This document shows, in pieces, positions 1 through 64,000 of a DNA stretch of 64,000 nt. The DNA lies in assembly GCA_965235115.1 (NCBI GenBank), contig OZ249436.1, positions 22,322,001-22,386,000 of the forward strand, read 5' to 3'. This DNA is from Laetmonice hystrix (taxonomy: Eukaryota). The stretch's first letter is position 1. The number at the start of each line of letters is the position of its first letter. The notes under the pieces were generated by a model, which was not told where the DNA came from, made no database searches, and saw nothing but the letters and a program-made list of their open reading frames with translations. Position numbers and translations under genes: made by a program.

Positions 1-1714
1 CCTCTGAGATTTACCAAACAAACAAACAAAGATATACTTACATACTTACTTAATGTCCCCAGAAATCTAACAACGTACATAACATACCGGTAAGTTCTCC
101 TTTCCCTGGATCCGGCTTAACATTGCTTAATAGCATTCCTAAAATATCATATTCCAGGTAGCCACATTTGTGAACTCTGTAATTAACAAGGCGTTTTGTT
201 CTATGAAACGAAAAACATTATTAAAGTATTTGACTGTCAAAGGTCTTTTATGAGTCGTACCTGGTAGTGGGAGGAGGCAAGTATTACACAAAAACTCAAA
301 TAACAACCAAAAGAACGCAAATAATTCAAATGTCCCAAAAGTTAATTAAAATTTTCTTTAAGCATTCATCTACATGTACTGTGTAATGACTAAGACCTTG
401 TCTGACTTTTAACATCCAAGTTTAAGCGACTGCCACACATGCGAACAGGCGGAATAGATTCAATTTTGATGATCTTACCTCAAAAGACTTCAATTCGTGA
501 GGTGATTGTTACACTATTGAAATTTTAATGGAACTGCAAAATGTAAATGTGGCAATTATGCCAGGCTGTTCATTTGGAAACTTACTCATAATTAATTTGA
601 GTTTCAACGTGAAGTCGGCAGTAATGTGAATCAAGAAGCATAATTCTTAACTTTCATCTTGTACTTTCTGGTGTCACTTCTAATGATGACATTTAAACCT
701 ATTACACTTAAATTTATTACTTGGTTCACATTACAGCAGTATTTATGTTTCAACGCCTGATCTCCGTGAAACTAATATGAATTTTCCATCATTCATCACG
801 ACTATAGGACAACTCAAATAGAAACCCCCTATCCGCTACAACAGTGTAATAACACTGTACCATAAATACAAAAGTGCATTACTAACAGCACAAATGATCT
901 CTGTTTCTTGAGTGAGTGACACTTGAAGTTGACGCCCACTTGCTGCATAGTGAACAGCTGGTTTACTGAAAAGACTGTTCCTCGCGCACACATGGCCCGG
1001 TACCAACGCCCCCTTGCGGCATGCCCAGCAACAATAAATCAGTACACCTGTGCTATCGTAACCAGCCGGCCACACATGGACAGTGGCCTCCTGCAGCTAC
1101 CTGAGGTACGTGTGGTACTATACGTGACACACCGTGCGTACTGTGGGTTACAAACCCCAATACTGGTACCCTGACACCCGACTGGTGAACCATTCAACGG
1201 CCGCTCTACTGATCACATTCATTATGTTTCACTTATAATATCCTTTGTCATCGTTATTCTGCTAGCAAATAAAAGGTCGGACACAGATGCCCTGGCAGGT
1301 TGAACTCCACTTTAATAGTCCATGGAAATAGTGACAGATCGTCTGCAATACCCAGCGATAAAGATCGGACAAAACAATCAAGTCATTGATTTTATTTAAA
1401 AAGAAGTTCCCCAACAGAGAATTTCCTGGCGACAAAATATTTCTGGCGAGGTAGCTGTAGTTGTTCAGGGTGTGTGGGGGTGTGTGGGGGGGGGGGGGAC
1501 TCTCCAATAGAATTTAGTAATGTCTTTAACAATGTCAATAATACCAGTAATCTGACAATGATTGTAAAAGAAGATAGATGACAGATTGCCAGATATTTTA
1601 GACGGTAGATCACTATTGTCTCCCTTTCTCTGGTTACAATTGGTCGGGTTTTTTTGCACTGATACCGTCGCTGTTAGTTTGATGAAGGACGACTTCTGTT
1701 CACAAGTGGCTGAT

Positions 1715-1864
1715 GGGCTCGGTTTTTTCGTTGAGCTCGAGTCAAAGTGGAGACGAAAAGTTCGTCTCAAGCTCACGGCCCTATGAGTCGACTCATAGGG
1801 CCGTGAGCTTGAGACGAACTTTTCGTCTCCACTTTGACTCGAGCTCAACTAAAAAACCGGGCCC
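1715..1864. repeat. 150-bp spacer-less palindrome (foldback / MITE-like)
   Basis: Centre between 1789 and 1790 (GTC|GAC). 1730-1849 is a perfect 120-bp palindrome and extends to 1715-1864 with two mismatched pairs. Confidence 0.95.
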
Positions 1865-2171
1865 TGACCAAAATGTACCGGTCTGCCACTCGAAAACATA
1901 AAAATAACCCTATAAAAAGACGGTAATATGACTGAAATTGGATTGGCGTTGGTTTGGTGAATCCATTGATATTAACCGATATGGTCATCAGTATAATATT
2001 GCGTCCACGATAGCCGATAAAGAGTGGACTGTGAGGGTAATGGTTCATCATGACAGACACCACCTGGAGGCTAGCAGACAGCCAACCATTTACCTGTCTG
2101 CTTCCGTCTGGACACTGGCCTCGGATCGTCTATCATAGAGACATCAGTGACGTTTTTAACGTAACTCGGTG

Positions 2172-3742
2172 AGGGTCACACGTCTGGTCTGGCTGGGAGA
2201 CGGTCACCGTCCGTCACCGTCTGTCACACGTCAGACCTGACTGGGAGAGGGTCACCGTCCGTCACACGTATGTCACACGTCAGACCTGACTGGGAGACGG
2301 TCACACGTCTGTCACACGTCAGACTTGGCTGGGAGACGGTCACACGTCTGTCACACGTCAGACCTGGCTGGGAGACGGTCACACGTCTGTCACACGTCAG
2401 ACCTGACTGGGAGAGGGTCACCGTCCGTCACACGTCTGTCACACGTCAGACCTGACTGGGAGACGGTCACACGTCTGTCACACGTCAGACCTGGCTGGGA
2501 GACGGTCACACGTATGTCACACGTCAGACCTGACTGGGAGACGGTCACACGTATGTCACACGTCAGACCTGACTGGGAGAGGGTCACCGTCTGTCACACG
2601 TCAGACCTGACTGGGAGAGGGTCACCGTCCGTCACACGTATGTCACACGTCAGACCTGACTGGGAGACGGTCACACGTCTGTCACACGTCAGACTTGGCT
2701 GGGAGACGGTCACACGTCTGTCACACGTCAGACCTGGCTGGGAGACGGTCACACGTCTGTCACACGTCAGACCTGGCTGGGAGACGGTCACACGTCTGTC
2801 ACACGTCAGACCTGACTGGGAGAGGGTCACCGTCCGTCACACGTCAGACCTGGCTGGGAGACGGTCACACGTCTGTCACACGTCAGACCTGGCTGGGAGA
2901 CGGTCACACGTCTGTCACACGTCAGACCTGGCTGGGAGACGGTCACACGTCTGTCACACGTCTGACCTGGCTGGGAGACGGTCACCGTCCGTCACACGTC
3001 TGACTTGACTGGGAGAGGGTCACCGTCTGTCACACGTCAGACCTAACTGGGAGAGGGTCACCGTCCGTCACACGTCTGACTTGACTGGGAGAGGGTCACC
3101 GTCTGTCACACGTCAGACCTGACTGGGAGAGGGTCACCGTCCGTCACACGTCAGACCTGACTGGGAGAGGGTCACCGTCCGTCACACGTCAGACCTGGCT
3201 GGGAGACGGTCACACGTCTGTCACACGTCAGACCTGGCTGGGAGACGGTCACACGTCTTTCACACGTCAGACCTGACTGGGAGAGGGTCACCGTCCGTCA
3301 CACGTCTGTCACACGTCAGACCTGACTGGGAGAGGGTCACCGTCCGTCACACGTCTGTCACACGTCAGACCTGACTGGGAGAGGGTCACCGTCTGTCACA
3401 CGTCAGACCTGACTGGGAGAGGGTCACCGTCTGTCACACGTCTGACCTGACTGGGAGAGGGTCACACGTCTGTCACACGTCTGTCACACGTCAGACCTGA
3501 CTGGGAGAGGGTCACCGTCTGTCACACGTCAGACCTGACTGGGAGAGGGTCACCGTCCGTCACATGTCTGTCACACGTCACACCTGACTGGGAGAGGGTC
3601 ACCGTCCGTTACACGTCAGACCTGACTGGGAGAGGGTCACCGTCCGTCAGATGTCTGTCACACGTCACACCTGACTGGGAGAGGGTCACCGTCCGTTACA
3701 CGTCAGACCTGACTGGGAGAGGGTCACCGTCCGTCACATGTC
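2172..3742. repeat. Minisatellite, ~39-bp unit (gtcacacgtcagacctggctgggagacggtcacacgtct) with ~37- and ~48-bp variants
   Basis: Direct tandem repetition; explains the repetitive ORFs SHVRPGWETVTRL. Confidence 0.97.
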
Positions 3743-4202
3743 AAATCTGGCCTGTCGAAGGTCATGTCGCATCTATGACTATGGGCAGTTTTACCTTGAT
3801 CTTGAACTTGGCAGCTAGGGCAGCCCGGAGTTTGAAGTACGGGCCAGAGAGAAGTATGGTATGGTCGGCGAATAGACAGATACCGTATACAAGTATACGG
3901 GTGGGAAAGGTTGCGTTTACCTGCAGCAGGTGTGGTTGTTGGTTTGTCCCACCTGGGTGGTATGCAGAACATCCTTTCCTGCTACTCACTCCCCAACATA
4001 ACCACTCACATTCCAACCAAAAACCCCGCATGGTTGTGTCAAAGTTGATTTGGGACCTAGTTTGTCGGTATTGGGCTTTTCTAAAGGTTAGGGTTCAGTT
4101 GGATTCTACAAGCTGAGAGAAATACTGCTTCCTGTCTGCAGCCACCGAGTCACAGTTAAAAATGGTCTCTTTACTATGTGAGATCTCCTCTTCGCCATTA
4201 TA

Positions 4203-6810
4203 AGTAACGCCCGGTCAGCGTTAGGCCTGGCGGCTCAATTCATACTCAGTATGAGTAACCGTCCGGAGTAACCGTCCGGTCAGCGTTAGGCCTGGCGGCT
4301 CGGGTCATACTCAGTATGAGTAACCGTCCGGTCAGCGTTAGGCCTGGCGGCTCGGTTCATACTCAGTATGAGTAACCGTCCGGTCAGCGTTAGGCCTGGC
4401 GGCTCGGTTCATACTCAGTATGAGTAACGGTCCGGTCAGCGTTAGGCCTGGCGGCTCGGGTGATACTCAGTATGAGTAACGGTCCGGTCAGCGTTAGGCC
4501 TGGCGGCTGGTTCATACTCAGTATGAGTAACCGTCCGGTCAGCGTTAGGCCTGGCGGCTCGGTTCATACTCAGTATGAGTAACGGTCCGGTCAGCGTTAG
4601 GCCTGGCGGCTCGGTTCATACTCAGTGTGAGTAACGCCCGGTCAGCGTTAGGCCTGGCGGCTCGGTTCATACTCAGTATGAGTAACCGTCCGGTCAGCGT
4701 TAGGCCTGGCGGCTCGGTTCATACTCAGTATGAGTAACCGTCCGGTCAGCGTTAGGCCTGGCGGCTCGGTTCATACTCAGTATGAGTAACCGTCCGGTCA
4801 GCGTTAGGCCTGGCGGCTCGGTTCATACTCAGTATGAGTAACCGTCCGGTCAGCGTTAGGCCTGGCGGCTCGGTTCATACTCAGTATGAGTAACCCTCCG
4901 GTCAGCGTTAGGCCTGGCGGCTCGGTTCATACTCAGTATGAGTAACCGTCCGGTCAGCGTTAGGCCTGGCGGCTCGGTTCATACTCAGTGTGAGTAACGC
5001 CCGGTCAGCGTTAGGCCTGGCGGCTCGGTTCATACTCAGTATGAGTAACCCTCCGGTCAGCGTTAGGCCTGGCGGCTCGGTTCATACTCAGTGTGAGTAA
5101 CCGTCCGGTCAGCGTTAGGCCTGGCGGCTCGGTTCATACTCAGTATGAGTAACCGTCCGGTCAGCGTTAGGCCTGGCGGCTCGGTTCATACTCAGTGTGA
5201 GTAACGCCCGGTCAGCGTTAGGCCTGGCGGCTCGGTTCATACTCAGTATGAGTAACCCTCCGGTCAGCGTTAGGCCTGGCGGCTCGGTTCATACTCAGTA
5301 TGAGTAACCGTCCGGTCAGCGTTAGGCCTGGCAGCTCGGTTCATACTCAGTATGAGTAACGGTCCGGTCAGCGTTAGGCCTGGCGGCTCGGTTCATACTC
5401 AGTATGAGTAACGTCCGGTCAGCGTTAGGCCTGGCGGCTCGGTTCATACTCAGTATGAGTAACGCCCGGTCAGTGTTAGGCCTGGCGGCTCGGTTCATAC
5501 TCAGTATGAGTAACCGTCCGGTCAGCGTCAGGCCTGGCGGCTCGGTTCATACTCAGTGTGAGTAACGCCCGGTCAGCGTCAGGCCTGGCGGCTCGGTTCA
5601 TACTCAGTATGAGTAACCGTCCGGTCAGTGTTAGGCCTGGTGGCTCGGTTCATACTCAGTATGAGTAACCGCCCGGTCAGTGTTAGGCCTGGCGGCTCGG
5701 TTCATACTCAGTATGAGTAACCGCCCGGTCAGTGTTAGGCCTGGCGGCTCGGTTCATACTCAGTGTGAGTAACGCCCGGTCAGCGTTAGGCCTGGCGGCT
5801 CGGTTCATACTCAGTATGAGTAACCCTCCGGTCAGCGTTAGGCCTGGCGGCTCGGGTCATACTCAGTATGAGTAACTGTCCTGTCAGCGTTAGGCCTGGC
5901 GGCTCGGGTCATACTCAGTATGAGTAACCGTCTGGTCAGCGTTAGGCCTGGCGGCTCGGTTCATACTCAGTATGAGTAACGCCCGGTCAGCGTTAGGTCT
6001 GGCGACTCGGTCCATACTCAGTATGAGTAACCGTCCGGTCAGCGTCAGGCCTGGCGGCTCGGTTCATACTCAGTGTGAGTAACGCTCGGTCAGCGTCAGG
6101 CCTGGCGGCTCGGTATATACTCAGTATGAGTAACCGTCCGGTCAGTGTTAGGCCTGGCGGCTCGGTTCATACTCAGTGTGAGTAACGCCCGGTCAGCGTT
6201 AGGCCTGGCGGCTCGGTTCATACTCAGTATGAGTAACCCTCCGGTCAGCGTTAGGCCTGGCGGCTCGGTTCATACTCAGTATGAGTAACCGTCCGGTCAG
6301 CGTTAGGCCTGGCGGCTCGGTTCATACTCAGTATGAGTAACGGTCCGGTCAGCGTTAGGCCTGGCGGCTCGGTTCATACTCAGTATGAGTAACCGCCCGG
6401 TCAGCGTTAGGCCTGGCGGCTCAGTTCATACTCAGTATGAGTAACCGCCCGGTCGGCGTTAGGCCTGGCGGCTCGGTTCATACTCAGTATGAGTAACCGT
6501 CCGGTCAGCGTTAGGCCTGGCGGCTCAGTTCATACTCAGTATGAGTAACCGCCCGGTCAGCGTTAGGCCTGGCGGCTCGGGTGATACTCAGTATGAGTAA
6601 CCGTCCGGTCAGCGTTAGGCCTGGCGGCTCGGTTCATACTCAGTATGAGTAACGCCCGGTCAGCGTTAGGCCTGGCGGCTCGGTTCATACTCAGTATGAG
6701 TAACCGCCCGGTCAGCGTTAGGCCTGGCGGCTGGTTCATACTCAGTATGAGTAACCGTCCGGAGTAACCGTCCGGTCAGCGTTAGGCCTGGCGGCTCGGT
6801 TCATACTCAG
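4203..6810. repeat. Minisatellite, 52-bp unit (agtaaccgtccggtcagcgttaggcctggcggctcggttcatactcagtatg), ~50 copies
   Basis: Period 52 (e.g. 4319 vs 4371). The unit junction contains the inverted repeat TCATACT-c-AGTATGA, and the unit contains AGGCCT. Confidence 0.98.
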
Positions 6811-9800
6811 CCAACAGAGGGTGCCCAGGTCAGAGGTCAAACCAGTGGCCATGAGTTACTCTAATATATCGGTGTATGTCCTGGTCGGCTGCCCTCCGTA
6901 CCTCAGTGTTCGACGGCAGCAGAGATAATAATCTAACAGTACAATAAATTAAATCTACAGATAGCTAATTATGCTAAATGCTCCAGGTCCTATAGAATTA
7001 ATGCTAAATCATTCATGAATGGGGACGGAATTAATGTGATGAGGAGCAGCTATCTATACTTACGGGGGTCGGATAGTTCATAGACTCAACACATGAACGG
7101 GTGCCAACGTCAGGGACTCTATTGTTGTGCACCTGAAACCATATGGCTTTTCTCCGTTTCTATTTGTTGCCCACCTTTGAAGCGTGACATCCGATGCTGG
7201 AACAACACCCTCATACCTGACATTGTCGATGATAACACACCTGGCGGCCTACGGACCACAGCCGCATTGTTTTCGTCTATCCATCAATGATGCAGTTTTC
7301 ATTAACAATTACCACAAGCTATTCTCGGTATCTGGTAGTGTTCCACCTGCCTGTCTCTCAGCGTAATACCTTACTGAAGCTATAACCCAACAACTGTTGT
7401 AGGTAAAGGTGCGGGGACGTGTTGTAAAACAATACCCAGACGGAACGTCAGACAGAGATCTTTCCCATGAAGGTAGACGTTATCCTGTCTGCCTTCCTCA
7501 TACCTTGACAAACGGACAGAAATGTTCTCAATCCAGCGTTAACAGTCAGTCCGACAGACGGCACAGATTTTGCGGGAAGAGGAAATTGCTTTATTCCGCT
7601 GTATTCGATTTTTCAATGGCTAACATTTTATATTCTCGTTACCTCAAAGCTTTTCAAACGGTCTTTAAATGGCTCTCCAAAACGTTTCATTATGACATTC
7701 ACATTGATGGGAACCATATTTCACACTAGATATTCCAAGATGTAATAAGCTAACCGACTAAAGGTACGTAATAATATTCACCCCACCTTACATATCGGCT
7801 TTAAGCATCAGAATATCTATCTGACCAAGTCAATATTGTCTTTCACACACCGAACAATATCCTCAAGTCAAATAGTAAATCATAGTTAGGATTATTACCT
7901 TGACCTATCAAGAAATTTTGAACATATCCTATTTGGAATTGCCTGGACGTATCAAATAATCTAAAATACATGTACTTCTACGTCTCTTCAAATCCTTGCT
8001 TTTCAAGTAATTTCTACGTGAAGTAATTACAAGATATCTCCCGGTAAATCTTGTCGTGATGTATGACATAATCCACTCAGTAACTGTTAATGTGCCCTCC
8101 ATGTCGGAGCCACCTTACAACACATCATACCTGTAGGGTTAAAATTGGTCCATCAATATTGTAACCACATCCTACCTGTCTTACAGTCACCCACTCCAAT
8201 ACTTCAGCGGTCCATGCGTCATTCAGATTATCAGTTATAAAACAATGGGTATTGATTAATTCGACTATAAACGCTAAGCGAAGTGACAAGGCTCCAGCAT
8301 CGCTCTGTCTGTGATGCCAGTCACTCCGTTTTTTTTCGATATCTACCGCCTTAGCCTCATATATTACTGACCTATCAATACAACATCTGATGTTGCACAT
8401 TGTTACAATTGAGAAACATGAGTTTGCAATTTGCTGGTGTAATTTGTCACGTGGGCATGAAAGCAGGCAACAAATAACATACTGTGCATGACTCGCCAAG
8501 CGGTCCCGGAATGTAAAGATAGTGGTGCCAATTCAGGTCAGGTGTTTCTAGGATAGCAGGAATGGGATTACAGAATGGGTAAAAAAATTGGTCACTAAGA
8601 CAAAACAAAGCTCTGTAGTTGACACAAGTGTGTGCAAAGTGTGTTAAAATGGCAATATTGCCATTTCCTGAAAAAGCCTTTTATTTAGCATATTTCAATC
8701 CTAATACGTTTTCAAACAAATCCTCTCGATAACACTCAAATGACCTCACCACAGGAAAAATACCCGTTTCAAAGTTCATTGATATAATTTTTCTATACTT
8801 GTATATTATCACAGTATACAATCACCAATAACTGAACCATAAAGGAGGTGGTGTGACCTCCTTACCGACAGGTTAGTATATAATCAAGTAGTGACCCACT
8901 CAGTTGGTGTACACCGCTCAGCATCTACTGTCCACGTTTTCACCGTAACCTGGCCCCCAGCCAACACAACCCATGTATGCCTCATTTGCAATTATTTCAT
9001 TATCAATTTCCTTTTGGCTTCATTAGTTAGCCACGGCTGCCTTGCCCGTGGCTAGGGCGCCGTGATGCCGACCAGGGCCCGCCGAGTCTGGAGAGGGTGG
9101 TGGCCGAGGGAACTGCGGGTAGAGCCGGGGGGGGGGGGGGTAGGTTGTCTGTTGTCAGTCTGATCTCATCCCCGCCCAACCCCCTAATCTGACCACCTGC
9201 AGACCTTACCAACTCTACCCCCTGTCCATGATTCCCGAGTCGACCCCAGCTATTGTCATCTGCAGTTACCCCCCCCCCCAACCTTCCTATGGGCTCCCCA
9301 CAACTCGCCATTATCCAGCCAGTGCTGAGTGTCCTTAGGTCCGCAATCAGTCTCACTGTTTTCCCAATCTCCTATTGTCTGCCTGCTCAGTGAGATGCCT
9401 CAAGGATATTCATCGGGTTGAGCGAGGTGGGCTGTTGAAATCGGTAAATGCCAAGCCATTATGTATTAGGGGGAAGCAGTGGGCTGGTGGTGTGAAATAT
9501 AATCATTCTTAATCCGCCAGTATTGTGGGCTGTGATTGGGCGTGCGCCGTGCCAGAGTGCGTAGTGTTTGACGATCCACACTGTTCCCACGACACTGACA
9601 CGGCGACCGGCATCGATCAGCATTGTTTGCGCCCTGCGCCCTGTAGCTGTTTGTCTCAGTCACCATGAAAGGATACAGCCACCATGGGCAGGCAACAAAA
9701 GCCGAGGATTGCAATTCAGTGGGCTCCAGTAGCTAGCAGTAAGTGTGGACAGCCAGGGACAGGCCGTGGCTGTCAGCAGCTGCCGGCCTGCCCGCCCTGC

Positions 9801-12800
9801 CAGCCAAGCCTGTGCACCCACACGGAGGCGTTACTGTAGAAACACGCCCAAGCCACAATGATGGAGGAAGTAGGGAGAGAATAGCAACAGCACCGCAACA
9901 TCAAACAACATGATTGATCAATGCACTGGGCAGGGAGCCAAGTGGTGCAGGGGTGCCATAGTGGGGCGGCTAGTAATGAGGGGGTAGGGGCTGCTATCTG
10001 GGCCAGCCTCCTATACACCCCTGGGCACACCTCAACCAAGGGCCAGTGGGGGCAGTACACACACCTGGACTGTCAACTTCACCTCACGTGTACACCCACA
10101 CATCACGCTACGTAATCTTGGAATACTGCCTACACGTCCTATTGGCAAATCTAGAACTATGAAAACTTTATCAAACTTGTTATCCCTTCCAAGTTTAGCC
10201 TGACGAACACCCCCAACTTCATAGACTACTTATTTCATATTCCACAGACGGCATACAGCACTTTGCATTGAAAAACGCGCTCAGCTGTAGATTGCTAAGG
10301 AATGGGTATCTTTTGTGAGCACTGCAATATCCTTTGGGAAGAAGCTAATGCCGAGTTGCTGTAGGAACATTTGTGGTGGTAATGGACCTGGAAATGTATT
10401 TATAACAGATTAAATGTCTTATTCTTTGATACACACTCTACTTACTCCTATCATTACGGCATGTCTTGGTAGAGGCTTGCTGGCAGTAATTTCTATTTAC
10501 TAGATTTATTTGTTTGATGAAAATACAATGCAGCTAGCATCTTTGTAGGTAGACGTGCCTACAGAATTCCTCCACGCTTCACAGCCAAGATGTACTCAGT
10601 AATGGCTAAATGCACTCACTCCCCGTTCGTTGATGGATTTCTGAAGGGATTCAGCTGTGAAGAAATTCTATTATCAGTGTATGTTTCAGATCACGCTTTA
10701 TCAAGTACATCTCCAATATACAAAGTCTGAAGCAAACCTAAGTCTGTTAGAAGTGCAAAATGCATAATGATAAACGCCAGCGTTGCCGCCAATAAAAACG
10801 CCACATCAGTAGCCAGGCCCGTCCGTCGGTCCGACCCATTATTTTCATTATTCCTACAATAGCTCGCCCCCTTTTTTAAACAGGCCATATCGCTATGATG
10901 GCGTTCTAGCCGTAACTGACGCAAGCTGAGCTTGTGAAAAAAAGGATGCTTTCAGATGAGGTGAGCGATGTGGGTGGTTGGACTGCAGACCCATGTCGGC
11001 ACTGAGGCCGACCAACCCTCTGCCGAATCTCCCATCGACTCCATCAGCACACGTCCATCTCGTTAAGGCCCCTCCATCATGTAATTTTTCTACATTCCGC
11101 CTTCAACAATTTTAATGAATTTTCCATTAAGTTATTTAGCTAAATGGTGGTGCTGTCAGCTTGGTGCAGCTTAAGCTTCTTGGGCCTAAGTGACTGGTGA
11201 GCTTGGGCCGTGGATACATTAGGGCGGCTTGCTGTGGATACATTAAGGATGCTGCCATTGCCCGACTTCCCAATTCCCATCTTTATGTCGCCATCAAGTC
11301 ACGTCAGAGAATGCTACTAGATGGAGATGACGCCAGAGGAGTACCACAATATTTATTTACATACATATATATATAAAATGTATTTTTATCCTTAGCCCGA
11401 CATATGGATAGTTGGGAAAAAGAAATTCGATTTAAAATATTATGTAGAAAATGCTCTGTGATACCGTAATACTGCTTCTCTAGCACTGCTGATCAGACAT
11501 AGCTTTAATTAGTACTGTAACCTCATGTCACAACGTTTCAGTTACCCTCACATTATTAACCATACATGTTTCAAGACAAGATCTCGGGTTTCAATGTCAC
11601 CGGCAGATGTCATATCCTCACAGCCTGTAAAACCCGCTACAGCTCCTGTAAAAAAAACACAACCAACCCGGTTCTCTTTTCTCCAGTCCAACCCGTCCTA
11701 ATGTAGCCCGTTGTAAGCTGTCACAAGCAGCATCATATTGCATCTTTCCCAGGACCGTAAGGCCTTAATCAGCCGGAGGGCCTGAAGAGGACTCCCGTTA
11801 TCTGTGCATGCCTTCCCATGCATGGTCACCAAGGGCACCCCCGTGCAGTGCACGTGGCTGCGGCTGTACACACTAACAGTATAATAGTGTCACTCTGGCA
11901 CTTAGCAGTCAGATCTAAGACAAAGACTGAAGCAGGCAGGTAGGAAGGTCGGTAAGGGAACGGTACTCAAGGCAGTGCAATAGCATGTCAGCGAGCCGCC
12001 TGGACCGGGGCTAAGCGCTAAGCCTGTTTCATACTGATTACAGTCGACGACAAAGCCGCGCGGAGAAGTCGCACAACCGGGGGGCATTTGTGCTTGATTC
12101 AACTTAACCGATGCATTGTAGCATGGCAGCGCGGGCGAACTCGATCTTGGTAGGCAAGACGTCTCAACCTGTTACTTCAGTACGGTGTCAGACTGTGTGT
12201 TTGAAGTGCGATTGTTGGCGATCTCACGTGACCTGTTATGATCAGGGATCAAAGAATAAGGTAGCGCAGGTACTTTACGATGGCCGCCAGTCATGCACGG
12301 GTCTGGAGGCCTGGCAGTCCTGCCAAAGGCACAGCTGAGCAGGTAAATATCAGGCACTGTCAACGTCCGACCAATCCTTATTATTATGTCGGCCTCCCAA
12401 TGAAGCACCCCTACTGCCCCTGTCATTATTTCAGGCCATCGATGATTTATGGACAGCTAGAACAAGAGTTTACCGCGTTCCCATGGGTTGCTCAGGTATG
12501 GATTTAAAAAAAAATAAAATAAAAGACAGGAAATAAAAATGGATGGGTGTTAGCACCCGGTTCGTGTGACCTAGAGCATGCTTTTTGCGTCAACAAAGGT
12601 CGTAAAGTACTCGGCAGCATCGCATATGTTAAATGTTGACAGCAGCCATATCATGCTCAAGTTAAGTTTGTTCGCAGCTCTTTGCTGCGGACATTTCTAT
12701 ACAGCTGCCATGGCAATGAACCGTGCTCATGAATTCATGGGGTGGCCGGCCCAAACACAGCGTGTCGGACACAATGCGAACGCCCACCCGGCTGTGTGTT

Positions 12801-14409
12801 GGCGAGGCTTGCGAGCTCGTCCGTACAAACAACCTTCTTCCATTGATCTCCGCCTGCTTGTTTAAAGGCAACGTGCACCGGCCAGCTCGCAGTTTGTCGT
12901 TGGACACCCCACAAACAGTCGCCGTCAATATTTATTCTCATGTGCTCGCTCAAGATTGCCGGTGTTGTGTTACAAGGCATGACTGGAGCGCCGATCGGCG
13001 TGCAGAAGTCAGTGGACCTAATAAAGACAGCGGTGAGCTTTGATTACCGCCGCCAAGCCTGGCGGACCGGTGACGGGCCCCGTGCACACGTTCGCCGGTG
13101 GTCGACCATCGATCCCGGCCCACCGACACCAACGTGCGATCTATACTCCTCTACCAATACGTCGCCTCCCAACACCCCAGTTCAAAAGTCACAACCAGCT
13201 CCCATGTATCTGTCCACTGTGCAAGCATTCATTTTTTAAAAGCGCTCAAAACGTCTGGCGCCACTCATAAAGATCGCGGAGAAGAAACGTTTCTAATGAA
13301 CCATATTTGTTTTGAGATAGTTCTATCTTTTGATCACCTAATTAATCTCAACAGGGAGGTTCCTTACAAATATTTACCACTGGAAAACGCCAGAAACGGG
13401 ATTTTAATCTATAAATATTCAAATTAAAGCGTGTAACTTTCTCTTCCTATTGATGCGTTCAGGTGAAATGTCCTCCCCTGAATACTCCCCGTCACGGTGA
13501 CAACGTTTTACATGGCTGCTGTAGTCACTCCAGCAGGGACCCCCTGCCACTATCATATCTGTGAAACCTGACCCTTTAAGTGAGACCTCCACCGCTGCCA
13601 AGAAAACCTAAGATTCCTTCTCACTTTTACTAACACACACGGAGCTCCAATTCATAACACCTTCCAAGTAGCTTTGCTCTACCTCATAATATAATTTGGC
13701 CTTTTCCAATTCTGGTGCGGAGGCTGAATTTGAGCGACGTTGAAAAGGGGGTTAAAACACTCCCACTCGGCTGGAATTTCATTGTGTCCTCACCAGCCAC
13801 AGCACCAACTCGCCCTGAAGCGCTTAGCCCGCCTCTTCAAGGGTCGGCCTTCTTGGCAGCATCCCTTTTCTAGGAAGTGTTGCCATGGCAGCTGAGTACT
13901 GGTCCACTTAGCAGTGATGGCCCAGTTTCTGTTCACTGATCAGAGCGCCCCTCGGTCCTCACAAAGCTTACGTCTCCCTCTTACACTTTCACCAATCCAA
14001 CCAAAGGCACCGTCACGCCGCTGGTTATTTCAACATTGAGGCCACCTTATTTCGGTACAAAATAGCAACTGCCCCCGGTGTGGTTGGCTCGCCTTTACGT
14101 CCCTTGTGGGTCCGGGCTCTTTATCTGAATTAGGATGCTCTCCATCCGCCTCAGCTGTATCTGTACAAACAGTGTTCTGAAGCTCCACCGGGAGCTGAAG
14201 CTGAGGCGGGGTTCACTGTGTTGGTATTCACCCTAGGTTCGGGGAGGAGGAGATTTGTGGCTGTAGTTGAAGGTGGGTGAGGGGTGTTACCCGGTCTCAG
14301 GTAGGGGTAGCTACGTGACCATGATACCAATAAGACAGGTACCTGTCATCCGATAATCTGGGCCTGTCCACTGTAATCCATGATTTAGGTGGTCGGCTTC
14401 AGGCCGTGA

Positions 14410-15573
14410 ACGACCTGCCATCGGCTAGAGGTGGGTACTGTCTGTCCTCTGGACGACCTGTCATCGCCTAGAGGTGGGTACTGTCTGTCCTCTGGACGAC
14501 CTTCCATCGGCTAGAGGTGGGTACTGTCTGTCCTCTGGACGACCTTCCATCGGCTAGAGGTGGGCACTGTCTGTCCTCTGGACGACCTGCCATCGGCTAG
14601 AGGTGGGTACTGTCTGTCCTCTGGACGACCTGTCATCGCCTAGAGGTGGGTACTGTCTGTCCTCTGGACGACCTGCCATCGGCTAGAGGTGGGCACTATC
14701 TGTCCTCTGGACGACCTTCCATCGGCTAGAGGTGGGCACTGTCTGTCCTCTGGACGACCTGCCACTTGCCAGAGGAGGGCACTGACTATTTTTTGGACGA
14801 CCTGCTATCGACACCCCCCTTACTGGACGACCTACCATTTGTAAGGCTTTGTGTCTGGACGACCTGCTATCGCCTAGAGGTGGGCACTGTCTGTCCTCTG
14901 GACGACCTGTCATCGCCTAGGTGGGTACTGTCTGTCCTCTGGACGACCTTCCATCGGCTAGAGGTGGGTACTGTCTGTCCTCTGGACGACCTGCCATCGG
15001 CTAGAGGTGGGTACTGTCTGTCCTCTGGACGACCTGCCATCGGCTAGAGGTGGGTACTGTCTGTCCTCTGGACGACCTGCCATCGGCTAGAGGTGGGCAC
15101 TGTCTGTTCTCTGGACGACCTTCCATCGACTAGAAGTGGGCACTGTCTGTCCTCTGGACGACCTGTCACTTGCCAGAGGAGGGCACTGTCTGTCCTCTGG
15201 ACGACCTTCTATCGGCTAGAGGTGGGCACTGTCTGTCCCCTGGACGACCTTCCATCGGCTAGAGGTGGGCACTGTCTGTCCTCTGGACGACCTGCCATCG
15301 GCTAGAGGTGGGCACTGTCTGTCCTCTGGACGACCTGCCATCGGCTAGAGGTGGGCACTGTCTGTCCTCTGGACGACCTGCCATCGGCTAGAGGTGGGCA
15401 CTATCTGTCCTCTGGACGACCTTCCATCGGCTAGAGGTGGGCACTGTCTGTCCTCTGGACGACCTGCCACTTGCCAGAGGAGGGCCCTGACTATTTTTTG
15501 GACGACCTGCTATCGACATCCCCCTTACTGGACGACCTACCATTTGTAAGGCTTTGTGTCTGGACGACCTGCT
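14410..15573. repeat. Minisatellite, 43-bp unit (ggacgacctgccatcggctagaggtgggtactgtctgtcctct) with a higher-order duplication
   Basis: Period 43 (14451 vs 14494). The diverged block starting gccacttgccagagg occurs at 14761 and 15466. Confidence 0.97.
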
Positions 15574-18500
15574 CACCCACATGACCCTCTCTGGACAGTT
15601 TGCAGTCATGTCTTGACGGCCTACAACCAGTATGACCCTCTCCTGACAAAGTCCCAGCCATAACCTTTCCCTGGACCGCCTGCCACCAACATGATTTCCC
15701 TTAACAACTTGCCACCAGTACTCCTTCCATGACGCTTCTGCTGCGCCCTGGACCCCAAAGTCCCCACCGAGCAGCCCCTACTTCTACACGTCTCTATCTC
15801 ACCCCCTCTCTCTCTCATTCTCTCAGTCTCTCTTGCCACCTCTCTCATAGAGATGTTCATTGTGGTGCTGCTTCCCACGTCCTTGTTAGATTCCCCCAGA
15901 ATTTAATCATTTCCACCCAGACATTACTTTCTGACTGTCCAAACAGGAGGTTCTCATTGACTCAACATTGCTGGGAGGCACACTACCTCCGACATATGAA
16001 TGCTAATTGAAAACCTGGCCTAATAATATCAATAATTGGATTTAATTGTGATCTTTAATTAACTTTTCACTGACCTGTTTGCCTGATCTTAACTGCAAAC
16101 GGGCAGACTGGCAATACGGACAGCTTGGAACTGTTGAACGTCACACTTGGCCAATACTTCCCCCATTAGGGTCAACTCTGCCCTGTGCTGGCTAAATATT
16201 ATCTTTTCTTGATGGGAATTATGAACTGTGTTATTGGCTGGGAGGACTTCATTCTGTGAGCGACCGGGTGCCGTGAACATTATGAGTAATGATGCTGGGG
16301 TAAACAGTAGCAGGCGGTTGTGTTTGGGCACGACGACAGTGCGCGAGTGCACGTGCATATTTCCCTGCACGTCATGCACAGCCAGAGAAGCCAGTGAACA
16401 GAAACCTTTGCCACATCGCCTTGCCCGTACTACAGGGGGTGTTGTCCTGGTCGGTCTCTCTATGTGCTCTCTCTCTGTGCCACACGGAAAGGGTTGAACC
16501 TAAATGGGAAACATTACGGCCCTACATGACCAGGCATCTTCCGATGTGAGGAGTTCCTATCAGGGCAGTTAGCTCCCGTCCTTTTCTGATTGCCTTTCTT
16601 CTGTTCCTCTATTGCCATCGTCAACGTGGGCTATCAAGCCGAGACCGTGGCTGGTTCCTCACCCCAAACATTTCACTGACTCATCATATTAATTAGCTGT
16701 GCAAAGTTAACTACTCCTCGCCATTTACGGGTTCTCTTAGAGATCGGTTACCACTTGTAATAGCTGTCGTCAAGTGTATACTATCCGGATGTTTCATACA
16801 GAATCAAATAGAGAATGGAAACGGGAACAAAAGTGATTCTATGGCCCAGTGCAGCAACTTAAGATAGTGGGTAACACTCGGTCAAGACGAACTGCATCCA
16901 AAACCTAAAAGACGGGCCTCGAATTCACCGGCTGCCAATTAAAATGTCGGAGAGAGAAAGTTCAAGCGATAAAATTACCTGCGGTGAGGGTACATGTTGT
17001 TGTATTGTTCAATATTACCTTCATGGCCCATTCTGTGAGGACCTACTTGAAATGCTGACTCAATTAGTTATAATATGTCATGATACATATTTTGAGTAGG
17101 CAAGTATACTACGGTAACAAGAGAGAGATGTAACATCAGAGAGATTGAGCTGAAACAAAACGACTGGATGCCATGGGAGACTGACCAGATTATTGAGACT
17201 GAGACTGCGGTCTTGGATCTCACACAAACAGATTGTACCCCTCGCTTTCACCTCTCAGCCAATTAAAACTGCGCCATCTCAACACCACATGGCCAGACAA
17301 AACCCCCCAACCCACACCTGACGATTTCTCATTAATTAAGCCTGGATCCCTGCTGAGAGAAACACCTGAATGCAATCCCTGCAAGCTTTCTATTGATGGC
17401 TCCTTCCTGTGTCTCCGATACGGGTCGACTGGAGGCAGGAACAATCGAATGTCTCCACCACATGTCGCTATCATCTCAACCTTACACCTCAGTGTTAGTG
17501 TCTTACAGAGACGGATAAAGTCCAGCTTTTCACAAACCACGGCAGCCAGCCCCACATTGATGCCAGGCCAGCCCAACAATACCAGGTTTACCTTGCCAGC
17601 CCGGCTGCTTCCTCAAAACACAATAGGCTCACCGATCAAATCTGCTGGTTCACAGTATTTCCTGATTGAAAAGGAGGCCAGTTTGAACAAATCTACACTT
17701 CCACAGATTTTGCTAGGGGTGGTTGAACTTTGGCGTTCTGTCCCATAATGGGGTCAAAGTATGACGGGTGAGGGCGTCCATCAGGGTCCAGTGGCTGAGG
17801 GCCAGGCTGATTGAACCTCCAGCTGGGTAACAAATTGTGGACATTTGATTGTTTCATGGCCCGCACAATGAAAGCGAACGGCCTGATCAATGGTAGCTGG
17901 GCCCATTTGGGGGCAGCGTTCACGGCCGGTTGTCTAGACAACGGCATCCATAACGTCATCTAGTCGGACGGGACCACTACTGATCACAACCCGTCCACAT
18001 CTCGGTCCTCACTTCTATCACACTTCACACCAAAATATCTTTGTTCGAATACATGCGGCCACCTCCTCCCGTATACAACTTACCGTGGGCTATCTTACCA
18101 TCAACTCAGAATGGGTTCGTTTCGTTTTCAGACCTAATGTAAACACCTAAAACACCAGTAATAACGCCCAAGTTTTGTGTGTTTAAAAGGTCGCAAAAAT
18201 TACGTCACACAGACGTGCGAGTTTTGGCATGTTGGCCTTCCACATGGTTGCGGTGACCAGTGACCAGCGCGTTGACCAGTGAGTGACCAGTGAACCAGTA
18301 AAGGGCCCACACTGGACCCCGACTCCCACGTCCCACTGGGGCGGTCTCTCGGGCCCTCCACTCGGTTCGCCCTCTCACCGACCGCCGCCATAAGCCCTCT
18401 CAAGTGGAAGGCGGGGCAGTGACTCACAAATCATGGCCACAAACACCACAATCCATTTGTTTTATTCGCTTTCTCTCCCCCTCCCATGTCCTTCTCAACC

Positions 18501-21500
18501 CCCACTCCTGTGAAAGATTGCAGGTGTGTAAAACATGGGTGAAGGAGAAAGGGGTTTCAATGGATTATCACACATATCTTTCATATCTTCACCTTTCTGT
18601 TTTGTACTGTTTGGTTCTCCCGTTTTGTTACTGTTCCTGAGGCCTAAAGATGAATTACAAAACAATTCGTTGCAAACAGCTATTTAATAAAATAAACAAG
18701 TCATACAGGCTCTGCACCACAACCAGCGGAAGCCAGGTAATTTCTCTCTCGACAGAAGCCGACTGGTAGAAATGACGTTACTGTATCACATCCACACGCC
18801 CAGCGTAATGTCAATAAAGGCAGGTTTACATTGTGTGCGGCCCACGGGGACGGTAATATACTGTGTGACTGGTTTGTGCTACAAATGACCACTCAAACCA
18901 AACCGAGGTCCGGAGGGGCCCCATCCTACCTCGGCCCGCCCAGCCCTCCCTGACCCGCCCTACCTGAACTCACACCTTAATTAGCCCGACTCGGCCACAA
19001 CAACCCCAGATGGGCCCCTCGGGACGCCGGGCTTCAATTGGTGAGAGGCCCCCGAGACCGAGTGGTTCTAACACGGGGGCCATCTTGGGGGATTGGGGAA
19101 ATTAGCGTCAATTCCAGAGGCCGTAGGAAAAGGGCCCGGAATGGATGGTTGGGCCCAGTCGGCTGGTCACCTCGACAAACCAACACTGTGGGAAAACATC
19201 ACAGACAGAATGTCATCTGGCCACCAAGGGAAGCCAGACTGATTAACAAATGAAGGTGGGTCAACCCGACCCGGAGACACCCCCCCCCCCCCCCGCCTCC
19301 ACCACTACCGCACAAACCCGGATAGATCTCCACTCTCCCACACAAACTGGCGTTGGTGTCCGGGGGAGGGGGGGGGGTGAAAACCCCTGGAGGTGGGGTT
19401 CAGGTAGCAGCGGGCGTCTGGATTGGTCTCCCAAGGATAGTTTAATCAGAACATTCCCACGGGCCGGGTGCGGCAAACTGGCAGCAGGGAAATTAACGCC
19501 TGCCAGCCAAACGTGGCATGTGAGGCCTGGGTTGGGCAGTAAGTGGTGCCATACCAGCGGGTCACCTATATAAACACCATCATATAACCAGCCTCGGCCC
19601 ACCATTCACTTTAACACACTTCATGATGCCATGCAATAAGATAAGCCCAGGCCAATTCTTTTTTTTAAAGTAACCATCCCCGGCGCATGTTATTTATGCC
19701 TGCAAGAGACATTTTCTCTAAAGCAATATGACTTTTTTTTCCTTCCAGGGAATTATCCATAGCAATTTAAAAGTGGCCAGCAGTTTACGACTTTAACTTG
19801 TTTGTTGTAACTCCCAGGCCACTAACGCCCCGGCTGCTATTACCTGGGTACGATAACATCCGTTAATCCACCACCTATCAGCCTTTTTTTAAATTGATGA
19901 GAGACGTCCAAAACACACGTGACTGCTTCCTGCTTGATGTAAACACGCCATGGCTTCGGTCTCGGAACAACAACGCACTTTTCAGGCTTGGTAGTATTTT
20001 CTAATATTATAGGGGCGTTGTGTGTGTGACACCATGTTATCGTATCGTATGTAATAGTGTTCGAACAATAAACAGTATGATCGGTCCGAGTCTGTACCTT
20101 GGTCAATTTGATTGGGCTGAATTTCTTGCAGGCAAACTGTAATTTTCCTAATGTGTATTATAACTAGAAACTGTTTAGTTGCGGACAACGTATCCCCTTG
20201 TGGGAGAGGTTGAGCGGGTGACGTCTAAGACAAGACCCTGTCCGGGTCACAGACTGTGGTAGGGCCTAACACTACTATCGGTTGTTACACCAACACCCTA
20301 CCAGCGCCCGTCAGGGAAGAGATCAAAATACAACATCTTATATTACCACCATCTTTGGTTGCCCTAGCTCCCACGTTTCAAATTAGCCAAAAATCAAAAT
20401 GACTGAAACTACAAAGAAAGAATAAAAGAATGGTCTCTAGGGAGACGTCATAAAAACAATGAAATTAAAGATCTTTTCCTCAAGTTACTAGCACCACCAG
20501 TTTCCCTTCCCCTCCCCTTACACGATGCCGATAATAAAAGTAACCATTTGCAAATACTCTTAAAAAAAAACAAAAAAACAAAGACTATAATATGTACGTT
20601 TCATGTTTTACAACACATCGCATGCCAGGCGCTGTACTGGATACGGTTGAAGTTATCAATGCATGCAACTCGTCACCGATCCACGAGATCACATGAACGA
20701 CTACTAAAAACATCAGCAGGGTTTTTCATGATATTTATCAGTAGAAAAGACCAACCTCCGTGCAGTGCCAGTCCCAATCCACCGACGGCACCCAGCGTGG
20801 GGGTGTGGGAGCGGAATGCGGCCAACCTTGCTGAGTAATATCCCTAAGTAACTCGAAACGTAAGTAGTGCACAGAAACAGGGCTACAGCAGCGAGTAAAC
20901 CTACTAGTGGTAAAAACCCGGTTACTGGTTTTTAATTCACACCACGAACATCTCTCCAGTGCCTTTTGAAGTAAGTTCACTAAAGATCGACTATCACAAA
21001 AACAACACTGCACGGCATCGTTTGTGCTGGATATTTTCTCATGCAATCTCCATCCATCAAAATTACAACATGACCTTCATTAGGGGATTTTAAAGACGAT
21101 TACTGCTATACCGTAAATGGCGAGATCAGCGGCTACCCAACTTTAATCTGTCGTCATTCCGCCGTGATGGATTGGCCTGGATTGAGTGCATACACCCGGG
21201 TGACAGACGCCAGTATGGGGTGTGGGGTGTGTGGGGTGTGGGGTGTGGGGGGTCTGGAGGGGGGGGGACCACCTTGTGATCGACCCTCCGACATGTACCA
21301 CCGCCGCCTTCCCTCCGATCAACTGTTAAGACGGGGAGCACGACGGACCTCACAGGGAATGCAGCAGTCCATTAAACCGAGCCCGACTCCATCAAAAGCA
21401 TTGTGAGGCATCAGTGCTGGTTTTACAATTTCTGCCTGATTACAGTTGAACTACAGCCCCCCAGCTCTGTGCGCCATTCTGAGGGTAACACCCTTTCACC

Positions 21501-24500
21501 CCCCCCCCCCAACCCCATCCCCACCCTTCCCCTCTTGTCTCGCACTCCACTGGAGACATTCAGGTGTAGCGGGCCGCCCACCACATCGATCTATATTAAC
21601 TGCCTAATGTTGCAAGCCGTATCAGATCCAGGGTCTCCTTCCAGCCCCCCCTTCCACCCCCCCCCTCCACCCCCCTCCACCCCCACCCAACCATAACACA
21701 TGATTCACTCAACTCCTAATGGATCCACAGCAAACCAAATCTTAATCACAATTTTGTTTCATCTCAGTTGTGAACGTAGCAAACAAAGACAACTGTTGTG
21801 AGGTTGTGCTGTAGGCCGGGGAAGAAGCAGGTAAATCACCCCCGCCCCACCCCCGCCCGCCTGTGGGGTTGTGTAATGTCAGTACGCGGGGCCCACACAC
21901 ACCCTCCCCCCCGTCTCTGACGTGTGGGGTTAGGCGACAGTGGCGGCGCCCTCACTTAATCACCCGCACTCCACTTGACCACACACGGCTAAGGTCAGAT
22001 TAAAACAAACGAGAATTAAGGCACAAACAAAAGTTTACAGCGCACTGTAAAATGGCGAAGGGCCGTTTTGATGATAAATGGGTGGTGAAGGCACGGTTTG
22101 CTCCAGCTCGGAGCCAGGGACGCTGGGTAGGGGATGGGCCTGATTAACACAAGTGGCCTACGTTCCTCCTTGACAACCAATATTGCATGTACACCGCTCA
22201 TTTGAACAGACTAGCTGCCATAGCCAGCATCGATTAATCACTCAGAGATCAGCGTACATAAAAACATGAATGCGCTCAATCTACTCTACCCCACAATTTA
22301 TCCTTCGTGCACCATTTAGTTTGTCATTATTCTCCTGTATAGATTTCAAACATAATTCACGAGTACCACCAAGAGTAACGGATACGTGAAGGATCTTGCC
22401 TGTTCATGGATACATTCTATATACATATATACATGTAATAACAGAACAACCTTTGCCATAACTAAAGCTTACAATTATCCAATAACTTCGTACCAGTATT
22501 ATGTAACGGTGAAGGAGGTGCACCAAAAATTGATTGCCTTGTAACATCATTCACTGTTTCCGTTCAACTACATGGAGGACTATGTACATGAAACAAGGCA
22601 TATATCAGTATCCATGTACATAGCAACTGCTGTTTTAAACCGAGGCTGTCCGTTTTCTAGCTACGTCTTTAAACTTTATGCTCGCACGGTCTCTAGTGTC
22701 TAGTAGCCATAGTAAAGCTTGCATTGTTAATTACATATAGAACCTTAAAGCCTGCATTATTTCCTAGATATCTTAAGCCTGCAATGCCCAGCAAGATCTG
22801 GAACTTGTAGTATCAACTTGCCATATCTGTAGCGATCAAGCACAAACCAAAGCCTTTGCTCAGTAAAGGAAAAGCATAAATCAACTTTAGGACTCTCCAC
22901 CGGTAAAAACGTTTAGCTTTCGGTACTATAAGCAGCTAGTATAATTATTCACTGATATATCTATACTTTCAGATGTTTCGTAAAAGAATATGTTTAATAG
23001 GGATACAGCTTCATCAAGACACGCGCGAAGTAGGTCCATCTTCTGTGATAATGTACTCAGCTCTTATTGCTTTTAAGATAATTAAATTACATTTTTATTT
23101 CAGTCTTTCGGAAAAAGACGAAAGAAAATATTTCACATCAAATAGAAGGGAATTCTAGCATGTTAACTAAGACAATATTACATTATGCCGACTTGTCAAC
23201 TTTTAAGATGAATTTCTGTTAAAGGCTATGGATCACCACCTTACATGTTCCAGCATAAATCACTCCAAAACATTAGGATTATATGTCAACTGGATAGTTG
23301 CCAATCTGTTTGAAACAACTTCATCTTAAACTGAGATAAAGGCATCAACTTGTAACGATGACTGCCTCGGTATTTCTCCATCTCAATCCACCAAAAGACA
23401 CGTTACAAGCACATGTGGGTGAGTGCAGACTTGGGGTAAGTAAGCGCAGGCGTCAAAGAGCAAGGTGTCACAGGCGCCTGAAGGATTTAAAACTAGCACC
23501 AACCAAGTGCTTCACGATCCAGGAAGAGGCAGCGGCAAGACAAGGCTAGGTCAGACTTAGAACTGAGGGTTAGGGCGGTCGAGCTAGCCAGCGTGACACA
23601 CTCTTCAGGCCCGAACCTCTTAACTGCATTGATCCCGAGCTGGGGATGAAAGCGTGGAGTGTGGGTGTCCGGCGCGCGGACTCTGGCGGCCGTGGTCGAT
23701 CGATGGCCTAGCGCCCCCTGCCGTGTCAGCCAACAAAGCCAGCAGTGACAGCTTCAAACCAAGATGTGTGCACGCCTAAAGCCAGCCACCCGTTCAAGAA
23801 TGCGAAAGGTGACAAAACCCTGAGAGACAAGAGGGCATGTTCTGAGGGGTGGAGCAGGAACAGAAGGCTATCGGCAAGCAAACATAAACCACTCAGAAAA
23901 AATGAAGACAGGCAAAAAATATTTTAAAAAAAAAAAAAAAAAAAAGGAAAGAAAAAATTCATAGTAGATTCATCAATCATGCATAAGAAATTCCAACAGG
24001 GCAAAGAGGCTGGCGTGTCAAGTTTTCCGGTTCTGTCATTCCATAGCTTGACCTCAGCCGTTATGTGACACAATGCGAAGCATACCGACTTAGTGTCTAC
24101 AGGCATACTTATTATCCGGACGCTTCACGTCAAGGAACAGGGTCAAAGAACGCCATGTTAACGGTAAGCCCATTGATGATTTCAGCCCAGAGAACCACAC
24201 AGGGTTTTGTCTTAAACATTACAAAGGATGGCAAAAAAGATGAAAAAACATACACATTGCAGCGACTGTTGAACCTCCTGAAATACAGAAACAATCGCAA
24301 TCAATTAATACAAACTAAAGAAACTCAGAACGGGAAAAACATAAAAGGAAATACTTGGAAGAGGAAAGTAAAGGAACGCAAATCAAAGAATCAAAACTTG
24401 TTGGCCTCAGTAATATTTTCAAAGCAAACATGAAAGAGTTTGTGACTGGGAGATAAGAGTACGGACGCCACCATCAAAACCATGAAAATCCTTTAATCGA

Positions 24501-26127
24501 GACCAAGCCCATTACATCTTGATCTGGTACCGTTAGTGACAGCTGCCTCTGACTGTAGTCTTGTTCTTATTCTGGTCTAACTCAGGGTGACAAACTGCAC
24601 GAAAACATGGCCGTACGAGCAAAATGGCACTTATGAATGGTATCAGTCTGGTTGCGTGCCTTCTCCAGCGTGTTTTAAGTTGGCGTTTATGTCCATAGCA
24701 GAAATATGAATCCTATTTGTGCATGTCTACACAAGAGTATATAAATGTGGCGTGCACTTTGTGAAGGCGTACAAAGTTTGATTTACATGCCAGTATTACG
24801 TGATCCCAGTTCTCTCTGATGTTACCAACCAATTCTACCCACCCGTTATCTAAGAACGACAATCAATATAACAAAGGCACTATGTTTAAATCTTCAAATG
24901 TACTAAAACATTGCTGGGGTGGGTATAGAGCTTGTGTTTGTTGCTGACTTTATAGAGGCACATATATATTCTTCGTCTTTTGAGCTTTTAGTTCCGAATC
25001 GACATTGAAATAAGCGAATTGCTGTTTTGCTGAAAAATTTTGTGGAAACGTTTATTTCTGCTAGTATTGTAAATTGTGACTGTGTCGTACAAATGGCCAC
25101 AATCTATTTGAGTGTACAATCGATTCTGTTCGTTTCCTTCTCGACTGGTGAGGAGATCGTCGTTCGGAAGTGGGGTTCGCATGACGCGGCGATCTGGTAT
25201 TTATCTCTCCGTGACAATAATTCAACCAGTCAAATTCCATCGGGTGGCCATGCTGCCCTGTCTGAGGGTCACGACCTTGGCAAGACCTCCCTGACCTTCA
25301 GACCATGTGGCACTGATCACATGACCCGTGGTAATGTGACCCTTGTATCTCGGACCAGTTATGATTTGATTTCAAAGTGGATATAAACCCGATAAACTAC
25401 GGTCTTGGATAGAGGGACATCTTACGACCTGACCCTGCGGGTTTCGTTATTAGTAGAAAGGCAGCGATTGTATTGGGCCATCAAACCGTAACCCTCCGAC
25501 ATCGTACTACCCTCCAGGGTATCATCAAAGAAAAAGCTTGGCCGGCAGATGTGCACTCTAACCTGTGCATATAAAATGTCAAGTCTGTTTTGTGTTTCGC
25601 GGGCCCACAAATAACCACGCCGAACGCTAGAGGGAGCTTTGGAATCCATCGTGCGAGGAGTGCTTATTAAATTCCATACATGGTCAGCGAGTTTCGTTTA
25701 GAAAGTAAGTGATACTTTGGGGGCACTTGGCCTGCCCTGGGTGTCCCTAAGACAGGACATTAAGGACCTCCTTACGACGTCTACAGTAGTGGACACGATA
25801 AACTGTCTCCGAGTAGTGTGGACATTCACAAACTTTACAACCTCTGGGCAAGCATCACGAATTCTGAACGTCAACATAAAGTTTTGTGTTCTTCATTTGT
25901 TCCAAGACAAAACAACTCTTGGCTTATTTGTTCGTACTCCAAAGTGTTTCCTTTCTCGAAGACCTGAGAGATGTTTCTATTGTAGCACAGAGTACTGATG
26001 CAATAAATTCTTTGTGTCTTCACAAACATAATACCACTTTTTTTTTTACTTAAACTTTATAGATCCTGACACTCACCGTAAAGGGTCAGTTGTAAATACG
26101 ACCACATTACTTTGCATTTTTACTTAC

Positions 26128-26319
26128 CTCAATAAAGTTGGCGAGAAGGTCACAGGACAGTTCTTGTTCCAGGATTTCTCTGTTGCCATGACTACAGTAG
26201 CAGCAGCATATGAGCGTTGGGAAGAGGACATTAGTGAGAGCTGGGTCACTGAAGTATTGGAAGGGTAGCAGACAGAGTTGTTGTAGAACAGTTGGCGGCT
26301 GTCCTGACTGCATCATCAC
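26128..26319 (-). CDS. SCAPER: SCAPER internal coding exon (64 aa: VMMQSGQPPTVLQQLCLLPFQYFSDPALTNVLFPTLICCCYCSHGNREILEQELSCDLLANFIE), phase 0/0
   Basis: Contains the SCAPER hallmark 'QSG..PTVLQ.LC.LPFQYFSDP.L..VLFP.LI' and continues in frame from the 59098-58949 exon. Acceptor ttttatgttccAG at 26321-26320, donor GTaagt at 26127-26126; length 192 nt. Confidence 0.96.
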
Positions 26320-26393
26320 CTGGAACATAAAACAATGTCACCAACGTTAGCCTGTACTTTCAGAATAAACTCGGACAATTCCCCATGTTCCTT

Positions 26394-26630
26394 ATTTTAA
26401 AGTCCCCGACCCGAGAGTCGTGGCTTCTAATTTGATGTGTGTAGGTCCGTCCCTGGACGCCAATTTCTCAGATGTGTACCATAGACTTGTTGGCCGCTTG
26501 GCAGCCCACTTGGATGTACATGTAAACATATTTAGAGCAATTACTCAGACAAAACGATCCGAATTTCCTTTTGGCACCATTTTCCATTACCTTGACTGAC
26601 CTTCAAAGGTCAGTCAAGGTTATGCATATC
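26394..26630 (+). mobile_element. Truncated copy of the Helentron/HINE-like family, in opposite orientation to the copies at 41.2, 56.5 and 60.7 kb
   Basis: Reverse complement shares attagaagc, ttttgtctgag.aattgctc.aaat.tgtttaca and ccaagcggcc with the other copies, plus tgaccttcaaaggtca. Confidence 0.6.
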
Positions 26631-26933
26631 ATAAGTAGCTCGTAGTGCCAAATTTGACATTTAATTAAGATAACTACATAGTTATTATTGATCTTGAACA
26701 TTGTTCACATATCACAGTTACAAAGTACCACTATCACATTATGGAAGATGTGCAGCACTTGACGTCACTTGGAGGGCAAATCTCGCCGCCACGCCTCACT
26801 TTATAGTGTTTCTACGGCGGAGGATGTATATAGGAAGACTCGAGTGACCGTTAAAAGTCAACGAAGGACAAGCATCTTTTTTGGTTGATTTTGTATTTTT
26901 TTTAAATTTGGATTTAGGGGAGGGGGGGGGGGG

Positions 26934-28397
26934 TATCCTTGCCCCTCACCCATACACCCACATTCATGGCATGTTACCATGGTGAATACTAAAACCCCCT
27001 ACACTAGCCCACATTAAAACTCAATCGTATCCATATGCTTGCCCCTCACCCATACACCCACATTCATGCCCATGTTACCATGGTGAATACTAAAACCCCC
27101 TACACTATCCCACATTAAAACTCAATGCTATCCGTATCCCTGCCCCTCACCCATACACCCACATTCATGGCATGTTACCATGGTGAATACTAAAACCCCC
27201 TACACTAGCCCACATTAAAACTCAATGCTATCCGTATCCCTGCCCCTCACCCACACACCCACATTCATGGCATGTTACCATGGTGAATACTAAAACCCCC
27301 TACACTATCCCACATTAAAACTCAATGCTATCCGTATCCCTGCCCCTCACCCATACACCCACATTCATGCCCATGTTACCATGGTGAATACTAAAACCCC
27401 CTACACTATCCCACATTAAAACTCAATGCTATCCGTATCCCTGCCCCTCACCCATACACCCACATTCATGGCATGTTACCATGGTGAATACTAAAACCCC
27501 CTACACTATCCCACATTAAAACTCAATGCTATCCGTATCCCTGCCCCTCACCCATACACCCACATTCATGCCCATGTTACCATGGTGAATACTAAAACCC
27601 CCTACACTATCCCACATTAAAACTCAATGCTATCCGTATCCCTGCCCCTCACCCATACACCCACATTCATGCCCATGTTACCATGGTGAATACTAAAACC
27701 CCCTACACTATCCCACATTAAAACTCAATCGTATCCATATCCTTGCCCCTCACCCATACACCCACATTCATGGCATGTTACCATGGTGAATACTAAAACC
27801 CCCTACACTAGCCCACATTAAAACTCAATGCTATCCGTATCCCTGCCACTCACCCACACACCCACATTCATGGCATGTTACCATGGTGAATACTAAAACC
27901 CCCTACACTAGCCCACATTAAAACTCAATGCTATCCGTATCCCTGCCCCTCACCCATACACCCACATTCATGGCATGTTACCATGGTGAATACTAAAACC
28001 CCCTACACTAGCCCACATTAAAACTCAATGCTATCCGTATCCCTGCCCCTCACCCATACACCCACATTCATGGCATGTTACCATGGTGAATACTAAAACC
28101 CCCTACACTAGCCCACATTAAAACTCAATGCTATCCGTATCCCTGCCCCTCACCCATACACCCACATTCATGGCATGTTACCATGGTGAATACTAAAACC
28201 CCCTACACTAGCCCACATTAAAACTCAATGCTATCCGTATCCTTGCCCCTAGCTCACCCATACATCCACATTCATGGCATGTTACCATGGTGAATACTAA
28301 AACCCACTACACTATCCCACATTAAAACTCAATCCTATCCGTATCCCTGCCCCTCACCCACACACCCACATTTATGGCATGTTACCATGGTGAATAC
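26934..28397. repeat. Tandem repeat, 100/101-bp unit, ~14.5 copies
   Basis: ccctacacta recurs at 27801, 27901, 28001, 28101 and 28201. The unit includes catgttaccatggtgaatactaaaacccc. Confidence 0.98.
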
Positions 28398-29723
28398 CCC
28401 AAGAAAAGAGCTCGATTGATTCACTAACCCTCTTTCAGAACAGTACAAATCGTTAGACAACCCTGAAATTAACTGGAAAACAAAAGCACAACACAATATG
28501 TTACATATATGATACGTGCAATTTTATGTACTCCCATTGCAATTTATTGTATACTAAATGATACATAATAGAGGAAACTGTTCCCGCAAAAGGATAGAAC
28601 AATTGCAGGATATCCATCATTATGTCACCGAGATCTACCCCCCCCCCCCCCGCCATCGAGAACGTCCACAGACATTCACACAAGGCCTCTCTCTGGTCAG
28701 AAATCTGACAGTGGTCGGAGGGCGATAGTTATGTAGATAAATCAGGATAATGAAATCAATTTGGACACACATTAGCTGCCGCCTCAGTTGTAACACAATT
28801 TCATGGCGGGACCGCTGTGCCCGGTCTGTTGCAATGGGGCCAAGACCTGACCTCTACGCCTTCATTAGTGACCTTGAGAGGGCACCCGACTAGTAGCGCC
28901 ATCTGGGGAGCTCTCGGGGGAGCGGCTCCCATCCCGCACCTCCATTGTTTTAGGCTTTGTTGCCAAAAGCTGATTATTAGTCTTCACCAACAATTATCTT
29001 GTAATGTGAGTTGTACTCTTTGTTGTAATAGATTATAGGTTGACTATCTGTATTATTGATAACCCTTACAATCCCTTTGACCGATAAAACACTCCTCGGT
29101 CGATGATTCATGGTTCCCTAAAAATAGGTACAACATAAAAATAAAATAATAACAAAAAGGTGCTTTCCTCCTTTAATAGTTCTTTTGATTTTCTGTGCTT
29201 TGTATCCTAGATATCTGATGTCATGTTTGCCGTCCGTATGAAACACCTAGGTGAGTAAGAACTACAATGAGAGAGGAGGATGAAGAGTTGTGAGGTGAGC
29301 TTCCATTGTTTGCGGGAATACTGACGTGAACGTGACGATTGGGTTAGAGGGACCGACGGACACCCTAACACGTGTCGGCGCCCCAACAACCACCGTAAAA
29401 AAGATCAACTGACGCTCATAATTGATGAGCATCATATTGACCAAAAGGTAATCAGGTTGAGGGATGGTGTCGGGGGAGGGAGGCTGAGTGAGGCCTTCTC
29501 TGACCGGCGTCTTTGACAGACAGACCGGCCACACCTCTGATACTGTCGGGGGAGGGGGGGGGGGGGGGGTACCACAAACATGACGCGTCAGTTCGGAGAG
29601 CAGACAGTTACAATAGTACCGGGTAACTGATCATCTCACCATACAGTAGGCCAAACATATATACGGTATACCTCAACCATCCACATCCACACATCCCAAC
29701 ATATACTATACACATACACCGCC

Positions 29724-31865
29724 CAACATATACCCCAACCATCCATACACACCACCCAACATATACCTCAACCATCCATACACACCACCCAACATATACC
29801 TCAACCATCCATACACACCACCCAACATATACCTCAACCATCCATACACACCACCCAACATATACCTCAACCATCCATACACACCACCCAACATATACCT
29901 CAACCATCCATACACACCACCCAACATATACCTCAACCATCCATACACACCACCCAACATATACCTCAACCATCCATACACACCACCCAACATATACCTC
30001 AACCATCCATACACACCACCCAACATATACCTCAACCATCCATACACACCACCCAACATATACCTCAACCATCCATACACACCACCCAACATATACCTCA
30101 ACCATCCATACACACCACCCAACATATACCTCAACCATCCATACACACCACCCAACATATACCTCAACCATCCATACACACCACCCAACATATACCCCAA
30201 CCATCCATACACACCACCCAACATATACCCCAACCATCCATACACACCAACCAACATATACCCCAACCATCCATACACACCACCCAACATATACCTCAAC
30301 CATCCATACACACCACCCAACATATACCTCAACCATCCATACACACCACCCAACATATACCTCAACCATCCATACACACCACCCAACATATACCTCAACC
30401 ATCCATACACACCACCCAACATATACCTCAACCATCCATACACACCACCCAACATATACCTCAACCATCCATACACACCACCCAACATATACCTCAACCA
30501 TCCATACACACCACCCAACATATACCTCAACCATCCATACACACCACCCAACATATACCTCAACCATCCATACACACCACCCAACATATACCTCAACCAT
30601 CCATACACACCACCCAACATATACCTCAACCATCCATACACACCACCCAACATATACCTCAACCATCCATACACACCACCCAACATATACCTCAACCATC
30701 CATACACACCACCCAACATATACCTCAACCATCCATACACACCACCCAACATATACCTCAACCATCCATACACACCACCCAACATATACCTCAACCATCC
30801 ATACACACCACCCAACATATACCTCAACCATCCATACACACCACCCAACATATACCTCAACCATCCATACACACCACCCAACATATACCTCAACCATCCA
30901 TACACACCACCCAACATATACCTCAACCATCCATACACACCACCCAACATATACCTCAACCATCCATACACACCACCCAACATATACCTCAACCATCCAT
31001 ACACACCACCCAACATATACCTCAACCATCCATACACACCACCCAACATATACCTCAACCATCCATACACACCACCCAACATATACCTCAACCATCCATA
31101 CACACCACCCAACATATACCTCAACCATCCATACACACCACCCAACATATACCTCAACCATCCATACACACCACCCAACATATACCTCAACCATCCATAC
31201 ACACCACCCAACATATACCTCAACCATCCATACACACCACCCAACATATACCTCAACCATCCATACACACCACCCAACATATACCTCAACCATCCATACA
31301 CACCACCCAACATATACCTCAACCATCCATACACACCACCCAACATATACCTCAACCATCCATACACACCACCCAACATATACCTCAACCATCCATACAC
31401 ACCACCCAACATATACCTCAACCATCCATACACACCACCCAACATATACCTCAACCATCCATACACACCACCCAACATATACCTCAACCATCCATACACA
31501 CCACCCAACATATACCTCAACCATCCATACACACCACCCAACATATACCTCAACCATCCATACACACCACCCAACATATACCTCAACCATCCATACACAC
31601 CACCCAACATATACCTCAACCATCCATACACACCACCCAACATATACCTCAACCATCCATACACACCACCCAACATATACCTCAACCATCCATACACACC
31701 ACCCAACATATACCTCAACCATCCATACACACCACCCAACATATACCTCAACCATCCATACACACCACCCAACATATACCTCAACCATCCATACACACCA
31801 CCCAACATATACCTCAACCATCCATACACACCACCCAACATATACCTCAACCATCCATACACACC
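29724..31865. repeat. Highly homogeneous minisatellite, 33-bp G-free unit (aacatatacctcaaccatccatacacaccaccc), ~65 copies
   Basis: Direct repetition with only a few variant units (near 29730 and 30195-30265); degenerate related units flank both sides. Confidence 0.99.
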
Positions 31866-34822
31866 AGCCCAGCCACCAGTGACAGTGCTTACACCCAACA
31901 TCTACAACGTACATACAACCTAGATACCCCACCAAAAGTGTATACCACCCAACATCTGAAGCACGAATATATATCCCAACATCTATACCAAGTACATACA
32001 ACCCGCCACACCCAACCCAAGAGTACACACCAACCAACATCTACGCCACCTCACCTAAACTATTTATTCTAAACACATGGATATCAATCAACGGTCTACA
32101 CCAACCTACAATGTTCACATCCTAACCAAACCAATAGGCTACTTGAATTAGTGCATCTAAACTAAGAAAACATACAGAATCATCTGTACTATAGCATAGA
32201 AATATCCGAGGTGCATGTATATGCTTTAACTATTCTTAACTTTGGCAAATTGTGTGCTACCTTTCTATATATTTTTTTATGGGTCATACAATTATGGGTC
32301 ATTCATGGGTTATGTGTAATACCGACCCGTGTATTCTGTGAATCTCCTGCGCCTTACGGTGTGAACTGGTGACGGGCCTCATTCCCCGCCTTGTCCATTG
32401 TCCTGAAATCTTAAGCAGCCCCACCCCCTCCGTACGGCAAGCCCCTGGTCACAATGAGAAGACACAATGTGTGTTTAATCCACATCATTTTCATAGTTCA
32501 CCGTGTGGGGCCCTCAATCGTTACTAATTTAGGATCTTCACTAAAGGTTCTTGTTTGCTGATAGAAGCAAAGAATCCTCGATCCATGGATCAATAGGATG
32601 GTCGGAGTTGGCCCCATTCACCCCTCCAATTATCTCACACTCCCCCTTGCCATCTGATCCGTCCTGTTCTCGCTCCCCTTTTTTCTCACGCCCGTCCCAG
32701 AATGAATGCAACACCCACCCAGTTTTTTGTGTTCGCGCAATGTTTCATTGTTATAGGCCCCAGCTCCAACAAGGGCTAAATGAGAATATTGGATCATATC
32801 TGGACAAGGTGATGATGGGTCGAGTCGGAGGACGGGTTTAGATGGCGGCCGTAATGATAGCTGTCGACCCGATAATCACCGATACCCACTGTTCGTCGGC
32901 TCACGTCGGCGATTGTTGCCATCAGCCAACGAAACACGACCCGACCCCGCCATCGTTTGCTAATGACGTGTTTGTCTTTGTGCGTAAGTGGTAATTAAAT
33001 TCCAGCGCATGATTATATCGTGGACGACTGGGCTGTGGACGGGGGCGGGCAAGGAGTGGGGCCAGGGGCTGGGTCAGGTTTCATCGTCCTCGGTTGATTG
33101 GATGATCAGGGGCGGACAAAGGTAAGCGGTCGGTGGAGTTCGTAAACAGAGGTCGCTGTTCTCCCGGGTGAAGGGCACGACTCGAGTCTTTAACCTACCA
33201 CGTCAATGAAACTCAACGTCATCCCCAAGGTATAGTTCGAAAAACTTATCTACAGGGTGTATAGAGGTTGTGTAGAAAAGTCAGGCTTCATGTTTTTCAC
33301 ATTGTTCGCAATGTTTGAAATATTCGGAGGTTAACTGCGGTACAAATCCCCTAGTTGGATATTGTGTACCCTGGGATGTTCCCTTAATGCACTAGACAAC
33401 GTTTTTATACATCTCACTTCCATACATATTTTGAGGTTGCTGGGATCCTTTATTTACGGGGGGGGGGGGGGGGGGTAGTTCAAACCGTTCATTACGCCGA
33501 CAAAAGATCTGCTGAATTTCGTGCAAAATTACACACTTATTGGATCTAAGATAACAAAACACGTGAGATAACTTTACACACAAGATAAATGTACCATCAC
33601 TTAGTAGGGTTGCGCTTGTTGCGTTATTGGTTTAAAAAAAGCAAACCCACAGAAAAAACGCCTTTTCGGAATGGCGGTTTGTGAAAAATAATATTCAAAA
33701 ACGTTTACTCCTGATCATATATCAGGTTGCACACTGCATCACTGAATCATGGCATTACTTCCCGCTGGTCACACAGAGATGACTTTATATTACTAGCGTA
33801 CTAGGATCTGTAGATTTGCAGCATCATACGACGGCATCCAGTCCACTGCAGGTATACTCCCATTGTGATCATCACCACCACCACCACCATGCACCACCAC
33901 CAATACCTGTAGTCCAGCCGCACCACCTGGCCTACTCCCACGCTGACCCCAGCTCAATAAGTGTCCCTTACAGTCCACCTGTAAGAGTACACCTAACCTT
34001 CTCTATCCATCTGTTTGATGTCTTAAGTAGATCAATGCCTCATTGTATGTGTTCCAATTATTATATTTACCGCTGAAAATGTAGGTCAAAGGTCAGTGCC
34101 GGTGCGGTATGGTCAAGGAATCCAACACGGTATTTCTAGCGATTATTCGGTACAATAGTCTTAAGTATACCTAGAAATCACCTGCCCATATGTAAGGAAT
34201 ACCAGGGGTGTACCTATAACAGAAATATACTGGACACCAGCAGCCGGATTACAACCTGACCTAATGTTGGGTTCACCGGGTCGTATCCTTGACAACAGTT
34301 TCCTATAGTCGACGTTTTCTAGTCTGCCTATGTTAACGGCAGCGTCTCTATATCAACACGACGCATACGTAATAATTTAGCATAAACTAAGCCAGGCCGA
34401 CGTCAGATCAAAGAATTGTTGTTGTTTGTTATAAACTACTCCGGAGAGCACTTTAACTGTCACGTAAACAGCAAACTTAGGTCTCCCTGAGGCAGCAATC
34501 AAAGGGCCGGCAATGTGGTCTCATTAGTAGAGTAAGGGCTGTACATCAGAGGTGAACGTCTTTCGCTCTCTCCCGATTAATGGAGCATCGGTTCAGCCAA
34601 CCTTGATCATCAGTCACATCAATTAGAGGGCCAACCTCCATCTAAATACACACGTCACCGGGCAGGCGCTTTTAGTCCAGCGCTTTTGTTGCAGGCCGTA
34701 CAGGCCTGGTCGTAGTAGGACATCTGACAGGCCTGACGGCATATGACAGGCTCTCTCTCTCTCAGTCACCTGTCAGACCTCATAGAGTCACGGGTCAACG
34801 GCTTTGATCTCCACGCTCTATC

Positions 34823-35207
34823 GACCATGGAATCTTACCTGTACACTACCTTGGGCAACCCTAGAAATACGGAGTGACGACATGACATCCACATCCATGA
34901 CCATGGAATCTTACCTCTACACTACCTTGGGAAACCCTAGAAATATGGAGTGACGACATGACATCCACATCCATGACCATGGAATCTTACCTCTACACTA
35001 CCTTGGGCAACCCTAGAAATACGGAGTGACGACATGACATCCACATCCATGACCATGGAATCTTACCTGTACACTACCTTGGGCAACCCTAGAAATACGG
35101 AGTGACGACATGACATCCACATCCATGACCATGGAATCTTACCTCTACACTACCTTGGGCAACCCTAGAAATACGGAGTTTCGACGTCACATGACATTCA
35201 CATCCAT
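34823..35207. repeat. Tandem repeat, 76-bp unit, ~5 copies
   Basis: gaccatggaatcttacc recurs at 34823, 34899, 34975, 35051 and 35127. Confidence 0.96.
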
Positions 35208-35759
35208 TACGCAACAGGTCATTATCATGAGGACCACCCCGACACAAACGATTTACGCCAGTCTCTCAAGGACGGTCATGTGACAAATCACCAGCGTTCT
35301 AACTACGAGTGTACTTAATGGTTTCAATAAAAACTCAATTTATGCCTGTGTATGTCTTTTAAATATGTTGGCCTATTAATCTTTTAATATGATTCGCTAA
35401 CACTGATCACTGAATTAAATATACCGACCAATACACGGTATGACTGCCCCCTCCCCGGCTGACTGAGGTTATAGGCTACGACTGGCTGATGAATGCTAAC
35501 ATCCGTCCATAGACCAGGTCTAGATATTGGTCCGGCCCCTGATTAACAACAAGAGCTGTCTCTATATTACAGAGCTGGGCTCGCCTCACCTGTTCAATGA
35601 AGACGTGTGGCATGGCGCGCCTTGACCAACACCACTCTCCACTGTAACAAATGACCCTCTCTCTGTGCCCTGCATCAATGCCCTATTTCTCTTCTCTCTC
35701 TACTGCACCCCCGGGATAGGATTTAAAGCGTCTCCGGTGCAAATGTCTTAATGCCATCT

Positions 35760-35773
35760 GTTACCATGGCAAC
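35760..35773. promoter_or_regulatory. RFX X-box-like motif (GTTACCATGGCAAC)
   Basis: Matches the X-box consensus GTTNCCATGGNAAC. Motif match only. Confidence 0.4.
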
Positions 35774-35863
35774 GAGACAGCTTGGAGTTTGTGTTTCCAT
35801 TAAAACATCGAAGGCAACGAGGCATGTGTGACGTGGGGGAGCGAACTGTGGTAAAAGCTGCTT

Positions 35864-37370
35864 GACACACTGCTGTCTGATGGGTCCACTGGGGAGACCT
35901 AGAGTCTCCTCCGACACGTAGAACACGTCTACTCACAGACCTGGAGCGGAGACTGCATGTCCCCTCACAGACACACTGCTGTCTGATGGGTCCACTGGGG
36001 AGACCTAGAGTCTCCTCAGACACGTAGAACACGTCTTCTCACAGACCTGGAGCGGAGACTGCATGTCCCCTCACAGACACACTGCTGTCTGATGGGTCCA
36101 CTGGGGAGACCTAGAGTCTCCTCAGACACGTAGAACACGTCTACGCACAGACCTAGAGCGGAGACTGCATGCTCCCTCACAGACATGGGGCTGAGACTGC
36201 ATGTTCCCTCACAGACACAGGGCTGAGACTGCATGTCCCCTCACAGACCCGTGGCTGAGACTGCATACTCCCTCACAGACACGGGGCTGAGACTGCATGC
36301 TCCCTCACAGACACGGGGCTGAGACTGCATGCTCCCTCACAGACACGGGGCGGAAACTGCATGTCCCCTCACAGACACGGGGCTGAGACTGCATGTCCCC
36401 TCCCAGACACAGGGCTGAGACTGCATACTCCCTCACAGACCCGGGGCTGAGACTGCATGCTCCCTCACAGACCCGGGGCGGAGACTGCATACTCCCTCAC
36501 AGACACGGGGCTGAGACTGCATGTCCCCTCACAGACACGGGGCGGAGACTGCATACTCCCTCACAGACACGGGGCTGAGATTCTGTCCCCTCAAAGACAC
36601 GGGCTCAGACTTCATACTCCCTCACAGACACGGGGCTGAGACTGCATGCTCCCTTACAGACACGGGGCTGAGACTGCATGCTCCCTCACAGACAGGGGCT
36701 GAGACTGCGTGTTCCCCCACAGACACGGGCTGAGACTGCATGCTCCCTTACAGGCACGGGGCTGAGACTGCATGCTCCCTCACAGACACGGGCTGAGACT
36801 GCATGCTCCCTCACAGACACGGGCTGAGACTGCATGCTCCCTCACAGACACGGGCTGAGACTGCATGTCCCCTCACAGACACGGGCTGAGACTGCATGCT
36901 CCCTCACAGACACGGGCTGAGACTGCATGTCCCGTCACAGACACGGGGCTGAGACTGCATGCTCCCTTACAGACACGGGGCTGAGACTGCATGCTCCCTC
37001 ACAGACACGGGGCTGAGACTGCGTGTTCCCCCACAGACACGGGCTGAGACTGCATGCTCCCTTACAGGCACGGGGCTGAGACTGCATGCTCCCTCACAGA
37101 CACGGGGCTGAGACTGCTTGTTCCCCCACAGACACGGGCTGAGACTGCATGCTCCCTTACAGACACGGGGCTGAGAATGCATGTCCCCTCCCAGACACGG
37201 GCTGAGACTGCGTGTTCCCCCACAGACATGGGGCTAAGACTGCATGTCCCCTCACAGACACGGGGCTGGGATTCTGTCTCCTCAAAGACACGGGGCTGAG
37301 ACTGCATGCTCCCTTACAGACACGAGGCTGAGACTCAGTCTCGTCACAGACAGGGGGCTGAGACTGCCTG
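35864..37370. repeat. Compound tandem repeat: 3 x 106-bp unit followed by a long run of a 31/32-bp unit (cacagacacggggctgagactgcatgctccct)
   Basis: tgctgtctgatggg at 35871, 35977 and 36083; the 31/32-bp unit runs from about 36150 to 37370. Confidence 0.96.
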
Positions 37371-40300
37371 AGTACAGTACCCGTGCATGGCCGGTTGCTG
37401 ATTGCTAAAATCTATTAAAAACAACACTTGTATAAAGCAGATTTTCGGCTACATACCGTTTTCAAATACATGCGCATACTTGAATTGAAGATAGGCGAGA
37501 GTTATATTGCCAGCCATGTGTCTAAGTGCCTACTTGAGGCATAACCGTTCTGTTAATGAATGTATCACATGCCATGGACACACAGTGCACGACAATAGCA
37601 CATTATAACAACTTTCATTCAATCCATTTTAATGCCATGCTAAGTGTAATTTTTGTTCAAACGAAGTCTATCGCAAGATTCGGAAATGAATTTCTTAAAT
37701 CTTCTGGGAAGTGAATTAGTTTATAAAGCATCAGTGAAATCATTTCCTGGTATATTTTCGATCCGTATCGCCGCCGTGCAGTATCTAACGTTGGCGGAAA
37801 CCTCCCATTGACTCGTGAAATAGCTGAGTGAATCAAAACTATCAGAAAATAGAGAAATCATCGTCAGCAAACAGGTGTTCGGGTATGTCATCCTCGTCTA
37901 GGGAAGATGATTTCCTTGCATCACGTTTTTCACTTTTCCCTCATTAATGTTCACTTTGTAGTACGTCCTGGTCATCTGGCCGCATTCCCTGGCCGCCAGG
38001 TGGCCATGCGGCTCACCGTCATGGAAACACCAGGGCGGAGAGACAACGATCCAGGCCGTGAAACACATCCTTTTTCCTGATCAGTCAGCCATTTTATTCA
38101 CGTAGGTTGTGAAAGCAACCTGCTCATTTGATAACACATTATCCGATATATTTTGTTTGCCGATCGATATTTAGATTGTGTCTAATCACGTGTGTGCCTG
38201 ACAAAAAGGACGTTGTGTGATGCATACGTTCACGCCTGACATCACAGCGAAAGATGTCATGTGGACGAAGATACACCTTTCTAAAACATTAAATAACACA
38301 GTTGGATGATTTATGAACATACAAAAGAGTGTACAAATAAAAGATAAGAATAAACCTTGTTATGTTATGTGTGTGCACCAGTAGAAATATTACGAACGCG
38401 TGACGCAATGGTTGTCTTGTTTCCCTGTAACGCCTGGCAGTGGTTTTAATGGAAATACAGAGATGTCTTAAATTGCAAACTCAACCAACACTAGGTTAGA
38501 GCCTCTCCCAACACCTTGAAATTATAACTCGCAGCACGGAACAGGTCTTTTTTTACAGTCATCTTTTCTCCCCGGCACATTACGGCGGTAAATTGAAGAA
38601 GTGACTTAGACGTGGCCACTTGAGGAAACGTAACTCCTCGTGCTGCGTTCTTCCTTACAAACCCTGTACCGGAGTACCTGGAAACAACCAGGCCTGGATG
38701 GAAGCAGCCACATTTTTTCCTACATCCCTCATTTTCTTTCTGAACGCTTAATTTTCAAGATTTCCAGTTTGAACGCGACTGCCATTTAAGAGCTTTGGAA
38801 CATCAATGAAAAATGAGCAGCAGGCCTTGGAGGGGGAATGTGTTTAAGGTACTAGTATCAACCCTTTGTGTACCGAGTGGGTCCTTAAGAAAGCTGTAAG
38901 ATACTTGATGTAGTCTAAGATATGTAAAGTCTGCGCCGTAAGTCAGGCACTCCAGCCGGCATGGAGCTACCATTTATACGTACACCTGTCTGGGGGTCCG
39001 GGTACCTGGGGGACACCCAGGTGTGCACACAACTCTTGAACTCTGCCTGCATCGATGGTTCGTCTTGTTCTCCTAACAATATATCATCGTAGATAATTCA
39101 GATCTCAACATTTACCTCCACCGTATAACGACGACCCAATAAACTTATTAAAGATCTGCATACACGTAATAGTCAAAGACAAATTCAAATGTGTACTGAA
39201 CCTCACCCTATAAGTTTTACCGTTAATAAAAGGAGAAGTCTTAACATGAAACAGCTACCCCAAAGTTACTTCATATCATGCAACTACAAAATGCTCCCTC
39301 ATTGAGGCGTTTTCATCTTAGAAAATCAAAACGTTGCCAACACAACGTACAAAGCTTTCCCATCATGCTGATAAACCAGCCACAATCGCAGTTGGCTTCA
39401 GTGTCTGATAATAAACCACTTTGCTGTGTCCACGGTCAATGGAGTTGAATGACCTCGGACTCGATGCCTCGACCGAAAGTCGCTGTGCACCAAATCCAGG
39501 AACGCAAAACAGAGCTCAACGAAAAACTTTACATGGAGCACACGGACTGGATGTTGCTCCCTGAAAATATACCCAACCTCCCCCGACATGGCACGATGGC
39601 AACAGTATATATTTGAAGGACCGTAAGTCGTCGCGTGGCAGTGAAAGGTATTGTAAAACGTCCGACCACAGACATAAATGTCTTGAGTTACCATCTGTCT
39701 AACGTGTCACCAGCGACGATGATTTCTAAACGTCCCACGTTTACCTGTTCAGATTTTGTTACAAACAATCCCAGAGTCTCATGAAACCTAAACAAAAACC
39801 AAAGGACCATCCTTTCTGACCCACCCATGCTGAACCGTCCTTGTCTGACTTACCAATCGTCCCCCATTCAATGCCAATTCCTCTGGCCTTTCCCTTGGTT
39901 TAGTCAATGTTAGGGAAAATCCCCCTCCCCCACCCCACTTACTCGAAACACGGCAGAATTTACACAAATACTTGGGCGCGTATGAATGGCGCTGGCAGCC
40001 GACGGCCGCGCCTGTCATGCAGTCAGGAAGGTTGTGACACGCAACTGTTCCTGGCTGTGAGTGTTGCTGCAGTGAGCACATTATTTGGTGTTGTACTGGC
40101 GCTGGTAGTAGTATGGCACCAGTTTACCCCACCGTGAGGGTAGGTTGTGTATGGTGTGTGCGTGTCGTGCAGCCACCAGATACTCGTCCCCCACATCAGC
40201 GGCGTGTGTGTACATCATGTCCGTAATAAACTCACCCATTCCATACACCGGTGACGACTGTTTCGCATGTGACAAGAGTGCTGGGCGTAATCTGTGATAA

Positions 40301-41235
40301 TGATCTCGAAATATGTCTGCCCATTGTTGCCGATCTGTACCTAATGCTCACGGGCCCGAAACCATGCCACAATGAATTTGAAGATGACCTTGCCAAGGAC
40401 AGTGACCTTTAATTGTGTGGATGATATTTAACACATGCTAGCATGCACACAAAGGTGTATCAGTTATCTCAACAGTTCCCACAACTTCACAATGGCACAA
40501 GGAAACACCGATACCATTAGCTGAACTTGGAGTAAATTTAATGACTCCTTATACAAGAGAGTCCCTGCAAGACCTCTTTTTTTAGTCGTGTACGTTTTAA
40601 AACGCCTGGCACTATGACTTCCGCCAATGTAGACGATTTTCCTGTCAGTTGGCAGTGATTGACAGGTCGCCTTGTGGCTGTCATTCATAACATTCCCAGC
40701 ATGCAACTCGGTGATTAATTTGTAGCTACGCACTGGCTTTATATACCTGTGGGCCGCCTCTGACTCGACCTTTCCCGACAATCGGGCACAATACCCCCGC
40801 CCTCCTACAAATAACAATCTACCATTCTCTCCGGTTGACTGAACACCAACCGTGACGGCAACCCATCAATACATAGTAACAATGATTCTCTCTCAAATTT
40901 AGGTCAAGAACACCGCCAGATTTAAATAACAGAGTCCATGCTTTTGACATTAGAAAATCTAAGAATTTATTTTTCATTTCATAAAGCATTCTTGATAGGA
41001 AACGTTTATTTATACATACGTATACACGTAAAGATAACAAGAGCAATTCAATGTAATGCCTTTACAGCATAGGACAAGTTCATAATTTATAAATTCCTTT
41101 CTCAAAACGATTCTTATGAGCAGGATAATTCAGAAAGAGGTTTGGATATGTATAAGGAAATGGAAGGTTACGACTACGATGCCAAGTCAATGTAAACATA
41201 AGGAAGGAGTGCAAAACGAAAATCTGAAAACTGAG

Positions 41236-42177
41236 AAAACAAGACCCCGTCCGAGTCACAGGCCCCCAACTGTATGGATCTATATCATATGTGGACTTTG
41301 TATTTTGGGGATACAGTGCATGTGAGAACATCTTTAGCCTGACTTTGATTGACCTCACAAGGTCACTCAATGTAAAGTGAACAAGACCTATTCCGTCTTG
41401 AACATATGGTATGATTCTCACTATGTATTAGAAAGTCACTCAAGGTTGACGAAATAATTCTAAATTAAACTACATATGACTTTCTATCCATCACAAAGTC
41501 AGAACAAGTTCTGTACAAGCCATTGAAATGATACACGGCCCCAACTGACCTTTTAAGGTCCGGAAAGGTCAAAGAATACATCCTGCTACGTCATCGTCAA
41601 TTGAGCGAAATGAAAGGGCATAGGACGTTCTATTCATACTTAATAATAACTATAGCCTTTTCTTCAACTGTTTTTAAGATATAGCCATACACCTGTCGAT
41701 GGCGTCATCCGACCATTTTACGTCATGCGACGTCATGGACAATGGTGTCAAAAGAAAAGTCATATACCACTTCATGTATGTCAAAAATAGTATGAGCCAA
41801 AATATTGTTATCATAGGGGTCAAAAAACAAATATGGCCGCCATATCCGATCTGAACAGAACATAGATTGGCATGCATGTTGACCCTTATATGCCCACTTG
41901 CTGCACCATATCTGAAAGAAATTCAGATAGTTTTGACTGAGTTATTGCTCTGAATGTGTATACATGTACACGTAGATCCAAGATGGCGGCCAATTAAGCG
42001 GCCATCTTGAAGAATATTAACATATTTGTGTTTATAGCCAAGATGGCCCCTGGTGCCATTTTGAAAGATACCGAAAACCTATTTGAGGTGCATTATTCTC
42101 AGATTATCCCTGATCATTGCGTAAAGTTTCATGCAAATTGACCGAAAAGAAGCCCCCGCCCCCTTGGGTTGGCACAA
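41236..42177 (-). mobile_element. Non-autonomous Helentron/HINE-like interspersed element, copy 1
   Basis: Begins aaaacaagaccccgtccgagtcacaggcccccaact and ends agaagcccccgcccccttgggttggc. The body is rich in tgacct/aggtca and shares blocks with 56519-57337 and 60660-61762. Superfamily and strand are inferred from structure. Confidence 0.65.
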
Positions 42178-42602
42178 TCGAGTTGGCACAATTCTGGGTA
42201 CCCATATAGGCCTACTGTTTATCTCTTGCATCTTCCAGACACGAGCCTTGAGATTATGCCATTGTTAAGATTACCTTGAAGCAGGATACGAGATAAAGTC
42301 ACAATTGTAACTAATTCCCTAACAATAGGCCGCATTCTACCAAGGCGGAGTCATTAAGGCACTTGGCGGAGAGTTGCATCTCCTCAAGCGGGACCCTCTC
42401 TGGCTGTAAACAGGAGCTTCACAGCCAAACCTGGCGGGCGTGCCGACTCCCGGATATCATATAAATAATGGTTCGATAACCACCAAAACCCGACAGCAAC
42501 ATGATAGCATAACACTCCGTGCCACGACAATGACAAAACGCCACAATCAGACACTCTACCGCGTGTAATGTTCAAAGAGTATTTACAGGCCGAGTTGGCA
42601 CA

Positions 42603-42873
42603 GTGGGCTGCTACTGCACAAACAGTGGATGACAATATGCCAGGCTTGTTAACGGTTATCTCTGCCACCTGATAAAGCTGACTCCCTTGTGGACACAATC
42701 TTCCCACTTTTCTCACTTCCCACCTTGGGTAACAATAAGTGGCTGTTACTGCACAAACAGCGGATGACAATATGCCAGGCTTGTTAACGGTTATCTCTGC
42801 CACCTGATAAAGCTGACTCCCTTGTGGACACAATCTTCCCACTTTTCTCACTTCCCACCTTGGGTAACAATAA
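42603..42873. repeat. Tandem duplication of ~135 bp (2 near-identical copies)
   Basis: actgcacaaacag at 42613 and 42748, continuing to ttgggtaacaataa. Confidence 0.95.
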
Positions 42874-42892
42874 TACGTCTCACCGGATTACC

Positions 42893-43527
42893 CCCGCTAG
42901 CCCCCCGTTTAGACAAGGCCGAAGGTGTGAGAAATCTGTGCCGGTAGCCCCCCGCTCGGCTATTCCACTCCCTGACACAACCCCCCCCCCCACCACCACC
43001 ACTGAGGCGTGGACGGAGTTGGTGGTGGGGGGGGGGGGGCGGGTCAACGGCGGGACTTGGCGGTTCACATGCTGCCGATGCAGGCAGGCCGTCAGCCAGC
43101 CCCCAAAAGAAAGAAAAAGTATTGACTCCCGATTGCACCAGTTAGGCTTAGACTATGATATGCCACAGAATGATGGAGTCCTACATGAAGGCGGTTGGCC
43201 ATATGATGGACAATGCTTAAGTAAGGCAGTGGTTGAGTGTATAACTGTGATTCTAACTAACACCATAATACAGTTTCAGTCCCGTAACACCCGTAAACAG
43301 TCATTTATATATCTAGTAACACCCCCTAATTATTTGTCGCTTGCCTTTTAGTTATCTAGAACTAGGCCTATACATTACAATGCAAGTTCCTTGCCCTTAC
43401 CATCGCTGACCGCTGACCACCCCAAATCTCATAAGGGGGTAGTGCCTGATAGTGGAACAGCCGAGCGGGGGGCTACCGGCACAGATTTCTCACACCTTCG
43501 GCCCTGTCTAAACGGGGGGCTAGCGGG
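42893..43527. mobile_element. MITE-like element / foldback with 77-bp terminal inverted repeats
   Basis: 42893-42969 is the reverse complement of 43451-43527 with two mismatches; ~480-bp non-coding interior. Confidence 0.75.
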
Positions 43528-43713
43528 CGGGGGGCTAGCGGGATGATACCGTCTCACCCAGCACATGATCACGGATGGGTTTATAAAACGGACTGATATC
43601 GTGCTCTATGGCATCTGTCACCTCTATAACTACCTAAACAAAGGACCTTCAAATGTTGGCCATTTTACGACAATCACATCACATATTTCACGTGAAAAAA
43701 AGAGAGAAATGAG

Positions 43714-43716
<3 letters not shown>

Positions 43717-43746
<30 letters not shown>
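43717..43746. repeat. (CT)n microsatellite
   Basis: About 15 CT units. Confidence 0.95.
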
Positions 43747-43750
<4 letters not shown>

Positions 43751-45933
43751 AAATGATATATTCTGGAAGCAATTATTCTCGTTAATAAAAAAAAAAAAAC
43801 CCTTCAGATGTGTCAAAACTGGTATCTTCAGCCCACCCGTCATCGTTCTGGACGGTTAAACACTCCTCGAAGACTGAGATATTTGTATATTGATCGAAAG
43901 TAACTTTAGATCCTTCAACATTTTGCAAATGACGGACATGGGTGCATCTTCCTCAGAAAAAAGGTTGGTCTCCTCGCAGGTATAGGAGGTGCAGCATGAA
44001 GAAGCGCGTCAAATATGACAGTTGTTGATTTTTGTATGACCCCAGCGACAATAGTTGTCACATTAATGACACGGAGATTGGCCAGATTTAGCGGCGTTAG
44101 GCCCGGATAACAATGTTTGTTTACATGGATGACATCTGAATTGAGGCATGTTCACGCAGACAATGACGTCTAGGACCCCCGAATCGTACACACCTGGCCT
44201 TGCAGCTCCGTGTTTTCAACTCTTGGAACACAAACCCGTTTTTGTACGGACATGTCAAGCATGTTTGTGTGGCGCTGCACGTACGGTCCGCCACGCACGG
44301 CGGCATGACGTGTTTGCAGTGTTGAATGTTAAACCAAGACTCGGGGGCAGACCAAACCTCGTGATGCTCAATGGAAACACAATCAATAGTATGGACAGAG
44401 GAAAATCCCACGGCTAACAGTCGAGCGGCCACCAACGTCAATGGAAGGAGGCACTATATACCCATCAGTTTATGTAACTTCTACCAAACTCAAACTCTAA
44501 CTCTATATTTTCCTCCTCAATCAGGTCCAAATTATGATACGGATCAAATATTCAATATCAACCGCACATTGATCTATACTATACGTCCAATCATACAAGT
44601 ACCCTGCTTAATGTTTCTATACCCAACATCCCTTAAAGAATTCTCAGCAAGGATATGATCGCTAAGATGAATACGCAAGTGGCAACCTGCAAGTTCCCTT
44701 TAAGGAGGGTTTTACTGGTTAAAAATATCATTTATTACCATGAGATATACAATAATGTTACGTACACCGATATGATATTGCACTTCCTAGAGTCCACAAG
44801 GGACACATTGTGAAAAATATTGAAAAGTACCAAATGCCGACTTTTTCCCCTAAGGGGATAACTGACCCGGAAAAAAACAATTCTGCCTATAAACCGGCGA
44901 TAATTGTCACGTTTTCACTGCGTTATATGGTCGTTAGCTCATAGTTTCATGTACTTCATTCAAATAATAATAGTAAGTAAACAGTAGACATGAGTCCCTT
45001 TAATGTATGAACATGTATGCACCCCGTGTTTCTAATGACGTGTAATACGAGTTTCTGGCAGGATTCGCACGAATTATAAACTCGTTATTTTCGTTATCAT
45101 ATGTGATGGATAGTCTACCAATAGCAGCAGGGAAGGCGCGGCAATCAAATAATATCAGAATGTATTTTTGACTATATTTTAAGCCACTTCTTTAGTCTTT
45201 TCTGATATTCATGTGTATTTTCCCGTTTAAGGACTGCAATTTATCTGTCAGTTCTAGTTTCCATCTGTCTGTCTCCAAGCAGCACACAGACATTCTGCGA
45301 ATGTTCTGACCCGAGTTTACCCGGGTGTGAGAAAGTACACAAGATATTATGTATCATGCGACGTCCTAATCCCCAGCTTTGTGCCGGCGGTGGGCCGGCG
45401 GCGGAGGCCCAGCGGCCGGCTGCCGTGTTTGGACACAGGCAGTGCCGCCGACATGGACCGCGCGGAAATCTGTGTGACCAGCTTAAACGGTGATTCAGGC
45501 AATGGGCATATTGGTTAATTATTGATTGTGGGGTACACAGAGACAGGTGAAATGTGATCATCAGAGAGCAAGTCAACACTGGCTCCATTGACGCTGCCTG
45601 ACAGTGGGAGGGGTGGGGGTGGGGGTGGGCGAGGGTGGGCGAGGGGTGGGGTGGGGGAGAGCGTGACCGGGGTGGGTACAACCTCAGCCTGGCCAGCATG
45701 TAGGACTGAGATCAAAACCGATCCTAACACACTCACCGGACACGTCTGATCAACCATCCATCCACAAAGTCCAAAGATGGATTTATGAGCACAAGCCAGA
45801 CTTCCTGAACTCCCCCTGCTCTGAGTAATCAAACTTACATTCGTCCGTGAGAAATGAACCCCAGTACAAAGTGGTATAATCAGGCATGTGGGCCATTCAG
45901 CCTATAAACGGAGGTCGTATACAAGTAACCTGT

Positions 45934-46300
45934 GGTAACCATTGGAGATAGGTAACAGAAACCATTGGAGATAGGTAACAGAAACCATTGGAGATAGGTA
46001 ACAGAAGCCATTGGAGATAGGTAACAGAAGCCATTGGAGATAGGTAACAGAAATCATTGGAGATAGGTAACAGAAGCCATTGGAGATAGGTAACAGAAAC
46101 CATTGGAGATAGGTAACAGAAGCCATTGGAGATAGGTAACAGAAGCCATTGGAGATAGGTAACAGAAATCATTGGAGATAGGTAACAGAAGCCATTGGAG
46201 ATAGGTAACAGAAATCATTGGAGATAGGTAACAGAAACCATTGGAGATATAGGTAACAGAAACCATTGGAGATAGGTAACAGAAACCATTGGAGATAGGT
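45934..46300. repeat. Minisatellite, 23-bp unit (ccattggagataggtaacagaaa/g), ~16 copies
   Basis: Period 23 (45962 vs 45985). Confidence 0.97.
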
Positions 46301-49300
46301 GTGAAGATATCAATTAGGCAATATGAGTTGGGCATTCTCTCGTCTACGACCATGATATAGAGGATTAAGTGATACAACCTTTGTGTAAAGATATCAAATA
46401 AAGTTTGCTGTCACACCACCTGCAAACATTGATCTCTGGCCTGCCCGGCTCCCAGCCCTCCCCCAGTCCTGACCATGGTGTTGTATTGCCACTGAGAGAT
46501 TCTGTGGAACAATACAACCGACGCATCCCTCCCTTAATGTGGGCAGAACTGAATTTTTAATGTGCGCACATTTGCTTGCTATCGCAGGCGACACCGGCAA
46601 AAGTCAATATGACTGAGTCTGTGGTAGGCGGCAGTGTGAACGGAGGTAATTCTCGCTGCCCGTCTGTTTTCAGCGAATAATTTCCCCACGGAGTGCTCCC
46701 GATTCCATTACAATGATTTGACAGATGCGGGAGTGGTAGTCACAGCAGCAAAACACATAAAGGTGACTTGTTACTGCTTGATACGTTTGAACACGCCCGC
46801 ACCATATCCCAGCAACAGAAATCTCCTTTCTGATACAAAGCCAAAGATTTCTCCTGTGAATATGTTCACGATATGACGCCCTGAGCCCCTGGAGACGTCG
46901 ACCATATACAGCTCACTTCATATCTTCCAGGTCCCAAATGAACAGCTCCCTCTTCAGTATTTCTCATCACTGCCGAGTGTTTTATTACTAAACTGGTAGA
47001 GAAACGTCTACGGAAGCCTAAGACTGCTCACTTTATCACCATCTTTGTCCTTGATATCCCTCTGTCTCACCTGTGAGCAGTGCAGAGCACAAAGTGGTGA
47101 AACATGTACATCCGTTAGCGCAATCCTGCAGGGAATTCAAGTTAAATCGTCGCCATTTATAGAAAGGAGAATAAATACGGGTGATTCGTCGGCGTGCCTG
47201 CTTTCAATCGTCATGCTTTCCAGGTTCGCTTCCCTTTGACTCGCATGCCGTCAACTTCTTTGACAATTAAACTTCAAGATGAATGACTTACATCACTGGA
47301 GGGCAACTGTTCATGGCTTATTATCGGGTCGTGCTTTCTCCCAAACGACAATTAAACATATTTTTAGCTATCAGTTCCTGAGATATTCTATACATATCGA
47401 GTAACAGAGAATGTACACTGACTTTTACAGAAAAGCCCGATCTCATATGCACGGCAAACTGACATTTCTCTACAACATAGAACGAGTGCAGCATATAATA
47501 CTTTGTAAGGGGATTTACACAAGGGATATGTCCTGGATGAAAATGTCAACTGATTTTGTCCTCCAGAAAAGGTCCATATGAGCCCACACACTTAAAAAAC
47601 AGGATGCACAGGAAATACCGTATTCACGACTGCATCAGTTTAAAATGGATTTATAGACACCACTTTCTCCGTAAAAAAACCCAGCTATAGTAAGCCAATA
47701 ATGGAAACAGGAAACGTAATATTTCTGATTAGGTGGGACCATATAAGTGGATTATTATTTTATTTCTTAAAGTCCAAATGACGTTTGTTATTGTTAAAAT
47801 TACACCTGGACCGAACCCTAGAACTACTAAGACTAAGCAAATATTGGCATTCATCCGAATCTCAGTGTTAACACAATAGATCCGCCACCTAATCGAACTA
47901 GTAAATGTGCACCCTCTCAATATCCTCAGGCAATGCCTATACGTGTTATCAGCTGATCTAAGGGCGTCGTGTATTATTGTTAGCCAGAGTCCGGCGTGTA
48001 CGGATATCGTACACGTTCGGTATAGCTATTAGATTTCTGATATTGAGTGGCTATATGTTAGCAGTGTATGTAGAGGACGGTGGGTGGGGGAGGCGGCGGC
48101 CGACGGACGGTCGGTCGGCCGACGGGACGAGCGACGTGCGGCGGACTCGGTTACTGTTCGCCGTTACAACTGTCAACGCCCAACTCTTCTCGCTCAGCGC
48201 GGCCCGACAAGATTTACTGTCGCTACAGTCGACACCTACAAACTTACATGCAGCAGCTAACAATGGCTTCATTCAAAGCTTGTTTTTTTAAATGTAAAGA
48301 AAAGTCACGAAGTTTCAACGTTTAACTTAGTCACCCCCTACCTCCGTTAAATTGTACAGAATTAGTCACAATACTTACATAAAATGTCATGTAATAAGTA
48401 AGATGTTGCATTTAACATGGACTACCATAAATACGGAGATATTCCGACTTGAGTTGAATTGAACATATCCTGGATTTCATTACGATCATGCGTCGAATGT
48501 AACCAACCTACCTTCAAGTTCTTTCTTTGAGAAACTTTTTTCTTATATAAATTCTTTAACTCAAGCATCATAATAAATAGAGACTTCTGTGTCGGGACGA
48601 TCGAGTCACCATGCCCGATATCAACGCGATATTCTTTTTTGATGCGAAGTCACAAATTTCGCCTTGTTAGAGGATGTCTAGTGTTAAAACATTGCGCAGT
48701 TCACACGAGGACATGAAATCCACGTTTTATGAGGTTTTAATATCAGCGAGCAGGATTATAACAAACAGAACATACAAACCTATCGCACCCTGTTAATCAC
48801 ATCGCCACCACAATGCAATAATTTGCCTTTTACTGTGCATAGTTTGAAGGTCAGCCCGTATGTACAGTTCTCTTTGACCCCTATTAGTGCCAGGGTCAAA
48901 AGCCCCCCCCCCCCCCCGTGTGGGGATGGGGATGCTGTGTGCAGGGATGATTTGAGTTTTGATAAATGTGCTGGACTCATCATATCCAGCCATTCCATCC
49001 CCACATCATGATGACCCCTGTCTTCAGTAATTATGTCTGTCCTCAGTATACCGTGTCACCGGGACACAGCGCCGGGAATTACCGACTCCTACAAATACCA
49101 AGGCCCCTAAAGACGCTAGGTTTTGGATATTGATAATAAGTCATCGCCCCACGAGGCATGCCTGTGGTTGCTATCATTAGACTCTATGACATACTGACAC
49201 GAAGACCAGTTGATCAGATGGACTCCAGCGATGTCATCTAGAAATCACGACTGATGTTAGCTGGGAGGGCCGACCACGAGGTGATGGTTGGCCGGCACGA

Positions 49301-51140
49301 GAGCCGGGCCACAAGCCCCCTGTCCGCTCCCCCTTCCCCCGGCCTCGCCAACTTCGCATGTCCTCCTCTCATAATCTTTGCTCTTTTCATGTCCAACACA
49401 TTAAGCTGGCGTAAGCTGTGGCCGACTGGGAACGCCAAGTCTGACGGCCATTTCACTTTCATCCATCTCCGATGCAGCAACAAATTTGCCGAAGTGCACA
49501 ACGTGTAAATGAAATTGACGGCATGTGTCAAGCGCCAGGAGGATTGGTGCGGGTTTAACACTCCTGGCCCCAAACGGCCCAAGCATGCGTCCAAGCGGCA
49601 AGTGCGGCGGGAGTGCCCGGCCCAGCGCGCCTGGATTACGGATCACCATGTAATTTTGTTGTGTGTGCCGACTGCACTTTTGAATTATGAAGCACGAGGC
49701 GGAGCAGACAACGCATTGTAATTGTAGCCACTTTGAACTCCTAATCCTGCCAAATGATCACAGGAGGCCGCTAAACGTGGAAAAATGATCCCGCCTCCTA
49801 AAACAGACAAAAAAAACCCGACTGCTCCTCTCGTTCATCCCTCGCTGCAACTCTGCCTCTACTTCCTACTGTTCTATTCAACCATCCGCTCCCCGGCCTA
49901 AAATCATACCTGAAACAGTGCAGTCTGCCTCACAACTCTCTGAATATTTAATTGAAGGGAATTCAGTTGCTGTCCATGAATTTCTATCAAATCTACTGGC
50001 TTTTATGTTTGGTGACAATGAAGCAGTGCAGTGAGTGAAAAGCCGGTCTCCAGCATCCCGCCAACCACTGCATGGTAAGGCCGCCACCTCATACAGCCTC
50101 AATGGTCATGTCCTCCACGCCACTAGTCCTTATTATCCCGGTGCCATTTCAATGAAACCGACCCAGAATCAGACCGGGATGACGTAGTTGATGCTGGTAA
50201 CTTTTGGCCTTTCTGAGTGGTTGGGTTGGGCGGGTAGATCACAGGTTATCCGGCCGTGCACCGACTTGTGCCGGCGGTCGCGCGCAGTATACACCCAGCC
50301 AGCCGCCGTCCATTTATAGCGTCAACCACAGGCGTCACCCGCCGCCGAGCGTCTCTACCCCGCCATCAGCGTCCCTCTATAACAACCATGCTCTATCGCC
50401 ACCCAAAATAACTCAACCCACGCCAAATTGAGCCAATTTAGGACCATAACAAAATACTAGTGTCTTTACTTCGCTAGGTCATTATATGAAATCAATTTAA
50501 AGCATACACTTGATTGTTATAATTTTCCAAAGGCCACCTCCGCATACAATAAATGTTATTCAAACGCTCTTTTCGTCAGCTGAAGCCTACTTTTACTTCC
50601 TCTGTCACTGAAACTGTAGTTCTCACTGGAAGGGAAACTGAAACGTGCTTTACCGTCCCCTGGCAGACAAAACCACAGACTGTCTCCAGATTGGCTGGAC
50701 GTCGACAAACAGTCTCCGCGGTCTGGAGCTCCCAAACCTTGTTTTGGCCTAAATTGTGTAAATACTTGAAAAAGAAACACAAGGCAGCGGCTCTAAATTA
50801 CCGTCTTCCTTCTTATATATTTAATACTGAAAGTAATTAAACATGCAACTCTGCTATAATACACAAAGCGCTACGAGTTATTGCCTTTTTCCTAATCATC
50901 TGTAATGACGTATTTACACTGTGGTTAATTAGTATGAGGTAGAAGCGCGTTTAGTACTGTTGACATTCTCATGACCCTGAAGTAGATAGATGCAGCGCTC
51001 GGAGCTGATGGTCAGACTGAAGGTTCGCAGGTCAGAAAGTCCCTCCTGGCTGACATAATTTATTGACTCATTGATTGTGGTGACAGTCACCCGCCGTGTC
51101 CAGGTAAGGGATGCCACCTATGGCAGGTAATAAAGACATG

Positions 51141-52153
51141 ACGGACGCCGGCCACCACACCTGTACATGTAGATTATGCAGGCCACGGACGCCGGCCACC
51201 ACACCTGTACAGGTAGATTATGCAGGCCATGGACGCCGGCCACCACACCTGTACAGGTAGATTATGCAGGCCACGGACGCCGGCCACCACACCTGTACAG
51301 GTAGATTATGCAGGCCACGGACGCCGGCCACCACACCTGTACAGGTAGATTATGCAGGCCACGGACGCCGGCCACCACACCTGTACAGGTAGATTATGCA
51401 GGCCATGGACGCCGGCCACCACACCTGTACAGGTAGATTATGCAGGCCATGGACGCCGGCCACCACACCTGTACAGGTAGATTATGCAGGCCACGGACGC
51501 CGGCCACCAAACCTGTACAGGTAGATTATGCAGGCCACGGACGCCGGCCACCACACCTGTACAGGTAGATTATGCAGGCCATGGACGCCGGCCACCACAC
51601 CTGTACAGGTAGATTATGCAGGCCACGGACGCCGGCCACCACACCTGTACAGGTAGATTATGCAGGCCACGGACGCCGGCCACCACACCTGTACAGGTAG
51701 ATTATGCAGGCCACGGACGCCGGCCACCACACCTGTACAGGTAGATTATGCAGGCCATGGACGCCGGCCACCACACCTGTACAGGTAGATTATGCAGGCC
51801 ATGGACGCCGGCCACCACACCTGTACAGGTAGATTATGCAGGCCACGGACGCCGGCCACCACACCTGTACAGGTAGATTATGCAGGCCACGGACGCCGGC
51901 CACCACACCTGTACAGGTAGATTATACAGGCCATGGACGCCGGCCACCACACCTGTACAGGTAGATTATGAAGGCCATGGACGCCGGCCACCACACCTGT
52001 ACAGGTAGATTATGCAGGCCATGGACGCCGGCCACCACACCTGTACAGGTAGATTATGCAGGCCATGGACGCCGGCCACCACACCTGTACAGGTAGATTA
52101 TGCAGGCCATGGACGCCGGCCACCACACCTGTACAGGTAGATTATCCAGGCCA
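51141..52153. repeat. Minisatellite, 44-bp unit (ggacgccggccaccacacctgtacaggtagattatgcaggccac/t), ~23 copies
   Basis: Period 44 (51143 vs 51187). The unit contains the perfect 12-bp palindrome ACCTGTACAGGT. Confidence 0.98.
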
Positions 52154-54526
52154 GCCCATTACCTATAACTCCTCTCATTCAAGTACGTCGTTCACACTAC
52201 AGATTTTTGGCCTTAACTATTTGTTTCTATGTTAACAAGGCCACGCATTCAAACGGTCGGAGGCATGCAGTGATATAAAATGCAATTACATAACGTGAAT
52301 TTAATTAGACCGCAGAGCACGGCACCGCACCCCGCTTAGGAATATTAAACCTTATATTCACATCTGGTAAATTCTAACAGCCTCTTTTATGTAAATTCTC
52401 ATAATGGGAGTTCTAGTCGTATAGCTACGATCTTTGAATGCTGTATCTTAGACATATATGTCATCATGTTCCATATAGCATTTCTAAGACTTGGGGAATA
52501 AAACGAATACACAAAACTTAGATATATGCCAGTCACCATGTCTTTAGAAATTTAGCGATTTCATAGTTTTCCTGCCGTTTTCATCATCATTTACTCTGAT
52601 GGAAATTGCTCTGAGAGAAATTCAGCCCAGTAAGCAACTGACAGCGGGAGGGTTTGTAAACTGAAGGACTTGGGCTCCTTGACAATTTCAACACAATTTA
52701 CAACACAATAACACACTAAAATCTTGGGCTCATAATTCTACTCTCCATCTAGGGGAGATTATTCGTGGTCGATCTCTTTTTCCCTGGGCGGCGTACCCTC
52801 TGTCAGGACCCCCCCCCCCGGTGGTTTATTTGCCGACCTGACCCCCCACGGGGAGGCCGTAACGTCGGCTGTGCCCGGACGCTGGGCCGTCATCCGCCGG
52901 CAGCCGACACCCACGCTCTCGGTCTCTCACACACCGACTCCCTCCGATGTATCTCCTGCGAGTCGTCACTAATCTCCAACCACCCAGCCCCCACGGTGAA
53001 GGGTTCACACAGACCTGGCAGCAGGCCTGCCCGTTTTAAAAGCAAAACCCACCACTCCAAACCCCAGAGGTGAGCTGCCCTGCTTTTAGCTAATTTGTGC
53101 GCAAATGTGCACTGCTGCATCATGCCACTATACACGTTTCGGATCGCGCCGACATGAAAGCGCCAAGTGCGGGGCCTCATTCCATTCGACAATTTACTTA
53201 CGAATCACCGATCGATGCCGCCCGCATTACACCACATACATTTGTACATTCCAAACGGAAGAAAGACTCTGTTCTACAGAGGATTTTTTGTGTGATACAG
53301 ACCTTTGGAAATGGAGGTAACATAACGCAAAAACAAAGATTCAGAGACCAAGGCCTGCTGGGCTTAATGTGTCAGCAAAATCCATGTTTCACAGGTGTAG
53401 TCTCAAAACGCATCCACCCTACTTAGAAGGTCCCTGAAACAAAGCTTCGCGAAGCTTTTAATACATATATTTCAAACTGGCCTTAATGGCTCCAGTCGAC
53501 ATGACGAATTTCGATGTCTGTGTTGTTGAGAACCGCTCCACTGTTATGGCCGCCAGGTATAAATAGGACCTATGGATTTTACAATGCACTGTATACAATG
53601 TTTTCAGTCAGCATCTAATGCGGAAAACTTCGCAGCACAACAGGCATTATTCAGGGACCACTCTTATGTCGAATTACACCCAACCTCTTCCCATGTGTGA
53701 ACTATTAACTGCAGAAACCCGGCCCTTGTATAACAAATATATTTCTGTTTGTGTGGTGTGGCACCCCTAGCATGGTTCGGCTTGTCTTGTATTACTATCA
53801 TTAAACACAAGATTTTATCCCAATCATAATTATTTCCATAATTATTCCTATCACTGGTGATATCCCCACTATCAGTCTCTCTCATTATCCTACCCATTAC
53901 TCTGTACACAACCCGTACATCAGAGACATTCGTTACCTTGGTCACCTTGATCAGGTGAGCTTACCACTAAATAAAAAAAGGTGCCAGATAAAAACGTGTG
54001 CCTATTGTACGGGGCCACAGCACTGGCCAGGCAGCCTGTATTTGGCCCCATTCGGTTTGCCTTTAATTGAGCCGTACACGCAACATGGTGGGTGTTGTCA
54101 TCGGGCCCGATTGTCGTGTTTTCACTACCGTCCGTCATGAATCATGAATGATACAACGTACGCTGCTCGACTGTGCACTTACACGCTCTGCTAGAGACAA
54201 TAACATTCATATGATCGGCTGTCTGACGTGTATTCTACACCGTATCCCGCCTAGTCAATGCTAAATTAATTCAAAGTAAAATGAGGTGAATTTCCCAACG
54301 TTTATTGCTAAATATAGTGTAAATATATAACAATCGTCAACCAAAATAAGGCCTTCACAATAACCGAACGGCAAAGACAAATACGACCCTTCATCCATGT
54401 TTTTCATTTTCCTCGCTCTGCCTGAATCTTGTATTATGTTAAACAGGAGACATATGAAATGAATGTTTCCTTGGTTCCCCCGTGTCGAGAACTTCACGCC
54501 CATGTAGACCAATACGACTACAGCTA

Positions 54527-54539
54527 CGCCACCTAGTGG
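54527..54539 (-). promoter_or_regulatory. CTCF-like motif (CCACTAGGTGGCG)
   Basis: Matches the CTCF core consensus CCASYAGRKGGCR. Motif match only. Confidence 0.45.
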
Positions 54540-56518
54540 AGACAGCCTGTACTAATGGTAAGACTGGCCGCCTGAAGGTAGATAAGATACAATGCCCCTG
54601 GTGTTATAGATACCACAGTTAACCTGGGGTAGGATCGGCTAGAACCACAGATACCATCCTCCCTTTGATTACAAAGAACAATTTCATCTGGTCTGTTTTA
54701 CCTTATCTCGGACCAGGTTACGACTAGATAAGGATTAGGTACTTTATGAACCGCTGGAGACGGTAATCAGCCCCAGGCAGTGGAATCCATGACTGGTTAC
54801 GTAGAGTCACACTCTACCGACTCCTTTCTTCATCCAAGTACATTAATCTTGCCTGTATGTGTCGGGTTTGTTCCGAGTCATTCAGCAGATCCCTCAAACA
54901 TCCCTCTTTGATACCGGGGCCGTTTGATATTCTACGTGGTCAAAGCATGACGCACGTGTACTGCTGAACCCTGCTGGCTATCAGTTCAACATACACCCTC
55001 CTCCCTTCTACTCTACCCCAACCCGACTTTAATGGAGCCTTTCAACAACTATTGCACGCCCAGCAGCCCTGTTTTACGACCTGGCAATAACCGGTCATAC
55101 TCTGAACATTATGTCGGTCTAGGATGAAGACGTTTCGACTTTTCACATCTTTGGAATTGGTTCCCCCTGACATTCCAGCAGTGGGTGGATGGACGCAGTG
55201 CCTCCATGCTGTGTGATTCCATGGTACCTGATTCCATGCCGGTGTGGGTTCCCGGAGCAGTGTCACCAGGTCTGTACCAGGTACCCCCCCCCCCCGCCTC
55301 CTCTCCGGCCCGGATCTTTCAAACCCTCAGCCTACATGTAACCCAACTCAACATTTCCACGTGGCACCCTCGCCTGGGCTCCCTGAACTGGCGGGTCTCT
55401 ATAGTAATCTGTATTAGGGCCCGGACTATAAAATGAGGGAGGACGTGTAGCAAGGCAGCCACCGTAAGATTTGATGGATCTCAGCTATTATTTCATCCAA
55501 AGTTTCCTCTGTACACCATTCAATAGTACCAAACTGATTATTAGCAGCTCACCAGAGAGAGGCAGTGACTTCATGGTTTATATTTGAATACGAATGCTAC
55601 ATCTATCCCAGGATAAGTAATTAATTAATAAGGTAGTTACATTACCACTGGACAGGATGTGTCAGAAATAGTTAGACAGACCACCACATTGTACATTTAA
55701 AGATGAAGCCGTCCAACAGTAGAGCCAACCCTACATAAAACTGCACTTCATGTTTTGTATTCTGAGAAAAGGTTTCGCAGGATTTGACAACCTACGGAAA
55801 CACCCAAGCATATTGGATTACCTCTAACACAATACCGGTAGTCTTTCTTTCAATAGTACAATAAACTTTAATCAGCTTAGTAAGACAACGCCAGCAAGTG
55901 GGAGATATAGAATTCACGTACGATTAAAATTATCTGCGCCTTATAAAGCATCTCAAAATATGAATTTAATCTGTAATCTCCTCGAACGTTATCACGAGAA
56001 AAAAGGGGTCTAGCAGGTGAATGTCCTATTTTCCACCTTCAATACAAAGATGTGTTTATGAAGAAATCCACTTTTTTAACCGGATCGTTATGAATGAACT
56101 TATTCCCTGCAAAGTATAAATTTGTATAATCACGCCTTTTTTTTACACGTTTAATTTTTCAACCAACCGAAGGGCTTCAAACGCCGTCAGATCGAGTAAA
56201 TAATAACAATAATTACTTATATCAATTTGTAAATATGTACATATTCATATTTAAGTTATAATGCACACCATTTTCCAGTCTTGAGCAAACTATGCAACAG
56301 ATTTACTTGTATATGGCCAATGGCACAGTCCGCGGGGGAGGAAGAACAGCCAATATTGTATTGATCCCCGTCAACACTGTATAATGTTGTATTGGAATAT
56401 AAAAAAAAATCTTTTAACTAAGGGCTAATTCGAATTGACCCAGACAATACATTTTGCTTGGGAACAACAGTTTTGTGATTTACCCGGTACATGCAAACAC
56501 ACACAAAAACACCCCCAG

Positions 56519-57337
56519 AAAACAAGACCCCGTCGGAGTCACAGCCCCCAACTGGGTATAGGGACTAATTTTCTGTGGGTCTAGAAACTATGCTTGATAA
56601 TACTTTGTATTTTTGAGATACAGACCATGTGAGTACATCCGTGATACATGAGTCACAAAGAAATTTATATGTCTTCATCCACTATTTGTAGTAAGTGGTT
56701 ATCTTGAAGTGTTTTCGAGATATTAATCGTCAAAAATGTCCCTGACCTTGAACTGATTGACCTCACAAGATCATTCAATATAAACGGAAATAGTGACAAA
56801 TGAAACTTAACATGACTTCCTAACCTTAGTTTATAGAAAGTATATGGTTACTCTGTTTTTAATCCCACAAAAAATAAAATGGCACACTTCCCCTCTGACT
56901 TCTCTTAATTGTCATCAAGTTTGAAAGAAAGCCAGACAATTTTGTCTGAGTTATTGCTCCAAATGTGTTTACATCCAAGGTGGCCACCAAGCGGCCGTTT
57001 TGAATGATATCAAAAATATGTTTGGCCTGCGTCATCCTTAGACTATCTCTGATCATTCTGTAACGTTTCAATGCAAAATTTATCTTCAACTCTTTTGGAG
57101 ATACAGGCCATTGAAAATATGCATCACCTTGATTGACCTTTCAAGGTCATGGAAATTATGTATATGACTTCCTATCTGTCAATAATAGTAATTATTGCGT
57201 TATCTTGCACCATTTTCGAGATATGAGCCAAAAACAGTGTTATTTTGAGGTTTCCCAAAACAAATATGGCCACCATATCGTGTGTACAGATGGAGGGCGA
57301 ATTAGAAGCCCCCAACCTTTGGGTTGGGGCAAAAAAA
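56519..57337 (-). mobile_element. Non-autonomous Helentron/HINE-like interspersed element, copy 2 (best-preserved termini)
   Basis: Left end is aacaag, then hairpin gacccc-gtc-ggagtc, then gcccccaac. Right end is the stem-loop cccccaacc-tttg-ggttggggc followed by an A-tract. The ccccaac/gttgggg pair acts as sub-terminal inverted repeats. Confidence 0.7.
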
Positions 57338-58948
57338 CAAAAAAATATTGAAATACTCCCGGTAATAAAAGTTTGAGATTCAGCTGTACCCTCCCCCTCC
57401 CCGTACATCACAAGTCTCCGTGTTGACATTCTGAAATGGATCATTATACGACGTAGGCTAAGGGTCAACTGAGCTTCAACTCAGGCAATGGTGCTATTGT
57501 GAGTCTCCCTGGGAACACCCGTAAACCCTCCAAATAAATCCTTCAAACAATGCTAACTGTATGGTGTGCTAGGTAATAATTCATTTTCCTAATGGATTTT
57601 ATGACAATGTGTCTAGTATTGATTTATGGATATAATCCAGCCGCAGTTACCACTACCGTATACAGTATAAGATCTTCTCATCGGTAGGTTACTCAATAAT
57701 TACTCGCCTAAGGTTAACGGGTCTGTCACCGTCACTCCGGCGGCCTGGGCCGACATTTAACGTATGTGGCACCTGATAACGTTAAGTTCTCCAGTAACAC
57801 CCCCCCCCCCGACACACACACACACACACAAACAATTTATCCTTTAGTAGCAACTCAACTGCATGCCATTCAATCTTGAAAGTTAAAGCATTAAATGAAA
57901 AAATTGAAACCCACATAAAGTCAAGTTATTCAAGCGGCCCTTTGCACAATCCAACTACCCTAACTGTTCAGGTGTAAGGATGTTGTCGGTCACTCCCATG
58001 GGGATACAAGTTGTAGGTTGCTGAAAATATGGGTAATGATTTCTGTATCCTCACTCGATAAAAAAAACTTGAATCACATAGTTGCCTGTACTGGAGGTTT
58101 TATACTCTATGAGGTCCTGTAGACACTATTATTCTCACCCAGGTGTACAGCTAGGTTAATTGATAGCCACGTGCCATCCCTGGGGACCAATATCTTCACT
58201 GTTTCTGGTTTTTGTTGTTGTTGTTTTTTTCTGATATCCTAATCTGGAAACAGACCGTCTCAAATATTTTTTTTAATGTTTAAAAGGCTACTAAAAAAAC
58301 AGTAATTTTGCATCCATTGTCAGGTGTATATATTTTAATTTTTCCGTCCACAGCTGTGCCACGGTTGCCATCATGCAGGGTAAATACCTTGACTTAAAAC
58401 ATGAGGGTCCATTGTCACAAAACTTCGGTGCTCGCCTCAGTCCATTACTAACACACACTCCCCGACTATCTCTGGGTTCTAACTCAGCTTGCCATTTGTT
58501 AACCTCACTTGTCTACCTAAAGTGATATTTACAAATTCACAGGGTAACCTTTTCCCTAGCCCCTTTCCAATTTTTTTTTTTACTACTTTAGAAACCAAAT
58601 CTACAGATTTCCAAGCAAATGAGGGCTGGCAGTCAAGGTGCATGACCTGACATTCTACGGGCCATTATATTATTTCTGCCCCTGTCGTTTTTACTGTTGC
58701 TGTAGGGTTTACAATTTCTTCCGCCGGGTCACCTTTTAAAGTCAGAGTAAATTGAGTCGGGCTACAACAAAAAGAGATGGTGTTGGGAGACCTTTGGTGA
58801 TGAGAAAACCTGTTTATCCCGCCACAGTAGCAACCCTTTTCCAACATGTGTACTATAACTTGTACTCGTCTTGTTTCAATGACAGAGGTTGTCGGCCCGA
58901 CTGTACACAAACATATGGAATGAAGGAAGCGGTGAGTTGGTGACGTAC

Positions 58949-59098
58949 CTGGTTGTCCTGGTTGAGCACGGTAAAGTAACCCACACTGAGGATAACCTCG
59001 TGGAAGAGTTCCTCCTGAGTCCAATGATTGCAGTACCAGGCCAGGTAGGCGACGATATGGCGTAACTCCAGGGATGTGCCTTCCTCACCCAGCACCGT
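58949..59098 (-). CDS. SCAPER: SCAPER internal coding exon (50 aa: TVLGEEGTSLELRHIVAYLAWYCNHWTQEELFHEVILSVGYFTVLNQDNQ), phase 0/0
   Basis: Translation resembles the SCAPER C-terminal region as I recall it (human approx. SIVGAEGLSLAFRH...LLHEVIVCVGYFTVNHPDNQ). Canonical acceptor tgtttgttgattgttgcAG at 59100-59099 and donor GTacgt at 58948-58947 on the minus strand; length 150 nt. Confidence 0.95.
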
Positions 59099-60659
59099 CT
59101 GCAACAATCAACAAACATAGAATTAGTGGATAATCTGGCAGATAATTTACACTACCAAAGTCTTCGATTAGTGAGCTACTGAGAGAAACAGCAGGTAAAA
59201 CATCGGTTCAGTGACAAATGGTACGTGTGGACTTTCTAAAGGTTTCGATACAATGATGGGTTAGGAGGGGTCAGCCAGGGGTGCTGCCTGGGTTCGTACT
59301 ATTACGTCACGATGAAAAATCCAAAGGAGGCAGAGCCTCCTGTAAACGACTACTCAATGACAATAAATTTCATGTAGATGTGTTGGATGATTCGGAGCAG
59401 CAGCAGCAGCAGGTTGGAGCAGATGCTGACAGCGGATCTCTGGTGGCCTGACTTGGCTAACAATCTCTCCACAGTGTAATCTCCTTCAGATAGTTGAGAG
59501 AGAGCGAGATCTACAGGAGAGAGGCTTCCTTCTATTATCTACCTGCTATTAAAAGTTAACACTTAATGACAATCTAAAAACACTTATACAAGCCGTAAAG
59601 GACAATATTAAGCTAGGACAAAGATATATATTCATAAACCTGTGGGGGGGTCGGGGGACAAAAAACAACCAACTCTAACTTGATGAAAAGAAAAAAAAAT
59701 TAAGTGGAGCCTACACCCGGTCACTGGCAATGTTTACATTTTGTAGTCACTGACACTGACGGGAAGGCGGGCACATGTCCCGACCGGCGGCCGTCAGTGA
59801 GTCCTCGAGTTCTACCTGCATTCATTGCAGAAATACCACATCGTTCTTCTCCAAACTTCGCGTACAATGAAGATAACACGTTCCACAACTTCTTGCCAAT
59901 TTTCGCCCAGATATGATATTTGGCTCTGTATACCGATGTTTGTAAGGTAGACCGCGCCCCCACTGGGCCGTGCCGCCGTCGCATAATGTAAACATCGTCT
60001 GCGACAGGGTACAGGCTTCACTTAAAGATTTATTTTCTCGCTAATGAAGCGACTCTGAGACAAACTATTATGTACCTTCGTGTCTACTAGCATCAGGGCA
60101 TCAAGTTAGTTGGTTGTTTTTTTTTATAGGTTTTCGGACAGGGTTATGGATATATCTTTGCCCTCCCTTTAACACTGCCAGAACCTCCTCCCCTTGAACT
60201 TCAAATACACTGGGGTATAGCTATATTGATATCACTGAGGTATATCATTTTCACAGAATTCATTTAGAACTCATTTCATCTCAGTTAATCTCAGCAACAT
60301 GTAATTTTCGATTTATTAAATAAGAAGGTCGACGAAAAGCGTGTGTTCTGAACGATGTGTTCCTTATCTCAGAAATAATTTAAAAGACTCTAAAACCATT
60401 TTTGTAGTAGCTACTGTATTCATACGATACCTTTTGCAATTTGTCATGCACCATTACGGTTGCAGATACTTGCTGCAAAATTTCAAATCCCCCCCCCCCC
60501 AACTCCCATTTCACATTACCTCCCGGTGATATTGAAAATACCCCTCCAGTTTCAAATCACCCCCCTCCTCTTCCATTCCACATATCTCCTGGGCCCAGTA
60601 TCTCGAAAATTCTCAACTTCAGTAAAGCTTACTTGAGTAAACTTACTGGCTTTTGATTA

Positions 60660-62150
60660 GCTGGTCTTTATAGGTCCCGCAAGGTCATGGAAAATAGCAC
60701 CAGAGGAAGGTTCAACAATGACTTCTTATTTGTCAATAATAATAATTATGTCATTATATTCAACTTTTTTGGACATGAATATTACAAGCCATTGAAAAAA
60801 TACGTGACCTTGAATGACCTTTCACCTTCACTTGAGGTAAAGGAAAATAGTGTCAACTGAAACTTCGTATATAACTTCCTATTCATGTTAAATAGCAAAC
60901 TTTGTCTTTATCTAACACAAGTTTCGGGATATGAGCCATTCAAAATATGTATGACCCTGTTTGACCTTTACAGGTCACTTAAGGTCACGGAAAATGGCAC
61001 TAAACCAAAGTTCATGTATGACTTCTCATCTGCGAATAAAGTAACTACTACGTTATTTTGCACCATTTTCATGATATGGGTCAAACAAATTTGCGTTTGG
61101 GGTAAAAAAAATAAAGCCGCCATGTTACCATATTAATCTGAGCAGAAAATAGATTGGCATGCTTGCTGCCGCTCATATGGCTTCTCTCGTCAGTTTGAAA
61201 GAAATCCAGACAATTTTGGAGTTATTGCTCCAAATGTGTTTACACCCAAGATGAGCAGCGAGCGGCCTTTTTAAATGCCATCTTTGGACTGTCCCTGATC
61301 ATTGTGTACTGTTTCAAGCAAGATTATGTCGTTATCTTTAATGTTTTGGAGATAAAGGCCATTGAAAATATGCATAACCGTGACCGACCTTTCAAAGTCG
61401 TGAAAGGTCATGCAAAATAGCGCCAAACGAAAGTCTATACATGACTTCCTATCTGCCAGTAATATAACCATTGCGTTATCTAGCACCATTTTCGAGATAT
61501 GAGCCCAGTGTTATTTTGGGGGTCAAAAAACAAATTTGCTATGAAGTGACAATAGGTTGGCATATATATATTGCCCCTCATATATGCTTCTTCTCTGTCC
61601 AAATTTGAAAGAAATCGGGATCGATTTCTCAAAAATCTATTTGACGTGTATCATCCTCAGACTCAGACCGTCCCTGATCCCGTACGGACGTTGGTACGTT
61701 GGCACATCCAGACGGACGGATAGTAAATTAGAAGCCCGCGCCCCTTCGGGTTGGGGGTTAAATAGTGTGAAATGAAACTTTCTATTCATCATCAATAGTA
61801 ATCATATCATTATAGTCTCTCATTATACCCGTATTGAAGATACAATATGTTCCATTGAACAGTTCAACACACACATGACCTTTCTGACTTTTAACCCATG
61901 AAGGTCATGGATAATTGGGTCAAAGAAAGATGGTTTATGTATGCCTCTGAGTCTCTCTCTGTAAATAATAGACCGATAGTTTGCAAGATATCAATGAAAA
62001 AGGGGGTCCAAAATATGTCCTCCAAGTCGTCCTATTGGATCTGAACTGAAAATAAATCGGCATGCAATTTGCCCCCACCATCCCTCCTCTGTACACCATG
62101 CAAGTTTGAAAGGAATTCAGATTTTGTAGTCAGAGTTTTTGCGATCCACA
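60660..62150 (-). mobile_element. Helentron/HINE-like element copy 3 plus adjacent or nested related remnant
   Basis: Shares gagttattgctccaaatgtgtttaca, gcgttatct.gcaccattttcgagatatgagcc and the terminus attagaagcccgcgccccttcgggttggggg (61728-61757) with the other copies. Related sequence continues to about 62150; boundaries are approximate. Confidence 0.6.
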
Positions 62151-64000
62151 AACATTATAATAGTACATGTACACACACAACTGTGGCAATCATTGTCCAC
62201 CAATTGGCTGATGAACGACTAAAATAGCAATCTCTACTTGGCCGGATATTTATGGGGTATTTTCAGTCTAGAGGGCATACTTCGAAAGTAAGTTCAAGTT
62301 ACTCCCTCAAGCTCTCTGGTAGGCATCGTTAAGATTTTGCTAGTCTTAATAAGCATACAACAGCCATCGCAATTACAGTACAATTTTTACAGGTTAACGG
62401 CATGAGGTCATCAATTAAAAAACAACGTCGCGTGGTCTCGTAAGCTCACGTTTCAAATCTGTTCTAATTATTCTCTGACTCTTATAGACATAAACTCCTT
62501 TCTTGCCTTTGTTCGATCATAGACCCCATGCTTTTCTTGGAAGCCGATTCCATCTCCTCAGAAAATGAAGTTAGACATTTCTCACGGCAGATGGTTCAGG
62601 CGGTACTGGCATAGGATCTGAAAACGTCTTGTCTTTCTCTGATGGCCACTCTTCTGCTTGACTTGACTGAGAAGTGCTGAGTCACTGCTGTGGAGCGTGG
62701 TACCGTCACACCCCTGCCCTCTCATTAATTGGTTAATTGGGGTTGAATTGGGGTGTCAGGGGGAGGTCACAGCTCGAGCGTGTTGCTCGTTAGCTGTTTA
62801 TTGTGTCTGGCGTCCCGTCAGAAAGTAGTCGAGTGGGGAGCAGAGCCCTGGACCAGATAGAAACCGACCTCTTATATCAGTCACTTTGTTGGCGGCTCCT
62901 CCTCCTCCTCCCCCTCCTCCTCCTCGTCATGGGGCTGATGCTCATAGTCCTGCTCATTCCACGCGACCACCTGATGCGTTATTCCTGTCCCATACCAAAC
63001 TCCTTCCTTCACTTTTCATCAAAGTTCGCAAGACTATTTTCAACATCGGCTAGTAATCAGCACGCGACGTCCGTATCGCTATCACAGGCAGCTGTACAAC
63101 TGCAGACAAACACAGATAAATCCAACCTGATTGCAAACCAATCTTCATGATCACGTTGTCTTCCCAGTAAGATTGCACGAGTGGAAAGAAACGCGATCCA
63201 ATATTGTCAGGTTAATCAAGGCGTATACGGCGGGGTGCTGGTCGAGGATCGAGTGGGACGGACGGGCGGAGGCTGACCGGCCCTCCGTCCACCTTCACTC
63301 TCCGTGCCCACCATCCGGCCACGTCCACTCGCCCAATTCCCTCATCAACTTAATGGGTCCAGGAACGACTACTGGAGAGGTCTGGCCAGGTAGGTAAATA
63401 GGCTTCAAGACCATGGCAGGCTGGAGCCTGTGGCGACTTGAAGACCGTAGTGGTCTGTCATCTGTACGTTCTCGTCGACCGGGAGCCGGTATTAGTGAGC
63501 TGCAGACCCCAGCAAGGACGGCCACCAAAGTTGTGCCAACACAGACGAGGGATGCGAGTAATTATGGCTTTGAGTCGACAGAATCCATTATATGGATTTT
63601 AATTGCACTTTGCAGTCTCCAATATTTGGGTGGAGGCCGGCAGAGCCAGAAGGCAAAGCTGCCATCATAAGAGCCATTACCTCTAATGCATGTTACTTGA
63701 AACTCGGCAGACTTTTTCCATTTGCCTCCATCAATTTTGTGGCACTTAGTGTCTGCACATTTCCGCTTCCATCCCTGCTAGCCTCCTGAGCCACGAGCAC
63801 AAGGTTCAATGGACTATACAACACACCTTTGTTTTTCCTTCGCTGGCACCACTGCGTACATACTGAACCTTTGGGTGCTGATCAGGAGCAAACCTCTCTC
63901 CTGGCGAACTGGCCTTGAATTACATTTTGATGAGATAATGCAGCTCTTGTGTTGGATCAACACGGTAGCTCATATAAACCCTGCCGCACTGAGGACGAGG

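What the first reader, a model, noticed from the sequence alone, without database searches (positions are those of the whole stretch)
1..64000. Giant 3' introns of SCAPER: candidate enhancer reservoir of the Islet-Scaper genomic regulatory block
Seen: only 342 recognisable coding bases in 64 kb, with a 32.6-kb intron and probably another of more than 26 kb near the 3' end of SCAPER. Established: Scaper is the bystander gene of an ancient microsyntenic pair with the LIM-homeobox gene Islet (human ISL2-SCAPER, tail to tail), and Islet enhancers have been reported in Scaper introns (Irimia et al. 2012; Wong et al. 2020). Inference: an Islet orthologue should lie to the left of position 1, and the unique DNA between the repeats should hold its long-range enhancers, probably uncharacterised in this lineage.
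Basis: partly seen in the sequence, partly recalled or inferred. Interest (0 to 1): 0.75.

Follow-up and report, generated by a model that had tools for sequence, protein, structure and literature searches.

The report
Giant SCAPER introns, likely Islet enhancers
In what is probably a marine bristle worm, two very long, mostly non-repetitive introns of the housekeeping gene SCAPER look like the known storage place for control switches of the nerve-development gene Islet, but Islet itself lies outside the stretch that could be read, so this is a likely new example of a known arrangement rather than a proven one.

Summary
Observation confirmed. Two minus-strand SCAPER exons (59098-58949, 26319-26128; 342 nt) flank a 32,629-nt intron. 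The next exons are not in the window, so the next intron exceeds 26.1 kb. The organism is probably a polychaete.

Repeats explain little: 74% of the window is not repeated within it, and 24 of 30 bins of an 11.4-kb test stretch attract no extra contigs. Homeodomain sites (TAATKR) are modestly enriched, 169 against 126-132 expected.

In two related metagenome loci (L013, L014) the same two introns are also long and share 15 collinear non-coding blocks with 13 exact runs of 25-49 nt. None of these blocks matches the window. In 27 other loci the A-B intron is only 0.2-4.1 kb.

Islet linkage could not be tested, because no genome is held. It is published for 8 of 8 non-vertebrates. Verdict: probable new member of the known Islet-Scaper regulatory block, with enhancers and target inferred. 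The scan had no earlier SCAPER note.

The parts
58949..59098 (-). SCAPER exon A (150 nt, 50 codons, phase 0/0)
   Evidence: best named relative Paralvinella P0080, 83% over the matched part, 40 of 50 residues
26320..58948 (-). Intron A-B, 32,629 nt, GT-AG. 7,204 nt tandem arrays, 2,748 nt dispersed or inverted repeats, 22,677 nt (70%) not repeated within the window
26128..26319 (-). SCAPER exon B (192 nt, 64 codons, phase 0/0)
1..26127 (-). Intron B-C1, >26.1 kb, runs off the window towards the SCAPER 3' end; 79% not repeated within the window
   Evidence: baseline contig depth over most of 15.9-26.2 kb
59099..64000 (-). Upstream intron, >4.9 kb
   Evidence: no upstream exon found
16004..16060 (.). 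Candidate enhancer core: four TAATT[AG] homeodomain sites in 57 nt, in a baseline-depth stretch (function inferred, untested)
53798..54097 (.). Densest TAAT/Sox motif cluster (9 hits in 300 nt); part of it is ATC/ATT-rich low-complexity DNA, so a weaker candidate
40298..40597 (.). Motif cluster (6 TAAT/Sox hits in 300 nt), candidate element, untested
343..642 (.). Motif cluster (7 hits in 300 nt), AT-rich (34% GC), candidate element, untested
2223..6775 (.). Two minisatellite arrays (39-mer about 37 copies; 52-mer about 48 copies)
14410..15515 (.). 43-mer minisatellite arrays
26933..37367 (.). Cluster of arrays (100-mer x14.6, 33-mer x67, 76-mer x5, 106-mer x3, 32-mer x38), with unique DNA between them
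45937..52153 (.). 23-mer x15.7 (45937-46300) and 44-mer x23 (51141-52153) arrays, with 4.8 kb of unique DNA between them
26440..26930 (.). Degenerate dispersed repeat, with further copies at about 41.2-42.0, 56.5-57.3 and 60.7-61.6 kb
   Evidence: (contig pile-up at 26188-26930)

Best explanation
This is the 3' part of the SCAPER gene of a probable polychaete annelid, acting as the bystander of the ancient Islet-Scaper genomic regulatory block. SHOWN: gene identity, two conserved phase-0 exons, introns of 32.6 kb and >26 kb, and mostly non-repetitive content. INFERRED: Islet lies beyond the SCAPER 3' end, left of position 1. Long-range Islet enhancers, clusters of homeodomain and other factor sites, sit in these introns and loop over the SCAPER 3' end to the Islet promoter. 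A break between them would separate Islet from its enhancers, so the pair stays linked and the introns stay large. The enhancers change in sequence faster than in function, so they align only between close relatives (as L013 and L014 do) and not to this window. Minisatellites and one dispersed repeat family add about a quarter of the length as passengers.
For: (1) ISL2=SCAPER is conserved in 8 of a maximum of 8 non-vertebrate species (PMC7530604 Table S1 and legend). In Irimia's set it was lost only in C. elegans and Nematostella. (2) Islet enhancers or candidates are reported near the Scaper 3' end in mouse, zebrafish and fly (bioRxiv 10.1101/633651 section 7), and amphioxus Isl contacts Scaper by 4C. 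(3) Repeat inflation explains little: 47,474 of 64,000 nt are not repeated within the window, no transposon ORF was found, and 24 of 30 bins in 15520-26930 stay at baseline depth at >= 85% likeness in all three runs. (4) L013 and L014, among the nearest loci in the trees and the nearest with long flanks, also have long introns here. They share 15 collinear non-coding blocks (7,288 of 16,371 comparable nt) and 13 exact runs of 25-49 nt, although only 15 of 27 four-fold sites in exon B agree. Most gaps in the blocks are not multiples of 3, and only the exon shows clear codon periodicity. In 46 control pairs of similar exon identity there were 4 such runs in all. (5) TAATKR occurs 169 times in the window's unique DNA, against 131.6 and 125.5 in di- and trinucleotide shuffles (z 2.9, 4.3). 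It is also enriched in the L013 blocks (24 against 11.9 and 16.5), but not in L013 non-block DNA or six other control sets (ratios 0.71-1.16). (6) A polychaete mean intron of 2,242 nt, described as similar to other polychaetes (PMC11730519), is about 15 times shorter.
Against: Islet was not seen. There is no genome, no Islet motif in the window or the 80 loci, and other routes failed. No L013/L014 block matches the window: best non-exon nhmmer E 0.031, in a tandem array; best 20-mer identity averages 14.84 against 14.78 in shuffles. The A-B intron is 229-4067 nt in all 27 loci where it was measured at over 100 nt, so large size is not required by the gene. L003 and L045 have >10-kb introns without TAATKR excess. 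TAATKR was chosen after a first pass over 15 motifs, the excess is only about 40 sites in 47 kb, and the controls are other species. The Sox-type motif is also enriched in one control set. The 46 control pairs come from one clade and are not independent, and some of them align over a large share of their short span (799 of 1,053 nt). The four-fold estimate rests on 27 sites. Repeats older than 85% likeness would escape, which covered only 11.4 of 64 kb. This genome's own intron-size distribution is unknown.
Confidence: 0.66

Rival explanations
1. Neutral intron inflation: the introns grew through minisatellites and old, decayed mobile DNA and hold no special regulatory content.
For: 19% tandem arrays plus 6% dispersed or inverted repeats. 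No non-coding similarity to any of 80 loci other than a repeat and tandem-array noise. Unchecked notes on the same chromosome describe minisatellite-swollen introns. The orthologous intron is small in many animals.
Against: 74% of the window is not repeated within it. Baseline depth in 24 of 30 bins. No transposon ORF. No copies of splice junctions in the arrays. TAATKR excess. Conserved blocks in the orthologous introns of L013/L014.
Confidence: 0.17
2. The introns do hold enhancers, but their target is not Islet. The block was rearranged in this lineage, and they serve another neighbour or SCAPER itself.
For: The neighbour is unseen. The pair is lost in some animals. Massive rearrangement is documented within annelids, in clitellates (PMC11371463 passages).
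Against: Linkage is published in 8 of 8 non-vertebrates. The nearest named relative is a non-clitellate polychaete.
Confidence: 0.1
3. The left 26 kb is not an intron. SCAPER ends by reading through the exon B donor (7 more codons, then a stop), and the DNA is 3' UTR plus intergenic desert; or the assembly has lost the last exons.
For: The frame continues to a stop at 26109, and an AATAAA lies at 25056. Arthropod-like relatives lack the conserved tail. 19 database proteins end by such read-through, most likely prediction errors.
Against: The donor is a perfect GAG|GTAAGT. The tail is present in most of the 42 full-length relatives aligned and C1/C2 exons are found in related loci. Contigs tile 15.6-26.9 kb, one of them spanning 8.3 kb with 2 differing letters and 1 gap.
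Confidence: 0.07

Closest known systems
Islet-Scaper genomic regulatory block (Irimia et al. 2012, PMC3514665; Touceda-Suarez et al. 2020, PMC7530604; Gaiti et al. 2017, PMC5429095)
   Same: Same bystander gene, introns over 10 kb, same end of the gene. Human SCAPER has 16 introns over 10 kb. Sponge Scaper has longer-than-average introns with enhancer marks.
   Different: Here Islet, chromatin marks and contacts are unseen. The functional data I read come from vertebrates, amphioxus, sponge and fly. A search for scaper + islet + annelid returned 0 papers.
eISL enhancers of sponge, human, mouse, zebrafish and fly (Wong et al., bioRxiv 10.1101/633651)
   Same: Reported near the Scaper 3' end, with shared motif content and no alignable sequence. 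This fits the lack of cross-lineage alignment here. Recalled, not from a call: the human element at chr15:76,358,600-76,359,500 lies in the roughly 22-kb intron between the human 150-nt and 192-nt exons, the orthologue of intron A-B.
   Different: No element here has been tested. I did not run their motif-composition method, because their sequences and matrices were not available.
Minisatellite-swollen introns ('mirage'-type arrays), as in earlier scan notes on this genome
   Same: Private tandem arrays inside introns.
   Different: They make up only 19% of the window, and no array copies a splice junction.

Membership tests
SCAPER orthologue | Homology to the conserved C-terminal region | tested here: met
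SCAPER orthologue | Conserved exon borders and phase, intact frames, GT-AG sites | tested here: met
SCAPER orthologue | N-terminal SCAPER_N (PF16501) and zinc finger (PF12874) | not testable with these tools
   outside the window; no genome
Islet-Scaper genomic regulatory block | Islet adjacent to SCAPER on the same chromosome | not testable with these tools
   absent from the window, which ends before the SCAPER 3' end
Islet-Scaper genomic regulatory block | Islet at the SCAPER 3' end (convergent orientation) | not testable with these tools
   orientation recalled for human; not found in the text read
Islet-Scaper genomic regulatory block | Bystander introns over 10 kb | tested here: met
   32.6 kb and >26.1 kb
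Islet-Scaper genomic regulatory block | Conserved non-coding elements in the bystander introns | tested here: inconclusive
   none detectable in the window, but no close relative's DNA was available; present in the orthologous introns of L013/L014
Islet-Scaper genomic regulatory block | Low mobile-element content | tested here: inconclusive
   no transposon ORF; 24 of 30 bins at baseline; no genome-wide baseline for comparison
Islet-Scaper genomic regulatory block | Enhancer chromatin or reporter activity in Islet domains | not testable with these tools
   only a modest motif excess
Islet-Scaper genomic regulatory block | Physical contact with the Islet promoter; expression unlike SCAPER's | not testable with these tools
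   needs 4C or Hi-C, and RNA data
Mirage-type minisatellite (tandem copies of a splice junction) | Array unit contains an exon-intron border | tested here: not met
   four junction strings searched at >= 72% identity gave only self-matches and one 16/21 match at 55883, outside the arrays

The most novel reading that the evidence does not exclude
Annelid-type genomes differ sharply at this locus. Some (this window, L013, L014) keep giant SCAPER 3' introns rich in lineage-specific conserved elements and homeodomain sites. A whole clade of others (L004-L033) has sub-2-kb introns with almost no such elements. If Islet stays linked in the first group and is detached or rewired in the second, these introns are a natural experiment on how a 700-million-year-old regulatory block is kept with complete enhancer turnover, or dismantled. 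They would also supply mapped candidate Islet enhancers in a spiralian, which I did not find reported.
Probability: 0.3. Interest if true: 0.6.

Novelty: new member of a known kind. Interest (0 to 1): 0.36.

Why it matters
The Islet-Scaper pair is the textbook case for enhancers conserved in function but not in sequence. The functional data I found come from sponge, fly, amphioxus and vertebrates. An annelid locus with 47 kb of non-repetitive intron, and a related species pair whose conserved blocks can already be mapped, would give ready reporter candidates to test that claim in Spiralia. The arrangement itself is known and expected, so finding it here would not surprise a specialist.

Tried and rejected
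Getting DNA left of the window: no genome is held, and the metagenome records behind the loci are not searchable. Finding an Islet sequence to compare gene order in named genomes: a short recalled homeodomain pattern found 0 matches in genome contigs, viral contigs, the window and 80 loci. A paper search for accession numbers next to six SCAPER accessions gave 0. Expression: no RNA holder listed. Constraint from polymorphism: only 27 variant places in 11.4 kb, from contigs of one sample, too few and too collapsed to use. Shared elements with L013/L014 or other loci: none. The 19 tblastx rows outside the exons were scattered or in tandem arrays and were not followed up. An AG-preceded open frame shared by L013 and L014 was considered as exon C1 and rejected: no pyrimidine tract, conservation runs through the AG, and there is a 1-nt indel. 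CpG observed/expected is 0.73 in unique intron and 0.41 in the exons, but the other loci checked range from 0.42 to 0.92, so it does not discriminate. Long repetitive ORFs at 2.2-4.1 and 29.6-32.1 kb are frames through minisatellites. Islet and Scaper do not occur in the main text of PMC10735318 or PMC5010895; the supplement of the first was listed but not read. The careful tree did not finish. Both trees are quick searches on 113 columns, and the second dropped six long-branch rows. No folding or complex prediction was run, because the question is non-coding.
Full report
OBSERVATION. Six-frame reading found two minus-strand exons: A at 59098-58949 (150 nt) and B at 26319-26128 (192 nt). Both have canonical AG/GT sites in phase 0, total 342 nt, and flank an intron of 32,629 nt. 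Exon B retrieved 77 proteins among 81 candidates, mostly named SCAPER, led by molluscs, annelids and nemerteans at 71-84% and an unnamed protein, P0004, at 91%. Exon A retrieved 1 of 13 candidates, a Paralvinella protein at 83%. Two quick trees place the window with P0004 (SH-aLRT 95 and 93) and loosely with L001, L013 and L014 (92 in the first tree, together with L034, L036 and L039; 85 in the second, together with Paralvinella). A polychaete is likely but not proven.

The exons that should follow B are absent. An HMM of the tail from 42 proteins gave nothing. Related loci split the tail into two short exons, so I built one profile for each. These recover the exons in control loci but not in the window. 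The intron after B is thus over 26.1 kb, unless the gene ends at B. No Pfam family reached its cut-off in 133 frames of at least 75 aa, and Rfam and ARAGORN found nothing.

WHAT FILLS THE INTRONS. Tandem arrays cover 12,425 nt (19%) and dispersed or inverted repeats 3,759 nt (6%). The other 47,474 nt (74%) are not repeated within the window. I laid contigs of three runs of one sample on 15520-26930, which is 11.4 of the 64 kb, at 85% likeness. Of 30 bins, 24 stayed at baseline depth, and one contig spans 8.3 kb with 2 differing letters and 1 gap. Of the six high bins, four coincide with C/G runs or a CT microsatellite and two with a dispersed repeat (this attribution is my inference). Summed contig depth is not a copy number, and older repeats would be missed. 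Within those limits the stretch is correctly assembled and largely single-copy.

COMPARATIVE EVIDENCE. A metagenome scan gave 80 loci with exon B. The A-B gap measured 229-4067 nt in 27 loci, 65-74 nt in 5, and showed no intron in 18. The remaining 30 give lower bounds only, among them >10 kb in L003, L013 and L045 and >6.4 kb in L014. Short contigs bias measured values downward, and many loci are near-duplicates. B to C1 is 0.2-1.5 kb in the compact loci where C1 was found, and >10 kb in L013 and L014.

L013 and L014 agree at 88.5% in exon B but at only 15 of 27 four-fold sites. Even so, they share 15 collinear intronic blocks on both sides of the exon, with 60-nt windows up to 98% identical and mostly non-triplet gaps, and 13 exact runs of 25-49 nt. 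Only the exon shows clear codon periodicity. From 28 loci of at least 3 kb I compared all 47 pairs with exon identity 0.84-0.985. The 46 other pairs gave 0-803 alignable non-exon bases and 4 runs of 25 nt or more in total; they belong to one clade and have short spans. The orthologous introns therefore carry the conserved non-coding hallmark of a regulatory block in a related lineage. None of these blocks is detectable in the window, as expected at about 72% exon identity, but this leaves the window's own conservation untested.

MOTIFS. After a first pass over 15 motifs I tested six against 40 di- and trinucleotide-preserving shuffles in 1-kb pieces. TAATKR occurs 169 times in the window's unique DNA (expected 131.6 and 125.5) and 24 times in the L013 blocks (11.9 and 16.5). 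It occurs 9 times in L013 non-block DNA (11.8 and 7.8), 270 times in 15 compact loci (271 and 250), and at ratios of 0.71-1.06 in five other sets, including the long-intron loci L003 and L045. The signal is modest, partly post hoc, and lacks a same-genome control. The tightest cluster is four TAATT[AG] sites in 16004-16060.

LITERATURE. PMC3514665 (passages only; supplement unavailable): Isl-Scaper is linked in all studied species except C. elegans and Nematostella, a zebrafish scaper intron enhancer drives isl2a-like expression, and bystanders have more introns over 10 kb. bioRxiv 10.1101/633651 (first of four parts, passages, and section 7): the mouse, zebrafish and fly elements lie near the Scaper 3' end. 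PMC7530604 (passages and supplement rows): conserved in 8 of 8 non-vertebrates, 4C contact in amphioxus, and a second element at chr15:76,824,258. PMC5429095 (passages): sponge enhancer marks in Scaper introns 10, 17 and 21. PMC11730519 (passages): polychaete mean intron 2,242 nt. PMC11371463 (passages): genome scrambling in clitellates. PMC12153100 (passages) had nothing relevant. Searches for an annelid account found none: scaper + islet + annelid gave 0 papers, scaper + regulatory block gave 8 with no annelid title, and none of the 25 papers listed of 479 contained 'scaper'. Subscription papers, including the journal version of Wong et al., were not searched. The human tail-to-tail orientation and the human exon coordinates are recalled.

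MECHANISM AND VERDICT. The best reading (0.66) is that these introns are the enhancer-bearing part of the Islet-Scaper block: elements loop to an Islet promoter beyond the SCAPER 3' end, are held in place by selection against breakage, and turn over in sequence between lineages. Gene anatomy and low repeat content are shown. Conserved elements are shown only in relatives. The target, the enhancers and the looping are inferred. The rivals are neutral inflation (0.17), another target (0.10), and a gene that ends at exon B (0.07). It works like a regulatory-block bystander, but membership is unproven because the defining feature, the Islet neighbour, could not be tested. It is a new member of a known kind; interest 0.36. 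The contrast between giant, element-rich introns and compact, element-poor ones at the same position is the part most worth following up.

Noticed in passing
L013:2964-19999 and L014:20-13744: Fifteen collinear conserved non-coding blocks in the SCAPER introns of two related metagenome contigs, with cores of up to 49 identical nt; ready candidates for Islet enhancers in that lineage.
   Followed up: yes
L004-L033: A clade of loci with A-B introns of 0.25-1.9 kb where measured and almost no intronic conservation; the regulatory block may be dismantled or relocated there.
   Followed up: partly
window 1715-1864: A 150-nt near-perfect palindrome (97%) with no spacer; possibly a collapsed foldback element.
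   Followed up: no
window 42893-43527: 93-nt inverted repeats (92%) around a 449-nt core, MITE-like; no target-site duplication was established.
   Followed up: partly
window 26440-26930, 41230-42060, 56500-57290, 60700-61560: A degenerate dispersed repeat family with TGACCTT..AAGGTCA palindromes. It attracts many contigs and resembles L015:6425-6605 at 62-75%, so it is shared across distant lineages; family not identified.
   Followed up: partly
L013:12827-14062 (-): A 412-aa open frame that reads like a mariner/Tc1-type transposase (label from recall, not scanned). It lies in a part of the intron that does not align to L014.
   Followed up: no
database proteins P0006, P0008, P0016, P0027, P0030, P0080: Several gene models break or read through at exactly the A-B or B-C1 borders (Littorina, Ridgeia, Lamellibrachia, Lottia, Elysia, Paralvinella), which hints at long introns there too.
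   Followed up: no
window 15520-26930: Few differences between the contigs and the window (27 places, about 0.2%), clustered near 15.6-16.0 and 24.1-25.0 kb.
   Followed up: partly
L054, L056, L062: Compact, GC-rich loci where SCAPER ends at exon B. In L054 and L056 a kinase-like gene follows, and in L062 a zinc-finger-like gene, not Islet (labels from reading the translations).
   Followed up: no
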